58,222 nt of DNA from a virus (lineage: Duplodnaviria > Caudoviricetes): positions 1-58,222 of IMG/VR virus record IMGVR_UViG_3300045978_000161, one strand, 5' to 3'. Positions 1 through 58,222 of this stretch are shown piece after piece. Position 1 is the first letter of the stretch; every line of letters starts with the position of its first letter. The notes under the pieces are model-generated. The model worked only from the letters and a program-made list of their open reading frames with translations. It did not search any database and was not told the origin of the DNA. The translations under genes were made by a program, and so were the position numbers.

Positions 1-12
1 ATCCGAATTACC
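1..12. repeat. 12-bp terminal direct repeat (left copy); candidate cos site or assembly overlap
   Basis: ATCCGAATTACC at 1-12 is identical to 58211-58222. Confidence 0.9.
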
Positions 13-195
13 CGCAGGATCATCAAGTTACGGAAGAACCTACCCCCCCCTGACGTGAGCTGTGGCCGCGCCTGGTGCTGCGCGAAAAGCCTTTGGTGGA
101 AGGCCTTTTCTCATTCATCGAACAACACAAAGGCATGGTGCGCTTCGTATTCCCATAGATAGGACGCTGTAGATAGGGCATAGCAGGGCCACCCC

Positions 196-969
196 TCATT
201 TAATCCGGGCATTCAAGACAGCGACCCTCAGCCTCTCCCGGAAGCGATCGGGGAAAACGGCGCTGAAAGTCGACTGGGCCAGGGCCGCACCATCGAATCG
301 CTTCCGATATCGGGGTGCGTTGCGCACTACGATATAGACCATCCTGATGGCTGATCCGCTGCCGAAAGATGTGCGTTGAAAAATCGCCTTCGGTAGATGC
401 GAGCCGCGTGTACCGCCTTTCCCTCCGCCACCCATGAAATAAACACCGCGCTTCGATGCATCCTTCTTCCGTGACCGTCGGGCCCGACTCTCAGGAGTCG
501 ATCGGTTCAAAGGGTCACGTGAGGCCTGCAGATCCGACAGCAACGCATTCACGACACCACCAGGGACGTTGCCGAATGCATCCAGCGGAAAGCCCTTCGC
601 AGGGACCAGGAACTCATTGCCATCCAGAAGGCCCGCCCGGCGCAGGAGAAATTCGATGGGCTTCTCCTCTCGCGCGCCGGCGCGGGCCTGCGTCGCCAGG
701 TAGCGAGCCGGCGGCGTTCCGTCTCCTGCCTCGTCGCGCAGGAAAACCTCTGCGACCAGGTTGCTTTTGGTCGCCTTCTTGAACAGCACGGAATTCAGCG
801 TGAATGGCGTCGGCTGCTCGAACACCTGCGGGACCGCCTGCTTCCATGCGTCGCGCACCGCGAACATTGCATCGTTCAACGCCTGCATGGTCGCGAACGG
901 CAGCTGCGTCTCCTCCAGATCCGAAAACTTTCGGACCAGCGCGCTGTCGTCCCATTCGAGCTTCCACAT
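196..969 (-). CDS. Phage morphogenesis protein, putative lambda gpZ-like tail completion protein
   Basis: 257 aa, basic; QLPFATMQALN...PTPFTLNS pattern typical of genes next to cos in gpA-terminase phages; no gpZ equivalent in the neck gene block. Confidence 0.5.
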   Translation of the reverse strand: MWKLEWDDSALVRKFSDLEETQLPFATMQALNDAMFAVRDAWKQAVPQVFEQPTPFTLNSVLFKKATKSNLVAEVFLRDEAGDGTPPARYLATQARAGAREEKPIEFLLRRAGLLDGNEFLVPAKGFPLDAFGNVPGGVVNALLSDLQASRDPLNRSTPESRARRSRKKDASKRGVYFMGGGGKGGTRGSHLPKAIFQRTSFGSGSAIRMVYIVVRNAPRYRKRFDGAALAQSTFSAVFPDRFRERLRVAVLNARIK

Positions 970-978
970 GGCCGGTGC

Positions 979-1704
979 CTACTGCACGCCGAGTCCGGTG
1001 TTGGCCGCCGGCTTCGGGTTCACGGTGAGCGTGACGCCGGCGGTGCGGTTCACCGATCCCGTGATCGTCTTGCTGAGACGCGGGAGCGCGAGATCCGACT
1101 CCGCACCGTTCGCGTTGATCGCGGTCGCGGTGAACCAGTGCGTGCCGAGTGGCAGCTGGGTCCATGCGTAGCTCGTCGCGTTTCGATCGTTAATCAAGCG
1201 CGACTCCTCGCCGGCGCCGTTCACGTCATTCGCGCGGTATACACGAAACTGCAGGAGGCATGGCCCTGTCGCGGTTTGCGAGGTGCAACGCGCGAGTGCC
1301 GAACCATCGGTGTTGGTGGTCGGCGGCGTCCAGCTCACGGTAGCCGTTGTGTCGCCGGGCCACGCGCAGTTGAGCGACAGCTGATATGTGCCCGACGTCG
1401 TGATCGCCGGAAGATCGAGCGTGCCGCTCGCCGGCTTCTGTCCTGTCCAGCTCGCATGGCCGCTCGCGGTGCAGCTGTTGGCCGCGGGTGTCGTCGACCA
1501 GGTGAGCCGCGTCGACAACGAGCCGTTCGCATTCGTGACGCTCGCGCCGAAGGTGACCGATGGATCGGTCTGCGCCATTGCCATCGGTGCGACGAATAGC
1601 ATCAGCAGCAAGAGCAGCAACGATAGGCCGACGACTTTCAAAGCGGAGCAGAGGTGCTGGCCGAAGTGGACCAGCTGTCGGGCATTGAGACCTGCGGATT
1701 GCAT
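979..1704 (-). CDS. Secreted fibronectin type III / Ig-like protein
   Basis: ATG 1704 after GAGGAG; signal peptide ending AMA-Q; ATVSWTPPTTNTDGS...FRVY...WFTATAINANGAES FnIII pattern. Confidence 0.75.
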   Translation of the reverse strand: MQSAGLNARQLVHFGQHLCSALKVVGLSLLLLLLMLFVAPMAMAQTDPSVTFGASVTNANGSLSTRLTWSTTPAANSCTASGHASWTGQKPASGTLDLPAITTSGTYQLSLNCAWPGDTTATVSWTPPTTNTDGSALARCTSQTATGPCLLQFRVYRANDVNGAGEESRLINDRNATSYAWTQLPLGTHWFTATAINANGAESDLALPRLSKTITGSVNRTAGVTLTVNPKPAANTGLGVQ

Positions 1705-1744
1705 GTGGAATCTCCTCAAGTTGTGGGGATCGCATCGAAATCTT

Positions 1745-1770
1745 CGCCCGCACCTTCCGTGGCACGGGCG
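1745..1770 (-). promoter_or_regulatory. Leader hairpin with C-ACGGAA-G loop (candidate CsrA/RsmA site)
   Basis: Minus strand CGCCCGTGCC-ACGGAA-GGTGCGGGCG, 10-bp stem with 2 G-U pairs; fits CANGGANG. Confidence 0.55.
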
Positions 1771-1883
1771 CCGATCGCTGGACGCGCGTGTCTGGGAGGA
1801 CGAGTGCGCGAGCTGCTTCCCGGCGACCTTGCGCTGGGGAACGCTCGGCAACCTGGGCGCGCGGAGTGTAAGCACAGCCGGCA

Positions 1884-2174
1884 TCAGTTCGCTGACCCCG
1901 CTGTCCGGGCCGTCGCCAGCGAGATTCGGTGGCACTCGGCATGGAGCTGATCGAGAAACTTCGCGCGCCGGTCGGCGGCGTCCGGCATCTGCTCGAGCCG
2001 CAGGAGCAGGATCACGACCGCGGCCGCGCCTGAGGTGTACGACTCGTACATGCGCGCGCGGGTGAAATCATCCTCCGGCACGTATGGCGGTATCGTGAGC
2101 CGGGCATACATCTGCCAGCCCTCCTCAATCGAGTAGGACTCGATGGCGCGCGGCGCCGCGGCCGCGGTGTCCAT
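1884..2174 (-). CDS. Hypothetical protein
   Basis: 96 aa from ATG 2174, overlapping the upstream stop codon. Confidence 0.65.
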   Translation of the reverse strand: MDTAAAAPRAIESYSIEEGWQMYARLTIPPYVPEDDFTRARMYESYTSGAAAVVILLLRLEQMPDAADRRAKFLDQLHAECHRISLATARTAGSAN

Positions 2175-2527
2175 CAGGCAGCTCCAGCCAGCTCGCGCTG
2201 GCGGTCGATCATCGTGAGCACGCCGGCGGAGTAGTGATGCACGCGATCGAGCTTGTTCCAGTACTCGCGCCGGGTAATCTTCACGCCGGCGATGAACTCC
2301 GCCTCGCGCTGCTTCTGCTGCGCGATCTGCGAGCTCGTGTAGTGCACGACCGCGGTGGCGAACAGATCGAACGGCAGCTTGGAGAGCGCGAACCGATACG
2401 GATCCTCGCTGCACTGCTCGAGATCCTGGAAGCGTCGCATGGTCGTCGTGTCGTGCACCGCGCCGTGCCGTTCCAGGAATTCTTTCCCCCAGGATCGCAC
2501 CGCGGCCTTGCCCGCCTCATCGTTCAT
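2174..2527 (-). CDS. Hypothetical protein
   Basis: 117 aa, GGAG SD, coupled to neighbours. Confidence 0.7.
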   Translation of the reverse strand: MNDEAGKAAVRSWGKEFLERHGAVHDTTTMRRFQDLEQCSEDPYRFALSKLPFDLFATAVVHYTSSQIAQQKQREAEFIAGVKITRREYWNKLDRVHHYSAGVLTMIDRQRELAGAA

Positions 2528-3287
2528 TGTCGTTGTCTCCGGATGGTTTCAGGATGCCGCTGGTCATCAGCCGCAAGATCGAATCGCACATGAGACGCTC
2601 CGCCGCCTCGCTGATCGAGTTGCCGTAGAAGCCCGACGCGACGAGCAGCTCTAACTTCTCGCGCACCCGCGGCCCGGGCTTGAACATGACGCGCCCACTC
2701 CACCGATCGGCGAGCTGCTCGAAGCTCGTGACCGGCAGCCGATCGTCGATGATGCCGCGCGCTGCGAGCGGATCTGCGAGCACCGTGGTCTTGCCGACTG
2801 CGGCGTGCTTCTCGACGAGCACGTGCGGCTCTGCGGCCGGCGTCGGCGGCGCAGGTTTTGGCGCGGGCGCTGATTTGGCTTTCAGCGGCGGCAGCTTACG
2901 GCAGGCGGCGCAACGTGAAAAATTGCGCCCCGGTCCAGAGCGCAAGTAGTGAGATCGTGGGTGCTCCATTTGGCATCGCGAGCAGGCGACCATCGGTTCA
3001 GCGTGCTCGGTGCCGCCCACGGGTTTCGGCGGATCCTTCTGTCGGGGCGCCGGCGCGGGCGGTGCGGAGTCGCTCGTGCGCTTCGATTGTGCCGGCGGCG
3101 TGCCCGGCAGCGAATAGGTGTCTCCCTGGTCCATCACGATCTGCTTCGTGTGGACCAGGAGGCGCAGTGTCTCGCGGATCAGCGCGCTGTTCATGACGCC
3201 GGCGTTCTGAATGTCCTCGATCGAGCACCGGCCCTCGTTGGCCTTCAGCACGTCGATGATCTTGTTGCCGTGCGTCTGGTAGTTCAC
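2517..3287 (-). CDS. Putative DNA-binding regulator (wHTH-like N-terminus, CxxC-CxxC zinc finger, RHH-like C-terminus)
   Basis: GTG 3287 overlaps the VRR-NUC stop; CSRC...CAAC; Pro-rich linkers. Confidence 0.5.
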   Translation of the reverse strand: MNYQTHGNKIIDVLKANEGRCSIEDIQNAGVMNSALIRETLRLLVHTKQIVMDQGDTYSLPGTPPAQSKRTSDSAPPAPAPRQKDPPKPVGGTEHAEPMVACSRCQMEHPRSHYLRSGPGRNFSRCAACRKLPPLKAKSAPAPKPAPPTPAAEPHVLVEKHAAVGKTTVLADPLAARGIIDDRLPVTSFEQLADRWSGRVMFKPGPRVREKLELLVASGFYGNSISEAAERLMCDSILRLMTSGILKPSGDNDNER

Positions 3288-3814
3288 CGGATGCCGTCCT
3301 GCAGGTAGGTGTTGTCGCGGAAAGATCCGTCGGCGATCGCGCCGCTCATGTCCATGTACGCGCGCACGGCCTGGATCATTTCGAGCGCGCCCTTGCAGAT
3401 CTCCGCGTGATAGCCCCAACGTCGCAGGTCATCGCGCCACGTGGTCTGTTCCGCCTTCGGCGTCTCGCCTTCTCGCTTTGCTTCGAGATAAAGACCATGA
3501 AACCGACCGGAGGGAGTGTGGATCACGTAGTCGGGGAAGCCGGGCTTCATGCCGATCGACACCATGACCGCGGTCATCGCTCCCGCCTTGCCGCGCTCAT
3601 TCGGGATCTTCGCGAGCCGGCGGAAGATGGTCTCGCCCTGGAAGGTCACGAGCTGGGTCCACGCGATGAAGGTCCGACACTCGTCGGTCTCCAGCGGCGG
3701 TGCCGGATGCTGTGCCTTCCGCCGGCCCTGCTGCGTCGAGTGCGCAGCGTGCCGTTTCAACGGCGGGCGGTTGAGAGCGTCGAGATCTGCCTGGGTCATG
3801 CGCCGGCGTTTCAT
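3284..3814 (-). CDS. VRR-NUC domain nuclease (resolvase-like)
   Basis: IPNE...GMKPGFPD...GLYLEAK...EQ..W...L...GY motifs. Confidence 0.85.
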   Translation of the reverse strand: MKRRRMTQADLDALNRPPLKRHAAHSTQQGRRKAQHPAPPLETDECRTFIAWTQLVTFQGETIFRRLAKIPNERGKAGAMTAVMVSIGMKPGFPDYVIHTPSGRFHGLYLEAKREGETPKAEQTTWRDDLRRWGYHAEICKGALEMIQAVRAYMDMSGAIADGSFRDNTYLQDGIR

Positions 3815-3987
3815 CGCAGGTAGATGTACCCGATCGAGAAGCCGGCGAGCGCGACCAGGATGCAGTGGGCCACGAGCCCGGAGATCAGCCAGCGCATGTG
3901 GCCCTCGCGCAGCTGCATGAACGCGCCGATGGCCGCGGTCCCGTGGAACGCGATCACCAGGCCGAGCGTTATCTTGACGATGAGCAT
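3811..3987 (-). CDS. Small two-TM membrane protein
   Basis: 58 aa, GGGAGG SD before ATG 3987, two hydrophobic segments. Confidence 0.6.
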   Translation of the reverse strand: MLIVKITLGLVIAFHGTAAIGAFMQLREGHMRWLISGLVAHCILVALAGFSIGYIYLR

Positions 3988-4029
3988 GTTCGATCCTCCC
4001 CAGTTGGCCGGTGCATCCCCACAGCTCAT

Positions 4030-4380
4030 GCCCAGCTTTTCCACCTGATATCCACAGCCTCAAAAAGATTCGCGCGCGCGCGTCCGGATCCAGAGGTGCC
4101 AATCCGAAGTGCTACACGAGGCGTTCCAAATCCGCTGGGAGCTACCACTCCAGAGTGCAGATTTTCAGAGCGGAGGCGCACGGGTCCCTACCCACTCATG
4201 TGGCCGGACCTCGTGCGCCTGCCGGATCTGTTCAGACCCCCGTCGCATCAACGCAGCCGTCTCACCTGTTGCGGTGACGACTACCTGGTTCGCGGACAAC
4301 ACCGCGGGGCGCCGGGTCCAAGTACCCTCCGGCTCGCTTTCGCCCCAGGCCTGGCCCTCCCCGCCAGGCACTTCACTCCT
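4030..4380. other. Structured non-coding region; candidate replication origin and/or ncRNA
   Basis: No convincing ORF; stems at 4174-4220 and 4349-4369; two 1-mismatch DnaA-box-like 9-mers (4037-4045, 4048-4056); (CG)6 at 4071-4082. Confidence 0.4.
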
Positions 4381-4482
4381 AGCGAGATAAACGCTGCTGG
4401 CCGGACAGGGACCGACCGTGGTGACAGTTGGACCAGCAACGGCCGCGCGCGAACGCGCGGCGCAGGAAATATGCGGCCGGGC

Positions 4483-4911
4483 TCATGAGTTGAGCCCCTG
4501 GGCCTTCAATGTGGCAACGATATGCACGGACACCCGCCCTTCATGCGTGCGCTCGTGCATCACCAAGCCGTGCACCTCGTCGGGATGCTGCTCGAGCAGC
4601 TCCAGGACGACGCGCAGCTGCGCGAGCGCGCGGATCCGCATGTCGTCGCTGCGCGGCGCGCGCACGGTCATGTCGAAGCGTGGATCGGCCAGCGCGGCGA
4701 TCTGCGATGCCGTGACCAGCGGGTTCTCGATGAGTGGCTTCAGCAGCTCCGCGATCGCCGCGCTTGACCAGTGCACCGCGCTCACACCTTCGCAGGCGCG
4801 TATATCGACATCGAGCTGTCGCAGGGCGGTGCAGATGGCCTGCAGGCGGCCGAGAAGGGTGTCGGCCGCGGCCAATGCCACGGGCCCGTCTGCGGGCGTC
4901 TCAGGCGCCAT
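4483..4911 (-). CDS. Hypothetical protein with short TerS-like segment
   Basis: About 142 aa (start 4911 or 4920); DEVHGLVMHERT-HEG resembles TerS DLMHGLVVQVRTAHEG. Confidence 0.6.
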   Translation of the reverse strand: MAPETPADGPVALAAADTLLGRLQAICTALRQLDVDIRACEGVSAVHWSSAAIAELLKPLIENPLVTASQIAALADPRFDMTVRAPRSDDMRIRALAQLRVVLELLEQHPDEVHGLVMHERTHEGRVSVHIVATLKAQGLNS

Positions 4912-5137
4912 GCGGGGCATCCAGAGCGGGGACTTCGGTGGATCCACGTGGAACCAGGCGAAGGGCGTTGCGCGCACTGCGCGTCGCCGCCAGCTCCAGG
5001 GCCGACGGCGTGACGGGCGCACCGCACTGACAGCACTCCTCGCCCGGCTCGCCGATGGCCTGCTGATTCGGCGAGCAGCACCGGCAGTAATTGCCGGGCT
5101 GCTGGTAGGCGAGCGGTGGCGCGTCAACGTCCGCCAA
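4901..5137 (-). CDS. Small Cys-rich zinc-binding protein
   Basis: CRCC...CCQC; TTG start at 5137 inferred. Confidence 0.5.
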   Translation of the reverse strand: MADVDAPPLAYQQPGNYCRCCSPNQQAIGEPGEECCQCGAPVTPSALELAATRSARNALRLVPRGSTEVPALDAPHGA

Positions 5138-5363
5138 TGATCTTCTCCACGGTCGCGCGGTTGCGCTGCAGGACGTCCAGGATGGCGCGCGCCCCACTGC
5201 CCTCGATCGAGCCGTTGATCACGATGGTGATGGGCGCGGCCACGGGCGCGACCTTGGCGGGCAGCGCGGCCGCGGGGACTGAGAGCTCCGGCGCCGCGGC
5301 GCCGACGAGTGGCAGGGCCGCAGGTGCGGCGACGAGGCCACCGAGAAGCTGGCGACGGTTCAT
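5124..5363 (-). CDS. Twin-Arg leader peptide fused to a tape-measure C-terminus mimic
   Basis: MNRRQLL leader; last 24 aa are 11/24 identical, ungapped, to the last 24 aa of the tape measure. Confidence 0.8.
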   Translation of the reverse strand: MNRRQLLGGLVAAPAALPLVGAAAPELSVPAAALPAKVAPVAAPITIVINGSIEGSGARAILDVLQRNRATVEKIIGGR

Positions 5364-5584
5364 GCGTACACCTCGCGCGCGAGAAGTTCGTAGGGCATCT
5401 GCAGGCTTTCCGCGATCTGCCGAATCATCGTCGTGACGAATGCCGAGTAGGCTTCGGCGTTTTCGTAGGCGTCGAGATCGGCGAGCCGCTGGAGCAGCGC
5501 CGGCGAACCAGGCGAGGGCGCGAGCATCTGCGCCGGTGCGGTGGCGCCGGCGATCGCACCGAGGATCAGTTCGCGGCGGTTCAT
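5360..5584 (-). CDS. Twin-Arg leader peptide fused to a portal-segment mimic
   Basis: MNRRELI leader; YSAFVTTMIRQIAESLQMPYELL is 8/23 identical, ungapped, to portal YDPFFMAVCRQIGAALEIPLDEL. Confidence 0.75.
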   Translation of the reverse strand: MNRRELILGAIAGATAPAQMLAPSPGSPALLQRLADLDAYENAEAYSAFVTTMIRQIAESLQMPYELLAREVYA

Positions 5585-5811
5585 GGCAGTTCCACCGTCT
5601 GCGTGGCGCCCGGCACCACGGCGCCGAAGCCCAGGCGGCTGCAGCGGATGTTCTTGCCGGGGTTATCGAACATCGCCGCGTGCAACGTCACGCGATCGTT
5701 GGCCTCGTGTACCGCGAGCTGCTGGCCCTGCACCACCGTCATCGGTGCCTGCGCGAGCGCGATGTGGCGCGCGTCCAGGCCTGCGGCCGCGGCCTTCTCG
5801 TAACGATTCAT
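5581..5811 (-). CDS. Hypothetical protein
   Basis: 76 aa, ATGA-coupled at both ends. Confidence 0.65.
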   Translation of the reverse strand: MNRYEKAAAAGLDARHIALAQAPMTVVQGQQLAVHEANDRVTLHAAMFDNPGKNIRCSRLGFGAVVPGATQTVELP

Positions 5812-5981
5812 GCCACTGGCACCGGGGCCGCTGCCGAACGACCCCGGGCCTTGTCTGCAGACTTATGACTTCGGACATCCCGTGCTTGGCCGTCGGCCGG
5901 GATGTGAGCCTTGCGGCTCGACCTGATCAGCCGGTGCGCATGGCGGCACACCTGATACACGCTGCAGCGCCCGCGGATCAT
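5808..5981 (-). CDS. Possible small basic ORF overlapping structured RNA
   Basis: 57 aa, ATGA overlaps at both ends, atypical composition, three hairpins inside. Confidence 0.35.
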   Translation of the reverse strand: MIRGRCSVYQVCRHAHRLIRSSRKAHIPADGQARDVRSHKSADKARGRSAAAPVPVA

Positions 5982-6292
5982 TCGCGCCTTCCCGCGGGAA
6001 ACCCTTCTTGGGGCACGGCATCTGGCCCCTGTGCGCAAGGGTTAGATTCTTTCGCGGCGCGCTGCTTTGCGAGCGCCGCCTGTAGTTTGGGCCAATCGGC
6101 CTGGCGCACGTAGCAGATGCGTGCGGCGTGGTCGATCTCGAAGCGCTGCGCGCGAGGTTCGCGCGGATGGCCTGGCGCGACCGGGATCATGGTGAAGTCG
6201 GCGAGCGTCGGATCCGGTGCCTTGACCACCGCGGCGGGTTCCTCCGCGGGGACAATGCTCGCCGCGATCGCGGCCCGGATCAGGTGGTTCAC
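5978..6292 (-). CDS. Hypothetical protein with tail-tip-like motif
   Basis: 104 aa; KAPDPTLADFTMIPVAPGHP resembles tail-tip KPRSAALEDFDVPVAEEDRP. Confidence 0.7.
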   Translation of the reverse strand: MNHLIRAAIAASIVPAEEPAAVVKAPDPTLADFTMIPVAPGHPREPRAQRFEIDHAARICYVRQADWPKLQAALAKQRAAKESNPCAQGPDAVPQEGFPAGRRE

Positions 6293-6375
6293 TTCTTGGC
6301 CTTTGACGCGAGCAGAAGCGACACACCAAGCACCAGCAGGATGTAGGCGAGGTTGATCCAGCCGTCGCGTGTCAT
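6289..6375 (-). CDS. 28-aa hydrophobic peptide mimicking the tail-tip N-terminal helix
   Basis: MTRDGWINLAYILLVLGVSLLLASKAKK; start overlaps the cro stop, stop overlaps the next start; 9/21 identical, ungapped, to tail-tip residues 20-40. Confidence 0.7.
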   Translation of the reverse strand: MTRDGWINLAYILLVLGVSLLLASKAKK

Positions 6376-6677
6376 GGTGCGCCGAGTCCGTAGATGTCGG
6401 GCCGCAGATGCCGGCGCGTCACGGCCATGTCCGTGAGGATCTCGACGTGGCTCCAGTAGCGCTCGTCGATGAATTGGCCTTCGCTCACCCACCAGGCGAT
6501 CGCCTGCACGGTGACGGGTCGCTCGCCGGCGGACTCCATGCGCGTGCGCAGCCGGCGCGCGAATTCGGCCTGCGAGCCGCACGCCGTAAAGGCGCGGCGC
6601 AGGGCAATTCTTACCTGCTCCTGCGCCTGGTCGAGATTCACACCGGGGAAGATCTTCTGGTTTTCGGCCAGTGCCAT
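6372..6677 (-). CDS. Cro/YdaS-like HTH transcriptional regulator
   Basis: GSQAEFARRL...VTVQAIAWW...VTRRHLRPDIY; first gene at a divergent promoter region. Confidence 0.85.
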   Translation of the reverse strand: MALAENQKIFPGVNLDQAQEQVRIALRRAFTACGSQAEFARRLRTRMESAGERPVTVQAIAWWVSEGQFIDERYWSHVEILTDMAVTRRHLRPDIYGLGAP

Positions 6678-6679
6678 GT

Positions 6680-6850
6680 GCAGCTTTTACACCTGAGCCC
6701 GCAACAGACTCAAGGCGCACCTGTGAAATTCTTTCCGCGCCGCGTTGCAAGTAGGTATTGACAGGCCCCTCCGACAGCGAATCCCTGCCCCTATTTTCAA
6801 TTGTCAAGGCGCGTGGTAAATATCGGGCATGTTGCAGAGTGCGCACAGGT
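6680..6850. promoter_or_regulatory. Divergent promoter region
   Basis: AT-richer gap between divergent operons; TTGACA on + (6758-6763) and on - (6807-6802); TTGAGT-18-TAAAAG just before the cro ATG. Confidence 0.55.
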
Positions 6851-7026
6851 CGATGCTCCTGAAGCTCGCGCGGAATCACGCGATCGAGCTGCGCGGCCGT
6901 CTGTCAGTGGCGCGTCAAGTTCTCGGCCCGGCGCACCCCAAAGTCGGCGAGATCAAGAGCGAGCTGCTGCTCGCGGTCGATGCTGTGCGCACTCTGTACA
7001 CTGAACCCGAAAGGGTGGCCGCGTGA
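6829..7026 (+). CDS. Hypothetical protein
   Basis: Short ORF, first gene of the rightward operon; start uncertain. Confidence 0.45.
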   Translation: MLQSAHRSMLLKLARNHAIELRGRLSVARQVLGPAHPKVGEIKSELLLAVDAVRTLYTEPERVAA

Positions 7027-7053
7027 ACGATCCACGCCTCGCGGCTCGTTGAT

Positions 7054-7089
7054 GGCCCGCCGGCGGATCTGGGGATCTGTCGGCGGGCC
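7054..7089 (+). promoter_or_regulatory. 16-bp RNA hairpin in intergenic leader
   Basis: GGCCCGCCGGCGGATC-TGGG-GATCTGTCGGCGGGCC; two G-U pairs work only on the + strand; no U tract. Confidence 0.6.
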
Positions 7090-7112
7090 CCTGACGTAGA
7101 ACAACACGAAAC

Positions 7113-7122
7113 CCCAGGAGGG
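7113..7122 (+). repeat. Start-associated motif CCCAGGAGGG (first of 9 exact copies)
   Basis: Also at 15537, 19992, 21103, 21611, 23109, 23378, 51816 and 54188; each lies 3-7 nt before a start codon. Confidence 0.9.
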
Positions 7123-7125
7123 CAA

Positions 7126-7473
7126 ATGCCAGAGCCACGCCTTGAATGCCGCGACTGCGGTGAGTCGCTAGTAGTCTGCGATCGCTGCGTCGACGATGAT
7201 GATGTCGCCTCCTCCGCCTATCCACTCACGAGCGAAGCGCGGCGCGTTTTCCACATCGGGATATGCCCCTATCATGGTGCGCTCGCCAGGCGGTGCCCGA
7301 GGTGCGTACCGACGCATCTGATCGAGCCGGTCGACAACGGCCGCGTTGGTCCATCTCCGGAAATTCCCGATCGAATTATTCGCGCAGGTATGGTGTGCCT
7401 GCTCGTCGGCTTCGTCGCCGGCGTGCTGCTCACGCTGCTCTTGCTGCCGCAGATCGCGGCGAGGATGCACTGA
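7126..7473 (+). CDS. Cys-rich protein with C-terminal TM helix
   Basis: Multiple CxxC motifs; hydrophobic tail; strong SD. Confidence 0.7.
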   Translation: MPEPRLECRDCGESLVVCDRCVDDDDVASSAYPLTSEARRVFHIGICPYHGALARRCPRCVPTHLIEPVDNGRVGPSPEIPDRIIRAGMVCLLVGFVAGVLLTLLLLPQIAARMH

Positions 7474-7682
7474 TGGGCTTCATGCTGGCGCACGGCGAGT
7501 GCTACGGGTGCAAGCGCTTTTTCAGTTTCAACCCGGATCTGGTCCCATCTATTCGGATCAACGGCAACCGCGAGCCGGTGTGCCAGAGCTGCGTCGACGC
7601 GGCGAATCCTCAGCGACTCAAGAATGGCCTGCCGCCGATCGAGGTGCTGCCCGGCGCCTACGATGCCCAGGAGTGCGGATGA
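7473..7682 (+). CDS. Small zinc-binding hypothetical protein
   Basis: CYGC...CQSC, 69 aa, TGATG coupling. Confidence 0.7.
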   Translation: MGFMLAHGECYGCKRFFSFNPDLVPSIRINGNREPVCQSCVDAANPQRLKNGLPPIEVLPGAYDAQECG

Positions 7683-8008
7683 GCCGCCGCTGCGATCGCT
7701 GCAAACGGCTCCTCGTGTTCTCGCGCGAGGAGTGCAAGTGCAAGAGATTCGAGGTTCAGAGCGATCCGAGTCCGTACAACCAGGAGTGGACAAAGCCGCC
7801 TGACAAGGGCGCGTGGACCGAGATCTACGCGGCCGATGCGGAAGCCGCGGCCGAGAAGTTCTGCGAGCGATACGACTGCGACGGCGAGTACACGATCCTC
7901 AAAGCGCAGCGCGGCCACGTGTATGTGCGCGACGATGGCGGGACCGTGACGCGGTGGTTCATCGAAGCCGAAGCGGTGCCCACCTACTACGCGCATGAGG
8001 TGAAGTGA
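7679..8008 (+). CDS. Hypothetical protein
   Basis: 109 aa, ATGA coupling. Confidence 0.7.
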   Translation: MSRRCDRCKRLLVFSREECKCKRFEVQSDPSPYNQEWTKPPDKGAWTEIYAADAEAAAEKFCERYDCDGEYTILKAQRGHVYVRDDGGTVTRWFIEAEAVPTYYAHEVK

Positions 8009-8220
8009 TGCCGCCGCTACTCGACCAGGCCGGACAATTCCGCTGCCCGCTGTGCGATTGGCGCACCGACAGCACGGGGCTTTCCGCGGCCGCGGCCGCC
8101 GTGCTCGAGCGCGCCGCGCACGATCATCTGTCGGAGCATTCGATCGCGAGCTGGATCGGGAAGATCCGCCAGCTCGAAAGAACGCGCGACGAGCTGCAGG
8201 CGAAGGTGGCGCATGGCTGA
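8008..8220 (+). CDS. C2H2-type zinc finger protein
   Basis: CPLC...HLSEH. Confidence 0.6.
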   Translation: MPPLLDQAGQFRCPLCDWRTDSTGLSAAAAAVLERAAHDHLSEHSIASWIGKIRQLERTRDELQAKVAHG

Positions 8221-8485
8221 GATCGGTCACGTGAGGACCAGTCCGGAGGAGTGCGCGCGCATGATTGCCGCGATGGACAACGGCACCCTGCAGGCTCAGG
8301 AGCTGGTGCAGAAGGGTGCGATCGACGCGCTGCAGATGCTCCAGCTGCTTGGCGTCGACGAGATCAACGTCAACAACATGCTCCACAGCCTGCGGCGCCT
8401 GGCGAAGATCATCAGCAAGGAGACGAAGCGGCGCGGCCTGTGTGTCGTCGACGTCTCCCCGCCTATTCGTCCCGGGCAGGCGTGA
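8213..8485 (+). CDS. Hypothetical protein
   Basis: 90 aa, in operon. Confidence 0.65.
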   Translation: MAEIGHVRTSPEECARMIAAMDNGTLQAQELVQKGAIDALQMLQLLGVDEINVNNMLHSLRRLAKIISKETKRRGLCVVDVSPPIRPGQA

Positions 8486-8718
8486 GCGACGCGGCCGGAT
8501 CTTTCACGATCTGGGTGGTGTACGACCATCCGCGCGACTATCCGCACTTCTATGTCGCGCGCCGCTTCGTGGTCCTGCCCGGGCGAACCGAACCGACCAG
8601 CGATGTGATGCAGTCGGGCACACTCGACACCATTCGCCAGGAGCTGCACAAGCGCGGCCTGCACGCGATCGGCCGGCACTGCAGCGATGATCCCAAAATC
8701 GTGGAGACGTGGATTTGA
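8482..8718 (+). CDS. Conserved phage hypothetical protein
   Basis: IWVVYDHPRDYP..YVARRF...DDPKIVETW pattern; GTGA coupling. Confidence 0.7.
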   Translation: MSDAAGSFTIWVVYDHPRDYPHFYVARRFVVLPGRTEPTSDVMQSGTLDTIRQELHKRGLHAIGRHCSDDPKIVETWI

Positions 8719-9158
8719 AAGCACTAACTATCTGCCAGCCGTATGCGCACCTCATCGCCGCCGGCAAGAAGCGTGTCGAGAACCGCACCTGGTCTACCGC
8801 GCACCGCGGCCTGATCTATATCCACGCCGGCAAGTCGCGCGAATGGCTGGATATCGAAGGCGATCGCGATGCCGAGTACGACATCCCGCTGAAGTCCATG
8901 GCCTTCGGCGCGGTGGTGGCGATCGCAGATCTCGTCGCGTGCGTGCATATCAATTCGGTGAGGGCCGGAACTTACGATCGGCAATTCCCGTGGCTGCAGA
9001 AGCATGAGCACACCTCCGGGCCGTGGTGCTGGATCGTCGATCACGTCAATCCGATCGGGCCCTGGCCGTACACCGGCGCGCAAGGCCTGTTCGAGATCAA
9101 TGACGACAAGCTCGATGAGATCGCGACGAGGGTTATCAACCAGGGGAGCAAGCGCTGA
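8715..9158 (+). CDS. ASCH domain protein
   Basis: KALTICQPYAHLI..GKKRVENRTW...IHAGK...GAQGLF; TTG 8715 or GTG 8709 start. Confidence 0.9.
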   Translation: MKALTICQPYAHLIAAGKKRVENRTWSTAHRGLIYIHAGKSREWLDIEGDRDAEYDIPLKSMAFGAVVAIADLVACVHINSVRAGTYDRQFPWLQKHEHTSGPWCWIVDHVNPIGPWPYTGAQGLFEINDDKLDEIATRVINQGSKR

Positions 9159-9670
9159 TGGCTGACTGGAAAGACGAAGCTCGAAACCGAGTCGCGCGCC
9201 GGGTGTTCCTGGCCGCCGAGAAACTGTGCGATGAGCCGATGGATACGAACGAGCTGGTTGGGCTGCTGCGCGCCGCCGGCCTTGAGATCGAACGCCTGGT
9301 GCCGCCCGGCTGGAAGTGCTTCCACTGCGGCGAGACGTTTACTGAGGAACCGCAGGCGCTTGCCCACTTCGGCCATGCGGAAGGGCACCAACCAGGTTGC
9401 GTTGAGAAGCTGACAGCTCCGGAGAAAAATCTGGTGCTGGCGCTGCGGAAGGTGTGCGACGAGTTCCACCGACTGCAGATTCAGGTGTCGGAGGAGATCA
9501 CCAACGACACCTACTTTTATTCCAGGCTGCGCGCGTCCCTCGCGTCCATGCCGAAGTTCAAGACGTGCATTTCGCTGCACGACGTTTTCATGCTGTTCGA
9601 TTCGATGGAAGGTCGCGCGCTCGCGGCCGAGGAGCGTCTGCAGCGTCTCGACCAGGCGCCGGAGCGCTGA
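9158..9670 (+). CDS. Zinc-finger hypothetical protein
   Basis: WKCFHCGETF...AHFG. Confidence 0.65.
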   Translation: MADWKDEARNRVARRVFLAAEKLCDEPMDTNELVGLLRAAGLEIERLVPPGWKCFHCGETFTEEPQALAHFGHAEGHQPGCVEKLTAPEKNLVLALRKVCDEFHRLQIQVSEEITNDTYFYSRLRASLASMPKFKTCISLHDVFMLFDSMEGRALAAEERLQRLDQAPER

Positions 9671-10191
9671 TGGAGCGCGGCACCTATCCAGGTTATCGCG
9701 CCGAAAAGTGCAACGGCTGTGGGCTTTGCTGCCTGACTGCGCCTTGCTCGATTTCGCAGCAGTTTGGACTCTGGCGCCACGGGCGATGCATCGCGCTCCA
9801 GTCGGCGACCGACGGTGTTGCCACCCGTTACTTCTGCGGGGTGCTCACCGCGCCGGCGACGATCAGCAAGCGACTGGCCGCGCTCACTCAGGAGGCGCGC
9901 GACGATGCGATCGGTGTCGGCCGCGGGTGCGACCACCGGGCGGCCTGGTCGATCCAGGAGGCGGTTGCGCTTCTGCAGACCCGGAATATCGCCGATGACT
10001 ATTACAAGTTCGCCGGCGACAGCTACCCGCGCGGCTGCGTGCTGCATACGCCCGACGGGCGCCACTGGCTCGTGTACCAGGGCGAGAAGGGCGCGGAGCC
10101 GACGGTGAGCCCCATGGGCCTGTCGACGGGGATCGACGTATCACGCGAGGTGCCGCTGTCACAGTGGATAGATAGAGGAGGGGTTCGATGA
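9670..10191 (+). CDS. YkgJ-like cysteine-cluster protein
   Basis: CNGCGLCC...C...C...C. Confidence 0.6.
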   Translation: MERGTYPGYRAEKCNGCGLCCLTAPCSISQQFGLWRHGRCIALQSATDGVATRYFCGVLTAPATISKRLAALTQEARDDAIGVGRGCDHRAAWSIQEAVALLQTRNIADDYYKFAGDSYPRGCVLHTPDGRHWLVYQGEKGAEPTVSPMGLSTGIDVSREVPLSQWIDRGGVR

Positions 10192-10391
10192 AGATTGAGA
10201 GCGAGTTCCGGATCCTGGAGATCGGCCGCGCGCCGGCGGGCGAGGGACGCACGTCCGAGGTGGTGCTGGAGTCGATCGACGGCCAGCGCTTGAAGGTGAT
10301 CGGTCTCGACGACGACCAGGCGCGCGAGTTGGGCGCGCTGTTCAGCGAGCCCGTCAAGGTGTCGCTGGAGATCCGCAAGAGGAATGTCTGA
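10188..10391 (+). CDS. Hypothetical protein
   Basis: 67 aa, GGAGG SD. Confidence 0.7.
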   Translation: MKIESEFRILEIGRAPAGEGRTSEVVLESIDGQRLKVIGLDDDQARELGALFSEPVKVSLEIRKRNV

Positions 10392-11248
10392 TGGAGAACA
10401 CGAAGATCGAGTGGGCCACGCACACCCTGAACTGGTGGACCGGCTGCGAGCATGTCTCGCCGGCGTGCGATGGGTGCTACGCGGAGGCCTGGGCGAAGCG
10501 CGCGGGCCGTAACTTCGCGGAGCGCCGGCAGACGAGTGGCACCATTCACAAACTACCTTTCAAGTGGGAGCGCGAGGCGATCGCGACTGGAGACCGGCCC
10601 TATGTGTTCGTCAATTCGCTATCGGACTTCTTCGACAACAAGGTGCCTGACGAGTGGCGAGAGTCTTTTTTCTCGACTGCGCGGCAAACTCCCCACGTCA
10701 CCTATCTGCTGCTTACCAAGCGGATCGGCAATGCCGCGCGGATGCTTCCGCCAGGCGGTCCTGCCGAATGGCCGAACCTGTGGCTCGGATCCACGGTGGT
10801 CACTCCGGAGGAGGCAGCCCGCGATATCCCGAAGCTGCTGCGAACGCCGGCCGCGATTCATTTCCTGTCGATCGAGCCGATGCTGGCCGCGATGAATATC
10901 GACCGCTGGCTCTGGGACGATGACCAGCGCGAGGGCCACGTCACCGGGCTCGATTGGGTGATCGCCGGCGGCGAGTCCGGAGGTCACGCCAGGCCGCTGA
11001 ACCCCGACTGGATCCGCGGATTGCGCGACCAGTGCAGCGAGGCCGGCGTCGACTTCTTTTTCAAGCAGTGGGGCGAGTGGGCGCCGCCGGATGCGGTGCC
11101 GCCGGAGAAGTGGCACGACCGGCACACCTACGACAGCGGCGCGTACATGATGCGCGTCGGGAAGGATGTCGCCGGCGCGAAGCTCGATGGGTGTCTGCTC
11201 CGTGCGCGGCCGCCGCACCAAACTCCTTCGATCAGGCTTGCTCACTAA
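10391..11248 (+). CDS. DUF5131 / phage Gp37-Gp68 family protein (radical-SAM-like)
   Basis: TKIEW...GCEHVSPACDGCYA...FVNSLSDFF...LLLTKR...GGESG...FFKQWG. Confidence 0.92.
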   Translation: MENTKIEWATHTLNWWTGCEHVSPACDGCYAEAWAKRAGRNFAERRQTSGTIHKLPFKWEREAIATGDRPYVFVNSLSDFFDNKVPDEWRESFFSTARQTPHVTYLLLTKRIGNAARMLPPGGPAEWPNLWLGSTVVTPEEAARDIPKLLRTPAAIHFLSIEPMLAAMNIDRWLWDDDQREGHVTGLDWVIAGGESGGHARPLNPDWIRGLRDQCSEAGVDFFFKQWGEWAPPDAVPPEKWHDRHTYDSGAYMMRVGKDVAGAKLDGCLLRARPPHQTPSIRLAH

Positions 11249-11260
11249 AGAGGAATCACC

Positions 11261-12016
11261 ATGGCCGATGATGCTTACAAACTGAACCTTGCCGTCGAGA
11301 CGACGTGCATGGTCAAGCGGAAGATGGCGACCACGCGCGAGAAGCTAGACAACGACACCGAAATGACGGTGTGCTGCATCTGGATCAAAGGCGTGCGCGT
11401 GTCTCGAGAAGCGGCGGAGGAGCTGGCCGGGCTTCCGATCGGATCCTTCGGCCCGCTGTTCAACGAGGCTGGAATGCCGCGCGAGCGCATGTCGATGCTG
11501 TTCCCGAAGCGCGAGCTGCTCGGCACCGGCGTGTTCGATCACCGCAAAGAGAGCGGTGCATCGCTCGCGAAGCTGGAAGTAACTGGCGCAGTTGTCGCCG
11601 ACATGCGTTTCAATCTCGACGTGCCGGACGGCGACGGGCCGACGGTGCTGATGTCGTACTCGGTTATCTGGAAGGCCGCCGGCGACGAGGTGGATCACGT
11701 CCGCCATCTGCTCGGCCAGAAGTCCTGCTTCATGAAACTGAAGTTCACGACGCCACCGACCCAGGTGCCGCTGGCGATCGACACCGACAGCCGGCCCCTT
11801 GCTGACAAGCCCGCCGGCGATCGCGCGAAGCTCGATCGCAAGCGCCAGGCCGCCGGCGAAGGTGCGGAGCCGAAGCCGCGCGGCGCCGGCGCCGTGGAGC
11901 AGCTGGAGAAGAAACTCGATCGCGGGCCCGCGGTGGGCGCGAAGTTCACGGCCGAAGCGCGAGCGGCTGCGGCGAAGAATCCCCGGCGCGAGAAGCCGCC
12001 GGCGAGGAAAAAGTAA
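11261..12016 (+). CDS. Hypothetical protein with basic C-terminal tail
   Basis: 251 aa, GAGGA SD. Confidence 0.7.
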   Translation: MADDAYKLNLAVETTCMVKRKMATTREKLDNDTEMTVCCIWIKGVRVSREAAEELAGLPIGSFGPLFNEAGMPRERMSMLFPKRELLGTGVFDHRKESGASLAKLEVTGAVVADMRFNLDVPDGDGPTVLMSYSVIWKAAGDEVDHVRHLLGQKSCFMKLKFTTPPTQVPLAIDTDSRPLADKPAGDRAKLDRKRQAAGEGAEPKPRGAGAVEQLEKKLDRGPAVGAKFTAEARAAAAKNPRREKPPARKK

Positions 12017-12291
12017 TGCTGACGATCAAACGCAAGGTGGGCCAGGGGATCCGCGTCGGCAAGACGGTGCAGATCTCCGTGCACCAGCTCAGTAACCGCG
12101 GCGCGCATCTGGTGATCAAGGCGACGGGTCTCGAATTCGAGGAGGTGCTGTTCCAGTCGCACACCTGGTCGGCGGTGATCGACGGCCATCTGCTGTCGAT
12201 CACGCTGAACGACATCGTGCGCGGCGAGGCGGTGCTGGCGTGTGAAGCGAACCGCGAGCTGCGGATCGACCGGGAGGAGGTTGCATCGTGA
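12016..12291 (+). CDS. Divergent CsrA-like protein with internal duplication
   Basis: N-terminal MLTIKRKVGQGIRVG..VQISV and C-terminal GEAVLACEANRELRIDREEV match the two ends of CsrA, with about 40 extra aa between. Confidence 0.7.
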   Translation: MLTIKRKVGQGIRVGKTVQISVHQLSNRGAHLVIKATGLEFEEVLFQSHTWSAVIDGHLLSITLNDIVRGEAVLACEANRELRIDREEVAS

Positions 12292-12551
12292 GAAAGATCA
12301 TTCGCGTGGATCTCGACGTCGGCATGAATGTGCCGATCAGCGTGGCGAAGGGCGCGGTGCTGCTGCACGTCGGGTGGCGGAACGGGCCGGCGATGTACTT
12401 CCAGGTCGACACCGAGAAGGAGGTCGTGCAGCGCCAGGTCAACTGGTATCGCAACGAGGATCCACTGCCGGCGAAGGTCGGCAACTATCTCGGCACGGTG
12501 ACGGCGCCGGAAACGCTGATCACGTATCACGCATTCGAGGTGCGGCCATGA
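12288..12551 (+). CDS. Conserved phage hypothetical protein
   Basis: 87 aa; GAVLLHVG...YLGTV...HAFE. Confidence 0.65.
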   Translation: MRKIIRVDLDVGMNVPISVAKGAVLLHVGWRNGPAMYFQVDTEKEVVQRQVNWYRNEDPLPAKVGNYLGTVTAPETLITYHAFEVRP

Positions 12552-14302
12552 GCCGCACGGCCAATCTACCGATGCGCATGGACGCGCCGCCGGCGTATAC
12601 CGAACTTCCGCAGGACGTTCCGCAGGACGCGCGGCCGCACACCTTCGTGGTGGTGGGCAACACCGGATCCGGCAAGTCCAGCTCCGCCAGGTGGGGGATT
12701 GTGGAGCCGATCCTCCGCGCCCATCGGCGCGCGGCCATCATTGACCCGACGGGCGTGTGGTGGGGCTTGCGCTTCATGCGCGACGGATCGCCCGGCTTTC
12801 GCATTCCGATCCTGGGAGGCCTTTACGGCGATGCGCCGCTGCACGACTACGACGCGGCCGCGGTCGCGCGCTGGATCGGTGAGAACGATGTGCCGGTGAT
12901 CCTCGATCTCAGTGAAATGACGATCGGCGAGCGGCATGACTTCGGTGCTGACTTCTTCGCCGCGCTGTACCAGGCGAACCGGCGGCCGCTGCATCTGGTG
13001 ATCGACGAGGCCGACGAGTTCGCGCCGCAGAATCCGATGCCGGAGACGAAGCGACTGCTGCATCACGTCGATCGCATCGTGCGCCGCGGCCGCGTGCGAG
13101 GCTTCCGCCCGGTGATGATCACGCAGCGGCCGTCCGTGCTTCACAAGAATGTGATGTCGCAGGCGTCGGCGCTGGTGGCGATGCGACTCCTCGGCTCCCA
13201 GGACCGCGCCGCGGTGGAGCTGTGGATCAAGGGCCAGGGAGATCTCGCGGCCGGCAAGGAGGTGCTGAACACGCTGGCGCGGCTCCAGGTCGGCGAAGGG
13301 TGGCTGTGGGTGCCCGGGCTCAACATCCTCAACCGCGGCCGCTTCCAGTTGTTCGAGACCTACGACAGTTCGCGCACGCCGAAGGATGACGAGCCGCCTG
13401 TCGAGCCGCCTGGTCCGTTCCCATGGGCCGACGAGTTCCGCGAGCTGCTCGAGCACGTGGTCGCCGCGGATCCGCCGGCGGATCCGGATGCGCCGCCGGC
13501 GACGGCTGATGAGCTCGCGGCTGCTGAGAAACGCGGCCGCGATGCTGGCCGGCTCCTGGGATTCGACCAGGGCTTCCATGCTGCGACGGCCGCGCTGCAG
13601 GGCCGCGTGACCGGGGTGCTCAAGTCCGCGGAGGAGTTCATGGCCGGCTTGCGTGAGACCGCGGCATCCCTCGCGAATGGCGGTGCAAATCCGCCGGCGC
13701 CGCCGGCCACGCTGGTTGTGCACCCGACCAGGCAGGCCGCTGAGGAGTGGGCGAAGAAAAACGCCATCGTCCCCAAGCCTGCTGCGCCGGCGCCGAAGCC
13801 CGCGCCGCCGGTCGCGCGTGCGCAGCTCGTGACCGCGAGCAACTCCGGCGGCGAGAAGATGCTGAAGGCGCTCGCGATGCTGCAGGAGCAGCGCCCCTGG
13901 GAAGATGTGTGCGTGCTCGCCGGGATCCTGCACGCCAACGGCAACTTCTGGGTTGGCCGCAAATATCTGCTCGGCCAGGGATACGCGACCGAAGGTGCTG
14001 GCCAGGTGCTCGCGACGCCGGCGGGAATCAAGATCGCCGGCGGCCGGCAGCCGGCGCTGTCGCGCGCGGAGATCATCCAGCTGTGGCAACACAAGCTGCG
14101 CAGCCCTGGCGGTCTCATGCTCCAGGCGATCGCCGGCGCCCGCGGCTGTCAGATGTCGAAGCAGCAGCTCGTCGCCGCGCTTGGGATCAAGCCGGACAAC
14201 GGCAATTGGTGGGGCGGGTTGAAGGCCTTGCGCAAGGCGAACCTGATGGAGCAGGAGGGCGACACCTACCGGCTCACCAGCATTGTTAGAGAAGCTCGCT
14301 GA
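12548..14302 (+). CDS. HerA/DUF87-like P-loop ATPase with C-terminal wHTH-like repeats
   Basis: Walker A GNTGSGKS; IIDPTGVWWGL; Walker B LVIDEAD; RRGRVRG; ITQRP. Confidence 0.85.
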   Translation: MSRTANLPMRMDAPPAYTELPQDVPQDARPHTFVVVGNTGSGKSSSARWGIVEPILRAHRRAAIIDPTGVWWGLRFMRDGSPGFRIPILGGLYGDAPLHDYDAAAVARWIGENDVPVILDLSEMTIGERHDFGADFFAALYQANRRPLHLVIDEADEFAPQNPMPETKRLLHHVDRIVRRGRVRGFRPVMITQRPSVLHKNVMSQASALVAMRLLGSQDRAAVELWIKGQGDLAAGKEVLNTLARLQVGEGWLWVPGLNILNRGRFQLFETYDSSRTPKDDEPPVEPPGPFPWADEFRELLEHVVAADPPADPDAPPATADELAAAEKRGRDAGRLLGFDQGFHAATAALQGRVTGVLKSAEEFMAGLRETAASLANGGANPPAPPATLVVHPTRQAAEEWAKKNAIVPKPAAPAPKPAPPVARAQLVTASNSGGEKMLKALAMLQEQRPWEDVCVLAGILHANGNFWVGRKYLLGQGYATEGAGQVLATPAGIKIAGGRQPALSRAEIIQLWQHKLRSPGGLMLQAIAGARGCQMSKQQLVAALGIKPDNGNWWGGLKALRKANLMEQEGDTYRLTSIVREAR

Positions 14303-14320
14303 ACCACAGAAGGAATACGT

Positions 14321-14713
14321 ATGGAACCTAAGTATTGGGATATCGGAGATGAGGCCCTCTTAAACCTGGTGCCAGCTCCAGAGCCACCGACTGATCCGGG
14401 TGTAGAGCTTCGGGAGCGGATCCGCGATCAGATAGACAAGAATGTCCGCGAGGCTTTGCTGCATTTCTTTCACGAGTCCACTACCTGTGGCCTTGGGGTC
14501 GATGGCGTTTATGTCGTGATCCACACGGATGTTGAGGAGGATGAGGAGGGAGAGGACAGATTCATCCGTAAATTTCCTATCAGAGAGTTGCTTGAGGACT
14601 TTGTTGCGAACTTCAAGGATGAAGATGGATCTGCATCCGAACTCTCTGAACTGTCGGCGCTATTAACAGAAATGTCAGGGCGCGTTAAACAACTTGCAGC
14701 GTCACGTAGTTAG
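14321..14713 (+). CDS. Acidic hypothetical protein, lower GC
   Basis: 130 aa, AAGGA SD, many A/T-ending codons. Confidence 0.7.
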   Translation: MEPKYWDIGDEALLNLVPAPEPPTDPGVELRERIRDQIDKNVREALLHFFHESTTCGLGVDGVYVVIHTDVEEDEEGEDRFIRKFPIRELLEDFVANFKDEDGSASELSELSALLTEMSGRVKQLAASRS

Positions 14714-14722
14714 GGAGGCACG

Positions 14723-15532
14723 ATGAAGATGGAAAACGCGGAATGGGTCGAGGCGCACCTTAGGCGGAAGCTCACACCGTTCCAGGCGAGGTGCGCGGAG
14801 ATCGTCGGCCTGATCAGCTCCGGCGCGCACAACGCGCCGGTGAAGTGGGAGTCGGTCGAATGGGAGTGGGGCGGCAAGGGCGTGATGGTGCTCTGGGGTC
14901 GCGGCTGTCTGTGCACCTGGGACTTCTGCAATCTCACGCCGCTCGTGTTCCTGTGCCATGACGCGCGGATCCGCCTGGAGATCTCGCCGGCGAGCCCGGA
15001 CAAACTCCGGCTCGTGTTCTTCCAGCGCCAGGCCGCCGGCAAGATCATGCAGCGCCACCCAGATATGACGGAGGCACTAGCCGACCATCTGCGGTGGATT
15101 CCCGACGGCCACCCGCTGCTGTGGCGCAATCATCCGGAGCGAGAATTCGAGAAGGTGGCCGAAGGCTTCAAGACAGTCGGGCAGCGCCGGCGCGAGCGTG
15201 AATTGACGGAGCGACCCACCGACGCCGATCGGGAGGCTAACCCCGGGCTCATGTCGGGCGCTGAGATTGACGAGCAGGAACGGGTTGCTAATCGTGAAGC
15301 CATGAACGCCGCCACAAAGCTGAACGCCTCGCACTTCAACGAGATCCGCATTGCGCAGATCAAGAACGGCACCCCTGCCATGACGCCGGATGAGCGCGCC
15401 TACCTTATTGAGACGATTCCGCGCTTCGAGGAGTGTTCTGTTACGCGCGAGCAGCTCGCAGCGATGAACGATCGCGCTCTGATGGACGAGTCCTATTCCG
15501 TTTGGGCAGACTATGCCTCGACGCAAATCTAA
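14723..15532 (+). CDS. Hypothetical protein (probably composite)
   Basis: 269 aa, GGGAGG SD; TWDFCNLTPLVFLCHDARIR motif. Confidence 0.7.
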   Translation: MKMENAEWVEAHLRRKLTPFQARCAEIVGLISSGAHNAPVKWESVEWEWGGKGVMVLWGRGCLCTWDFCNLTPLVFLCHDARIRLEISPASPDKLRLVFFQRQAAGKIMQRHPDMTEALADHLRWIPDGHPLLWRNHPEREFEKVAEGFKTVGQRRRERELTERPTDADREANPGLMSGAEIDEQERVANREAMNAATKLNASHFNEIRIAQIKNGTPAMTPDERAYLIETIPRFEECSVTREQLAAMNDRALMDESYSVWADYASTQI

Positions 15533-15553
15533 CTAACCCAGGAGGGCAATACC

Positions 15554-17617
15554 ATGCCTGTCAAGTTGAAGGCCGGTGTCGTGATAAAGATGCGGGTGTC
15601 CCGGATCGAACGCGATACCAAACAACCCCGCCAAACTTTCGACGAGGCTCCGCTGAAGGCGCTCGCCGACTCGATGAAGATCCGCCAGGAAGTACCGATC
15701 AAGGTCCGTGTCGAGGGCAAGCGGATCATCATTGTCGACGGTGAACGCCGCTGGCGAGCTGCCAAGATTGCCAAGCTGGAGTACATCGACGTGCTGGTCG
15801 ACGAGCGCAGTGACGCGCTCGATATCGCCGCGACGCAGCTCACCACCGCCGTGCAGCGCGAGCATCTGTCGCCGCTGGACATCGCGGAGTTCCTGGTCGA
15901 TCTGCAGAAGCGCGAGAAGGCAAACACCAACACGCTGCTGGCTGCGCTCGCGAAGCGCGGCATCACCGAGATCGGGCCGGCAAAGCTGGAGCGCGTCATG
16001 CGCCTTGTCGATCTGCCCGACTGGGGCAAGGAGTATGTGCGCAAGGGCGTGTTCGGCGAGAGCCACGGCGCCGCGGTGCTCCAGGTGGTTCGCTTCCCCG
16101 CGGTGCTGAAGCAGCTGCGCGGGCAGATTGCTAACGACATCAGCTGGAAGGGTGGCATCACGGTCAAGGAGCTGGTTAGCGAGGTGGAGCGCGCCGTGCG
16201 TGTCGCCGGCACCGACCTGAATCAGAAGTACGGCCAGGAGGAGGATCAGCGGCACTTCCCGATCGAGCAATGCTTGAAGTGCGAGTTCTACATCAAGATC
16301 GGCGGCGGGCAGTACTGTCAGAACCGCAAGCTGTTCGACAAGAAAAACCGCGAGGCGCTGCTGCTCAAGGCCGAGAAGGAAGCGAAGAAACAGGAGAAAG
16401 CGAAGGGCAACGGCCGCGAGCGCGAGGAGCCGGTGATCGAAACGGATCCGACGAAGGTGGAGCCGCGCAAGGTGAAGTTCGTCGACGCCAACGTGGTTTC
16501 CATGAAAGGTGTCCACTACGATCGCGCGCGGCCGCTGGACGATGCCGGCTTCGACAAGACGCAGTGCAATGGATGTCCGCACCGGCACCTGGCGAGCGCG
16601 AACGGCAAAGCCGATCACGAGGATGGTGTCGAGGATCACTGCTTCTATCCACCGTGCTTCGAGCACAAGAGCGCGAGCGATTCGCGCGTGCAGGGCCGGC
16701 GACAGAAGATGCGCGAGTACCTGGAGGCCTGGCTGCGGCCCGTCGTGGTGCGCGAGGCGCCGGCACGGCTCAACGCGAAGCAGCGCGCCGGCGTCCTGCT
16801 GTGGCTCGCGACCGGCGCCGTCGACCGTGGATCCGCATTCTACGGCGGGCAGATGCATGAGCACGCGGCACGCGCGACGGTGGCATTCCTGCAGAAGCAC
16901 CAGCTCAAGAGCTTCCCGCTGCTGATGGAGTTCGCCACTGCGAAGCTCGCGGAGGATCACGAGCGCCACCTGGTCGCGCTCGCGGTGCAGGTGATGACGC
17001 GCGAGCAGCTGCGCTGGTTCGCGCGCTACATCGCGATCGACCTGAATGATCCGGCGTTCGCGTATCGGATCGACGAGGGTTATCTGCGGCTCAAGCGCAA
17101 GGCGGAGATCATCGAACTCTGGAACACCTCAGCGATGTCATCGAAGCTGGAGCCGAACCTGTCTACGTCGCAGCTGCGCGACTGGTGTCTCGAGGTGAAT
17201 GCCCGCCAGAAGATCGGCGTGCCGGCCGACATCCAGGCGCTGTACGACGAGACCGAGGAGACGCGCGTCGACGAGGATGAGGACGATCTGCTCGATGAGG
17301 ACGATCAAACCGTCTGCATCGGCTGTGGCTGCTCCGACTTCGATGCCTGTCCGGACGGGTGCTCATGGGTCGTCCAAGGCGATCGCCGCGGCTACATGCC
17401 GGGCGGCAATGTCGGCGTCTGCAGCAACCCGGCGTGCGCACCTCATATGGAGCGGTTCCGCCGGCGGGACTTCACGCTGTCGGAGGTGGCCGAGAAACGG
17501 GTGGCGGAGCGCGACAAGCGCCGCAAGCAAGACGATGAGCAGCTCGCCGAAGCCGGCGGCGAGTTGGGCGAGATCCTCGCTGCCGGTAAAAAGCGGCGAA
17601 TGCCGCGGGAGGTGTGA
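15554..17617 (+). CDS. Large ParB/RepB/Spo0J family protein
   Basis: QPRQTFD..LKALADS; IVDGERRWRAA; QREHLSPLD; Cys clusters. Confidence 0.9.
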   Translation: MPVKLKAGVVIKMRVSRIERDTKQPRQTFDEAPLKALADSMKIRQEVPIKVRVEGKRIIIVDGERRWRAAKIAKLEYIDVLVDERSDALDIAATQLTTAVQREHLSPLDIAEFLVDLQKREKANTNTLLAALAKRGITEIGPAKLERVMRLVDLPDWGKEYVRKGVFGESHGAAVLQVVRFPAVLKQLRGQIANDISWKGGITVKELVSEVERAVRVAGTDLNQKYGQEEDQRHFPIEQCLKCEFYIKIGGGQYCQNRKLFDKKNREALLLKAEKEAKKQEKAKGNGREREEPVIETDPTKVEPRKVKFVDANVVSMKGVHYDRARPLDDAGFDKTQCNGCPHRHLASANGKADHEDGVEDHCFYPPCFEHKSASDSRVQGRRQKMREYLEAWLRPVVVREAPARLNAKQRAGVLLWLATGAVDRGSAFYGGQMHEHAARATVAFLQKHQLKSFPLLMEFATAKLAEDHERHLVALAVQVMTREQLRWFARYIAIDLNDPAFAYRIDEGYLRLKRKAEIIELWNTSAMSSKLEPNLSTSQLRDWCLEVNARQKIGVPADIQALYDETEETRVDEDEDDLLDEDDQTVCIGCGCSDFDACPDGCSWVVQGDRRGYMPGGNVGVCSNPACAPHMERFRRRDFTLSEVAEKRVAERDKRRKQDDEQLAEAGGELGEILAAGKKRRMPREV

Positions 17618-17618
17618 G

Positions 17619-17828
17619 GTGATTACGATCAACGTCAGGGTCAATGAAGGGACAGCGTTGCTGGCGGCCGCGCAGGAGACGATCGCGCTCGCGAGCCGAT
17701 TGAACTGCCACGTCGACTTCGTGTTCGAGGGTAAGCACTGCCGCGCGATGCCTGGCGGCTCGCCGGCGGCGTTCGCGAAGGCGATCGGCGAGGGCACGTC
17801 GCTGCGGATCATCGGGAGCGAGACATGA
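17619..17828 (+). CDS. Hypothetical protein
   Basis: 69 aa from GTG 17619. Confidence 0.55.
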   Translation: MITINVRVNEGTALLAAAQETIALASRLNCHVDFVFEGKHCRAMPGGSPAAFAKAIGEGTSLRIIGSET

Positions 17829-18340
17829 ACGACAGCTTTCCCAGTCTGCTGTTCGTCGTGCTGGTGGTGGCGCTCGTGGTGATCGCGGTCAGTAAGAGCT
17901 GCGAGCAGAAGGTGGCCGCGGTTCCGCCGGCGCCGGCGGCGGCGATCGAGCAGCCGCTGGTGCTCACCATGGAGGAATGCCGCAAGTTCCTGGTCGCCGC
18001 GGCCAACGATCGCGACAACGAGAACGTGCTGGTGTGGAACGCCTGCCTCGGCATCCAGGCTCTCGACTGGTGCGAGCTGCCGGTCGACGCGCAGCGCGCG
18101 CTACGTCGACACGGCGCCGCCGGGCGGATCTGCCCGGAGGACATCGCGCGCGAGGCGAAGTGCAATCCGCTGCAGATCAATCCGGAGACCGACAACAATC
18201 TGTCGCCGGCGGAGCTGCAGAAGAAGTCCCGGGCCTGGGCCGATTGCATGGGCTTCGAGTCGATCGAGTGGTGTGAGCTCGACCCGGCAAGCCGCAAGGC
18301 GCTGCAGGACATGGGAGCGCAAGGCCGCACCTGCATCTAG
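17825..18340 (+). CDS. Membrane-anchored or secreted Cys-rich protein with internal repeat
   Basis: N-terminal TM; WNACLGIQALDWCELP and WADCMGFESIEWCELD repeats. Confidence 0.7.
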   Translation: MNDSFPSLLFVVLVVALVVIAVSKSCEQKVAAVPPAPAAAIEQPLVLTMEECRKFLVAAANDRDNENVLVWNACLGIQALDWCELPVDAQRALRRHGAAGRICPEDIAREAKCNPLQINPETDNNLSPAELQKKSRAWADCMGFESIEWCELDPASRKALQDMGAQGRTCI

Positions 18341-18357
18341 CTTCTCAGGGAGGAGGC

Positions 18358-18873
18358 ATGAAGTTCAGGCCGCGGCCGCGACACGGCACGCACTCGATGT
18401 ACAACGGCGGCTGCCGGTGCGACGCCTGCCGGCGCGCGAATGCCGAGTACACGGCGCTGCGCAAGGCGGAGCGCGGCCGCGGCAACGCGAACAAGGTGAT
18501 CGACGCCACGCCGGCGCGGGAGCACATCAGGCGGCTGCAGCGCGCCGGCGTCGGCTACCGCGCGATCGCCGATGTCACCTCGCTGACGCATCGGATCGTC
18601 CTGGGGATCAAGCTCGGCCGCCGATTGAAGGCGCGTGAGCAGACGGTGAAGAAGATCCTGCGGGTCAACGTCGAGTGCCGCGCGGATGGCGCGCACGTTT
18701 CGGCGCGGTCGACCTGGCTGCGGATCCAGAAGCTGTGCGAGGAGGGGTACAGCAAGAAGGAACTGGCGAAGCTGCTCGATTACAAGATGCCGAACCTGCA
18801 GCTGCGCAAGAACAAAGTTACCGTGCGCAACCGCGCGCGGGTTGAGCGACTGTTCGAGAAACTAACAACGTGA
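18358..18873 (+). CDS. HTH DNA-binding protein with HG..Y..GCRC..C motif
   Basis: [20 protein letters not shown] followed by two HTH-like segments. Confidence 0.75.
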
Positions 18874-18883
18874 GGGAACGCCA

Positions 18884-19078
18884 ATGCTTCTACTTTCAAG
18901 ACGAGTCGGCGAGACGATCTGCATCGGGGACGACATCACCGTCACGGTGACCAGGTGCCACGGCAACCAGGTGCGCCTTGCGATCCAGGCGCCGAACTCT
19001 GTGGAGATCCACCGCGAGGAGATCTACAAGCGGGTGAAGGCGGAGCGTGCTGCTCGAGCGGCGTCGCCGGCGAGTTGA
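18884..19078 (+). CDS. csrA: Carbon storage regulator CsrA/RsmA
   Basis: [22 protein letters not shown]....[20 protein letters not shown]. Confidence 0.95.
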
Positions 19079-19083
19079 GGAGA

Positions 19084-19114
19084 GGGCCGCCGGGATAAGG
19101 GGACCCGGCGGCCC
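19084..19114. terminator. Hairpin between convergent operons
   Basis: GGGCCGCCGGG-N9-CCCGGCGGCCC, 11-bp stem; U tract weak. Confidence 0.55.
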
Positions 19115-19126
19115 GTCCTGTGCGGT

Positions 19127-19372
19127 CTAGCTTCCCTGCAGCCGCGCGTGATCCGACTCGATGCGGGTCAACACATCGTCCCAGTCTGCCTGGGTGACGT
19201 CACGCTCCTTCAACTTGTCGGCCACGAGCTTCATGTGCTCGTCGGTGGCCTTGCCCGCCTCGATCGCGTCGGCGACCAGGTGGAGCTTGGCTGCGCTCAC
19301 GGTGTCGCCGGCGATCGCGAGGGCGAGAGCCGCGGCGCGCAGTGCCACCACTCCGATGATTGCGCCGTTCAT
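19127..19372 (-). CDS. Small protein coupled to lipoprotein (possible lysis accessory)
   Basis: 81 aa, hydrophobic N-terminus, ATGA coupling. Confidence 0.6.
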   Translation of the reverse strand: MNGAIIGVVALRAAALALAIAGDTVSAAKLHLVADAIEAGKATDEHMKLVADKLKERDVTQADWDDVLTRIESDHARLQGS

Positions 19373-19782
19373 GGGGCACCTCCCGCGGACTTGATAGCGC
19401 GCAACAGGTTTGCGAGCTGCAAGACGGCATCGTTCACCGCAGATTGCAGTGCCTCCTGCGTTTCCGCGTTCTTGACGTTGGTGTAGGTCGCGGCGAGCTG
19501 ACGCAAGCCCGGCGTGGTGGGCGTGCCGATCACGATGTCGTGAACGGCCTTGTCCGCCTTCTTCAGCGCGTCGATCGCCGCCGGTGGTGTGCCAGGCCTG
19601 CTGGCAATGTCCGCAGCCTGCTTGACCAGTGCCGAGTAGTGCTCCGTCACGACGTAGGCGTACTCGTCGAGAGACTGCGCCTCCTGATATGCCGCCTTGG
19701 TGTTGGCGCAGCCGACCGCGAGCGCGGCCGCGGCGACGACCAGGAACAACCCGGCCAGCGGTGCTGTTCGCACATTCCGCAT
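19369..19782 (-). CDS. Lipoprotein (possible spanin-like)
   Basis: Signal peptide with lipobox LAVG-C; helical body; GGAGGA SD. Confidence 0.7.
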   Translation of the reverse strand: MRNVRTAPLAGLFLVVAAAALAVGCANTKAAYQEAQSLDEYAYVVTEHYSALVKQAADIASRPGTPPAAIDALKKADKAVHDIVIGTPTTPGLRQLAATYTNVKNAETQEALQSAVNDAVLQLANLLRAIKSAGGAP

Positions 19783-19908
19783 AAATGTCCTCCAGAAGTT
19801 GATACGAGACCCCAGATCAGCCGGTGAGACCCTAGCACGGCCAAGGGTCCCGGCGCCGGTGGCACCGTCGGGCCCCTTCCAGGGCCCCCGGCAGGGCCCT
19901 TTTCGGGG

Positions 19909-20005
19909 CTGATCAAACTGAGAATGGCGTCACCGACGGCTAGGCAAGTTCCGCCTACCATTCGCACCATACCCGGCCGCCATGGCCGGCACCCAGGAGG
20001 GCACC
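19909..20005 (+). promoter_or_regulatory. Repeated promoter/leader element, copy 1
   Basis: CTGATCAAA...TAGGC-N7-GCCTA overlapping TACCAT; CCGGCC/GGCCGG hairpin; CCCAGGAGGG; 27-nt core is 26/27 identical to copy 2. Confidence 0.8.
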
Positions 20006-20197
20006 ATGATCCGCGTCGACACCTCGGAATATCGTTTCTCCCACGGCCGCGCGCCGCGCGGCTTCGGTGTCTGGATCTTCCAGATCGGCAACCAGCAGGA
20101 ATCGACCTGGCTGCGTGGCACCTACACCGAAACGCGCAAGGCCGCCAAACGGCTCGCGCACGCGATGGGTGTCCACTCGATCAAAGTCTGCCCGTAA
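20006..20197 (+). CDS. Hypothetical protein
   Basis: 63 aa, YRFSHGRAPRGFGVWIF; motif SD. Confidence 0.8.
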   Translation: MIRVDTSEYRFSHGRAPRGFGVWIFQIGNQQESTWLRGTYTETRKAAKRLAHAMGVHSIKVCP

Positions 20198-20211
20198 CCA
20201 GGAGCGCCACC

Positions 20212-20397
20212 ATGATTGCCGCTGTCGTTTTTCCCGTTCTCTGCGATGACGAGCTGGAGACCACTCAGGAGCAGCCGCGCGCGAGCGTGCTCGCTGCCCT
20301 GGAGCTGGCCCGCGAGCGCGCACTGATCGCCGCCGGTCTCGTCACCCCGCGCGGATCCATCCAGACCGGCGGCCTGCTGCGCCGTCAGGCGGGTTGA
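20212..20397 (+). CDS. Hypothetical protein
   Basis: 61 aa, CCAGGAG SD. Confidence 0.65.
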   Translation: MIAAVVFPVLCDDELETTQEQPRASVLAALELARERALIAAGLVTPRGSIQTGGLLRRQAG

Positions 20398-20398
20398 T

Positions 20399-20644
20399 AT
20401 GCGCTACATCAGCAATGCTGCCCGCCAGCGTGCGCGCGATCGCGCCGACCGCGAGGAGCGTCTCGAAAAGGCCCGGGCTGCTGCCCAGGCGCATGTTGCC
20501 CGCGGCAGCTGCCCGGAGTGCGGCCGCGATCTTCGCCGCAACCTGGCGCTCGCCGGGTGGTGGCAGTGTTCTCAGTTCGGTGCGGTGGGATTCCGCGCCG
20601 ACGCGACGCAGCCGAGCTGCGACTTCCAGTGCTTCACCGAATGA
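20399..20644 (+). CDS. Zinc-ribbon protein
   Basis: CPECG...WWQCSQ...PSCDF. Confidence 0.7.
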   Translation: MRYISNAARQRARDRADREERLEKARAAAQAHVARGSCPECGRDLRRNLALAGWWQCSQFGAVGFRADATQPSCDFQCFTE

Positions 20645-20658
20645 CCCAGGAGATCCTC

Positions 20659-21090
20659 ATGAATGCTGTTGCCAAACCAGAATTCGAGCTTGTTGCCACC
20701 TTCCCCGCCTACCGTGTCGTCAAGCGTGTGAAACGCGGATTCCACGATCGCGGGATGATGCGGATCCACGCCGGCGAGAAACTCGGCCTGAAACGCAGTT
20801 ATGCCGGTGGTGACTACTACCAGCAGTTCACCGCCGGCAGCGTGGTGTCGTATGCCCTGGAGAACGGCCAGTGCCCGGTGCACGCGATCGACGATGCGCG
20901 ATCGAAGGACCACAAGCTGCACTGGCTGAACGCGAGCAGCACCATGCTGACCGCGGAGCCGCGGCCGCAGGAGCAGCTGATCGAGATCGCCGTTGACCAG
21001 GTGGTCTGCTTCGAGGGCTCGCTGTTCAAGATCCGCCCGGCGCCGAATCAGAATCTGGAGCTGGTGCCGTTCCAGTTCGCAGGCTGCTGA
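20659..21090 (+). CDS. Hypothetical protein
   Basis: 143 aa, CCCAGGAG SD. Confidence 0.75.
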
Positions 21091-21115
21091 TTCCACTATC
21101 TACCCAGGAGGGCAC

Positions 21116-21601
21116 ATGATTAAGCTGTATGTACGCACCGCTGCCGGCCGCTACGAAGTGGCCGACGAGGAGACCACCCTTGAAGGCGCGGCCGCGGTGC
21201 TGGAGAGCCGCTTCCGCCACCCGGGCGTGTGCCTGAGTGCCCCGGCGCAGACGCGGGAGTACCTGGTGATCAAGCTGCGCGACAGACCGGCCGAGGTGTT
21301 CTGCGCGCTGTTCCTCGACAACCGCCACCGGCTGATCGAATTCCGCGAGCTGTTCCAGGGCACGATCGACGGCGCCAGCGTGCACCCGCGCGAAGTGGGG
21401 CGGCAGGCGCTGGAGGTCAACGCGGCCGCCGTGATCTTCGCGCACAACCATCCGTCCGGAGTCGCGCAGCCGTCCATGGCCGACGAGCTGATCACGAAGC
21501 GATTGCGCGATGCGTTGTCGCTCGTCGACATCCGCGTGCTCGATCACCTCATTGTCGGCGCGCAGGGCGTGTGCTCTTTCGCCGAACGCGGCCTGATCTG
21601 A
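21116..21601 (+). CDS. radC: RadC-like JAB domain protein
   Basis: EVFCALFLD...[13 protein letters not shown]...AHNHPSG...SMAD...LDHLIVG. Confidence 0.95.
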
Positions 21602-21623
21602 ACTCACTTCCCCAGGAGGGACC

Positions 21624-22703
21624 ATGCAAACGCTGATTGACCTTTCCGATCGTCCGGTGAAAGCCGGCGGTCACACCATCGAACAGGTGCGTGCCTTCGC
21701 GCAGCGCGAGGCGGATGCCGCCGGCGCGGAGATCGCGATCGGCTGGCAGCTGTGCAATGCCACGGGCGAGAAGGAGCTGGGCTACTGCCCGGCTGCTGTC
21801 GCCCCGTCCAACGCCTTCGTGATCGAGGTGCTGGAGACCGTGAAGCCGTACACCGGCGGCCGTGCGAATTTCGAGGCGCGGCAGGAGTCGCGCCGCGAAC
21901 GCCTTGAGAACGCGGCTAGCCGTGCGAAGGCTGAATCGTCGCGCAGGTTCAAGGCCGCGAGTGCTGCTGTCGCCGGCATTCCCTTCGGCCAGCCGATCCT
22001 GGTGGGCCACCACTCCGAGAAGCGCCACCGCCGTGACCTGGCGAGGCACGACACCAACATGCGTGCCGGCATCGAAGCGCAGAAGCGCGCCGGCGAGCTG
22101 GCTGGCCGCGCCGCGTCTGTCGGCGGTGCGGGGATCTCCTCCGACGACCCGGAAGCGGTGCGCAAGCTGCGCGAGGAGCTGGCCGCGCTCACCCAGGTGC
22201 AGGAGCAGATGAAGGCCGCGAACAAGGTGATCCGTCAGCACCGACTCGGCCGCAACGCGACTGCGGAGCAGCGGATCGCGTGCGCGAAGGATCTTGTCGG
22301 CATCGGCATGAGCAATGGCGCGGCCGCGCAGCTGGTGTTGCCGGACGTCATGGGCAACGTCGGGTATCCCGACTACCGCATGAAGAACAACGGCGCGAAC
22401 TGCCGCAGGATCGAGAAGCGAATTGAGATCCTGATGCGCAATGCCCAGGTGCCGGAGGGCGAGGTGCGCCGGTCGAGGTGCGGTGTCATCTTCCAGATCC
22501 AGGAGAACCGGGTGCAGCTCGTGTTCGAGGGCAAGCCGTCGCAAGAGATCCGCGATCGCCTGAAAGGCAATGGGTTCCGCTGGTCGCCGACGTCCGGCGC
22601 GTGGCAGCGCCAGCTGAGCAGCTCTGCCCGCTACTGGGCTAACGAGTTCATCAGCTGGCTCGATGCGCGAGCTGCTGCGGAGGTGTCCCATGCTGAAGTT
22701 TGA
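21624..22703 (+). CDS. DUF3560 domain protein
   Basis: IPFGQPILVGHHSEKRHRRD; ISSDDPEA; LKGNGFRWSP..GAWQR. Confidence 0.9.
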   Translation: MQTLIDLSDRPVKAGGHTIEQVRAFAQREADAAGAEIAIGWQLCNATGEKELGYCPAAVAPSNAFVIEVLETVKPYTGGRANFEARQESRRERLENAASRAKAESSRRFKAASAAVAGIPFGQPILVGHHSEKRHRRDLARHDTNMRAGIEAQKRAGELAGRAASVGGAGISSDDPEAVRKLREELAALTQVQEQMKAANKVIRQHRLGRNATAEQRIACAKDLVGIGMSNGAAAQLVLPDVMGNVGYPDYRMKNNGANCRRIEKRIEILMRNAQVPEGEVRRSRCGVIFQIQENRVQLVFEGKPSQEIRDRLKGNGFRWSPTSGAWQRQLSSSARYWANEFISWLDARAAAEVSHAEV

Positions 22704-22986
22704 AGGCCTTGCTGTCGGCGATCGGATCCGCGCTCAGGACTTCGAGCCGCGGCCCGGGGTGCGCGGTGATTGCTTCGTCGAGGGCACCATTGACCAGGTG
22801 GTGCCGGCGGGCAATGCGGACTTTCCCTTCTCTCACTACCGGATCCAGTGCACGCGGGATGTCTGGTGCGATGCCGATGTCGCCACGTCGCGATCGCGAG
22901 TCGGGCAGCCGGTGTTTGTGCCGATGGAATCGAGCCTGGACTGGGATTCCCGGGTCACGAAGATCGGGCCCCTCCAGGGGAACTGA
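22690..22986 (+). CDS. Hypothetical protein (SH3-like beta fold)
   Basis: 98 aa, GGAGG SD; VGDRIRAQDF...CFVEG. Confidence 0.7.
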   Translation: MLKFEGLAVGDRIRAQDFEPRPGVRGDCFVEGTIDQVVPAGNADFPFSHYRIQCTRDVWCDADVATSRSRVGQPVFVPMESSLDWDSRVTKIGPLQGN

Positions 22987-23026
22987 CGCGCTGCCATATG
23001 GGCCAGGGATGGCCCCGGTTCGCCTC

Positions 23027-23122
23027 CTGATCAAAGTGAGTGCGCCGTCACACCTTGTTAGGCAAGATCCGCCTACCATTCGCACATACCCGGCCGACGT
23101 GGCCGGGTCCCAGGAGGGCAAA
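23027..23122 (+). promoter_or_regulatory. Repeated promoter/leader element, copy 2
   Basis: Same architecture as 19909-20005. Confidence 0.8.
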
Positions 23123-23374
23123 GTGAACACGAAAGCCGACGCAGTAGAAGCCGCTTCCGACGGTGACTGGAAAACCGCGGCCGCGATCTATCGCGAAATC
23201 GGCGACGAGTTTTCCGCCCGCCAGTGTGATGACCATATCGCCCGCCAGATCGAGGCGCGTGCCAAGGCTGATGCCCGGCGCGCGGCCGATCGCGAGCGCG
23301 CTCGCGAGACGCGAGCGAAGCTGGCTGCGCTCGATCGCGCCAGCCTCGTCGCGCTCGCCAGATTGTTCAAGTAA
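23123..23374 (+). CDS. Hypothetical helical protein
   Basis: 83 aa from GTG after the motif SD. Confidence 0.7.
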   Translation: MNTKADAVEAASDGDWKTAAAIYREIGDEFSARQCDDHIARQIEARAKADARRAADRERARETRAKLAALDRASLVALARLFK

Positions 23375-23394
23375 ACCCCCAGGAGGGCCAACCG

Positions 23395-23922
23395 ATGTCG
23401 ATGTTCAATCAGGACCACTATCCACCGCGCCCGCAAGTGGCGCTCCCGTCCGTCTCCGGTGTCGTCGCGCTACTGCGCAAGGCGCAGGACAACGGCCTCA
23501 AGTACCCGAAGCTGTGGCTGCAGTTCTCCGACCAGGAGGATCTGCGGATCAGTGTCGCCGGCAGCCAGTCCCGCACGCCGGGCTATCTGATGCTGACCGA
23601 CGGCCGCCCCTTCGGTGATAACAAGTTCTTCGGCCGGATCTCGCCGGCCGGCGTGCTCGAGCTGGGCCGCGACCGCCCGCGCCAGTCTGAGGAGCTGGTG
23701 CCGCTGCTGTCGCGCCTCGCGTGCGAGCCTGCGAAGGTGGCGGCCGAGTTCGGCCACCTCACGGGCCACTGCACCTTCTGTGCACGCAAGTTGAATGATG
23801 CGCGCTCGATCGCGGTCGGCTACGGCCCGGTGTGCGCGGAGAAGTTCGGGCTGCCCTGGGGCGAGACGCGCCAGGATGCCGATGAGAGTGCCAACAACCA
23901 GGAGGAGTTGATCCATGTCTGA
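23395..23922 (+). CDS. DUF6011 domain protein
   Basis: CTFCARKLND.RSIAVGYGPVCA. Confidence 0.85.
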   Translation: MSMFNQDHYPPRPQVALPSVSGVVALLRKAQDNGLKYPKLWLQFSDQEDLRISVAGSQSRTPGYLMLTDGRPFGDNKFFGRISPAGVLELGRDRPRQSEELVPLLSRLACEPAKVAAEFGHLTGHCTFCARKLNDARSIAVGYGPVCAEKFGLPWGETRQDADESANNQEELIHV

Positions 23923-24283
23923 AGTGAAAGTGGAACGTATCAAGGCCGTCATCGCGCTGCTGGCTGAACGCCTCGCCGCCGATGGCATGAGTGCGGAGAT
24001 TTCCGCGAAACACGGCGGCCGCCCGATTCGGCTGACTGGCGACGAGGGCAACCCGATCGCCGAGATCCCGATGGTGCTGGCCGAGCTGCTGGTGAGCGAG
24101 CACGTCTCGCAAGCCGACACGGTGCTGATCTGTGCCTGGCTCGATCAGTCGGGCGAAGCGAACCGCGTGAAGCACTTCGCTGTCGGCCGCGAAGCTGGGA
24201 AGCAGGAGGTGTGCGCCGTGGTGCACCAGCTCCTCGGCATCGACCAGCTGGTGCAGGCGATCGCCAACGCGCGAGGTGCGTGA
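23915..24283 (+). CDS. Hypothetical protein
   Basis: 122 aa, AGGAGG SD. Confidence 0.7.
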   Translation: MSEVKVERIKAVIALLAERLAADGMSAEISAKHGGRPIRLTGDEGNPIAEIPMVLAELLVSEHVSQADTVLICAWLDQSGEANRVKHFAVGREAGKQEVCAVVHQLLGIDQLVQAIANARGA

Positions 24284-24444
24284 TGGAAAGCAAGGCCAAA
24301 TGGCTGATGCTGGTGGCCGCAGGGTTGTGGTTGGCGAAAGCACTCGCCAACTCGACCACTGCGGGCCAGGTGGTGCTCTGGCTGCTGATCGTGGCAGCTG
24401 GAGTGTGGATCGGCCGCGCGATCGCGCGCTGGGTGCGCCGGTGA
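24283..24444 (+). CDS. Small two-TM membrane protein
   Basis: 53 aa, TGATG coupling. Confidence 0.65.
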   Translation: MESKAKWLMLVAAGLWLAKALANSTTAGQVVLWLLIVAAGVWIGRAIARWVRR

Positions 24445-24644
24445 GCGCCGCGGCCGCCGGCCTGGTGCCGGATCTGTCGGCGACGCAGGAGATCCGCGTG
24501 TCGGTGCTGATTGCGCGGGCGGAGTACTTCCGGACGATGAAGGCCGCCCGCGACAATCTCCGCGCGACGCTCGCGGCCGCCTGTGGGCGCGCGATCAGCG
24601 ACGAGGATCTCGCCGCGGTGCTGGCGACCGGAGGTGTGCCGTGA
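24441..24644 (+). CDS. Hypothetical protein
   Basis: 67 aa, GTGA coupling at both ends. Confidence 0.55.
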   Translation: MSAAAAGLVPDLSATQEIRVSVLIARAEYFRTMKAARDNLRATLAAACGRAISDEDLAAVLATGGVP

Positions 24645-25081
24645 CCGACAAGATCATGACTGCGCACTACGCCGGCCAGCGGCAGCTGCAGGGCGGAGGC
24701 ATCGGGCACTTCTGGGTGTTCACCGACAAGGAACGGGTCTACACCAAGCAGATTGCGCCCGCGTCTGTTGGTGAGGAGTGGAGCTTCCACGTCGAGCAGA
24801 CCGGGGAGAACCTGTCTGTTACGACTGCCGGAAAGGACGCGCCGAAGCAGACCGGCGTGTGGGCGGAGGGTGAGCTGAAGAAGGCCTGGGCTGCGCTCGA
24901 TGCTGCGCACGTCCAGATCTTCCGCGAGGAGCGTGCATACAAGGCGCTTGCGAAGCGGGAGAGCGAGATCGAGCGCGCGTGTCGACCGCTGCGCGAGCTG
25001 TTCGCGACACTGCGATCGCGCGCGGACCAGGAGGCGCTGCTGCGCGCCGTGGCCGTCGAGATCAGGCGAGGTGTCAAATGA
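24641..25081 (+). CDS. Hypothetical protein
   Basis: 146 aa, GGAGG SD. Confidence 0.7.
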   Translation: MTDKIMTAHYAGQRQLQGGGIGHFWVFTDKERVYTKQIAPASVGEEWSFHVEQTGENLSVTTAGKDAPKQTGVWAEGELKKAWAALDAAHVQIFREERAYKALAKRESEIERACRPLRELFATLRSRADQEALLRAVAVEIRRGVK

Positions 25082-25380
25082 AAAAGACTGTGCTGTCCAC
25101 GACGATGCAGCACGCGCTGGATGCGTGCGTGGCCGCCGGCGGGCTGTGGCGCTGGCCTGGTGGCTGGTGGGTCGCGGAGCCGTGTCCAGACGTCAAGCGC
25201 GTCGTGGTGCCGAAGGCGCCCAACTGGTCGGCCCAGACGATCCGTGCCCTTGTCGATCGGCAGCTGCTCGTAGTGACAGGGCGCGGGCCTGGGCCTGCGG
25301 GCCCGAATAGCGGGTTCTGGATCGAGGTGAAATATGTACTTGATGCCGGCCGGGTGGCCGCGCCAGGAGGATCCACGTGA
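25078..25380 (+). CDS. Hypothetical protein (wHTH-like)
   Basis: 100 aa; RWPGGWW...TIRALVDRQLL. Confidence 0.65.
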   Translation: MKKTVLSTTMQHALDACVAAGGLWRWPGGWWVAEPCPDVKRVVVPKAPNWSAQTIRALVDRQLLVVTGRGPGPAGPNSGFWIEVKYVLDAGRVAAPGGST

Positions 25381-25616
25381 AACACATCTGTGACTGCGGG
25401 CAGCGCTACTCGACGCTCGCCGCGCTTGAAGCCTGTCAGGCCGCCGGTCATTCCGCGGCCGCGGGGTGTGAGCTCGCGGATGCGGAAGCGTTCGCGCGCG
25501 AGAACGGAATCAGAGACGGCGAGGTGTACTGCGCGGTCTGCGGCGAGGATCACTTCCCGCCGGCGTGCGTCGACGATTTCCCGGAGCCCGGTGAAATGCG
25601 GGAGACCGGCAAGTGA
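25377..25616 (+). CDS. Small Cys/His-rich protein
   Basis: CDCG...C...H, CAVC. Confidence 0.65.
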   Translation: MKHICDCGQRYSTLAALEACQAAGHSAAAGCELADAEAFARENGIRDGEVYCAVCGEDHFPPACVDDFPEPGEMRETGK

Positions 25617-25837
25617 TCCCGGACGCGAGCAAGCACTGTCCGGATCCGTTCTACCTGCGGGAGCTGGTGCGCCGGTCGGGACTCTCCCAGGAGAACTGCG
25701 CGCGCCGCGTCGGGATCAGCCCGCGCCAGATGCGCTATCACCTGGCGCTCGGTGACGGCCGGCAGGACGCGCCCTACCCCGTGCAGTTCGCCCTGGAGGT
25801 GCTCGCCGGCGTTGTCTCGCCGGCGAGCCGTCGCTAA
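25613..25837 (+). CDS. XRE-type HTH regulator
   Basis: YLRELVRRSGLSQ..CARRVGISPRQMRYHL...APYPVQFALE. Confidence 0.85.
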   Translation: MIPDASKHCPDPFYLRELVRRSGLSQENCARRVGISPRQMRYHLALGDGRQDAPYPVQFALEVLAGVVSPASRR

Positions 25838-26182
25838 TTACTTCTTGGTGGGATCCCGATCGAGCAGCGGCGGTGCGGCCGCTGTTTTCGTTTCCGCGCC
25901 CTTTGCGGTGATGGTGAGCGGCGCGACCGGGGACTGCTGACGTTTCACGATCGCGAGCACGGCGAACAGGATCGCCACACCCTGCGACACGTCCGCAACA
26001 ATGCCGTCGACGTCGATGCTGTCGGTGTCGAGCTGGATGCCGAAGTGCGAGAGCACGCGCAGGCCGATCGACAGGAGCTGCGCGCCGAGTGCGATCACGG
26101 CTCGCACCTGGACTTCCGAGGTGTACCAGGGGGCTGCCGGCAGCACGGGGCCCGGCGTGGGGACTGGATCCGGTGAGTTCAT
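25838..26182 (-). CDS. Putative holin
   Basis: 114 aa, two TM segments, PWYTS motif, directly after the endolysin; GAGGAG SD. Confidence 0.7.
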   Translation of the reverse strand: MNSPDPVPTPGPVLPAAPWYTSEVQVRAVIALGAQLLSIGLRVLSHFGIQLDTDSIDVDGIVADVSQGVAILFAVLAIVKRQQSPVAPLTITAKGAETKTAAAPPLLDRDPTKK

Positions 26183-26238
26183 CTTTCGTCTCCTCGTCTG
26201 GGGAATCGGGGACGGCGTGAACTCTACGCGAGATCTCC

Positions 26239-26718
26239 TCAGGTGTCCGCGGCCGCCTCCCGCAGCGTGTTTGCAGCACGCCGGGCCCACCCTTTGCCGA
26301 ATGTCGGCCACGTGGAGAGCTTCGTCCAGAAGTCCAGGCGCTCTGCAATGAGGCGCGAGATCACGTCGGTGCGGCTCATGGCGGCGATCTTCGCGAGCGT
26401 GACCGGGCCGAGGTGTCCGTCATCGGCGACGCCCACTGCGCGCTGCAGGAGCCGCACCGCGGTCTCGATGCCGCTGTTCACGCCGATGTCGAACACCTGA
26501 TACGCGATCGCCGGGTCGTACTCGGTCATGCGCGCACGCTGCCAGAAGTCCCGCCGGTAGATCTCCTTCGCCTCGTCGCGTGTCAGCTTCGCGATGTCGA
26601 TCGCCGGGTAACTGCGCTTGCTGATGCCCCAGTTCGTCTCGCCACCCGGATCATCCTTGTGGTTGACGTAGCCGCCCTCGTGGCCGATCAGTCTGTCGAA
26701 CACCTCATCGAATCCCAT
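26239..26718 (-). CDS. Endolysin, glycoside hydrolase family 108 with PG-binding C-terminus
   Basis: HEGGYVNHKDDPGGETNWGIS; FGKGWARR. Confidence 0.95.
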   Translation of the reverse strand: MGFDEVFDRLIGHEGGYVNHKDDPGGETNWGISKRSYPAIDIAKLTRDEAKEIYRRDFWQRARMTEYDPAIAYQVFDIGVNSGIETAVRLLQRAVGVADDGHLGPVTLAKIAAMSRTDVISRLIAERLDFWTKLSTWPTFGKGWARRAANTLREAAADT

Positions 26719-26728
26719 GCCGATCTCC

Positions 26729-27112
26729 TCACGCTTGCTCGAGCCCGCGCTTCGCGAGCGCGACCAGGAGCTGCTGGTTGCTGTTCTCCACGCGATCGAG
26801 CGCGCGGACCACATTTGCTTCGAGCTTGTCCTGGCTGCGCTCGACCGCACGCACGCACTCGTTGTTGCTGGCGATCGTCGACGCGCGCAGCTCGTCGAGC
26901 TGGAGCTGCTGCTCCTCTTTCCAGATGTCGAAGTCGCTGCGCGTCAGACGCTCTGCCTCGAGCTTCGTGAGCCGGTGCCCGTGGCGGATCTGCATGGTGG
27001 CGAGCCAGGCCTGGAAGCCGATGAACGCGGTGAGCACCGCGCCGATCACGAGTTCGTAGAAGTACCTGAAGAACCCGTGCTCGGAGCTGTCGGTGACTGG
27101 TGTCGTGTCCAT
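26729..27112 (-). CDS. Single-TM coiled-coil lysis-cassette protein (holin/antiholin-like)
   Basis: N-terminal TM plus coiled coil, upstream of the endolysin. Confidence 0.55.
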   Translation of the reverse strand: MDTTPVTDSSEHGFFRYFYELVIGAVLTAFIGFQAWLATMQIRHGHRLTKLEAERLTRSDFDIWKEEQQLQLDELRASTIASNNECVRAVERSQDKLEANVVRALDRVENSNQQLLVALAKRGLEQA

Positions 27113-27113
27113 G

Positions 27114-28103
27114 TCAGATCTTGAAGTTCAAGAGCCAGGGCCACTGCGCGGACGCACCGGCCGGCGATGTGGTGTGCTGCATGGAGAAGGCCTTCGTTAC
27201 TGGTCCACTCTCGTTGTGCACCTCAAGGGGACCAGTGGGAGACGGGCCATAAGCCATCTGCCGGAGCTTCAGGGGGAAGCCAACCTGCTTGGTCTGCCCT
27301 ATCAGGTTTATGGGGAAGAAGGAGACCTGATTGGTCGCGCTGTTGCGCATGATTTCATCTGAACCGGGGTTATTGTTCAGGAAGGAGTTCGGGACCATTC
27401 CCTGAAAGAACTTCCGGTCGGCAGCGCCGTAGTTAGTCCCGAAGAACATGGTGCCGGTCTGGCCGTACACCATGGAAACGGATGGTGGCTGCCAGGCTGC
27501 GGAGCTTGTCTTGCTGCCGAACAAGCTGAGTTGGTTGCTGGCGTTCGTGCAAAACACTCCGTCGTATTCATTGTCGGCGGCATCCACATAAATTTTGCCG
27601 GCATGGAGGCTGTACGTCGTGACTGACGCGGGATTCGCTGCAATCAGATGGAAGGTCTCCTCGCTGTCGAACCACGAGAGAGTGACGCTCGTCGTGTAAA
27701 GGGTGCTGATCGCGATCATTGACGAGGCCTTCACCACCCCGGTGTCATTGCCGAGGATCGTGCCGGAGGCTGCTGACAGGTTGCTTGGCGAGTCGACGTT
27801 GCCGTTCGGGAACCAGGTGATGCACCAGGAGTTTGCGGTCGGGCTGCCCCCGTAGATTGCCGAGTTGGCGCCGGCCGGAGCGCTGGAGTGGCAGATCAGC
27901 ATGATTCGGCCGTTGCTCGCATCCTTGCGCTTCAGGACGACGTAGAACGGGTTGCTGTTCTGGGAGCTTGCGATCTGCCATTTGAAATCCGCATCGCCGC
28001 TCTTGCTGTTCACCAGCGACACGAGATCGTTTACGAAGTCGGCGTTGCCCGTGCCGGTCTTTGCCTGCGGCCCGGCGACGTGATGGGTTAGTAGTGCGCT
28101 CAT
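27114..28103 (-). CDS. Virion tail protein, candidate receptor-binding
   Basis: 329 aa, Ser/Asn/Thr-rich, at the end of the tail module. Confidence 0.6.
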   Translation of the reverse strand: MSALLTHHVAGPQAKTGTGNADFVNDLVSLVNSKSGDADFKWQIASSQNSNPFYVVLKRKDASNGRIMLICHSSAPAGANSAIYGGSPTANSWCITWFPNGNVDSPSNLSAASGTILGNDTGVVKASSMIAISTLYTTSVTLSWFDSEETFHLIAANPASVTTYSLHAGKIYVDAADNEYDGVFCTNASNQLSLFGSKTSSAAWQPPSVSMVYGQTGTMFFGTNYGAADRKFFQGMVPNSFLNNNPGSDEIMRNSATNQVSFFPINLIGQTKQVGFPLKLRQMAYGPSPTGPLEVHNESGPVTKAFSMQHTTSPAGASAQWPWLLNFKI

Positions 28104-28115
28104 CTGGCTTCTCCC

Positions 28116-28418
28116 TCAAACGTAAGTGCGATTGGTCCACTGGGCAAATTCGTCGATGTCCGCGTTTACCCAATCGGCGTGTTCATAGATGTAATTGCGC
28201 GTATTCCAGGCGATGCCAGCCTGGCCGGCGCCGGCGACCACCGTCACCCAGGCATCGTTAGCGTCGTTGCGCACCTTGAGTGCATTACCGTTGCCGGAGT
28301 CGACCCACCACTTGCCCGGGCCGACGAAGTTGGCGGCGTCGAGTGCGGGGTCGGTGTTCTGAAAGAACGCTGCGGGGTGTACCGCGAATTTTCCGGCGAG
28401 TAGGTGATGCTCGGTCAT
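28116..28418 (-). CDS. Small tail-fibre adaptor-like protein
   Basis: TDPALDAAN..GPGKWWVD...LKVRN.ANDAW; paralogue of 28418-28618. Confidence 0.65.
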   Translation of the reverse strand: MTEHHLLAGKFAVHPAAFFQNTDPALDAANFVGPGKWWVDSGNGNALKVRNDANDAWVTVVAGAGQAGIAWNTRNYIYEHADWVNADIDEFAQWTNRTYV

Positions 28419-28618
28419 CAGACTGCTCCCAGGCTTTCCCAGTCGGTGTTGCCAGTGTTGCGGATCTGCAGGATCAGCAAGCTCGGAATGAACCAGAGCT
28501 TGCCGGCAGTGATCGCGTTCGCGGCATCGAGCGCCGGATCCGTCTCGCTGTGGATTGCGATCGGGTGTATCGCTGATGGCCCGGTCTCACGCATGTGCGC
28601 TGTATAGGTAACGGGCAT
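28418..28618 (-). CDS. Small tail-fibre adaptor-like protein
   Basis: TDPALDAAN...GKLWF...LQIRNTGNTDW. Confidence 0.65.
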   Translation of the reverse strand: MPVTYTAHMRETGPSAIHPIAIHSETDPALDAANAITAGKLWFIPSLLILQIRNTGNTDWESLGAV

Positions 28619-30807
28619 CAGAAGGTCTCTCGCACGCCGGTGACAATTTCGCCGTCGCTGAATAGTACTTGAGGATCCGCTGGATCACCGTTGGACAGTG
28701 GCAATAGGTAATGCCCGCCGCCGGCGTTGAGTGTCACCTGGCCCGGTGTGGAGCTGTCGACCGTGATGCCGGTGCCGCCGATCAGCCGGCGCGAGTTGGC
28801 GAGCGTCGCGGTCTCATCGGCGAAGGTGATGAACGTCTGGTCGAGTGATCCACCTCCCACACGATCGGCCGAAATCTTTCGGTATGCCAGCAGGTTGTTG
28901 TCCCACACAACCAGGTCCATGTCGTCGAATGCCGGCGTGGTCTCGTCGACTTCATCGAGTGGCGGGATCGCCGGCGTCCAGGCCGGCGGGATCTGCGCGC
29001 CGTACTCGTCGACGGAAGTGTGCTGGCCCGTGCCCTGATCGAAGATGATCGAGCCTTCGCCCGGATCAATGAACGTCCAGGTGTCATCGTCGAGATCTGC
29101 CTCCGCGATTTCGCCCTCGTGGCCTGCCCACACGCCTGTCGCGCCTGGCCCGATGAGCCAGCGATCGCCATCGTTGACGGTTTCCACGTCCGGATCCGGC
29201 GGCGTGCTGCGCGTGCCCAGCACCGCGGAGGTCGGCGGCGGTGCATCGTCCGGCGGATCAATCGGCGCGATCGGTGTCGCCGTCGGTGTCTCCGCCTGGT
29301 ACTCGGTCCCGGGCAGCGCGTAGATGTCCTCCACTGCCTGCACGCTCACCTTCGAGTCCTGCAGGGTGCCGCTGCGCACGGTGATCACTCGGAACACGGT
29401 GGGCAGCAGCTCGTGAGGCTCCCACTCCAGGCGCACGACGTCGCCCGACTGGTGATTGAACGCGCGCAACGCCTCGAATTCGATTCGCGCCAGGGGCAGT
29501 GACTTCGCGAGCAGCTCGCGGCCGGCGACGCGGCGGATCAGCTCGTGATCGTTGATCGCGGTGAAGTCCATCTTCTCCGGGATCCGGCGGGCCTGTGCCT
29601 GGATGTTGCCGAGGTCCTGGACGACGATCTCCGCGGCCTTGCCGGTGTCGGGGTTCGTCCAGGCGAGTGTCAGCTCGTTGACCGTCTCGCCCCAGCTGCG
29701 TCGCTCGAAACTCTCGACCCTGTTGATCGTGCCCTTGCCGTACAGCGGCAGATCCGCCGGCACATAGTCGCCGCGGATGAGTTTGATCAGGTAGCGGCCG
29801 GTCGAAGGATCGAACGCGAGAATGCCGGCGATGTGATCGAGCACGATGCCCAGGAAATCTTCGATGCTCGTCTGCTGGTTCCACAGCATGTTGAGCCCGA
29901 ACTCCTCATCGAACAGCGTGTCGGCGACCGCGCGAAAGTTGGCGTCGGTGATGTCGTCGACCGGATCCGCGGCCATGCCCCACTCAGGATCCGTCAGGCA
30001 CTGATAGATGATGTGCGCCGGATTCATTCCGGTGCCGCCGCCCGGTAGCGTGATGGTGGCCTTCTCCGGATACCACACCTCATCGTCGTGCCAGCCCTTC
30101 TCGATGCGCGTGGCCGTGACTGCCATCGCTTTCACGTAAGGAGTGGTGCCGACGTAGCCCTTGGTGAGCACCTTGAGGAGCCCGCGGATGCCGGCGCCCG
30201 GCACCTGCTGAGTGCCGCGCTTGGACACCAGGCAGAACACACCGCGATACGCCGGCACCGGCGCCGCCTGCTGGCTCGCGAGATAGGTGTTCACCGCCTG
30301 GTCCGCGGCGCCCATGCACACGTCGACGTCGGCGATGTAGCCGCCCTCGCGCTTCTCACCGCCGAACAGATTCGGCTGATTGATGTCGAGCGTCGTGTTG
30401 TCGGTGGCGTTGCCGGACCAGGCGAGCTTGTCGCCCATTTCGATCTTCGTCAGCTTGTCGACGGGCCCATGGCAGAACCCGAGGTGCATTCCCAAGTGAT
30501 ACTTGTAGCCGACGGTGGTCGAGGAAAAGAGCGACTTCTTCTTGATCTTGATGCTCTTGAGATCGCCGTACCACAGCACGTTCGCGCCGGTGATGCGCCA
30601 GGTGCCGAACAGCACCGGGATCGGCCTGTCCTCCTCCGCCACCGGAACGTCGAAATCTTCCAGCGCTGCCGATCGCGGCTTCGGCGGCTTGGGCGCCAGC
30701 ACGATCGAGAGGATCAGGACGATGATGTAGTAAATGATCTGGACCCATCCGCCTTGATATTTGCGGATGTTCCGGATCTGTCGGCGAGTTCTAGCTAGTC
30801 CTAACAT
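28618..30807 (-). CDS. Tail tip / hub protein with fused N-terminal tail-assembly module and DUF2793-like C-terminal segment
   Basis: PIPVLFGT..ITGANVLWYGD; VGYKYHLGMH.GFCHGPVD; MNPAHIIY.CLTDPEWG; GDRWLIG..ATGVWAGHEGEIA. Confidence 0.85.
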   Translation of the reverse strand: MLGLARTRRQIRNIRKYQGGWVQIIYYIIVLILSIVLAPKPPKPRSAALEDFDVPVAEEDRPIPVLFGTWRITGANVLWYGDLKSIKIKKKSLFSSTTVGYKYHLGMHLGFCHGPVDKLTKIEMGDKLAWSGNATDNTTLDINQPNLFGGEKREGGYIADVDVCMGAADQAVNTYLASQQAAPVPAYRGVFCLVSKRGTQQVPGAGIRGLLKVLTKGYVGTTPYVKAMAVTATRIEKGWHDDEVWYPEKATITLPGGGTGMNPAHIIYQCLTDPEWGMAADPVDDITDANFRAVADTLFDEEFGLNMLWNQQTSIEDFLGIVLDHIAGILAFDPSTGRYLIKLIRGDYVPADLPLYGKGTINRVESFERRSWGETVNELTLAWTNPDTGKAAEIVVQDLGNIQAQARRIPEKMDFTAINDHELIRRVAGRELLAKSLPLARIEFEALRAFNHQSGDVVRLEWEPHELLPTVFRVITVRSGTLQDSKVSVQAVEDIYALPGTEYQAETPTATPIAPIDPPDDAPPPTSAVLGTRSTPPDPDVETVNDGDRWLIGPGATGVWAGHEGEIAEADLDDDTWTFIDPGEGSIIFDQGTGQHTSVDEYGAQIPPAWTPAIPPLDEVDETTPAFDDMDLVVWDNNLLAYRKISADRVGGGSLDQTFITFADETATLANSRRLIGGTGITVDSSTPGQVTLNAGGGHYLLPLSNGDPADPQVLFSDGEIVTGVRETF

Positions 30808-31625
30808 CAGAACACCGAAGTCTGTCCCATGGGGTTCTGCCGCGGCACGTAGTCGAACCCGCCGTAGTTGAGGATGTTGTCGAAAAAGTCGTTGCAGTCC
30901 GGCCGATCGTGCTTGCAGCCAGGCGAGACGATGATGCTGTCGAGCGCCGCGAGCCCGGCGAACGGGTGCGTCAGCACGATGGTGTCACCGGAGTGCGAGG
31001 CAATGCCGCGCTTCTCGATGCGGCCCGGGGTCGGCTCGAACTTGACGACGCCGCCGGCGAATCGCCCATCGTCGAAGGTGTCGAAGATTGCCGCGGAGAT
31101 CTCGGTGCCGCTCACGCCGTCGACGGTGGTGGTGATCTGGAAGTCCGCCTCGACCGCCTTGCACGCCGGCCCGTACAGCACGTGCGGGCAGCCGGCGCCG
31201 TAGGTGCGACGCAAACCCATCTGCTTGATCGAGGTGAACTTGTTCTCGCAGTAGAGCTTGCCCATGTTGGCGATGCGCTTGCCGTTCAGGACGCGGCCGC
31301 GCCAGATGACGCGCAGCTCCTGATCGGGATCGTTGCGATGGAACCGCGAGATCGTGAGCGTGATCACATCCGACGGTGGCGCACCTTCGTAGAAGTCCAG
31401 CACCGGGAAATCGAGTGGGCAGTCGATGTCGATCGAGTTCTTGGGCAGCTCGTCGGTCGACTCGAATGGCCCGTGATTCAGCGCATACGGCAGATAGAGC
31501 AGGCTCGCGACGGTCTGCTGCGTGCCCGCGGAGGTGTAGCGGAAGTTGGTGCCGTAGACCCGGAAGGTGTACAGCTCCACCGGCGACGCCAGCTCAACGC
31601 TCTGTTCGTACTGGTCATAGCTCAT
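30807..31625 (-). CDS. Phage BR0599-family baseplate hub protein (Fe-S cysteines)
   Basis: PVELYTF; CPHVLYGPAC; PGCKH...C...FDNILNYGGF.YVP. Confidence 0.9.
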   Translation of the reverse strand: MSYDQYEQSVELASPVELYTFRVYGTNFRYTSAGTQQTVASLLYLPYALNHGPFESTDELPKNSIDIDCPLDFPVLDFYEGAPPSDVITLTISRFHRNDPDQELRVIWRGRVLNGKRIANMGKLYCENKFTSIKQMGLRRTYGAGCPHVLYGPACKAVEADFQITTTVDGVSGTEISAAIFDTFDDGRFAGGVVKFEPTPGRIEKRGIASHSGDTIVLTHPFAGLAALDSIIVSPGCKHDRPDCNDFFDNILNYGGFDYVPRQNPMGQTSVF

Positions 31626-33300
31626 TGCGCGGCCCCTTGAATGGCAGGACTGCCTCGAGCTGCGTGGGCGTGGCCCAGGTCAGCTCAATGCTGTCCGCGT
31701 CCAGGCGAACGTAGTGCATCCAGGAGATGCGCTCCACATCCTCCGGCTCGAACTGCTCCGGGAAAACCGCATTCAGCACCAGGCGCTCTGTGAGCTCGTT
31801 GGGTGCCGATGGATCCGTGACGCGCCGGTAGTACACGTTGCCGTTTTTCAGCTGGACGCGAATGTCTCGCCGGCCGGGTTCCGATTCTGCGAAGTGCACC
31901 AGGCCGCAGGCCTCGACGTCGATGTTGAGCGAGGAGGTGGCGACCAGGTTGGTGAGCTTCAGATCGTCGCACCAGGTGGGCAGCCAGATGCCGCGGCACC
32001 GTCCCTTGCGTGCATAGATCCACTCGCGCAGGTAGTCGCAATCCTCGCGGTTCATGCAGGTGAACACGAAGCGCGGCTGCGCGATCGCCAGCTCCGACTC
32101 GTCGGTGACGACGATTGCGCCGAGCCGGAAGTCACTCACCTCCAGCTTGCGTGCGTAGTCCAGCTCCGGACCCTCGCGCCAGTTCATTTCCCGCTCCATG
32201 ACTGGCAGGTCCCTGTAGAGCGTTTCGTCGAGTGCGTCGTGCGTGATCTCCTCGATCGACTCGAAGCGTGCGACGCCGCGCGCGTAGTTGCGGTAGAAGC
32301 GCTGCGTCGCGCGCGGATCCAGGAGCCGCGCGCTGCGTGCCGGATACACCTTGGATCCGATCGGCCAGGTGGCAATGATCGGCGCCTGCAGGTTCACCGC
32401 GTCTGGATCCACCGAGTCGATGCCGAAGGCCTCATAGGTGCCGTCCGGGCCAACGACGATGCCGAGCCCCAGGGCGTGATAGTCGCGGCCAGCGGTGTCG
32501 ATCGGGATCTCCTCCGCGCCGGCGAGGAGTGGCGCGGCGAGCGCGGTGACGTCGGTCCAGATCGGCACGGCCCAGTTGTTGCCGCCCCACCCGAAAATGA
32601 TGTTCTCGAAAAGGCGGCGCGTGCTGTCGCGCACGTCGAAGCTGAACTCCCACTCGATGCGCGCGCCGCCCATCAGCTGCGCGCGCTGCTCGCTGCCGTC
32701 GTAGGCCTCCTGCACGTCGGTCGAGAATCCCAGGCGCTCGATCACGGGATTGACCCAGTTGGCTTCCCACACCCAGGCGACGATGCGAATGCCCTGCACG
32801 TGGACGACGAATTCCGCGACGTCGAAGGTGAAGGTGAAGTCGGCGTCGACTGTGGGTGGCCCTTCGGTGCTGATGCTGAAGGTGTAGAACGCCTGCTCGA
32901 GCGGCTGCAGATCGAATGGCGGCGGCGCCGGCAGCGTCAGCACCACGCCGGTGTCGCCGACGGCCACGACGCTCACCAACGTGCGCGGCACGAAGAATGC
33001 ATTCCAGATCGAGACCGGCCGCTCCTGAACGCTCACCACGTTGCCGAGGTCGATGATCAAGGGCTCCACGTGGAGGCGCTCGTACCAGTCCAGGAAACCG
33101 AAGGCCTTCTGGTGATTGCCCGCGCGATCCTGCGGGATCTCGTCGACCGGCTGCGTGTTCGCCTTGAGACCATTGGTCAGGTCCGGGTTGCCGGTCCACA
33201 CCAATAGATAGTCCGGCTCCACCATGAAGCCGATGTCAGGATTGGTCGGCTCCGCGGTGAAGATTCCGGACGGGAACAGGTTGCCGGCGAAGTCCGCCAT
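31615..33300 (-). CDS. Minor tail / distal tail-like structural protein
   Basis: 561 aa between tape measure and hub; IDLGNVVS; NWVNPVIERL.F.TDV...DGSEQR. Confidence 0.8.
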   Translation of the reverse strand: MADFAGNLFPSGIFTAEPTNPDIGFMVEPDYLLVWTGNPDLTNGLKANTQPVDEIPQDRAGNHQKAFGFLDWYERLHVEPLIIDLGNVVSVQERPVSIWNAFFVPRTLVSVVAVGDTGVVLTLPAPPPFDLQPLEQAFYTFSISTEGPPTVDADFTFTFDVAEFVVHVQGIRIVAWVWEANWVNPVIERLGFSTDVQEAYDGSEQRAQLMGGARIEWEFSFDVRDSTRRLFENIIFGWGGNNWAVPIWTDVTALAAPLLAGAEEIPIDTAGRDYHALGLGIVVGPDGTYEAFGIDSVDPDAVNLQAPIIATWPIGSKVYPARSARLLDPRATQRFYRNYARGVARFESIEEITHDALDETLYRDLPVMEREMNWREGPELDYARKLEVSDFRLGAIVVTDESELAIAQPRFVFTCMNREDCDYLREWIYARKGRCRGIWLPTWCDDLKLTNLVATSSLNIDVEACGLVHFAESEPGRRDIRVQLKNGNVYYRRVTDPSAPNELTERLVLNAVFPEQFEPEDVERISWMHYVRLDADSIELTWATPTQLEAVLPFKGPRNEL

Positions 33301-34221
33301 TTACGGCCTCAGGTGCGCGTAGCCGTACAGCCCGCTCGAAAGGATGCCGGTGCCGGGCTGCGTCAGGTGCCGCTGGAACACGGGGAACACCTGCCACTGC
33401 TGACCGCCGTAGCTCACGATCTCGCCCGGATCGAAGTTGCGCATGGAGACGAAGCGCAGGTTCGGGATCCTGCCGACTGGCGACGCCAGGCCACTCGCGC
33501 GCGCGACGAAGTACTCGCACGGGAACAGCGCGGTGCGCAGGTTCCACGACTGATCTTGAGTCGGCCAGTAGCTTGCCCACAGCCCGTCGCCGCGGCCGCT
33601 GCCGAATGCCATGTCATCGTCCGACGCCAGGCTCGCCGGCTGCTTCATGATTGCCCAGTTGGGCGATGCCTTGCCGTCGTAGTCGACCCATAAGTGCCCC
33701 GTGAGCTTGGTCGAGTTGGTTGCATCGCAGATGTGCCGCACGCCACCATAGTCCGCGAAGGGGATCGAGAAGATTGCGCTGGCGTCGCCCTCGGTCGAGT
33801 CGCAATACACGCCACCATCGTAGGTGCCGGACGGCACCAGCTGTCCGATCGTCCAGTGCCGGAAGATGTTGGCGCTGATCTCGACCGAGACGTGCACGTA
33901 CTCGTATCCATCTTCGTCGCCGAGATAGAAGTGATACGCGGTGTACGGCCCGGCGCCGAGATCCAGGATGTCGGTGACGGTGGCCGCGCCAGGCTGCGCA
34001 TTCCAGGCCGCCGCGCCGCTGTAGCCGGTGCAGCCGCGGCGCTGCCACTGGGTCGTTGTCGCGTCGATGCCGGCGTAAATGATGCCGCTGCCGCCGTTGT
34101 GGATCACGGCATCGCCCGACGCCGGCGCGGAGCTTGTCCACCCGTTCGCGGTGATGAAGGTGATCAGCTTCGACAGCAGATCAGCGGGATCGGTGGCAAC
34201 ACCTGTCTCGTAAGTCACCAT
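33301..34221 (-). CDS. Virion structural protein
   Basis: YETGVATDPADLLSKL..F..ANGW; tail module position. Confidence 0.8.
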   Translation of the reverse strand: MVTYETGVATDPADLLSKLITFITANGWTSSAPASGDAVIHNGGSGIIYAGIDATTTQWQRRGCTGYSGAAAWNAQPGAATVTDILDLGAGPYTAYHFYLGDEDGYEYVHVSVEISANIFRHWTIGQLVPSGTYDGGVYCDSTEGDASAIFSIPFADYGGVRHICDATNSTKLTGHLWVDYDGKASPNWAIMKQPASLASDDDMAFGSGRGDGLWASYWPTQDQSWNLRTALFPCEYFVARASGLASPVGRIPNLRFVSMRNFDPGEIVSYGGQQWQVFPVFQRHLTQPGTGILSSGLYGYAHLRP

Positions 34222-34227
34222 GCTCGC

Positions 34228-35142
34228 TCACTCCAGTTTGATCGCCGCGTAGTAGTACCGCGCGGTGCGGTGGAGATTCTGCACGACCAGGTACGGAATG
34301 CCGTCGATCGTCACCGTGTTCTCGGATGCATTGTTGAAGCCCGACACCGCATACACACCGTCGATCTCGCCAAAGGTGTCGCTGACCGGATTGGTGCCCA
34401 TGAGGATTAGTGGCTTCAGCCAGTAGGTCCCGTCGACGTTCTCCCGTAGCTCGCGATAGCGCGTCTGCACCTGCCCATCCAGCGAGTCCGCGGCATAAGG
34501 CCACACGTGATTGCTGCTCGAGACGCCGGACTCACCGCCGCCCGACTGCTGGAAGTTCTGCACCGCGCGCCAGGATCCGGCGCCGGGCATCAGCATGTAG
34601 GCGCTGCTGCCTGGATCCCAGAAGTTGCGGTTGTTCTCATTGGTCGTCGACCAGCGAGTTGTCGGTGTGGCGACCGGCGCCGCGAGGTAGTAAGGCTGCG
34701 GGTATTCGCCCGGCGTGCCGTATGGCAGGTATTTGCCGGCGTGCGCCGACGGGTAGACGGTCGAGACCTTCGGAGTGATCGTGACGCGCTGGCCGTTCGC
34801 CACGAACCAGTACTGCATCGGCTGATTCCAGATCGGCAGATAGACCACCGTCGAAATGCCGGGCTGCTCGAGATCTCCCAGGCCCGCGTTGTAGCTGCGG
34901 AACATCCAGATGCCGAGCGCATAGGTGTCGGTGCCGACATCTTCGTGCAGGCTGAAGCCGACGAAGATCTCCTCCGTGGTGCTGATGCCAGGCGCCATGT
35001 ACAACGCGCGCTTGTTGAGTGAGTCGTAGCGCAGCAGCTCCCAGTCCGGGCCGCCCGGCGTGGTGACGCTGCGCTCCAGGAAATCGCGCAGCCGATCGAA
35101 CAGATCTTCGTGATCGGCTGCGGTGTCAATCTCGACGGCCAT
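34228..35142 (-). CDS. Virion structural protein
   Basis: ATG 35142; YWFVANGQR; GEIDGVYAVSGFNNASEN. Confidence 0.8.
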   Translation of the reverse strand: MAVEIDTAADHEDLFDRLRDFLERSVTTPGGPDWELLRYDSLNKRALYMAPGISTTEEIFVGFSLHEDVGTDTYALGIWMFRSYNAGLGDLEQPGISTVVYLPIWNQPMQYWFVANGQRVTITPKVSTVYPSAHAGKYLPYGTPGEYPQPYYLAAPVATPTTRWSTTNENNRNFWDPGSSAYMLMPGAGSWRAVQNFQQSGGGESGVSSSNHVWPYAADSLDGQVQTRYRELRENVDGTYWLKPLILMGTNPVSDTFGEIDGVYAVSGFNNASENTVTIDGIPYLVVQNLHRTARYYYAAIKLE

Positions 35143-37814
35143 CAGCGCCCTCCTAACAATCGTTTCAGTGTCACCGAGTTCTTGCTGATGACGTTCATGA
35201 TCGCCCGTTCGCCGGACGCGGAGTTGATCCCGTCGGCGACCAGGTTCTCGTCGACCAGGTTGACGATGCGGATGCCCTGGGTGCCGGAAGCCTGCGCGCC
35301 GGCGGGCGTGCTGACAGGTGGACCCACCTGGCCGCCGGTGGCGAAGCGCGGCGCGCGCATCACATCGCGGAGCCGCAAGCGACCGGCGTTCCACGCGCGC
35401 ATGAAATTGAGCGCGCCCGGCTCCATGAGCCTCGCCTTGCGCAGCACGAATTCGCCCTCTTGCGCGAGGATCGGGATTTTGTCCGGCCCCGGGATCGGGA
35501 GCCTTGGGCCGGCAACATCGCCGCCGCCGACATAGCCGCGGATGCGGCCGCCGTACTGCGCCAGGCCCGCGCCGACGCCGGTCAATCCGGATCCGGCCTG
35601 CGTCGCGCCGCCGGCGCCGCCACCGAAGGCGCTGAACAAGGTGCGCACCAGGGCGAGCGTCGCCTGCTGCGCGATGATCTCGGCCACCATCCGGCGCAGC
35701 GAGTCGACCACACTGCGCGCCAGAGACTTGAAGGCGTCGCCGATGTCCTCGATCTTGTCGGCGTTCGCGAGGAAATCCTCCAGGCCCGACTGGAAGGCGT
35801 CGATGCCGGCGTTGCGGAACTGCGTGGCGAAGTCGGTCGCGGCCTTGTAGCTCAACGCGATCTGATCCACCGACGCGGCGAACTCGCGCGCCTTCTTTAT
35901 CTGCTCCTCGTTGCCCGACGCTTCGGCCGCCGCGAGCATCGCCTGCGCGAGCTGCTGGAGCAGCTCCAGCCGCTGCTGTTCCAGGTCCAGGATTGCGCGC
36001 TCGCCCTCGGCCTGGCTGCGCAAGCCGAGTTCGACGTCGTTGCGGATCTGCTCCTGGTCGCGCTGGAAGGCTTCGAGCGCATCACTGCCCTGTCGCTGCA
36101 GCTCATCGAAGTTGAACGCCTGCTCCGACAGCGCGCGCACCCTGTTGACGGTGGCCTCGATCTCCGCGGCCGTCTGCCCGGCGCGGATCCCAAGCTCGCG
36201 GATCTGCTCCAGCTCCAATTCGAGGTTGTTCTGGAAGGCCTGGTGCCGGTTGCCCTCCAGGTCCGCGAGCTTCGTCTGCAGCTCCAGCTGCTGCTGGCCG
36301 AGTTCTTTTCGTGCGGCCGCCTCGTCGGCGTCGATCTGCGCCAGCTCGCGCGCGGACGCGACCCGCTGCCGGGCGATCTGCGCATCGAGCTGCGCGAGCT
36401 GCTGGCGCAGCTTGATGCGATCGGCCTCATCCTCCGGGCCACCTTCCGTGCTGCTCGAGTTCAGCTGCGAGACGAGTGCGGCGCGCTGCGCCTTCAAGGC
36501 CTGCAGTTCGACCGCGTTCTCCCGCTCCTGCAGCTCGCGCCGGCGGGCGAAGAATTGCTGCAGGGAGATCAGGCCCTGGTCGTAGGCGTTCTGATTCTCC
36601 TGATTCAGCGTTTTCAGGTGCTCTTGCTGCAGCTTCAGCTCATCGTCGAAGGCCTGCTTGCTGGCGGCGCGCTGCGCGGCCGCGGCCTTGCGCGCGGCAT
36701 CCAGCGCAAAGTTCGGATCCACGCCGAGTGGGGTGGCGGACTTCTTGGGCGGCTCGTCGGTGGTCAGCTTGTCGAACGCGCCGCGGATGTCCTCCGCGGC
36801 CGCAAGATCAATCTCCGCTCGCTCGCGGGCGCTGCGCTCGAATGCGGCGGCCGCACCCTCAAAGTCGCCCTTCGCGATCGCCTTGCCCGCGTCAATGATC
36901 GCGCTGACGAAGCTCACGACCTTCGCGGTCACCGCGCCGATGGTCCTGCCGACGCTCACGAACAGGAACGTGACCGTCTTGATCACGATGCCGATGGCCT
37001 GGCCGAGCACCTTGAAGCCGTTGGTGGCGCCCGTGGTCGCGCCCGTTATTGTCTCCATGGAGTCGGCGACCGCCGGCGCCAGGCCCGACAGGAACTGAGT
37101 GGCGACGCCTTCGGCCTGCAGGCCGATCGTCTGCAGTGAGTCGTTGGCGCGCGCGGCCGCGTCGGCGAGATCTGCGTCGATGAGTACGCCGAGTTCCTTC
37201 GCCTTCGCGATGAAGGCGTCGATGCCCTGCTCGCCCACCGCCTTCAGTGCGGTTGTGAGCTCGCCGGCGCCGCGGCCGAAGATGCGCTGCGCGGCGGCCG
37301 CGCGGTCGGCCGCGTTCGGGATCGCGGCGAGCTTGCGCGCAATCTCCTCCAGTGCTCGAGGCGCGGAGAGATTGCCGAACTTCGCGATGTCGACGCCGAT
37401 CGCGGCAAGGTTGTCCTTTGCCTCCTGGCTGCCGGCGGCCACCTGGCCCATGATGTTGGTCGTCTTGAACAGCGCGGTCTGCAGGCCTTCCTGGGACGAC
37501 TGGTTCTGCCGGAACGCGAGCGTCAGGCCCGACACTTCTTCGACGGTGCCTCCGACGGATGCGGCGAGCTTGCCGGTCTTGTCGGCGGTGTCGAGCGCCG
37601 CCTTGCCGAGCGCGATCATGCCGGCGACCGCGGCCGCGAGACCGATCGCGGGAAGGACTGACTTCAGCTCCTGGGCAGCCTGCTTGACCAGGCCGAGCTT
37701 CTTGCCGGCGTTGTCGCCGGATTTCTTCGATTCGTTTTCGATCTTCCGCAGCGCCGCGATGACTTCGTTGATGCCTTCGGGCGAGAGACGGACGCGAATG
37801 TCTGGGGTGCTCAT
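35142..37814 (-). CDS. Tape measure protein
   Basis: 890 aa, Ala-rich coiled coil; GPDKIPILAQEGEFVL...FATGG C-terminus. Confidence 0.95.
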   Translation of the reverse strand: MSTPDIRVRLSPEGINEVIAALRKIENESKKSGDNAGKKLGLVKQAAQELKSVLPAIGLAAAVAGMIALGKAALDTADKTGKLAASVGGTVEEVSGLTLAFRQNQSSQEGLQTALFKTTNIMGQVAAGSQEAKDNLAAIGVDIAKFGNLSAPRALEEIARKLAAIPNAADRAAAAQRIFGRGAGELTTALKAVGEQGIDAFIAKAKELGVLIDADLADAAARANDSLQTIGLQAEGVATQFLSGLAPAVADSMETITGATTGATNGFKVLGQAIGIVIKTVTFLFVSVGRTIGAVTAKVVSFVSAIIDAGKAIAKGDFEGAAAAFERSARERAEIDLAAAEDIRGAFDKLTTDEPPKKSATPLGVDPNFALDAARKAAAAQRAASKQAFDDELKLQQEHLKTLNQENQNAYDQGLISLQQFFARRRELQERENAVELQALKAQRAALVSQLNSSSTEGGPEDEADRIKLRQQLAQLDAQIARQRVASARELAQIDADEAAARKELGQQQLELQTKLADLEGNRHQAFQNNLELELEQIRELGIRAGQTAAEIEATVNRVRALSEQAFNFDELQRQGSDALEAFQRDQEQIRNDVELGLRSQAEGERAILDLEQQRLELLQQLAQAMLAAAEASGNEEQIKKAREFAASVDQIALSYKAATDFATQFRNAGIDAFQSGLEDFLANADKIEDIGDAFKSLARSVVDSLRRMVAEIIAQQATLALVRTLFSAFGGGAGGATQAGSGLTGVGAGLAQYGGRIRGYVGGGDVAGPRLPIPGPDKIPILAQEGEFVLRKARLMEPGALNFMRAWNAGRLRLRDVMRAPRFATGGQVGPPVSTPAGAQASGTQGIRIVNLVDENLVADGINSASGERAIMNVISKNSVTLKRLLGGR

Positions 37815-38535
37815 TTGTCCTGCCTCAACAGAAGTTTCGGGATCTCAGGCACGTCGACACCTTTGCTGCCGGCGAAACAAACGCGCACCTGATACATCAG
37901 CTGCCGGTGCCGCAGATCCTCCCGTAAATGCTCGCGTGACACCTCCAGGTAACTGATCAGCACCTCACTCAGCGGCCACCGCTGCACGACCAGGGCCCGC
38001 GCGAAGTCGTGCAGCGCGACTTCGCGGACGATCGTCTCCCAGTCGCCGAGGTGCCTCAGTGCGCCGCGGGCGGGTGGCCTGGCTGGCTCTTTTTCGTCCG
38101 GGTCAGCATCGTCTCCGCTCGCTCTAAATAGCTCTGGGAACGATTCAGCGATGCGATGCCTTCCCGAAAAAAATAGATGTTCACCTGGAAGGCGAGACGG
38201 AAAACCTCCTCGCGATCGGCGCGCGCTGTCAGCCCCCTGATGAACTTGGCGGTCGCGGCCGCCAGCTGCTCATCCCAGTCGGTTTCCGTCTTGCCCACCG
38301 GCAGGAGGAATCCGCCTAACAGCTCCGGAAGTTTCAGCGTGTCGGTGACCCGCGCCTGCAGGCGCACTTGGTACTCGATGTCCGTCTCGCCTTCGTTGAA
38401 TGGAAGCGGAAGATCCAGCCCTGTGCTCCGCATCAGGGCGTGGATGTACGCTTCGTTGGCGACCGTGATCACGTCGTAGTTCACGACGTTGAACAGCCGA
38501 TCGCCGAGCTTGATGTCCCCAGTCATCGCGGTCAT
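37811..38535 (-). CDS. Tail assembly chaperone gpGT-like (-1 frameshift product)
   Basis: The -1 frame is open from the T7 run (38173-38167) to a TGA overlapping the tape-measure ATG. Confidence 0.75.
38056..38535 (-). CDS. Tail assembly chaperone gpG-like
   Basis: Between tail tube and tape measure; contains TAT TTT TTT. Confidence 0.8.
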   Translation of the reverse strand: MTAMTGDIKLGDRLFNVVNYDVITVANEAYIHALMRSTGLDLPLPFNEGETDIEYQVRLQARVTDTLKLPELLGGFLLPVGKTETDWDEQLAAATAKFIRGLTARADREEVFRLAFQVNIYFFREGIASLNRSQSYLERAETMLTRTKKSQPGHPPAAH

Positions 38536-38541
38536 GGCGGG

Positions 38542-39324
38542 TTACCGCACTCGATCGAGGGTGCCGAACGGATCGTTGGGGTGATTGGCGGCGTCCGACA
38601 ACACACCCATCGTCAGCTGGAAGCTGCCGAACTCGTCGCTGATCACGTTGAGTTCGCCTTCGGGCGCGACGCTGCAGCGCCAGATCTCCAGCCGATCGCG
38701 TGCCGCGTCGCCGTCCTGGTTGGCGTCGTCCGCCAGGTACAGGAGGTGACAGATCGGCGCCGCATCGCGCGCGAGCCGGATCTGGTCGATCGTCTTGGCC
38801 GGGATGTCGTAGGTGACGACGAGATCCATGCCCACCTCGACGGCGCCGCCGGCGAGGATGCCGATGAGCCCGGCGTCCGCGTACAGCTGATAGTCGGTGC
38901 CGGCGACGAGTGCGATCGAGCCGTCCGCCTGGATCGACACGTTCGTGACCTGGCGAGCCTCCAGATCCAGGTATTTGCCGGGCGCGACGAGATCACCATC
39001 GAAGTTCTTGGTGGCGCCGTTCTGCAAGGCCTGGAGCTTCTCGTTGCTCGTGCCGAGCAGAAACTTCTTCAGGTTGTTGAGCGTGTATTCGCTCAGGGTG
39101 GCCGTGAGTGTGTACGCGATGCGCGTCACCGCTTCGGCGATCAGGGGCGCGGATCGCTCCGTGCTCGAGAACAGCTGGGCCTTCGTGACATCGGCCGACA
39201 GCGTGATCGCCGTCGCGTTGCCCATGAAATCGAAGCCCTGGTGGTCACCATCGCTGGTGAGCGTGTCGAGCAAGAGGGAACCCTTGCCGAGCTTTACTTT
39301 CGTGCCATCTGCGGGAAGGGGCAT
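38542..39324 (-). CDS. Major tail tube protein
   Basis: ATG 39324 after AGGAG; LGKGSLL...FMGNA; PEGELNVISDEFG. Confidence 0.85.
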   Translation of the reverse strand: MPLPADGTKVKLGKGSLLLDTLTSDGDHQGFDFMGNATAITLSADVTKAQLFSSTERSAPLIAEAVTRIAYTLTATLSEYTLNNLKKFLLGTSNEKLQALQNGATKNFDGDLVAPGKYLDLEARQVTNVSIQADGSIALVAGTDYQLYADAGLIGILAGGAVEVGMDLVVTYDIPAKTIDQIRLARDAAPICHLLYLADDANQDGDAARDRLEIWRCSVAPEGELNVISDEFGSFQLTMGVLSDAANHPNDPFGTLDRVR

Positions 39325-39450
39325 GTTCGCGACTCCTGTGGATGTGGATGTGACGCGCCCGCCCACCGGCGGCCGCCGTGCGGGTGAAATATACCCGGCC
39401 GGCGCCGGATTGCGGTTTCGCTTCGCGCGCGATCGCCGGTGCGCACTCCT

Positions 39451-40164
39451 CTATATGCGGTAGTGCTCGCGGATCCAGGGGCAGCGCTCCTGCACCTCCG
39501 GCGTCCAGGGATCCTCCTTGCCGTGGAAGTTGATCGCGCGCAGGTTCGCCGGCAGCGGCGCCCGGCCGTTCTGCAGGTGCACGCGCCAGGAGTAGACGCC
39601 ATCCTTCTCCGGCGACCATTTGGCTTCCCCGGGTCCGAGACATGCGCCGATCCAGGCCTGATCCGAGCCGATGTAACCGAGCGCCTTGGCCCGCGCCGGC
39701 GACGTCGCCGGATCGAACTCGTGCCACACCTTTGAGCGGCAGCCGGCGCGCATCATGGTCATCGCGCCGTTGTAGGGCGTGTTGCGGGCGGTGTCGCCGC
39801 AGATCACGAAATCCTCCGGGCGGTGCCACAGCGGTGCCAGCGCGTCGACGAAAAGCCAGTCGAGATCCAGACTGACAAACCAGGGACCCAAGATGTCGGC
39901 CGCGCTCTCGTCGTAGATCTTCAGGCGCCGATAGCAGTTGACGCCGTTCGGCCCTTTCAGCTCGTGATGGTCGTCCCAGACCGGCACGATCCGGATGTCG
40001 CCGTCGATGCCGGCAGGATCGTCGGTGATGCACACGAATTCGTGCGGGAACGGGTAGTGCCGGTCCACCTGCGCACGAAGGTGATTGACGTGCGAGGCCT
40101 GGGGATCGCGCCGATCGCCCGGCGGTGGCCGCCACTTCCAAGTCGCAATGACGAGCTTTTCCAT
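39451..40164 (-). CDS. Glycosyltransferase (GT-A fold)
   Basis: FVCITDD; SLDLD (DxD); GSDQAWI; FHGKEDPW. Confidence 0.8.
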   Translation of the reverse strand: MEKLVIATWKWRPPPGDRRDPQASHVNHLRAQVDRHYPFPHEFVCITDDPAGIDGDIRIVPVWDDHHELKGPNGVNCYRRLKIYDESAADILGPWFVSLDLDWLFVDALAPLWHRPEDFVICGDTARNTPYNGAMTMMRAGCRSKVWHEFDPATSPARAKALGYIGSDQAWIGACLGPGEAKWSPEKDGVYSWRVHLQNGRAPLPANLRAINFHGKEDPWTPEVQERCPWIREHYRI

Positions 40165-40165
40165 G

Positions 40166-41584
40166 TCACTCGCCCGCGTGGCCTTTCACGATGTCGAACA
40201 GCTGCGAGTAGCGGTGCACGAAGCCGTCGCGCTTGTCGCGTAGATAGATCCACTTCGGCAAGATCTCAGGCTCATGCGCGCGGAGCAGTTCGCGGAACAG
40301 CGTGCACGCGCGATCGCGCGCGCCGCGGTCATACAGATAGAGCACCGCGCCGCACCGGAACCGCGGCCGCAAACCCTCCGGCAGCCGACTGGCCCAGGTG
40401 TCCCAGTTGGCTTCGATCTGCTGCGGACTCCACTCACTTCCCAGGAAGTGCTGCTCCGTCACCTCCTCTGCCGTGAAGCGCCGGGTCACGGTGAAGATGC
40501 CGGTGGTGCCCGGGTAGATCCCGCGCACGAAATCGACGATGCCGGCCTGCATGAGCACCGTCATGCAGATCACCTGGTCGTAGCTCGCGAAGTACGCGAA
40601 GTCCTGCCAGGCCATCACGTCGCCTGCCTCGAGGTGCGTGCCGAAGATCTGCAGCGCGCGCGCGATCTCGCGGAATCGCTTCGGTGCATCGGCGATCAGG
40701 CAGGAGATCCGCCCACCTTTCCAGTTGGCCGCGATGATCTCGCCCTTGTGGATCTCGACCAGGCTGCGCAGCGGTCCCAGGTTGACGGCGGCCTGTTCCT
40801 CCATCGGCCGTTCGAGCTTGCCGCCGGCCTTGTATTCGTGGATCGCCTGCCAGCGGAACCGATCGTAGGTGTGCATCGGTCGGGCCACGCCGGCGTCGCG
40901 CACACCGGCGGCGATGTAGACGGTGGCGCCCGCCAACCAGGTGCCCAGCTCCACGATCGCGCCGCGGTTCGCGCAGTCGCGTGCGAGCTCGTAATACGCG
41001 AACTTCTCCGCCGGCGTGGTCATGGACGGGATCTCGATCGCGCCGTCGTGGAGCGTCGGCTTGATCTCCACCTGCTCGATGTGGGAGAGATCCGGGCAGT
41101 CGGCGTGAATGGTGCGCACGCGCGCGAGGATCCAGGGCAGCTCCAGCAGCTTCGCGATCGCGACGCGGTGGTTGCCGTTGTTCGAGAGGATCACTTCGCC
41201 GTCACGTGCGATGAACACCTCCGGCAGCGGCGGGATCCGGCCGTCGATGCGCTCGCGGAATCCGTGATCGCGCATGTCGGCGTACAGCGGATCCACTTCG
41301 CCGTAGTACTGCTCGAGCAGCTCGTCGATCGTGGTGCACCCGCGCACCTCCTCGCCCCGACCGATGCGCACGCTGTAGATCTCCTTGAAAAGATCCGTTT
41401 CCTCCCATCGCCGGCCCTCGCGGAAGCGCTGCGCCATGGCGCGGTGCTTCGCCGCATCGTCCAGCGACATGCGCCTTGCGGTGTCCCAGTCGCCCGGGTG
41501 CCAGCCCTTCGGCAAGTCGCTAATGAAATCGAGCTTGAAGCGGATCCGCGCGGGATCCACGCGGATGATGTCGCTGTGCTGCAC
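40166..41584 (-). CDS. ParB/Srx-like domain fused to class I SAM methyltransferase
   Basis: IARDGE....NGNHRVAIAKLL; IVELGTWLAG.T...TYDRF...IADAPK. Confidence 0.75.
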   Translation of the reverse strand: MQHSDIIRVDPARIRFKLDFISDLPKGWHPGDWDTARRMSLDDAAKHRAMAQRFREGRRWEETDLFKEIYSVRIGRGEEVRGCTTIDELLEQYYGEVDPLYADMRDHGFRERIDGRIPPLPEVFIARDGEVILSNNGNHRVAIAKLLELPWILARVRTIHADCPDLSHIEQVEIKPTLHDGAIEIPSMTTPAEKFAYYELARDCANRGAIVELGTWLAGATVYIAAGVRDAGVARPMHTYDRFRWQAIHEYKAGGKLERPMEEQAAVNLGPLRSLVEIHKGEIIAANWKGGRISCLIADAPKRFREIARALQIFGTHLEAGDVMAWQDFAYFASYDQVICMTVLMQAGIVDFVRGIYPGTTGIFTVTRRFTAEEVTEQHFLGSEWSPQQIEANWDTWASRLPEGLRPRFRCGAVLYLYDRGARDRACTLFRELLRAHEPEILPKWIYLRDKRDGFVHRYSQLFDIVKGHAGE

Positions 41585-41586
41585 GG

Positions 41587-42273
41587 TCAGTCTCCCCAGA
41601 ATAAAAACGCATGGTGCCCGCTGCTCCAGCGGCAGGACTTCTCAAACCAGTTCCACACCTCGCGCGGCCGCGCCTCGTTGCTGGTGAGCGTGATGTAGAT
41701 GCGGCCGCCTGGCGCGAGCTGCGAGCGGCAGCAATCGAGAAAATAGTTCCAGGCCGTCACGTCCCAGAGTGGTGCGAGATCGAACTCGACCATGGTGGCG
41801 GTGATGCGATCGAAGGTGCCGAGCTGCGGCAGCGGCGTCATCGGCATCAGGCGATGCGGATGCTTCTCCACCCCGAAGAATTTGCACAGCCGCGTGTACA
41901 GGTGCGGCTCCGGCAGCGGCATATCCAGGCCAATCGTGTGATGGCCGCAGTAGCGCGCCGCGAGTCCCAGGTGACCCGGCCCGCAACCGATGTCCAGGAT
42001 CCGAAGCTCGCGCCAGCTGTCGGCCTGCAGGCCAGCGGCGAAGCGATCGAGCTGGCCGAACTTGTGGTGGATCCAGTACACCAGGTTCAAGTACTTGCGC
42101 ACCTGATACGGCTCGCTGCGGAAGCGGTGCTGAATCCGCGAGTACTCGATGTGATCGAGCTGCGTGCGCAGCCACCGCAGTAGATCGGCCTGCGCGATCG
42201 ACGCCGTGCGCAGCGCGTCCGACAGCGCCATGTCGAGACGCTGCTCCGCGCCGTCGATCACCTCCTGCTTCAC
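41587..42273 (-). CDS. Class I SAM-dependent methyltransferase
   Basis: ILDIGCGPG; LAPGGRIYI; GTG 42273. Confidence 0.85.
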   Translation of the reverse strand: MKQEVIDGAEQRLDMALSDALRTASIAQADLLRWLRTQLDHIEYSRIQHRFRSEPYQVRKYLNLVYWIHHKFGQLDRFAAGLQADSWRELRILDIGCGPGHLGLAARYCGHHTIGLDMPLPEPHLYTRLCKFFGVEKHPHRLMPMTPLPQLGTFDRITATMVEFDLAPLWDVTAWNYFLDCCRSQLAPGGRIYITLTSNEARPREVWNWFEKSCRWSSGHHAFLFWGD

Positions 42274-42875
42274 GGGCGCACCCCGACCACGATCGGATCG
42301 CCGTGGTCGAGTGTCGTCTCGATGCGATAGGCCGCGCCCTCCAGGAGCGCGGTCATGCCCTCGATCGCAGCCAGGAAATTGAAGCGGCCGAGTTCGCTGC
42401 GTGGCTCTTGCCGGTGCTGCTGCTGGCGGCCGCGGTTTCCACAGAGCACGATCCGCTTGACGCCGGCGGCCGCGGCCGCGGCCATGACGCGCGGTGCGTG
42501 CTCGCGCATGTAGTAGATGGCCCGCACCGCGATGAGCACGTCGACGCCGGCGAGCAATCCGAAGTTCTCCAGGATGTCGCCGCAGACGAGCTGCGCCCGG
42601 CGGGTGTCGAAGCCGAGCGTGTTCCAGCGCTGCTGCAGCCGCAGGCTCGCGTGGTGTCGATCGGGTCGCAGCTCCAGGCCGATCGCGTTGGTAACCAGGC
42701 GCTCGCGCGCGAGGAGCAGCGTGAGCACACCTTCGGCGGCGCCGATCTCCAGTGCGCACTCGCCCTTGATGTACGGAACCAGGCGCGTGTACTTCGCCGG
42801 CACCACCCCGTCACGGATGTCGGCGCCATGGCGCTTGTACGCGAGCGATGGGCGCTCGTTTTCTTCTACTGGCAT
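42270..42875 (-). CDS. Class I SAM-dependent methyltransferase
   Basis: ALEIGAAEG; IGLE; VCGDI. Confidence 0.85.
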   Translation of the reverse strand: MPVEENERPSLAYKRHGADIRDGVVPAKYTRLVPYIKGECALEIGAAEGVLTLLLARERLVTNAIGLELRPDRHHASLRLQQRWNTLGFDTRRAQLVCGDILENFGLLAGVDVLIAVRAIYYMREHAPRVMAAAAAAGVKRIVLCGNRGRQQQHRQEPRSELGRFNFLAAIEGMTALLEGAAYRIETTLDHGDPIVVGVRP

Positions 42876-43672
42876 CACGGACTCCCCAGAAAAACGGCCT
42901 TGTGGTCTCTCACCAGCGGATCCGCCTCCTTGGCGGTCAGCTCCAGCACCTCGCCGGCGTTGAACGGCCGGTGCGCGATTACACAGTCCGAAAGAGTGCG
43001 CACTGTCCGCGACCGCAAATCCCGCAACAACAATTCCCGATCGACTACAGGCTCCGGCGTTTCACGTGGATCATAGTGCGCACACTTCTCGCGGAACAGA
43101 GGGCTGCATCCGAGCGCGCGGTACTGCGCCGGAAAGACTGCTAACAAAGTGCACCACCGTTGAAGATGTTGCACTGGAGTGGCGGCGCGTCCGGACGATC
43201 GCGCTTTCGGCGCGTCGTGATACGTCGCGCCTTCCCACAGATCCATGCCCATGAGGATGATCGGCGCGCAGCCCATGAGCCGCGCGCACCAGGCCGCGGC
43301 CATGCTCGAGCTGGGGCCCGGCATGTACGTCAATCGCCAGTCGCCCCATGGGTGCCGCGAGATCACCGGCACATCCCACGGCGCACCGTCGCGCGCCGGC
43401 GGTGGCAGATCCCTCATGCCGATGTCCCGGCGGACGCGCTCCTCGATCCGGTCTGCACATACGACGTAGCTACAACGTCGTGACAGCGCCGGCCGGTCCT
43501 TCAGCAGCCGTAAGCCGTGATCGTTTACCGATAGATAGAGCGCGTCCGCCGGCGCCTGCTCGATGTGCGTCGCGAGAGAGGGCCCGCCACCCATGATCAC
43601 GGCCGCGCGGCCAGGGTGCGCGAGCACCAGGTCGCGCACCGTGCGATACGGCGGCCAGGCAGTGCGGCGCAT
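42875..43672 (-). CDS. Maf/MptE-like (GT29/GT42-related fold) transferase
   Basis: VIMGGGPSL; SVND; SSSMAAAW.A..MGCAPIILMGMD. Confidence 0.75.
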   Translation of the reverse strand: MRRTAWPPYRTVRDLVLAHPGRAAVIMGGGPSLATHIEQAPADALYLSVNDHGLRLLKDRPALSRRCSYVVCADRIEERVRRDIGMRDLPPPARDGAPWDVPVISRHPWGDWRLTYMPGPSSSMAAAWCARLMGCAPIILMGMDLWEGATYHDAPKARSSGRAATPVQHLQRWCTLLAVFPAQYRALGCSPLFREKCAHYDPRETPEPVVDRELLLRDLRSRTVRTLSDCVIAHRPFNAGEVLELTAKEADPLVRDHKAVFLGSP

Positions 43673-44118
43673 TACGCGCGCTTGGTCAGATCGTTTTTGC
43701 GGGTGTAGTAGCGGATGCGCCAGCGCGTGAGGGCGACGATCACGAACACGCCACCGTCGTTTGCTGTGGCCCAGAGCGTGTTCAGCTCGCGAACTCCGAG
43801 CGCCTTGCCAGAGAGCTTGGTGTCGCCGAGTGTTGCGACGATGTGCTCCAGCAGCGGCTCGATCGCGTCGTCTGCTTCTTCGGGCAACTCCACCGGCACG
43901 ATCGCCTGGATGAGCAGCACCATGTTCCGCTCTGTCAGTGGGCCGGAGTCGCCGCCCACCTGGTCGGCATCTTCGTCCTGGAAGAATGCGGCGAGCCGCG
44001 CGGCGCGGATCTTTTCACCGGGGATGAATCGCCGGCGCGTGCACTCCGGGACATCGGTCGGCCGATCGGTGTTGAGCTCCTGGATGGCCTGGTCGCGGAT
44101 CTCGGTGCGGACGCTCAT
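43672..44118 (-). CDS. Tail terminator (gpU-like)
   Basis: 148 aa; MSVRTEIRD; neck position. Confidence 0.7.
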   Translation of the reverse strand: MSVRTEIRDQAIQELNTDRPTDVPECTRRRFIPGEKIRAARLAAFFQDEDADQVGGDSGPLTERNMVLLIQAIVPVELPEEADDAIEPLLEHIVATLGDTKLSGKALGVRELNTLWATANDGGVFVIVALTRWRIRYYTRKNDLTKRA

Positions 44119-44435
44119 AACGCTTCTCCCAGTTCGATGATGGTTAGGCCCGACTCGTCGCCGCCTGGGAGCAGCTCGCGGAGGAATCGGAAGGATCCGT
44201 AGTTGTCGATGCTCACCAGCTCGTTGAGATCCAGCGTGCCGATCGCGTCGACGTACTGGCACTCGAATGAGATCCCGACCGTCTGCACGGCGCCGCCGGG
44301 CATCTGGATCTCGCGAGGCTGGTGGAAGAAGGCGCCCTGCACCTCGATGCTGCCGTCGATCAGTGCCACGGCCTTGACGATGCGGGATCCGAAGATCCTG
44401 CGGTCAAACATCGCCATGACGTCACGAACGGTCAT
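44115..44435 (-). CDS. Head-tail joining protein (gpFII-like)
   Basis: 106 aa, beta-rich, ends DESGLTIIEL. Confidence 0.7.
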   Translation of the reverse strand: MTVRDVMAMFDRRIFGSRIVKAVALIDGSIEVQGAFFHQPREIQMPGGAVQTVGISFECQYVDAIGTLDLNELVSIDNYGSFRFLRELLPGGDESGLTIIELGEAL

Positions 44436-44453
44436 CGCTGTCCCCTTGTGAAA

Positions 44454-44487
44454 CGGCCCTGGTGGCGCTCCCACACCACCAGGGCCG
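44454..44487 (-). terminator. Terminator/attenuator after the capsid gene
   Basis: 12-bp stem CGGCCCTGGTGG/CCACCAGGGCCG followed by TTTC on the minus strand. Confidence 0.65.
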
Positions 44488-44506
44488 GTTGGTCACCGCC
44501 TCGCGA

Positions 44507-45535
44507 TCAGACGTTGAGCTTGCCGCGCAAGAGCATCTGCGGCCGCGTCGCGACGTACAGCGGATAGCTGTACAGCTCCACCTCGACGAAGGCGTTGCGC
44601 TTCTCGTCGGGGATGGTCATCGCGTAGAAGTCCTGCCCCGGGGTGTTCACCACGTCGAACCACTCGCCGGGCGACTGGACCCGCAGGAACGCTTCCGGCG
44701 CGTTGACCGGGAAGAACTTCACGCGATCCGACTGCACGGCCACCGTGCTGTTGTCGTCGGTGCCGCGGTAGTTCATCCAGCGGATGCCGCCGAAGTCGAC
44801 CGTGCTCCACGGCGTCACGAGCTGCGCGGCGAGCGCATCGGCGCGCGCCTGCTGCGCGAGCCAGATCTCCCGCACTTCCGGGTTCTTGATCAGCGCGTCG
44901 TAGAACGTGTCGCCGGCGAGCGCTGCCACGAAGGTGGAAGGACCCCAGGCACCCTTCGATGCGCGCTGCATCTGCCGGATGATCTGGTTGCACTTCTCAC
45001 GGAACAGACCGCCAGTGAGGGCCGCGAACGCGAAGCCGATCTCCGCCGGCTGGCTGATGCCCCACTCGTCGAACCAGTTGTAGAGCACGGTGCCGTCGGC
45101 GTCGGTGACGATGCCCTGGACGGCGCCGAGTCGCATGTGCTCGTGCGTCAGCTCCAGGTCGTTGCGCAGCCTGACCGCGCGCTCCAGCACTTCGGTCTGC
45201 ACCTGCTCGAACTCGCTTTCGGTGCCGAAGGCGCGGATGCCCGCGATCTCCGACGCATTCAGCGTGTCGCCTTTCGCCAGGCGTGCGGTGCGGAAGTCCC
45301 GCAGATCCCGGGTGCCCTTCACCTGCTGCGGCAGCGGGGCGCCGCGCGGCGTGGTCTGCACCAGCGAGAGCACGTTCTCCTTGCGCTCGATGCTCACCTT
45401 CTCCGTGCGCACCGAGCGCGGCGTGAAGATGCCGAGAGTGCCGAGAAGATTCGGCTGGTACTCGACCACTTGCAGCGCTGCGGTCAACTCCTGCAGCGTG
45501 AAGGCGTTGTCGGAAAAGATGTCCATGCCAGCCAT
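44507..45535 (-). CDS. Major capsid protein (lambda gpE family)
   Basis: DIFSDNAFTLQELTAA; THEHMRLGAVQG; SYPLYVATRP. Confidence 0.95.
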   Translation of the reverse strand: MAGMDIFSDNAFTLQELTAALQVVEYQPNLLGTLGIFTPRSVRTEKVSIERKENVLSLVQTTPRGAPLPQQVKGTRDLRDFRTARLAKGDTLNASEIAGIRAFGTESEFEQVQTEVLERAVRLRNDLELTHEHMRLGAVQGIVTDADGTVLYNWFDEWGISQPAEIGFAFAALTGGLFREKCNQIIRQMQRASKGAWGPSTFVAALAGDTFYDALIKNPEVREIWLAQQARADALAAQLVTPWSTVDFGGIRWMNYRGTDDNSTVAVQSDRVKFFPVNAPEAFLRVQSPGEWFDVVNTPGQDFYAMTIPDEKRNAFVEVELYSYPLYVATRPQMLLRGKLNV

Positions 45536-45577
45536 TGTCTTTCTCCCGATGGGTTTAGGGCTGTGAGTGAGCGAAAG

Positions 45578-45946
45578 TTACGGGTACACGTTGCCGCGGA
45601 CGATGATGCCCAGGGCCTTCAGATCCGCCACCGCCGCGTCGCGATCGCCGCTGTCCTCGCTGTCGGCGAACACCAGCTCGCCGCCGTTGACTTCGCAATC
45701 ACGCACGAGTGCCGTCGCCCGCACCGCACCGTCGCTCGCGTCCACGTTGTCGAGGAGGATCGCCGCGGCCGCATTGAAGCTCGCGTCGTTGTTGTACTCC
45801 TCGTACACGCCGGCGAGCACCGCGAGCACTGCGCCCGCCTGCAACACCTGGCCCGCGGCGATCGTGATGATCTCGCGGGAGCGATGGCCGTTGGCCTCCG
45901 AAACGATGAAGCCACCGCTGTGGGGGCCTTCGGTTTTGACCGTCAT
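45578..45946 (-). CDS. Head decoration protein (gpD family)
   Basis: FIVSEANGHRSRE; GQVLQAGAVL; LKALGIIVR. Confidence 0.92.
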   Translation of the reverse strand: MTVKTEGPHSGGFIVSEANGHRSREIITIAAGQVLQAGAVLAVLAGVYEEYNNDASFNAAAAILLDNVDASDGAVRATALVRDCEVNGGELVFADSEDSGDRDAAVADLKALGIIVRGNVYP

Positions 45947-46009
45947 GTGTGCGATCTCCTCGTGACTGGTTGAAGTGCAGGTTCTCGAATCGGCCTTCGC
46001 GCGAGCGCG

Positions 46010-46534
46010 TCAGGCTTTCTTCTTGAACTTGTCGGTGATGCTACCCCACTTGCCCTTCGACTCCGTGGTGGGCTGTCCGGTGCCGCCGTGCGCGACCGGC
46101 GCCGGCGCACCGTTGCGCAAGCTGGTCACGGTGACGCCGCGTTCCTTGGCGAGCTTGACCACGTTGGCCGCGCAGTCGGCGAAAGAGGTGCCCTTGTCGA
46201 TCGCTTCGGCGATCTCCTTGTCGAAGCCCTTGGCCGTGGCGGCCAGGCCATTGAGCTGCGCCACGCGCTCGCGTTCGGCCTTGCTGGCTTCCTCGCGCGT
46301 CTTGCCGCTGGACTCTTTCACCGCGGCGTCGATGCGCGCCTGGATCTTCGGCTCCTGCTCCTTGTCGTGCGCGGCGATCGCCTCGGCCTTGATCTTGTCC
46401 ACGTCGACTGTCTCGAGCGTGATCTCGTCGGCGGTGTGGCCGGCTTCGATCGCGGCGCGCAGCTCCGCGGTGGTGCGCACGGTGATCGGGCCGCGGTTGC
46501 CTTCGGTCGTCTTGCGGGTGGCCTGGGTGCTCAT
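46010..46534 (-). CDS. Nested scaffolding protein (Nu3-like)
   Basis: In-frame ATG 46534 preceded by GAGGAG at 7 nt spacing. Confidence 0.65.
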   Translation of the reverse strand: MSTQATRKTTEGNRGPITVRTTAELRAAIEAGHTADEITLETVDVDKIKAEAIAAHDKEQEPKIQARIDAAVKESSGKTREEASKAERERVAQLNGLAATAKGFDKEIAEAIDKGTSFADCAANVVKLAKERGVTVTSLRNGAPAPVAHGGTGQPTTESKGKWGSITDKFKKKA

Positions 46535-47365
46535 CGTGAAACTCCTCGATGGTGTGTTGCGGGCGGTCAACTCGTCGATCACGGACTCAAGTGACCCGAT
46601 CCGATCGGCCAGGCCAGCGTCGACCGCTGACTGTCCGACCATCAGACCACCGCGGCCGAAGTTCTGGAGGACATCCTCCTCATCCGTTCCGCGATTGCGG
46701 GCGACCGCGCTGACGAAAACTGCGGCGAGATCATCTACGATTTTTTGCAACTTTGCTTTGCCCGCATCCTCGGACGGATCCATCCGCTTATCGGGCGACT
46801 GGCTGCTGACGATCTCGATTGTGCGCACTCCCGCCTTCTCGTCGCGGCCGCGGGAGTCCTGGATGGTCATCACGGCGCCGATCGAGCCGAGCACGGCGGT
46901 GCGGTCGGCGACGATCTCCAGGCCGCTGGAGCCGATCCAGTACGCGGCGGAAGCCATCTGGCCGGCCGCGTAGCTGATGATGGGTTTGTCCTTCTTGGCC
47001 GCGAACACGATGTCTGCGAGCTCGTTGATGCCCGCCACCTGTCCGCCGGGGGAGTCGATCTCCAGCACGATCGCGCGCACCAGTGGATCGTCGATCGCGG
47101 TGCGGATGTCGGTCGCGAGCACCTGGGTGCTGGTGGCGCCGGAGATCTCGGAGAACAGGTTGGCGTAACGCATGATCGGGCCGCGCACCGGCACGATCGC
47201 AACGCCGTTGCGAATCTGCGCGCGGCGCGCGCCGGCGAGCCGGTTGCCCTCGCGCGAGAGCAGCGCGTCGACGTCCGTGGTGCGCTCCGCGATCGCGATG
47301 ATCGTGCGCATCATGCCTTCGGTGATCAGCCACGGCTCCGACATCACAACGTCAATGGCGCGCAT
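46010..47365 (-). CDS. S49 prohead protease with scaffold C-terminus
   Basis: IDSPGG; MASAAYWIGS; GSIG; GLADRIG. Confidence 0.95.
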   Translation of the reverse strand: MRAIDVVMSEPWLITEGMMRTIIAIAERTTDVDALLSREGNRLAGARRAQIRNGVAIVPVRGPIMRYANLFSEISGATSTQVLATDIRTAIDDPLVRAIVLEIDSPGGQVAGINELADIVFAAKKDKPIISYAAGQMASAAYWIGSSGLEIVADRTAVLGSIGAVMTIQDSRGRDEKAGVRTIEIVSSQSPDKRMDPSEDAGKAKLQKIVDDLAAVFVSAVARNRGTDEEDVLQNFGRGGLMVGQSAVDAGLADRIGSLESVIDELTARNTPSRSFTMSTQATRKTTEGNRGPITVRTTAELRAAIEAGHTADEITLETVDVDKIKAEAIAAHDKEQEPKIQARIDAAVKESSGKTREEASKAERERVAQLNGLAATAKGFDKEIAEAIDKGTSFADCAANVVKLAKERGVTVTSLRNGAPAPVAHGGTGQPTTESKGKWGSITDKFKKKA

Positions 47366-49095
47366 CACTGTCCCCCTTCCGGCGCTGCCTCCGGCTCCGG
47401 CACCTGCTGGCGCCGCGCCGGCGGCGCGTTCGGGTTCTCCGGATCCTGGCCCGGGGGATTCTGCCCCGGCCGCGCCGGATTGTCCGCGGAGCCCGGCGCC
47501 TGGCCTTGCGCCGGACGCAGCTCCATGTCGTTTGCCTTTCGCCATTTCTGCTCCCTCAGCCGCTGGCGGGCGACGGTCGACCAGTTCTCGCCCATGATCT
47601 GCGCGGTCTCGATCGTCTCGTTGCTGAAGCCGGCGTCGATGCGATCGCGCGCGGCCTGCACCTCATCCTTCTCCTGCATCGCACCGCGCGCGGGACCGAT
47701 CCAGATCGCCTTCTGATACGCGGCGCGACGCTTCGGATCCGCGTAGTCGGTGACCGTCACCTTGCCGCGGGCCACTGCCTCGTCGAACCACAGCGCGTAA
47801 TGCGGCTGGCAGAACTGCTGCACGAGCCACCACCGGCGCATGGAATAGAAGCGCCAGGCCTGCAGCATCGCGGCGCGCGCGGCGCTGTAGCTTGCCTGGT
47901 AGTTGAGGAGCAGCTCGTCGAGCGGTATCTCCAGTGCGGCGCCGATCTGCCGGCACACGGCCATGAAGAACGGGTCGTAGTTGCTGTTGGGCCGCGCGGG
48001 GTTTGCGAACTGCGCCTCCTCACCAGGTCCCAGATCCATGACGACGCCATTGCCGAGCGCCAGGCCCGACGCCTCACCCTTCGCCGTCATGCCAGGCACC
48101 GCGGGAATCGGGTTGCCCTTGTCGTCGAACTGGTTGCTCTCCCGCTTGATGAACACGGTGAACATCGCGGAGATGACCGCGGCGATCAGCTCCGCGCGCG
48201 AGTACTGCTCGAGCGTCTGCAGCGGCTCCAGGATCGGTGCGAGGTACGGCATCCCGCGCGTGGTGCCGATGCGATCCTTTTCATTCCACACCTGCAGGAT
48301 GCGGCGCCGCCCCTCCTCGTCGAAGATCTCGCGCCGGTCCCACACCATCGCGTCGACGCTCGCGAACTTGTCATCCGGGTGCCGCCGGCGGATGTGGATC
48401 GCGATCGGCCGCCCGTTGTCGGAGATCTCCACGCCGTCGAGAAGGTTGCGCGTGTCGGCCTGGCCGTTCTGATTGGTGACGCGCGCGGGGTCGATCAGCT
48501 GCACCTTGAGTTCGTACTGCGAGCCTTCGGCCGGCACCATCGGTGTCAGCGCGAAGCAGTCACCACCCAGGAGTGCGGTGATCAGCGCGAGCGACTGGAG
48601 CCCCGCGCCGTCGAGTGTCGCCTCGATGTCGACCTCCACCGGGTTGTCGTAGTAGCAAGCCCACTCCGACAGGATCTCGTTGTTCAGCTCCTCCGCCTGC
48701 TCCTCGCTGATGCCGAGCGCATCGGCGTCGACGTCGGGGTGCATGGTGAGGCCGGTGCCCACCACGTTCGTGCGCACGCGCGTCGCGGCCGCGCGCGCGA
48801 CCAGGTGGTTGCGGTACGCATCGAAGGATCGCGCCGCGGTGGTCTCGCGTTCCTTGCGCGAGTTGTCGCTGCGGCCGGATCCGAGCACCGGGCGCCAGCC
48901 GGTCATTGACCGCAGGAAATTGCTCGCGCCGCGCCACCGGGTTTCCGATCGCTGGCGCTCCACCGAGCTGCCGCTGTTCGCTTCCAGCTCCTTCAGGTGG
49001 TTGTACTGAATGCGGTGCAGGACGTTCTGCACGGCGCGCGCGGGGTTGATGGCGAACGCGATCCGCTCGCGCAGGCTCATGTCTGGAGCTTTCAT
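47365..49095 (-). CDS. Portal protein (lambda family)
   Basis: RSFDAYRN; TNVVGTGL; RIGTTRGMP; ASYSAARAA. Confidence 0.95.
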   Translation of the reverse strand: MKAPDMSLRERIAFAINPARAVQNVLHRIQYNHLKELEANSGSSVERQRSETRWRGASNFLRSMTGWRPVLGSGRSDNSRKERETTAARSFDAYRNHLVARAAATRVRTNVVGTGLTMHPDVDADALGISEEQAEELNNEILSEWACYYDNPVEVDIEATLDGAGLQSLALITALLGGDCFALTPMVPAEGSQYELKVQLIDPARVTNQNGQADTRNLLDGVEISDNGRPIAIHIRRRHPDDKFASVDAMVWDRREIFDEEGRRRILQVWNEKDRIGTTRGMPYLAPILEPLQTLEQYSRAELIAAVISAMFTVFIKRESNQFDDKGNPIPAVPGMTAKGEASGLALGNGVVMDLGPGEEAQFANPARPNSNYDPFFMAVCRQIGAALEIPLDELLLNYQASYSAARAAMLQAWRFYSMRRWWLVQQFCQPHYALWFDEAVARGKVTVTDYADPKRRAAYQKAIWIGPARGAMQEKDEVQAARDRIDAGFSNETIETAQIMGENWSTVARQRLREQKWRKANDMELRPAQGQAPGSADNPARPGQNPPGQDPENPNAPPARRQQVPEPEAAPEGGQ

Positions 49096-49316
49096 CAGGA
49101 CACCGGCGTCACGTAGATGAGACGGTTGCGGCCCTTCTGGCTATCGGGCAGCCCCTCCTGCGCAGCCTTGGCCGCGTAGCTCTCCTCCAGTTTCATGAGT
49201 GTCTCCAGGCTCGCCATCGTGATGGCGCGGCCGTTGTACTGCACCTGCTGGCCGCCGGCGACCAGCTCGTCGATCGCGGTGCGCACTGCTTCGAGTCGCT
49301 GCGTGTAGGTTGCCAT
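49095..49316 (-). CDS. Head completion protein (gpW-like)
   Basis: 73 aa between TerL and portal. Confidence 0.8.
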   Translation of the reverse strand: MATYTQRLEAVRTAIDELVAGGQQVQYNGRAITMASLETLMKLEESYAAKAAQEGLPDSQKGRNRLIYVTPVS

Positions 49317-51295
49317 CAGATTTGCACTCCCGGATTTCGGATGCCACGGGCCGGCGCCGCCGGCGGCGGCTTGCCGTCATCGTGTTTAAGATACCGGACG
49401 TTTTCGATGTGGGCTAAGAGCACCTGCAAGGCTTCGGCGTCCAGCCAGTCATTCACGCCCGTTTTGACCCAGTGCACCTTGCCGGACGGCAGGCGCATAC
49501 GCTGCTCGCCGACGAGCTGCCGGCAGTAGTCATCGTCGATCCCCTTGAACAAGTGCCAGGAGCCCGGCTGATCCTGCGGCCATCGCAGCCGATCGTGCAC
49601 CCAACCCTTGAAGAAACCGTGATCGAAGATCCAGCGCTTCAGGCCCCGCTTGATCTTCTTGCCGGAGCGCAATACCTCCACTTCGCTCGCGCTGTAGAGC
49701 TTGTTCGGCGCGTCGCGGCCCTTGGTGGCGTAGGCCGTCGACAGTCGCTTCTCGCAAAAGCTGTACACCTGTTCGGTGCGATAACCGGAGTCGACCGCGA
49801 TCGCGTCATAGGCGTGTTCCTGGAAGCCCTTGTCGGCGAATGCATCCAGGCGGTTCCACACCTCCTGCTCATCGGTCTTGCCCCACAGCTCCTCACGGTG
49901 CAGGAGCCATGATTCCAGCTCCACGCCCCACCCGCGCACGATGACGACCAGGTGATCTTGCTGCACGTCGACCGTCATGAAGATCTTGCGCACACCCTTC
50001 GGCACGATGCCCATGTCGTAGGTGGAATCGGCCGAGAGCTTCTTGATCTCTTCCCACGGTGGCGCCTCGCCGCGCAGTCGGAACAGCTCGCCGAAGCGCA
50101 GGTTGATCACACCGCGGATGGTGGCCTCGTCGTGCGATCGCGCGGCCGTCAGCCAGGCGTATGCCGATTGCCCCCAGGAGACCCACGGCGACAGGAGACC
50201 GCTGATCCAGATCGTGTACCACTCGCTGTCGGGCGGATCTCCCATCACCTTGCCGTCGACGACGTACTGGCCTGGCGCGATGGGGAGCCCGGCCGCGATC
50301 ATCGCATCCTTGTCGCGCTCCTCGATCAAGGTGCCGCAACGCCAGTGCAGTAGTTTGGCCTTGCGCTTCGCCTTCGCCGGCGAGTCGCCCTCCTGCCAGC
50401 CGGTCAGATACTGCAGCCGCGGCGCGAAGTACTCGCCGCAGTGCGGACACGGCACCATGAATTCGTGGCGCGTGCCGTTCTGCCAGATCTTCCACATCTT
50501 GCTGCCGATGTCCTGGGGATCCGAGACGCCCCAGTGCTCGAGGCCGGTGACCTCGTGCTTGACCGTCTCCACGGATCCTTCCGTCGGCGAGCTGGTGGCG
50601 ATCAGGATGCCGCCCGACTGCCGGTAGTTCGACAGGCGTGCTTCGCCCTGGGTCACCACGTCGCCGTGCCCGGGGATGTCCTCGCACTTGTCCACCTCGT
50701 CGACGACGACGGTGTGCGCGGGCATGGACGCGATCTCGGTCGCGGATCCTGCCCAGGCAAACCGCATGATCGTGCCGGCGATCCGCTTCAGCAGTTTCTT
50801 CTGTCGCTGCTTCGACTCCTTGCTGGCGAGCGACGCGCTGTTCTTCACCATCTGATCGAACTGCGGCTCGATCACGTTCTCCACGTTGCTCTTGGTCGGG
50901 CCGATCCACAGACACGGCGCCGGATCGTTGTCGAGCTTCTCGCCCTGGATGTTCATCAGGCTCGCGGTCTTGCCCATCTGCGTGCCACAGACGATGCCGA
51001 TGCCAATCCACTTCATTGCCACCGCCTCGTCGGTCGGTGGAATCATGTACGGGGTGCGGTGCGGTCGGTACTTACCCGGCTCCGGAGAGTCCGGCGGCAT
51101 CATCCGGTTCTGCGCTGCCCACTTCGTCGGCGTGGTGCGGATCGAAGGTCGTAGCGCTCGCGCCAGGCTGCGGCATCGCGCCGAGAGAGTCTGCGCACTT
51201 TTCCAGATAATCAGCGAGAAGATTGTCGACTCCGCGAAGTTCCGACTGTAGGCGCTGGTAGATTTTTGGGGGGTCGGTGATGCCGGCGAGTTCAC
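49316..51295 (-). CDS. Terminase large subunit (lambda gpA family)
   Basis: TQMGKT; VVDEVD; SSPT; VPCPHCGE; TVDVQ; VDSGY; GTG start with GGGAG SD, overlaps TerS by 224 nt. Confidence 0.95.
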   Translation of the reverse strand: MNSPASPTPQKSTSAYSRNFAESTIFSLIIWKSAQTLSARCRSLARALRPSIRTTPTKWAAQNRMMPPDSPEPGKYRPHRTPYMIPPTDEAVAMKWIGIGIVCGTQMGKTASLMNIQGEKLDNDPAPCLWIGPTKSNVENVIEPQFDQMVKNSASLASKESKQRQKKLLKRIAGTIMRFAWAGSATEIASMPAHTVVVDEVDKCEDIPGHGDVVTQGEARLSNYRQSGGILIATSSPTEGSVETVKHEVTGLEHWGVSDPQDIGSKMWKIWQNGTRHEFMVPCPHCGEYFAPRLQYLTGWQEGDSPAKAKRKAKLLHWRCGTLIEERDKDAMIAAGLPIAPGQYVVDGKVMGDPPDSEWYTIWISGLLSPWVSWGQSAYAWLTAARSHDEATIRGVINLRFGELFRLRGEAPPWEEIKKLSADSTYDMGIVPKGVRKIFMTVDVQQDHLVVIVRGWGVELESWLLHREELWGKTDEQEVWNRLDAFADKGFQEHAYDAIAVDSGYRTEQVYSFCEKRLSTAYATKGRDAPNKLYSASEVEVLRSGKKIKRGLKRWIFDHGFFKGWVHDRLRWPQDQPGSWHLFKGIDDDYCRQLVGEQRMRLPSGKVHWVKTGVNDWLDAEALQVLLAHIENVRYLKHDDGKPPPAAPARGIRNPGVQI

Positions 51296-51692
51296 TAGCT
51301 AGTCTCCCAGGGATGCCTTCGTGGGCCGTGCGCACCTGCACGACCAGGCCGTGCATGAGATCGTCGACCTGCGGCCAGGCCGCAAGCTCGCCCATGCGAC
51401 GGAAGTTTTCCATTTCCACTTTCGTGGCCTGCGCGCGCGCGAGGCGCGATGTCTCGTTGCCGCGCGTGTTCTCGCGCGCGTGTTGCTTCAGATAGCGGAT
51501 GTACCCGCGCACCGAGTCGCGCAGGTTGTATTGGCCGCGAACTGGTCGGGCTATCCACCCTTCATTCGCGAGCTGCTGCAGGCGCCGATCGGTGATCTCC
51601 AGGAGGCCCGCGATCACGCGCGCAGGAAACGACGGCCCGGCACCGGATTGAGGTGCGTCTGTGCGGGAAGTCTCGTTTTCGTCAGGTTCCAT
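51072..51692 (-). CDS. Terminase small subunit (Nu1-like)
   Basis: IAGLLEITDRRLQQLANEG...YNLRDSVRGYIRYL. Confidence 0.9.
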   Translation of the reverse strand: MEPDENETSRTDAPQSGAGPSFPARVIAGLLEITDRRLQQLANEGWIARPVRGQYNLRDSVRGYIRYLKQHARENTRGNETSRLARAQATKVEMENFRRMGELAAWPQVDDLMHGLVVQVRTAHEGIPGRLASELAGITDPPKIYQRLQSELRGVDNLLADYLEKCADSLGAMPQPGASATTFDPHHADEVGSAEPDDAAGLSGAG

Positions 51693-51764
51693 GCCCGAAA
51701 CTCGCCTTTTTTATGGGACCGATCAGACACTTACAGGACGCGATGGTGATGGCTTCGCCATGTT

Positions 51765-51828
51765 TCCTGGGGGACAATTCTCTTACCGGCCAATTCCGGC
51801 CGGCAATGACAGTCCCCCAGGAGGGCAT
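51765..51828 (+). promoter_or_regulatory. Structured leader of the second accessory cassette
   Basis: 11-bp inverted repeat TCCTGGGGGAC/GTCCCCCAGGA enclosing CCGGCC-N6-GGCCGG; overlaps the SD. Confidence 0.65.
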
Positions 51829-53034
51829 ATGTCTCAGAAGAAACCCGCTGGCCTCAAGGCCGGCAAGATGAAAGCGAAAACCGCGAGCCTCACCAGCGGC
51901 CGCGTCCCTGCGACCCGCAACGCGAACGGCTCGATCAAGACGCCGGCGGAACGCGAAGCCGCCAGCGCTGCCAGGATGGCGAAGAATCTCGCGGCGAAGG
52001 TGCCGGCCGGCGACAAGCCGGGCAACGGCCACAAGCCGGCGACGATGCAGCAGGCGGCCAGCACCTCGCCGACCATCCCGGAAAAATCCGTGGTGGCGAC
52101 GATCGCGCCGGCGCCGGCGGCCACTCCTCCGAAGGCCGAAGCCGAAGCACTGGGCCCCGCGACCCATGTGGATCTGCCGGTCAAGTTCCTGTCGGCTGCG
52201 CTCGCGATCGCGCCCAAGGGTGACGTGCGGCACTACCTGAACGGCGTGCTGGTCCAGCAGATCGACGACAAGCAGCTGCGCCTGGTGGCGACCGACGGCC
52301 ACCGGCTGTTCGTCGCGCACCTCGATCCGGGCTGCGTGCTCGATTGGGCGCAGGGTGGCGGCATCATCATCCCGCGCGAGGAGCTGGAGCGCGTCGTGAA
52401 GTACATCGGCAAGGCGGCCGAGCTGCGCGTGCAGTTCGGACTGCGCCACCCGTCGATGAAGCTGCTGGAGATCGCCGGCATCGGCGAATTCACGGTGAAG
52501 CCGACTGACGGCCCGTATCCCGACTACCAGCGTGTGGTCGACGAGGCGGGCGCATCGTTGGGCGGCGAGCGCGAGCAGCTGGCTGTGTCGCAGATCGACA
52601 GCAAGTACCTCAAGTCCGCCGGCGTCGTGGCTGCGACGCTGGAGAGCAAGGGCATCATCCCGTTCCTGTCGGCGCCTGGATCCCGGGCTCCGAGCGTGTT
52701 CGCCTTCTCCGAAGTGCCGAACGCGCTGCTCTACATCATGGGCCAGGAGGGCCGTGCCGAAGCGCTGCCGGCCGCCACGATCAAACTGTTCGGCGTCGAC
52801 GCGATGCGCACTGCGCTCGCGAAGATCGAGGAGCAGATCGAGGTGTCCGAGCGCAATGCCAAGACCACCAAGCACGAACACTTCCGAGTGGCGAGCTTGC
52901 AGAAGGTGGAGCGTCTCAAGCTGCGTGCCGAGCAGCTGCGCACCAACCTCGCGCCGAAGTTGCCTGCACCCCAGACGGGTGAGTCCAAGCCCGCGACACC
53001 CGATGCCTCCGCGTCGGGTGCTGCGGTTCACTGA
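51829..53034 (+). CDS. Partial DNA polymerase III beta-clamp-like protein with disordered N-terminus
   Basis: DVRHYLNGV; LVATDGHRL; DGPYPDYQRVV. Confidence 0.8.
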   Translation: MSQKKPAGLKAGKMKAKTASLTSGRVPATRNANGSIKTPAEREAASAARMAKNLAAKVPAGDKPGNGHKPATMQQAASTSPTIPEKSVVATIAPAPAATPPKAEAEALGPATHVDLPVKFLSAALAIAPKGDVRHYLNGVLVQQIDDKQLRLVATDGHRLFVAHLDPGCVLDWAQGGGIIIPREELERVVKYIGKAAELRVQFGLRHPSMKLLEIAGIGEFTVKPTDGPYPDYQRVVDEAGASLGGEREQLAVSQIDSKYLKSAGVVAATLESKGIIPFLSAPGSRAPSVFAFSEVPNALLYIMGQEGRAEALPAATIKLFGVDAMRTALAKIEEQIEVSERNAKTTKHEHFRVASLQKVERLKLRAEQLRTNLAPKLPAPQTGESKPATPDASASGAAVH

Positions 53035-53041
53035 GGCAGCA

Positions 53042-53079
53042 CGGGGGGCCGGGCGTGTGCCCGGCTCCTCGTTTCTTTT
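53042..53079 (+). terminator. Rho-independent terminator
   Basis: GC stem around a GTGT loop followed by TTTCTTTT. Confidence 0.8.
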
Positions 53080-53164
53080 CGTCCAACTACCCGATGGATG
53101 CCCGATGAACCCCCCACTGCATGACAATCTAACTCTCGATTTTCCAGACCCGCAGGGAGAAACC

Positions 53165-53752
53165 ATGTCCAGGATCCCGCCCACAATCCACGGTCTCAAC
53201 GCGCTGTACTGCATCAGCGCGCTGCAGAAGTTCATTCGCCGCGGCATGGAACGCGAGGCGATGGAGGTGGCTGTCGAGCTGCACCTCACCTCGAAGAACT
53301 TCGCCAGCATGGTGTTCAACCGGCTGGAGGTGATCTGCCACGAAGATATCGACACCCTCACGCAGCCGTGGCTGGTGCCATTCGTCGCGACGGCGATGGA
53401 GCAGTGTCGCAAGTGGTACGACCCCGACAAGTTAGGCCGGTCACGGATGCCGATGGGTAACGCCATTCGGCTCATGTGCCGTGCCCAGAAGTCCCGCGAG
53501 GGCGACCACTTCCAGGCCGCGATCGGCTGGCGAGCGGTGCTGACGCACTACAAGCCGGAGCTGCCCGACTGGATCCACGACCAGCACACCACCATCGGCC
53601 GCAAGGCCGGGCGCGGTGTCGAGTACTTCCGTTCGATCTCAACCCAACTGATCCCGACTCCTCCGGCGAAAGACCGCTACGAGGATGAGGCTTACGAAAT
53701 GTGGACGCTGAAAGCCGAGCGCGAGCGCGTCCAGGGAGGCAACGATGAGTGA
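53165..53752 (+). CDS. RarA/MgsA C-terminal-like protein lacking the AAA+ core
   Basis: ISALQKFIRRG; RLEVICHEDI; AQKSRE; DQHTTIGR. Confidence 0.75.
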   Translation: MSRIPPTIHGLNALYCISALQKFIRRGMEREAMEVAVELHLTSKNFASMVFNRLEVICHEDIDTLTQPWLVPFVATAMEQCRKWYDPDKLGRSRMPMGNAIRLMCRAQKSREGDHFQAAIGWRAVLTHYKPELPDWIHDQHTTIGRKAGRGVEYFRSISTQLIPTPPAKDRYEDEAYEMWTLKAERERVQGGNDE

Positions 53753-54185
53753 GCAACAAACGATGAGCTGCGTGCCGATCACGCCGACGCTGGTGCCGCT
53801 GGATCAAAGGATCCAGACCTTGCCCAAGCACTTCGGCGCCGGCCGGCTGATGCAGGTGTTCGAGAACCGCGTGTACGACACGATGGATGCCCAGGCCGCT
53901 GGCTACAAAGGTGGCTTCTGGGAGTTCATCGAACTGTCGAACGGCGGCTTTTACATGCGCCCGCCGGCGGGACCGCTCGCCGGCAAGTGGATGCTCGATT
54001 GCGAGAGCAACGGCTACCAGGGCGAGCTGTCGGCCGATGCGATCGGCATCGTCATGTGCCTGCACGCCTATTCGCACCTGTCCTTCGAGTTCCCGACGCA
54101 GGTGCTGGCCGAGAAGTTCCACGCGCTGCGCGAGTACGCGATGGATCACCCCGAAGCTAACGAGATCATTCAGGCGATCGACTGA
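53745..54185 (+). CDS. Antirestriction protein, ArdB/KlcA family
   Basis: YKGGFWEF.ELSNGGFYM.P; NGYQGELSADAIGI; LREYA..HPEA..I..AID. Confidence 0.92.
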   Translation: MSEQQTMSCVPITPTLVPLDQRIQTLPKHFGAGRLMQVFENRVYDTMDAQAAGYKGGFWEFIELSNGGFYMRPPAGPLAGKWMLDCESNGYQGELSADAIGIVMCLHAYSHLSFEFPTQVLAEKFHALREYAMDHPEANEIIQAID

Positions 54186-54200
54186 CACCCAGGAGGGACC

Positions 54201-54683
54201 ATGCAAACCGAATCCGATGTTTCCCAGGCGATCGCGCTGCTGCCGGCGATCGACGATCTGCTCGCCTACGAGGCCGAGGCCTTCGACAATGACGAGCCGG
54301 TGGAGGCCGCCGATTTCGTCGACTTCTTCTCGCAGATCCGCCCGCGACTTGTTGAGCTCATGGCGACGGCGCGCGCGACCGAGATCACCACGCTGCTCGA
54401 GCTGGTGGCCGCGGCACTCGACTACAACGCGCCTGACTTCGATGACGAGACCAGCGAGGGTGACTACAAGGTTGGCGGCAACGACGTGCTCGAGTGGTGG
54501 GTCGAGTTCCGGCTGACGCTGCGCCGGGCCTACGCGGCCGCGGCGAACGGCGTCAACGCGCGCACCCAGGCGCTGCTCAATCTGCGGCAGTACATCGTGT
54601 TCGACCCGGAGGGAGATCTGTCCCGCCAGGAATTCGACGCGATGCTCGCGGCCGCGGATCTGGCGATCAAAGGGAGGGCGTGA
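54201..54683 (+). CDS. Acidic hypothetical protein with internal repeat
   Basis: 160 aa, motif SD; DNDEPVEAADFVDFF and GDYKVGGNDVLEWW repeats. Confidence 0.75.
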   Translation: MQTESDVSQAIALLPAIDDLLAYEAEAFDNDEPVEAADFVDFFSQIRPRLVELMATARATEITTLLELVAAALDYNAPDFDDETSEGDYKVGGNDVLEWWVEFRLTLRRAYAAAANGVNARTQALLNLRQYIVFDPEGDLSRQEFDAMLAAADLAIKGRA

Positions 54684-54686
54684 CCC

Positions 54687-54920
54687 ATGGCAATGCGGAA
54701 GAAAAAGGTGCAGCTCGCTATCTACTCGGTGTTCGGGCAGATCGAGCAGGCGGCCGCGAATCACATGCTGCGCGAGGGCCGTGGCACGCGGATCGAGTTT
54801 AAGGACATTCCGGAGGGTGTCCGCTACAACGACAAGAAGGTGCCGGCCGCGTTCGCGATCGTGCTGCGCGGCCCGGAGATCCGCGAGTACGCGAACCTCT
54901 GCGATGCGCTGAAGGCCTGA
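54687..54920 (+). CDS. Hypothetical protein
   Basis: 77 aa, GGAGG SD. Confidence 0.7.
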   Translation: MAMRKKKVQLAIYSVFGQIEQAAANHMLREGRGTRIEFKDIPEGVRYNDKKVPAAFAIVLRGPEIREYANLCDALKA

Positions 54921-54943
54921 TTGATCCGTTGGGGGTAGACAGC

Positions 54944-55231
54944 TCAAGTCCTGGCGCGAGCTGTCGGGGAGGGCGTCTGCGAAAGCCGGCGCCCTCTTTT
55001 TTTCACCCGTGGATACCAGTGGAGTGCGTGCACCTTGGCATCCTTCGGGATCTCCTCCACCGGCCAGCGCAGGCATTTGAGGTGCTGCCGATAGTCGCGC
55101 TTGCTGTCGCGCCGGATCTCTTGCACCAGGTAGCAGGATCCCGCCGGCGTCTTGAGGAAGTGCCCGGGCTCCAGGTCGATCGCGCCGTCGTAGAACAGCT
55201 TGCATGGTGTATATGCCGGCTTGCGCCGCAT
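54944..55231 (-). CDS. Hypothetical basic protein
   Basis: 95 aa, directly follows the glycosyltransferase. Confidence 0.65.
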   Translation of the reverse strand: MRRKPAYTPCKLFYDGAIDLEPGHFLKTPAGSCYLVQEIRRDSKRDYRQHLKCLRWPVEEIPKDAKVHALHWYPRVKKRGRRLSQTPSPTARART

Positions 55232-56005
55232 CTACTTCTGCGCGGCCGCGTTGGTGCGCGAGACGCGGATCGAGATCGCGCTCGATGCCCGCTTGCCTTT
55301 CTTCGCGAACGCCGGCGGCTGGAAGCTCACGTGTTTGCCCCACCGCCGCAGGATCGTTTCGGTGGTGGCCGCGTAACTCTCCGGCGTCACCACGCCGACG
55401 TTGCCGCCGGCGCCGCTGAAGATCCGGCCGACGTCGAAGTAGTAGCGCACGTCCGTGTAGATGCAGCGGTCCTGGAGCAGCGTGCGCAGCGTCCAGTCGA
55501 CCGCTGCGTGTGCAGTGAGCTGCTCGTCATAGTGCCGCTTGCGTGCCGCGCCCATGCAACCCCAGACGGATCCGGCGAGCTGCGTCGGGACGATCGGCCG
55601 GCTGTCGGGGCGGATGATGGTGGTGTTCGGCGTGCGGCTCCAGCAAAAGCACGTCAGGCGCAGATCCGCGCAGCACTGCATCGTGTTCTCGATGACGGCC
55701 AGGATCTCCTCCGCGTCGACGATGTAGCGCTTGTGCCCGACGTTGCACTGAACGCCCTGCAGGTCATCGTCGCTGAACACCAGCGACTCCTCCTGGAAGT
55801 GCTCCATGCACCAGTTGATCACGCGGGGCAGACCGTCGAACGGCGGGTGCAGGACGAGCTGCTCCGCCGGCACGAATGGCGCGTAGTCCGCGCGCTCGCG
55901 CTCGTCGATCACGATGGTGGCCGACGGCAGGAGCCAGCGGATCGTCTCCATGTTGTGCGGCCGCTTGCGCGACGGCACCACGATTCGGTAGGTGGGCAGG
56001 CTCAT
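55232..56005 (-). CDS. GREB1/TAGT-like glycosyltransferase (candidate DNA base modification)
   Basis: IVVPSRKR; VFSDDD (DxD); DWTLR.L; GGN; ILRRWG. Confidence 0.7.
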   Translation of the reverse strand: MSLPTYRIVVPSRKRPHNMETIRWLLPSATIVIDERERADYAPFVPAEQLVLHPPFDGLPRVINWCMEHFQEESLVFSDDDLQGVQCNVGHKRYIVDAEEILAVIENTMQCCADLRLTCFCWSRTPNTTIIRPDSRPIVPTQLAGSVWGCMGAARKRHYDEQLTAHAAVDWTLRTLLQDRCIYTDVRYYFDVGRIFSGAGGNVGVVTPESYAATTETILRRWGKHVSFQPPAFAKKGKRASSAISIRVSRTNAAAQK

Positions 56006-56250
56006 GTCGGCCACCCCGCGAGCTGGTTGCCCGATGGCGGGCTTGGCGTCCAGAGCTTCGCGTACTCCGTGCAGCAGCTCTCGCAGAACAACCGACCAGG
56101 TGCGCGTGGGTGCTTGCCGCACCGGCACAGCCCGCCCGCCGGCGCCGCGGCCGCCGGTGCTGTCTCGAGCTGCTCGCCCATTGCGAAACTTTTCTGGTCC
56201 GGTTTCCCGTTATGCGAAACCTTCACTCGCGATTTCGTGTTACGCCGCAT
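56002..56250 (-). CDS. Small zinc-finger protein
   Basis: CRCGK...FCESC; start uncertain. Confidence 0.4.
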   Translation of the reverse strand: MRRNTKSRVKVSHNGKPDQKSFAMGEQLETAPAAAAPAGGLCRCGKHPRAPGRLFCESCCTEYAKLWTPSPPSGNQLAGWPT

Positions 56251-56710
56251 ACTCCACCCCAGTGTCGAGAAGATCGACCACCCAACTGCAGATGCGTCCG
56301 GCACCTGCATCACGCACTCCATCCCAGGGGCGCGCGTAGTCGGGCCCGCGGCCACGGGCCGCGGTGTGAAAGGAAACTTGCCCCGTCGGGATCTCGATGT
56401 ACAGCACCCACTTGTGGTGCGGCTGCTCCGGATCCTCCGCCCATCCCCACGGGATCGGCGTTGCGAGCTTCTCCAGCGCGTCCACCAGGTTGCCCATTGC
56501 CCACTGCTTGCGATCGTAGGCGGCATCCTTGAACCGGCGGCCGCGGTACTTCTTCGCGCGCGAGCTGCTCTTGTTGGCGCGCACCAGGTTCATCGCGAGC
56601 ACGCCGGCGCTGCCCAGGCGCTCAAGCCTGCGGTACAGCTCCATGGTGCGATCGCCGTCGGAGCCGTCATAGACGCCCATCACGTAAGCGATCGTGTCGG
56701 CGCGGCTCAT
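56240..56710 (-). CDS. Conserved phage hypothetical protein
   Basis: VLYIEIPTGQVSFH...WDG motif. Confidence 0.7.
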   Translation of the reverse strand: MSRADTIAYVMGVYDGSDGDRTMELYRRLERLGSAGVLAMNLVRANKSSSRAKKYRGRRFKDAAYDRKQWAMGNLVDALEKLATPIPWGWAEDPEQPHHKWVLYIEIPTGQVSFHTAARGRGPDYARPWDGVRDAGAGRICSWVVDLLDTGVEYAA

Positions 56711-57345
56711 GGGTTGAACACGCCGTTAGTCAGGTGCCCGTGATAGCCCGGCGTCTGAATCGAGCCCGCGCCGGCGCCGCACGTTCGGCCGCGCTTGTCG
56801 ACGGTGATCATCGGCGGCGTGCCGTGCCGCACCCAACACCGATGCGAGCTGGCGAACTCGCCGACGTCATCCTTCTTGTCGCAGTTGCTGGCCTGGGAGT
56901 CGATACACCAGGTATGCCCGTCGGGGCAGCAGACGTGCAGGCTCATGCCGTCGGGGCCCTTCCAGCGCGCCGGCGACCACCAGGCGTCCCACATCATGCC
57001 CGGCGTCGGATGCCGGATGCTGTGCTCGCGGCCCTCGTCGTCCAGGTAGATAGCCTCACCGAATACCTGTCGCTCCGCGTGCTCCGGCACCGGCTCGTTA
57101 CAGGTGGTGCAGTGGGTCGGCCAGCGCGGATCGCCGTTGAAGCTGCGCGGATCCCACTCCGGGCCCGTGTGGTCGATGTACTGGCCGCCGGCGCCGTCGG
57201 TGTGCGGCTTGAGGACCAGGGCGAACTTGCCGAGCGCGGTCATCGCGTTGTGATATCCGCGGCCGCGACATCCGTCGCCCCAGTACACGCGCAGGTAGCG
57301 CCACTCCTGTTCGGTGCGGTGGACGAAAAAGCACTTGACTCCCAT
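56707..57345 (-). CDS. Cys/His-rich hypothetical protein (DUF6527-like C-terminus)
   Basis: CPDGH.W.ID...C...HRCW...SIQ..GYHG.LTNG. Confidence 0.65.
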   Translation of the reverse strand: MGVKCFFVHRTEQEWRYLRVYWGDGCRGRGYHNAMTALGKFALVLKPHTDGAGGQYIDHTGPEWDPRSFNGDPRWPTHCTTCNEPVPEHAERQVFGEAIYLDDEGREHSIRHPTPGMMWDAWWSPARWKGPDGMSLHVCCPDGHTWCIDSQASNCDKKDDVGEFASSHRCWVRHGTPPMITVDKRGRTCGAGAGSIQTPGYHGHLTNGVFNP

Positions 57346-58142
57346 CACGCCACCGCCGGCGGCGCGGCCGCGGCCGCGTTCAACTTCGCCAGGAGCACCG
57401 TGGCGCGGATCGCGCGGCCGATGCCCATCTTCGCGCGACGCTTCACGGGCGTGAGGCCGAGCTTGTCGATCAGGACGTTCCACTCGTGCGTGGTCTGCGC
57501 GCACACCACGATGAAGTCGTAATGCTCGTGCGGTGCCAGCTCCATTCCCTCGACCACTTTCTCGGTGACCTCCTTGCTGCGCGCGGTGCCGCGCGAGATC
57601 TCGTTGTCCACTTCGGCGAGCAGCTGGCGGAAGAATGCGTTGTCGTCGATCTCCTCATCCTGGTGCTCGAGCAGCGATCGCAGCGCGTCCGCGTCCATGA
57701 TTGCGAGCTCGCCCAACGGGTCGAAGCTGGCGAGCATGAGATCCGCTTCCTGCTCGTTGAGATCGAGCACCAGGCATGGGATCAACTCGTCGCCGGCGAT
57801 GTCCTGCCGCAGATGTCCGTCGAGGATCACCAGGCCCTGCGGTGTCTCGCGCACTGCCACTGCGTCGACCACGCCAATCTTCTCCATCATCGAAGTGAGC
57901 GCGCCGCGCTGCTCGTCGGGATGCTGGCGCCAGTTCTTTTCGTTTTTCAGCAGCTCCGATGCCTTGACCCTGCGCAGCTCTTTCACGCGATCGCGAAAGC
58001 GCGGTGGGATCAGCGGTGCTGCTGACGGTGTGCGTGGTGGTGTCGCCGTGCTGCTGGCGATCTGCTGCTGGCCTGCTGGTGCTGGCGGTGGGTTTGGCGC
58101 TCCAGCTCCCTTCGCTGGCGTGCGACTCTTGCGTGCGGTCAT
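57345..58142 (-). CDS. ParB/Srx-like domain protein of the packaging region
   Basis: KNWRQHP..Q..AL..MEKIG; ILDGHLR; ATG 58142 after GGAG. Confidence 0.85.
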   Translation of the reverse strand: MTARKSRTPAKGAGAPNPPPAPAGQQQIASSTATPPRTPSAAPLIPPRFRDRVKELRRVKASELLKNEKNWRQHPDEQRGALTSMMEKIGVVDAVAVRETPQGLVILDGHLRQDIAGDELIPCLVLDLNEQEADLMLASFDPLGELAIMDADALRSLLEHQDEEIDDNAFFRQLLAEVDNEISRGTARSKEVTEKVVEGMELAPHEHYDFIVVCAQTTHEWNVLIDKLGLTPVKRRAKMGIGRAIRATVLLAKLNAAAAAPPAVA

Positions 58143-58210
58143 GACTGCTCCCCAGAATGCGTGACGAAACGAAATGGCGTTTTTTTGCCTGCGGCCCCTC
58201 AAATTGGGGG

Positions 58211-58222
58211 ATCCGAATTACC
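58211..58222. repeat. 12-bp terminal direct repeat (right copy)
   Basis: Identical to 1-12. Confidence 0.9.

Follow-up and report, generated by a model that had tools for sequence, protein, structure and literature searches.

A 28-residue peptide resembling the tail-tip helix of its own phage, encoded in an operon with diverged virion fragments: a possible decoy of the injection plug

Introduction

Why would a tailed phage carry, in a regulatory operon, a 28-codon ORF whose predicted peptide resembles a membrane helix from the tail tip of the same phage? The question is raised by a locus of a soil phage (Caudoviricetes; IMG/VR record IMGVR_UViG_3300045978_000161), whose analysed stretch of 58,222 nucleotides is called the window throughout. 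To our knowledge, the mode of action of most entry-stage exclusion proteins is not established. An earlier note on this DNA read the N-terminus of the tail-tip protein as mimicked in two consecutive ORFs, the peptide and the ORF that follows it, and suggested a mimic of the tail-tip plug, possibly acting in superinfection exclusion. Here we examine the peptide, the resemblance and the genes of the operon in turn, and weigh what they could mean.

Results

A 28-codon ORF between two genes

The peptide (MTRDGW...ASKAKK; 6289..6375, minus strand) is encoded by an 87-nt ORF running from an ATG at 6375 to a TGA at 6289. It has one predicted membrane helix and a lysine-rich C-terminal flank; integral membrane character is suggested, judged from hydropathy alone, by a 19-residue stretch with a mean Kyte-Doolittle value of 2.1 and the KAKK flank. 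Upstream lies the first gene of the operon, a YdaS/Cro-like helix-turn-helix regulator of 101 aa (6372..6677, minus strand; Pfam PF15943, E 1.8e-8, 34.5 bits against a cut-off of 30; phrog_35 transcriptional repressor, E 3.6e-4), and downstream lies ORF2, of 104 aa (5978..6292, minus strand). The 28 codons occupy the whole 80-nt gap between these genes, overlapping the TGA stop of the upstream gene through ATGA and ORF2 through GTGA. GC3 in the peptide frame is coding-like, at 0.79-0.93 over 6385-6325, where the values of the neighbours' frames fall, and it moves to the peptide's frame exactly at the gap between the neighbouring genes. With this exact fit between two genes and the GC3 pattern, the ORF may be a real gene with a translated product.

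No Shine-Dalgarno motif was found before the ORF. No structured RNA was detected in the 80-nt gap, where the RNA fold z-score is 0.15, and an Rfam scan of the gap matched no known RNA family. Contigs from four sequencing runs (two RNA-library, two DNA) are identical to the window across the peptide, so they offer no variants for a selection test; the RNA-library contigs span 5749-6754, a coverage that does not demonstrate transcription. A search for an integrase or a tRNA, as signs of lysogeny, found neither.

The peptide retrieved nothing at E<=10 in a tblastn search of 50,697 phage records, and falls in no Pfam, PHROG or NCBIfam family above cut-off, the described exclusion families included. 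With blastn the region matched no phage or plasmid, and searches for related loci that used ORF2, the YdaS-like protein, ORF2 alignments and four ORF2 relatives as queries yielded no confirmed relative in viral, metagenome or genome contigs.

The peptide resembles the tail-tip helix of its own phage

The element that the peptide resembles is the N-terminal hydrophobic helix (residues 20-40; 30688..30750, minus strand) of the 729-aa tail-tip protein (28618-30807). Re-alignment confirmed this match, which was the first of the two previously reported: peptide residues 5-25 pair without gaps with tail residues 20-40 (30750-30688), 9 of the 21 positions being identical, and the count becomes 10/24 when the alignment is extended to a common K. 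The ungapped BLOSUM62 score is 55. In both partners the aligned stretch takes in the complete helix, from the initial W as far as the basic flank. The helix of the tail family reads W-x-Q ... S-x-x-A-L-A-P-K-P-P, and its landmarks recur in the peptide as an opening W, an amide two positions later (N for Q), an aromatic at position 6-7, an S, and L-A-x-K; W6, Y11, S19 and K25 are among the residues common to peptide and tail helix.

It had been allowed that random transmembrane helices might match the tail helix equally well, and they do not: among 416 real hydrophobic segments, taken from 1169 proteins of 82 related loci, the best scored 37, none reached 55 and a single one had 9 identities. 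Pairs of real and reversed segments never scored 55 (0/20,815; two scored 50), and the highest score in 120 control genome scans was 44. Shuffling the hydrophobic core 20,000 times reached 55 once and gave 9 identities in 0.5% of cases, and shuffles of the whole peptide never reached 55. In a six-frame scan of the related loci (2,445,844 residues), 69 of the 70 positions scoring at least 30 were true tail-helix homologues and the sole non-homologue scored 31; just one of the 69 homologues, at 57, scored above the peptide. When the window is scanned with the tail helix, the peptide heads the non-self matches (next, 29), and the pair ranks first among 276 hydrophobic-segment pairs (next, 29). 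Against 57 other helices of the family the peptide scores a median of 24 and a maximum of 36, compared with 55 for the helix of its own phage. [quoted passage not shown] These comparisons support a resemblance between peptide and tail helix that lies above every real-sequence control run.

Other results weigh against the match. BLASTP with composition correction found nothing for the peptide at E<=100 and, with filters off, gave only E 1.5. A full-length HMM of the tail family did not place the peptide ORF among the 27 best of 1212 ORFs, nor did a helix-only HMM place it among the window's four best ORFs (at most 3.0 bits by default, 7.0 bits with no null2). The profile comparison with the tail-tip internal protein family that had been suggested as a check went against the match, the peptide being recognised by neither the family HMMs nor PHROGs. 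A PHROG scan of the peptide at E<=10 returned phrog_15036 alone (E 0.088), and the NCBIfam model LAXTG_small_WW gave E 0.0019, under that model's cut-off; both are unrelated hydrophobic families, which thus score no worse than the tail family does. The prolines of the tail family (APKPP) are absent from the peptide, replaced by S, A and K. The peptide terminates 3 residues past its helix, and the conserved core of the family, DFDVPxAEEGRPIPVVFGT...NVLWYGD (invariant D, F, P, I, F, G, N, V, W, G), left no trace in a three-frame translation of 6375-5950.

Noise pairs in the all-against-all comparison of the window proteome score up to 50-51. The expected number of chance scores of 55 somewhere in the proteome is therefore extrapolated at ~0.2-0.45, and for the same reason the match is not significant without a restricted hypothesis. 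At the DNA level the peptide and the tail helix are identical at 41/72 positions and at 11/24 third positions, and thus retain no trace of a duplication event; a recent duplication of the tail gene's 5' end was also considered and ruled out, since aligning the two regions locally as DNA gives at best a 10-nt chance match. A second helix-like ORF was absent from 10/10 other genomes carrying this tail module (five complete phages and five prophage regions of 80 kb), whose best own-genome scores were 24-36.

ORF2 does not continue the resemblance

ORF2 belongs to a small family with no assigned function, which comprises 15 proteins at E<=1e-3, ORF2 counted, among 1.84 billion representatives; its relatives derive mostly from Logan assemblies. 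The family conserves an N-terminus, M..LR.AI.A.L, which fixes the GTG start of ORF2 at 6292, and a core, PVxPGHxxEPxPKxFxI..CYVRxADWPxLxxALxxxRA. ORF2 matched nothing in Pfam, PHROG or NCBIfam, its search for homologues of similar length returned the query itself only, and an ORF2 profile search in prophage-bearing genomes was negative (0/5). No YdaT-like partner was found after the YdaS-like gene: the peptide and ORF2 are both without a match in Pfam, whose YdaT family is among those covered.

The second match of the earlier note set LADFTMIPVAPGHP, in ORF2, against LEDFDVPVAEEDRP, residues 49-62 of the tail protein, and the common order of the two matches was taken as an argument for mimicry. 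This second match comprises 4/14 ungapped identities, is absent from BLASTP's five best ORF2-tail alignments, and is not supported: LADF falls in a variable stretch of the ORF2 family, where it is not conserved, PVxPGH is a motif of the ORF2 family itself, and profile-profile comparison of ORF2 with the tail protein (hhalign) gives a probability of 1%. The collinearity argument fails with it. The spacing from the helix end to L..DF differs as well, at ~32 codons for peptide/ORF2 and 8 for the tail gene. The reading of ORF2 as a mimic's second half is ruled out by its own family motifs, hhalign, BLASTP and the three-frame translation. What stands of the earlier reading is the resemblance to the tail helix (55 against at most 37 among the real hydrophobic segments) and the idea of a plug; its continuation into ORF2 does not.

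Two neighbouring genes are diverged virion fragments

Further along the operon, four consecutive ORFs keep their start codons and 4-nt stop-start overlaps, with GC3 of 0.80-0.87. A 76-aa ORF (5581..5811, minus strand; GC3 0.87), whose stop codon shares nucleotides with the start codon of the gene after it, has no assigned function: it matched no family and, by tblastn, no phage, and the Atlas model of its product has a pLDDT of 0.44, too poor for use.

The 74-aa protein (5360..5584, minus strand) is a diverged piece of a lambda-family portal. It aligns with positions 302-330 of the 354 in Phage_portal_2 (PF05136; E 5.7e-5) at 22.9 bits, under the cut-off of 32.9, and matches phrog_537 portal at E 1.8e-4. 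By tblastn it retrieved 13 of 50,697 phage records, nine hits lying under portal genes, three under 'hypothetical protein' and one unannotated. Its residues 5-74 align to residues 323-378 of a Fusobacterium phage portal, which correspond to residues 346-401 of 576 in the phage's own portal (47893..48060, minus strand; PF05136, E 1.4e-87 for the own portal). The score is 90 against the foreign portal and a weak 36-44 against its own. On these alignments the 74-aa protein is to be read as a fragment-level portal homologue, which cannot be a portal.

The 79-aa protein (5124..5363, minus strand) is a free-standing paralogue of the C-terminal ~60 residues of the TMP, recognised by blastp and by a family profile. 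Within the window proteome, blastp aligns it with residues 857-890 of the phage's own TMP (13/34 identical, E 3.3e-5), and a local alignment joins its residues 20-79 to TMP 828-890, GGR ending both. A profile of the TMP C-termini of 52 relatives, built without any window sequence, matches residues 55-76 at profile positions 55-76 (E 5.5e-4), and, the TMP apart, no further window protein scores below E 1. When the last 40 aa of the 79-aa protein serve as query, the hits in the relatives' loci are TMP C-termini. At its very end stands the TMP C-terminal motif G-x-G-E/x-R/K-x-I-L-N-x-x-x-R-N-x-x-x-V, the core of which is comparably close to other TMPs (10/17) and to the own TMP (8/17). None of 138 candidates but the 79-aa protein itself proved to be a homologue of similar length, and tblastn of this protein and of the 214-aa protein against phages gave no match.

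The ORF listed at 214 aa (4483..5127, minus strand; GC3 0.80) is the last tightly coupled one of the run. Its first ~60 residues are arginine-rich and may be non-coding; it has no family or phage match, and its C-terminus is weakly similar to portal residues 127-168 (E 0.26). A twin-arginine signal on the 79-aa (MNRRQLL..) and 74-aa (MNRRELI..) proteins was considered and not adopted: Pfam TAT_signal gave E 0.052, under cut-off, for the former and nothing for the latter, and NCBIfam gives no TAT match. The N-termini of both proteins align to TMP and portal sequence, and their hydropathy is modest (1.59 and 1.03). Three diverged virion-fragment genes in one operon are an unusual object, whatever the function.

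Homologues of the apparently copied parts meet in solved tail tips

Over its full length the tail-tip protein matches phrog_1101 (tail protein; 2.6e-167); its residues 21-92 match phrog_1180 (E 1.7e-25). Free-standing homologues of this N-terminus, of ~76 aa, are known from 79 finds in our searches, and the family profile matches chain U, of 76 aa, in the phage Chi structure PDB 8VJH (E 3.4e-21). The segment matched by the 79-aa protein is the C-terminal 34 residues (857-890; 35145..35246, minus strand) of the 890-aa TMP (35142-37814), which is assigned by TMP PHROG families; the last ~50 TMP residues match residues 1381-1431 of 8VJH chain Q, at the C-terminal end of the tape measure of phage Chi (E 1.3e-4). 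A single structure, 8VJH, therefore holds homologues of both copied parts, in chains U and Q. [quoted passage not shown] The view of the tail helix as part of a tip 'plug' fits the chain U homology and what these two texts describe.

Discussion

We tentatively propose that the 28-aa peptide and the 79-aa protein of this soil phage form a decoy of its own injection plug, which would exclude superinfecting siblings at DNA entry; we hold this to be possible rather than probable. The proposal starts from the observed sequence resemblance, gene architecture and neighbouring paralogues. Coupling to the preceding YdaS/Cro-like gene would allow the peptide ORF to be translated into a 28-residue single-pass membrane peptide, the helix of which would have diverged from, or been selected to mimic, the N-terminal membrane helix of the phage's tail-tip protein. 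In related phages that N-terminus is a separate small protein, the internal tip 'insertion' protein; the tape-measure C-terminus would be supplied as a free 79-aa copy by the same operon. The lumen of solved lambda-like tips holds these two parts together, and they are the first to exit on infection. Made early, the peptide would lodge in the infected cell's inner membrane and there compete or pair with the tip helices or tape measure of an incoming sibling, so that no DNA conduit forms. The outcome would be superinfection exclusion at the DNA-entry step, like that of T4 Imm, which binds the tape measure, but by self-mimicry. Translation, membrane insertion, early expression and an exclusion function are presumed properties of the peptide. 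Exclusion of siblings fits, because the peptide is closest to the helix of its own phage (55 versus at most 36). The portal fragment in the same operon fits an entry block poorly. A wider form of the idea, in which self-mimicry by the tip-helix peptide, the TMP C-terminus and the portal piece jams DNA delivery or assembly of sibling and related phages, we regard as slightly less likely.

The resemblance might be due to chance, the ORF being either untranslated or an unrelated small membrane protein, such as a peptide active on membranes or one that regulates a membrane protein of the host, and we consider this unlikely. BLASTP that finds nothing, or E 1.5 with filters off, family HMMs and PHROGs that miss the peptide, a different small-protein model (LAXTG_small_WW) that scores E 0.0019, under cut-off, and proteome noise up to 50-51 are all what chance would produce; the match was also spotted post hoc in a scan of the whole window, the phenomenon is missing from the 10 other genomes, and a Shine-Dalgarno motif is absent. 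Chance sits less well with real-sequence controls that all fall far below 55, with an alignment that spans the full helix of both partners, and with an exact fit between genes that, together with GC3, favours translation. In addition, homology to virion fragments is demonstrable for two neighbouring genes of the operon, which raises the prior for a third. Phage genomes are mosaics, and the small ORFs could instead be decaying, functionless pieces of structural genes captured by illegitimate recombination, the least probable of the accounts considered here. The pieces are indeed short, out of structural-module order and 30-40% identical to any parent, and the 79-aa protein lacks similar-length homologues among the 138 candidates, itself excepted. 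However, neutral fragments so diverged should have lost their frames, whereas four ORFs keep starts, 4-nt overlaps and GC3 of 0.80-0.87, and the peptide ORF fits its gap exactly.

Two further accounts give the fragments other targets. Avs-type sensors recognise portal and terminase, and the fragments might be early-made decoys that occupy, without triggering, host immune sensors of conserved virion proteins (portal, tape measure, tip), which we judge very improbable. A membrane helix would be an odd decoy for cytoplasmic sensors, and no known anti-defence family was matched in Pfam, PHROGs or NCBIfam; on the other side, one operon of the regulatory region contains copies of parts of three virion proteins, each copy short, diverged and free-standing, and the available part of PMC11364771 mentions in general terms immune systems that sense structural components of phages. 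The same text describes phage-encoded Tai proteins that block tail assembly, with escape mapping to the central tail fibre J, and the operon fragments might similarly be dominant-negative poisons of virion assembly (tail tip, tape measure, portal) in co-infecting or resident competitors. This account would take in the portal fragment besides the two tip pieces, and would suit a 74-aa protein nearer to a foreign portal (90) than to its own (36-44) and a 79-aa protein as near to other TMPs (10/17) as to its own (8/17). We nevertheless think it decidedly unlikely: a 28-residue helix would be membrane-bound whereas tip assembly is cytoplasmic, the peptide comes closest to the helix of its own phage and would therefore poison the phage itself, and no match to a Pfam, PHROG or NCBIfam family was seen.

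If the decoy proposal holds, exclusion specificity would be readable directly from sequence, because a decoy resembles its target, and such genes could be found by comparing the small early ORFs of a phage with its own virion proteins. ORFs under the usual 30-codon cut-off would then be functional in phage regulatory regions, and the peptide would give a handle on which tip parts touch the inner membrane during lambda-like DNA delivery. In a limited search of the literature on exclusion and tape-measure mimicry and on interference by truncated TMPs, no virion-fragment decoy was described by title and abstract, and exclusion by such decoys is a mechanism of which we found no description there.

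How does the proposed decoy compare with known systems? The small internal tail-tip protein (phrog_1180 'tail assembly chaperone'; Chi 'Tail assembly protein 1', 8VJH chain U) is the insertion protein or THIP of the T1, lambda gpI and F7 pyocin papers. The peptide resembles this module in its hydrophobic helix, with the W, the amide two residues on, S-x-x-L-A-x-K and the basic flank. It differs in having neither the core nor the APKPP prolines, in being missed by the family profiles, and in being encoded in a regulatory operon, 24 kb from the tail genes.

Exclusion proteins such as gp15, SieA and Ltp have 100-160 aa. HK97 gp15, P22 SieA and TP-J34 Ltp are described, in the available part of a report, as blockers of DNA entry at the inner membrane or envelope (gp15 and SieA at the inner membrane), with escape mapping to tape-measure or ejection proteins (PMC10883804). 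They are expressed from prophages and in that text are not described as resembling virion parts, whereas the peptide is a virion-helix lookalike. Tai systems, phage- or satellite-encoded, interfere with the tail tip of other phages, with escape in the central fibre J; unlike the entry block proposed here they act on assembly, and the available text does not describe them as tail-protein fragments (PMC11364771). T4 Imm is, by the available part of a 2026 report, a small early membrane protein that binds the TMP and hinders that protein's own transmembrane segment from docking, the first structural answer on entry-stage exclusion (bioRxiv 10.64898/2026.03.06.709160). Compared by description, the Imm model has four helices and no relation to a virion protein is mentioned in that part of the text, whereas here a single 28-aa helix resembles a virion part. 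Both would be small phage-encoded membrane proteins of the infected cell, predicted as such in the present case, and the competition that we propose is similar.

Results

A 28-codon ORF (6375..6289, -) encodes a peptide that resembles residues 20-40 of the 729-aa tail protein (28618-30807, -), a hydrophobic stretch called here the tail helix (30750-30688). We recovered this match as the earlier note gave it, 9/21 identical and ungapped, and it extends to 10/24 when the next shared lysine is included; the BLOSUM62 score is 55. That note had considered that random transmembrane helices might match the tail helix equally well; in several controls based on real sequences and on shuffles, they did not. 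A score of 55 was reached by 1 of 20,000 shuffles of the hydrophobic core. In a control set of 1169 proteins called in 82 loci fetched via the tail N-terminus, 416 hydrophobic segments, tail-helix homologues left out, scored no higher than 37 against the tail helix; with the peptide they did not exceed 27. Pairing real with reversed segments gave none of 20,815 at 55 and two at 50, and a Gumbel fit to these pairs, which overestimates the observed tail, returned 8e-4 per pair. When the tail 21-mer was scanned against the 2.45 million six-frame residues of the 82 loci, 69 of the 70 positions scoring at least 30 were true homologues in the expected place, the sole non-homologous position scored 31, and a single true homologue (57) outscored the peptide. 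With the peptide as query, tail-family helices made up four of the five positions at 30 or above.

Within the window, the peptide is the top non-self match of the tail helix (next, 29). The window's 24 hydrophobic segments give 276 pairs, among which peptide/tail helix ranks first (next, 29). We also scanned 11 cognate helices against 11 genomes, namely the window, five complete phages and five prophage regions, each 80 kb long. Scores in the 110 mismatched helix/genome scans had a mean of 28.6 (sd 3.8, maximum 44), and own-genome scans gave 55 for the window and 24-36 for the other ten, no tip-helix-like peptide being seen in these ten genomes with the same tail module. Against 57 other helices of the family the peptide scored at most 36, compared with 55 against the helix of its own phage.

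The tail helix lies in a module (79 homologues; phrog_1180) that makes up the N-terminal ~95 residues of the 729-aa protein and in most relatives is a free-standing membrane protein of ~76 aa. Its counterparts include PaMx28 gp31, SN1_039 and proteins of M6, CN2 and Vibrio 033B; in these five phages a gene for a ~77-aa membrane protein is separated from the downstream tail protein gene by one encoding 66-68 aa, whereas the window has module and tail protein fused in one ORF. The fused protein carries a 19-residue arginine-rich N-terminal extension ahead of the helix. Chain U of PDB 8VJH ('Tail assembly protein 1', 76 aa) is a homologue of the module (family profile E 3.4e-21), and the end of the window's 890-aa tape-measure protein (TMP; 35142-37814, -) matches the C-terminal end of the tape measure in chain Q. 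According to passages of a paper on T1, 8VJH is phage Chi, and the lumen of the T1 tip cone holds the TMP C-terminus together with a trimeric 'insertion protein', with a similar feature in lambda and Chi (PMC11945409). Part of a preprint on the F7 pyocin names the equivalent protein tail hub internal protein and proposes that its hydrophobic helices enter the target's outer membrane, like lambda gpI (PMC12874032).

The peptide ORF belongs to a tightly coupled minus-strand gene run that begins at 6677 with a YdaS/Cro-like HTH protein (101 aa; PF15943, E 1.8e-8) and lacks a YdaT-like partner gene. The ORF stands between this gene and ORF2 (104 aa; 6292..5978, -), which is followed by a 166-nt gap and by minus-strand ORFs of 76, 74, 79 and 214 codons with 4-nt stop/start overlaps. 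Because its ATG overlaps the upstream TGA (ATGA) and its TGA overlaps the ORF2 GTG (GTGA), the 28-codon ORF exactly fills an 80-nt gap; the ORF2 start is confirmed by conservation of the N-terminus among ORF2 relatives. GC3, computed over 45 nt at a time, is greatest in the YdaS frame as far as about 6415, in the peptide frame from 6385 to 6325 (0.79-0.93) and in the ORF2 frame from 6310. The 28-codon ORF has no Shine-Dalgarno motif, and translation of the peptide would therefore depend on coupling. An Rfam scan of the region found no family match, and its predicted RNA fold is no more stable than that of shuffled sequence (z 0.15). RNA-library contigs covering 5749-6754, a coverage that is no proof of transcription, are identical to the window and hold no sequence variants usable for a selection test. 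Upstream of the YdaS-like gene (6678-6996), the motif GCGCCTTGA occurs twice, one copy inside TTGACA, and a divergent 65-aa ORF lies between the arms of a perfect inverted repeat of 14 nt (6835-6848 / 6983-6996); motif and repeat are possible operator or promoter elements. Small predicted membrane proteins matching no family flank the operon: a 115-aa ORF (7126-7473, +), Cys-rich at its N-terminus, ending in a C-terminal helix and not selected by the GC3-based gene rule, and a 77-aa ORF (3811-4044, -) that contains two hydrophobic segments.

Other genes of this run also copy virion proteins. An all-against-all pair scoring 59 pointed to the 79-aa protein (5124..5363, -), whose last 34 residues match those of TMP (35145-35246, -) with 13/34 identical (E 3.3e-5, window proteome). 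Both proteins end in GGR, and the alignment extends to residues 20-79 versus TMP 828-890. The C-terminal 40 residues of the 79-aa protein pull out TMP C-termini from relatives' loci. A profile made from such C-termini of relatives (52 sequences, window excluded) finds the protein at E 5.5e-4 as the sole window protein below E 1 apart from TMP. These alignments identify the 79-aa protein as a free-standing paralogue of the C-terminal ~60 residues of TMP. The 74-aa protein (5360..5584, -) matches the Pfam lambda-family portal (E 5.7e-5, below cut-off) and a portal PHROG. In tblastn against all phage records it hit 13, of which 9 are annotated as portal, 3 as hypothetical and 1 not at all, the best matches spanning residues 5-74. 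It scored 90 against a Fusobacterium phage portal and 36-44 against the window's own, and it is, by these matches, a diverged lambda-family portal fragment corresponding to own-portal residues ~346-401. An N-terminal MNRR.L..G is common to the 74-aa and 79-aa proteins. The 76-aa, 214-aa and ORF2 products match no virion protein. Because of the TMP and portal assignments, this one operon holds at least two, and counting the peptide three, short diverged copies of virion proteins; in the tips of relatives, the parent parts of two copies are in contact within the lumen.

The proposal in the earlier note that ORF2 continues the tail-tip mimicry through its LADF stretch did not hold: the match is 4/14 ungapped and absent from BLASTP's five best ORF2-tail alignments. 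Aligning the tail N-terminal family with the ORF2 family by hhalign gave 1% probability, and the tail-family core left no trace 3' of the peptide in any frame. Searching 1.84 billion representatives at E<=1e-3 places ORF2 in a small family of its own, numbering 15 proteins. PVxPGH is a family motif in an alignment of 12 members, where the LADF stretch varies, keeping only a hydrophobic-x-x-hydrophobic pattern.

The whole IMG/VR record (58,222 bp, 65% G+C) is classed as linear and about 81% complete, and soil metagenome runs carry near-identical sequence. The phage is a siphophage. Its head genes are of lambda type (terminase gpA, lambda-family portal, major capsid protein E), and its tail-tip module, of Yuavirus/PaMx28/Chi type, comprises TMP, 561-aa and 272-aa 'tail assembly' proteins and the 729-aa tail protein. 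Neither integrase nor tRNA was found in the window. Two small adjoining genes 3' of the tail gene (28116-28418 and 28418-28618, both -) are paralogues with a common ..HP....TDPALDAAN.. (score 71), weaker in a 329-aa gene beyond them (score 45). At 19127-19782 (-), a 137-aa ORF opening with a lipoprotein-like signal (..LAVGC..) precedes an 81-aa ORF with an N-terminal hydrophobic helix; as a pair, the two could encode spanins or envelope proteins. A 171-aa protein (17825-18340, +) has an N-terminal hydrophobic helix and the internal repeat C.G...(L/I).WCEL (score 61).

Discussion

We tentatively propose that the peptide is a decoy acting at phage entry. Early expression of the regulatory operon would place the peptide, which bears features of the tip helix, in the inner membrane. 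During injection by a sibling phage, it would either pair with the tip helices and tape-measure end as they come in or compete with them, causing the conduit to fail; for the TMP C-terminus, the 79-aa protein may act likewise. This model is favored by the peptide being a bare membrane helix, and the peptide's being closest to the helix of its own phage suits exclusion of siblings.

A chance match, or a small and unrelated membrane protein, is an unlikely explanation. For the peptide, BLASTP returned nothing at E<=100 (E 1.5 with filtering off), the full-length family HMM and the helix-only HMM both missed the peptide, and PHROGs and NCBIfam scans gave sub-threshold matches only, to other hydrophobic families. 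In the all-against-all comparison of the window proteome (1.2e8 pairs), distinct pairs scored 71, 61, 59, 55, 51, 50, 47, 47 and 45; given the scores below 55, noise reaches about 50, and, with the hypothesis left unrestricted, about 0.2-0.45 chance pairs at 55 are expected by extrapolation. The other three pairs at or above 55 are genuine relations (adjoining paralogues, internal repeat, TMP pair), and limiting the search to hydrophobic segments, or to this operon versus virion proteins, brings the corrected chance to an estimated 1-3%. We conclude that the resemblance is probably not accidental.

Fragments of the operon might instead interfere with assembly in a Tai-like manner, which accounts better for the portal fragment; an assembly poison so close to the helix of its own phage would mean self-harm, and we consider this improbable, somewhat more so than chance. 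Slightly less credible again is that the fragments are decoys for host sensors of virion proteins, and least of all do we favor functionless remnants.

Within the entry-stage decoy model, the peptide would work like the tip insertion-protein family, yet it is no member, since it lacks the core domain and the family profiles do not find it. Nor does it fall in any described exclusion family, and a limited literature search found no account of exclusion or interference proteins copying tip-lumen parts. Precedent, which also favors the decoy model, comes from T4 Imm, which, as described in part of a preprint, binds TMP and interferes with docking of TMP's own transmembrane segment (bioRxiv 10.64898/2026.03.06.709160), and from other entry blockers, for which sections of another study report escape mutations in TMP or ejection proteins (PMC10883804). 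Entry exclusion by a small membrane protein is already known.

Follow-up and report, generated by a model that had tools for sequence, protein, structure and literature searches.

Known start-site modules and their readers

The closest known system to the module described here is the start-associated sequence (SAS) of Cluster K mycobacteriophages. As described in PMC3203893, SAS is a short, asymmetric sequence found in 11–19 copies per genome, positioned 3–7 bp ahead of start codons (mostly ATG), in a single orientation and before non-structural genes only. AGGAG lies within it, between strongly conserved flanks that are unable to pair with 16S rRNA and whose outer triplets, GGG and CCC, are complementary, and the genes that it precedes belong to unrelated families. 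About half of the copies also have an upstream inverted repeat (ESAS), whose arms, in the authors' view, do not pair in RNA (PMC3203893). The phages in that account infect actinobacteria, no CsrA gene is reported there for them, and a host or phage factor is suspected (PMC3203893); the function of SAS was still given as open in 2025 (PMC12699233).

Another kind of start-site signal is found in the operators of CsrA, RsmA and RsmE, where GGA occurs within AGGA, overlaps the Shine-Dalgarno (SD) sequence and can occupy the loop of a short GC-closed hairpin. The known operators are degenerate and have two bridged sites, and the related sponge RNAs, CsrB and RsmZ, collect many such repeats in one molecule. 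Canonical CsrA also travels on mobile elements, examples being plasmid-encoded RsmQ (PMC9928087) and CsrT of a Legionella ICE (PMC7366521). The targets of RsmQ are messages and sponge RNAs of the host (PMC9928087). The presence of csrA in phages is already on record, with alleles in 30 of 2517 phage genomes (PMC7366521); no phage CsrA is known to have a target or to be tied to a repeated module on genes of the same element.

A third point of comparison is provided by RegB and RegA of T4, phage-made proteins that silence early messages post-transcriptionally through their initiation regions. According to PMC3014915, RegB cuts at GGAG SD sites in the intergenic initiation regions of early, not late, genes, RegA represses some 30 messages, and the T4 sites are A/U-rich and unstructured.

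A ten-base module ahead of non-structural genes

The window, meaning the whole 58,222-nt stretch of phage DNA analysed here, holds nine exact copies of CCCAGGAGGG on its plus strand and none on its minus strand (Table 1). In dinucleotide-preserving shuffles (n = 100) the sequence occurred 0.16 times on average and once at most, with no shuffle reaching nine copies, and Markov backgrounds of order 0–5 predict 0.04–0.48 copies on the plus strand (Poisson tail for nine, at most 2.4e-9). The initial annotation, which had proposed such a count on both strands, had placed nine exact copies before start codons and four variants at 20198, 20645, 23898 and 25363; all of these were confirmed, each variant being ahead of a start, and a fifth variant, at 7666, had been missed.

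Table 1. Module copies, leader repeats and CsrA-family genes in the window
Feature	Coordinates	Strand	Gene served or context
Exact CCCAGGAGGG	7113..7122	+	RBS of 7126-7473, first + strand gene past the divergent junction
Variant CCCAGGAGTG	7666..7675	+	RBS of 7679-8008; within 3′ end of preceding gene
Putative second CsrA-family gene, 91 aa	12016..12291	+	Predicted tandem, two CsrA beta cores per chain
Exact module	15537..15546	+	RBS of 15554-17617, ParB_N protein, 687 aa
csrA, 64 aa, canonical	18884..19078	+	Own RBS GAGGGAA (AGGGA motif, not the module)
95-nt leader repeat, copy 1	19909..20003	+	5′ part, then GC hairpin, then module
Exact module	19992..20001	+	RBS of 20006-20197; GC hairpin and 95-nt repeated leader upstream
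Variant CCAGGAGCGC	20198..20207	+	RBS of 20212-20397
Variant CCCAGGAGAT	20645..20654	+	RBS of 20659-21090
Exact module	21103..21112	+	RBS of radC, 21116-21601
Exact module	21611..21620	+	RBS of DUF3560 gene, 21624-22703
95-nt leader repeat, copy 2	23027..23120	+	80-89% identity to copy 1
Exact module	23109..23118	+	RBS (GTG start) of 23123-23374; second leader copy and hairpin upstream
Exact module	23378..23387	+	RBS of DUF6011 gene, 23395-23922
Variant CCAGGAGGAG	23898..23907	+	RBS of 23915-24283
Variant CCAGGAGGAT	25363..25372	+	RBS (GTG) of 25377-25616; GC-rich inverted repeat directly upstream
Exact module	51816..51825	+	RBS of DnaN-like gene, 51829-53034; GC hairpin about 20 nt upstream
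Exact module	54188..54197	+	RBS of 54201-54683, no family match

Every exact copy lies 3–7 nt ahead of the ATG or GTG of a plus-strand ORF, and the downstream gene is non-structural in all nine cases; the product of the first (7126-7473) is Cys-rich with a C-terminal hydrophobic helix. Together with the five decayed variants there are 14 module sites, all at the position and spacing of a ribosome-binding site (RBS) and all with an AGGA that overlaps the SD sequence. Among the called starts, the core CCAGGAG stands before 14 of 42 on the plus strand and none of 47 on the minus strand, these totals being approximate as the genes come from our own codon-bias caller with starts 7126 and 20659 set by hand. 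The earlier claim that the module is restricted to non-structural plus-strand genes and absent before the minus-strand late genes is thereby upheld. Where the gap upstream of a plus-strand start is at least 10 nt, the module is present at 12 of 18 starts (nine exact, three variants); genes that overlap their upstream neighbour have mostly weaker, coding-constrained sites.

The anatomy of the module is an AGGAGG core in a fixed frame, CCC before it, G after it and then a spacer that, behind the nine exact copies, consists of A and C only except for one T and one G. A caveat raised at the outset was that AGGAGG is simply a perfect SD sequence. This holds for the core, but pairing of that kind leaves the conserved CCC and final G unexplained. 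Across the window, the CCC...G flanks accompany 9 of 37 AGGAGG occurrences on the plus strand and none of 23 on the minus strand, and 9 of the 13 AGGAGG start sites carry these four extra fixed positions. Since CCC and the final G are unable to pair with 16S rRNA (the usual CCUCC tail is presumed), the module exceeds a plain SD sequence. Nor is it merely the best RBS for the host ribosome, because the late genes, including that for the major capsid protein, never use it and have CTGGGAG(A)-type sites of their own. The copies are either exact (nine) or well off (five), a pattern more like that left by stringent recognition or by recent homogenisation than by a loose selection on strength.

One way to account for such class-marked sites is a trans-acting reader other than CsrA, such as a RegB-like phage endoribonuclease that would cut early SD sites, a RegA-like repressor or a small RNA. 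T4 is a precedent for early RBSs marked as a class and served by a phage-made effector, and many plus-strand genes here belong to no known family. We consider this very improbable, as the 49 distinct window proteins scanned (Pfam or PHROGs; 89 genes called) included no candidate and no homologue of RegB or RegA, no exact complementary copy of the module occurs on either strand of the window, and an Rfam search returned nothing relevant. Here the candidate effector is CsrA.

Hairpin and GGA architecture

It had been suggested that CCC and GGG can close an AGGA loop over the SD sequence; such a hairpin is marginal. In isolation the mini-hairpin has a predicted energy of -3.6 to -4.0 kcal/mol, and minimum free energy folds of short contexts contain the CCC/GGG stem at six of nine sites. 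Within ±50 nt of context, the mean pair probability of the stem falls to 0.27, with values of at least 0.5 at two of nine sites and below 0.1 at four, and for two RBS regions the native fold is weaker than that of shuffled versions (z +1.70 and +2.08). The five variants retain the 5′ CC(C) and have lost the 3′ GGG, so that no covariation speaks for a hairpin. Second GGA sites are not in surplus either: the region from -70 to +30 holds 2.11 GGA at exact sites and 2.14 at other plus-strand genes, and at the 23109 site it holds one GGA only.

csrA and a putative second CsrA-family gene in one early operon

The initial annotation of csrA at the end of the early operon is borne out, the gene being the final one on the plus strand ahead of two minus-strand genes. 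Its product matches Pfam PF02599 over positions 1–52 of 53 (E 6e-25; 87.4 bits, cut-off 27) and nine solved CsrA/Rsm sequences at E values from 9e-20 (E. coli CsrA, 1y00) to 2e-12, and 91 phage records match it. Residues L2, L4, R6, R7, V40, I42, R44 and I47 align with E. coli CsrA, in which we take Leu2, Leu4, Arg6, Arg7, Val40, Val42, Arg44 and Ile47 to be the RNA-binding residues of strands 1 and 5.

A putative second CsrA-family gene (12016-12291) belongs to the same operon. Pfam detects it at 36 bits (cut-off 27) over positions 1–36 only, and its family profile matches CsrA structures at 1–38 and, weakly, at 71–89. The AF2 model (pLDDT 91.9) has nine predicted strands, roughly two sets of five; its scores against RsmA (1vpz_A, Z 4.9, residues 38–91) and RsmF (4kji_A, Z 4.6) both rank below those of unrelated beta domains; Foldseek with this model gave no match at E ≤ 0.001.

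With these two genes at hand, the modules could be operators of a phage-private Csr system, a reading that we regard as possible though doubtful. CsrA, produced from the end of the left early operon, perhaps with the tandem CsrA-like protein, would bind AGGA, block the 30S subunit and shut off dispersed early and accessory genes while it accumulates. The aligned RNA-binding positions and the second gene in the operon are consistent with this, as are the fixed flanks outside the SD sequence and the class-specificity of the sites, A(N)GGA lying within 22 nt of 26 of 41 plus-strand starts and of 7 of 25 late minus-strand starts. The 5′ side of the GGA is better conserved than the 3′ side, and the CsrA site selected in vitro is likewise longer on its 5′ side. 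In addition, the module's AGGA fits the A(N)GGA that Rsm proteins prefer atop hairpins, as described in PMC9928087. Against these points stand the weak 3-bp hairpin, which shows no covariation, and a single GGA per leader where known operators have two bridged sites. The copies here are also identical, whereas known CsrA sites are degenerate, they are spread over many genes rather than gathered in one sponge RNA, and, going by PMC7366521, RNA binding is on record for no phage CsrA.

An extended form of this reading, which we hold to be unlikely, is that two proteins, a dimer of canonical CsrA and a tandem CsrA in one chain with a single intact RNA site, would read a dedicated ten-base operator placed at each early or accessory gene that is translated independently, making up a protein-level timer with no need for a transcriptional switch. 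The timer had been proposed for a genome with no evident CI, a premise weakened by a Cro/YdaS-type HTH gene at the divergent junction (6372-6677, minus strand). For the CsrA timer as a whole, the analysis yields neither proof nor refutation.

Host CsrA is another conceivable target, either by tying early phage translation to the host's Csr state or by letting the abundant early messages titrate host CsrA in the manner of a sponge RNA. With their nine to fourteen AGGA sites, early messages would suit such a role, and in RsmQ there is a case of a mobile element engaging the Rsm network of its host (PMC9928087). Of the readings weighed here this is the least probable: the hairpin is as weak and the dual-site architecture as absent as for phage CsrA, and some csrA-bearing phages infect hosts without a chromosomal csrA, according to PMC7366521. 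Neither tRNA genes, nor an att site, nor a close relative among genomes was found from which the host could be identified. By its terminase, the nearest cultured relative is Vibrio phage VP882 (41%); the phage itself comes from a GC-rich soil community.

Comparable modules in other phages

The exact 10-mer is absent from all eight other csrA-bearing phage stretches (L001–L003, L018, L049, L176 and the full records of F116 and phi297), close relatives being known as proteins only. With the window itself left out, a repeated start module of some kind occurs in one of these eight and in 2 of 197 stretches without csrA, a difference that is not significant. In L049, a distant relative with conserved synteny, csrA keeps its place in the gene order and a GGA start module particular to that phage is present five times, which again agrees with Csr operators. 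However, comparable modules also exist without csrA, as in SAS itself and in the complete, csrA-less phage of the L200 record (70,333 bp, CheckV 100%), where a hairpin-plus-RBS leader is repeated four times. L218, which has no protein in common with the window, contains five CCCAGGAGG start modules. In all, three SAS-type modules besides that of the window were seen in uncultured phages.

These arrays also bear on the idea that the module, with the 95-nt leader at two or three sites, is a boundary for swapping or copying cassettes by recombination between co-infecting relatives, in which case RBS function would be kept and identity would stem from copying. Promoter-early stem-loops of T4-type phages have been proposed to serve as cassette-exchange boundaries. 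In the window, the module brackets consecutive small accessory genes from 19992 to 25372, the leader is common to two sites, and the genes are of typically mobile accessory kinds (RadC, ParB_N, DUF3560, DUF6011 and an anti-restriction protein); L218 and L200 similarly have small-gene arrays with a hairpin plus RBS ahead of each gene. We nevertheless find this improbable. Most homologous recombination needs more than ten bases, six exact sites out of nine have nothing in common outside the module, and the strict distance to the start codon indicates translation. Moreover, radC homologues elsewhere lack the module (n = 2); that it did not come down together with radC also counts for the Csr reading.

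A proposed start-associated module acting in cis

Our tentative preference, held well short of confidence, is that the 10-mer is the phage's own SAS-like start-associated translation module, acting mainly in cis; this role is slightly favoured over that of a phage-CsrA operator. The phage uses the module for non-structural genes that have open intergenic space ahead of their starts. Its SD core would give strong, independent initiation, and the G-poor A/C flanks with the short CCC clamp would stop the GC-rich message from sequestering the G-rich core, an insulating role that we infer. Identity of the copies would be maintained by selection or by copying within the lineage, since unrelated genes carry the module and radC homologues elsewhere do not. 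The two CsrA-type proteins would not be needed for the module and may act on host messages instead.

Evidence for a cis-acting module comes from the RBS-like spacing at all 14 sites, its use at most starts with an upstream gap, the A/C spacers, the two poorly folding RBS regions, the low hairpin probability without covariation, the lack of second GGA sites such as CsrA operators usually have, the absence of exact copies from the csrA-bearing stretches and the repeated modules in csrA-less L200 and in L218. To our knowledge, mycobacterial hosts are without CsrA. Their phages nonetheless carry SAS elements of the same anatomy (PMC3203893). On the other side, selection for SD strength does not explain the four fixed positions, csrA and the putative second CsrA-family gene share one early operon, csrA-bearing L049 has a GGA module of its own, late genes never use the module, and its copies are all exact or well off. 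The fixed flanks may also mark messages for a trans-acting factor, which is nearly as likely.

By analogy, the module appears to work like SAS without being a member of that family. The likeness extends from copy number (nine exact and five variants), spacing, single orientation and unrelated non-structural genes to an AGGAG within non-pairing flanks, complementary outer triplets (here CCC...GGG) and an upstream repeat in a subset of sites (three of nine exact, at 19992, 23109 and 51816, and one variant, at 25363), although the repeat sequences are unrelated. As given in PMC3203893, the SAS consensus GGGATAGGAGCCC has 13 bases; the module has ten, of another sequence, and falls outside SAS if these are defined by that consensus, two changes being allowed, and by presence in a Cluster K genome. 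Its upstream repeats, unlike the ESAS arms, pair in RNA as predicted GC hairpins, and the phage has a candidate reader in CsrA.

Implications

Catalogues of SAS since 2011 cover hundreds of mycobacteriophages, with no reader known, and csrA, noted in about 1% of phage genomes, likewise has no known target. Here an SAS-like module and csrA are found together in a phage of a different lineage, which yields a simple pair of hypotheses separable by RNA binding and reporters and makes this phage a testable relative of the mycobacteriophage start-associated sequences. Within a single phage, early genes and late genes can differ in their SD dialect. Even if the module acts in cis only, SAS-type modules are not confined to actinobacteriophages. 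If the private Csr circuit is true, phage csrA genes would gain their first targets, and SAS in general would be operators for RNA-binding proteins of the phage's own choosing.

A repeated module ahead of rightward genes

The 10-mer CCCAGGAGGG occurs nine times on the plus strand of the window and not at all on the minus strand, and the end of every exact copy lies 3–7 nt from an ATG or GTG (9/9), just as the initial annotation had described. A count against a Markov background, which it had proposed, bears this out: models of order 0–5 predict 0.04–0.48 copies, and the chance level in shuffled sequences was 0.16 copies, with nine reached in 0 of 100. The four variants already named are present, and a fifth, missed earlier, lies at 7666. 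The absence of the module before minus-strand genes also held, the core CCAGGAG standing ahead of 14 of 42 plus-strand starts and 0 of 47 minus-strand starts. Copies of this core away from starts account for 21 of the 35 on the plus strand; ten of them are in-frame Gln-Glu codons of plus-strand genes, ten are antisense to minus-strand genes and one is intergenic. Clearly, the module is real, strongly non-random, class-specific and start-associated. The CCWGG (Dcm-type) sites that fall within it were dismissed as coincidence, CCAGG being common across the window (230 on the plus strand).

Six of the genes behind exact modules are listed in the table, while the remaining three are without a family. 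These genes are mutually unrelated, and the ribosome-binding sites (RBSs) of two plasmid radC homologues (n = 2) read CCGGAG and CTGGAG rather than the module, which therefore does not appear to have been brought in with its genes. That the module marks a recombination boundary is improbable. Runs aligned to positions 6500–26000 (two RNA-library, two DNA) gave fragmentary identical contigs without a difference at any module; the differences listed for this interval are four isolated ones and one cluster inside radC, which likely stems from other organisms. The presence of window sequence in RNA libraries is, of course, no proof of transcription.

Features of the window with their positions and strands
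Feature	Position	Strand	Remark
Leftward block	196-6677	-	
Long rightward block	7126-19078	+	ends in csrA
Two leftward genes	19127-19782	-	
Array of small rightward genes	20006-25837	+	
Virion and packaging block	25838-51295	-	
Rightward block	51829-54920	+	
Leftward block	54944-57986	-	
Cys-rich membrane-anchored protein	7126	+	module gene
687-aa ParB_N protein	15554	+	module gene
RadC	21116	+	module gene
DUF3560	21624	+	module gene
DUF6011	23395	+	module gene
DnaN-like protein	51829	+	module gene
Late starts (examples)	41584, 42875, 44118, 51295, 28418	-	CTGGGAG(A)/GGGAG flavour
95-nt leader repeat copies	19909-20003 and 23027-23120	+	80-89% mutual identity

Two initiation dialects in one genome

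The initial annotation cautioned that AGGAGG might simply be a perfect Shine-Dalgarno sequence. This holds for the core, which is perfectly complementary to the usual 16S tail. It does not hold for the fixed flanks: because the CCC before and the G after the core cannot pair with the usual tail, the module would appear to be more than a Shine-Dalgarno sequence. In fact, these flanks are exact at 9 of the 13 plus-strand starts bearing AGGAGG and at 0 of 23 AGGAGG on the minus strand. It is mainly where an RBS sits in free intergenic DNA that the module is used: of the 18 plus-strand starts preceded by a gap of 10 nt or more, nine have an exact copy and three a variant. Since the late genes have an RBS flavour of their own, CTGGGAG(A) or GGGAG, also seen at the capsid gene (44507–45535), one phage uses two initiation dialects divided by gene class. 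Outside the window the 10-mer is rare; in 120 viral stretches preselected for one RBS-like copy it was found once in 111 and twice in nine.

A second proposal was that CCC and GGG close a hairpin over the AGGA loop. Such a stem is possible in isolation (-3.6 to -4.0 kcal/mol) and is part of the minimum-energy fold at six of the nine exact sites in short contexts. With 50 nt on each side, however, the mean pair probability is 0.27, with values of 0.5 or more at two sites and below 0.1 at four. The nine exact copies, all identical, leave no covariation to be read. Among the five variants it is the 5′ CC(C) that persists and the 3′ GGG that is lost, unlike what a selected helix would show, and the hairpin is therefore possible yet unsupported.

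Stronger GC hairpins lie upstream of the exact sites at 19992, 23109 and 51816 and of the variant at 25363. The first two belong to copies of a 95-nt leader in which a 5′ part, a GC hairpin (CCGGCC...GGCCGG) and the module follow one another, and a similar hairpin is found ahead of 51816. Candidate roles for this leader are those of a promoter, a processing site or a stabiliser. A consensus promoter scan found nothing there, and a search of viral contigs for the hairpin-plus-module pattern gave 0 matches.

Genome layout and relatives

The window is the whole of a linear IMG/VR virus record of 58,222 bp with 65% G+C and a CheckV completeness estimate of 81%, and the sequencing runs that contain it are labelled soil metagenome. 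A codon-bias call with two starts corrected gave 89 genes. No tRNA genes were found in the window, its promoter and terminator counts were no higher than in shuffles, and no Rfam family scored above threshold against it, the best being BjrC68 at 54929–55004 (29.3 bits; gathering score 39).

The terminase is closest to that of Vibrio phage VP882 (41% identity). DNA searches of cultured phages and plasmids found no close cultured relative, their matches being confined to pieces of radC, DUF6011 and DUF5131. Viral contigs scanned with single proteins, namely the ParB-like protein and the terminase, likewise yielded no relatives of the phage. An alignment of the ParB-like protein (A1) matched ParB domains alone in viral contigs (at most 33% identity) and the ParB N-terminal domain in reference genomes (at most 44%), while one of its C-terminal part (A2) had a single match, 45% identical, on a 3.6-kb metagenome contig (L166) whose available sequence has neither module nor csrA. 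Homologues of the ParB-like protein at 58–63% identity are known only as assembly proteins, from contigs of 21–49 kb. In this ParB_N protein (15554–17617, +) and its closest homologues the C-terminus is extended by a Cys-rich stretch (CIGCGC...C..GC.W...GVCS), absent from more distant homologues.

Several other genes deserve mention. A Cro/YdaS-type HTH protein (6372–6677, -; PF15943, E 2e-8) points away from the first module gene and is a candidate repressor at this divergent junction. A TET-associated glycosyltransferase (55232–56005, -; PF20691, E 6e-7) and a DUF5131 protein (10391–11248, +; E 1e-76) hint at modified DNA bases in the phage. An anti-restriction protein (53745–54185, +; phrog_10132, E 1e-35) adjoins the DnaN-like and ATPase-like genes, and together with RadC, ParB_N and DUF3560 the plus-strand genes resemble the gene set of a plasmid leading region.

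CsrA and the question of an operator

The phage csrA had been placed at the end of the early operon, and the gene at 18884–19078 (+) does close the long rightward block, encoding a canonical CsrA of 64 aa with its RNA-binding residues in place; 91 phage records match it. A family search of the record also found a second CsrA-family gene at 12016–12291 (+). Its 91-aa product scores 36 bits against Pfam CsrA (cut-off 27), though over no more than the first 36 profile positions, and has seven homologues, all equal to it in length, among 1.84 billion representative proteins. BLASTP gave no alignment with the canonical CsrA of the window, tblastn no match in cultured phages, and a word-based homologue search returned the protein itself alone. 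Folded as a single sequence it reached pLDDT 46, while an AlphaFold (AF2) model from eight sequences is confidently all-beta (pLDDT 91.9), and its nine predicted strands, of which the longest is probably a fusion of two, form two groups of five. In the profile of the family, residues 1–38 align with solved CsrA chains, as do, weakly, residues 71–89, and RsmA superposes on model residues 38–91 with Z 4.9, lower than unrelated beta domains. Conservation falls on strand 1 of the first core and on the Arg-bearing strand 5 (IDREE) of the second. On profile and model, a single chain seems to join two CsrA beta cores that lack the C-terminal helices, which would leave the protein with one intact RNA site of two. 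Paired CsrA genes are not unique to the window because phage F116 (L004) is annotated with two, at 3032–3238 and 20001–20372, one amid virion genes and the other in an early leftward operon.

CsrA binds many GGA sites, and its classical operators have two. One way that the module could be read is as an operator through which the phage's CsrA proteins shut off early genes, and A(N)GGA does occur near 26 of 41 plus-strand starts as against 7 of 25 late starts. Against this, the GGA count around modules equals that of other plus-strand genes, and eight other csrA-positive phage stretches lack exact CCCAGGAGGG; we regard the operator as slightly less probable than a role in cis. Published accounts report csrA alleles in 30 of 2517 phage genomes and call for loss-of-function tests (PMC7366521), and describe T4 RegB and RegA as a case of phages marking early initiation regions for shut-off (PMC3014915). 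Plasmid RsmQ is described as acting on the host and as binding GGA and A(N)GGA at the tops of hairpins (PMC9928087). For the module, host CsrA as the target is the least probable reading of all. A literature search on phage CsrA, supplementary files aside, yielded no study that connects such a protein with sites on genes of the phage itself.

Modules in other phage stretches

The eight csrA-positive stretches comprise three IMG/VR contigs reached via the CsrA protein, three chance encounters and, as full records, F116 and phi297. A wider survey covered 206 viral stretches, partial and in some cases selected for csrA or motif, for a GGA-bearing dispersed 10-mer in at least four copies, always followed by a start. 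Four qualified: the window (nine copies), L049, L218 and L200. L049 is a viral contig of 49% GC in which GGAAAATCCC, also written (A/G)GGAAAATCCCCC, occurs five times, each time before a start codon (1718–3301, +); this module differs from that of the window, and the contig carries csrA (14192–14335) and the same gene order of phrog_3193-like, ParB-like and csrA. On L218, a viral contig of 7.3 kb, each of five consecutive small genes (4130–5993, +) follows CCCAGGAGG(A/G)C, three of them with an upstream hairpin and CTGATGAGT; the fragment contains no csrA and no protein in common with the window, and by its sequence this would be the window's core module in a fragment of an unrelated phage. 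In L200 (8673–12423, -) four starts have a leader built of a GC hairpin and CAAGGAACGA, and its complete record (70,333 bp, terminal repeats) gave no CsrA match. High 10-mer counts in L050, L212 and L189 proved to come from coding repeats, tandem or acidic, and not from start modules.

With the window left out, a repeated start module occurs in 1 of 8 csrA-positive and 2 of 197 csrA-negative stretches, a hint and not a result. Another csrA-positive viral contig, L018 (csrA at 12322–12483), has GGA-/G-rich dispersed repeats around 8160–15000, with GGGACGAGGG six times and GGAGCAAAAGGGG hairpin units on both sides of csrA; these could be sponge-like RNAs or REP-like elements.

Likeness to start-associated sequences

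The start-associated sequences (SAS) of Cluster K mycobacteriophages are described as 13 bp long, in 11–19 copies and a single orientation 3–7 bp ahead of starts, serving non-structural genes only and with an upstream inverted repeat at about half (PMC3203893). They have an AGGAG core, conserved non-pairing flanks and complementary outer triplets, and the window module agrees with them in anatomy point for point. Their authors left either a host or a phage factor possible (PMC3203893), and a 2025 account still treats the function as undecided (PMC12699233). A trans factor other than CsrA reading the window module is slightly less probable even than a recombination boundary. A cis-acting role, in which the module works without CsrA, is tentatively and slightly favoured over the phage-CsrA operator. 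In build and placement the module resembles a mycobacteriophage SAS, although it does not belong to that family.
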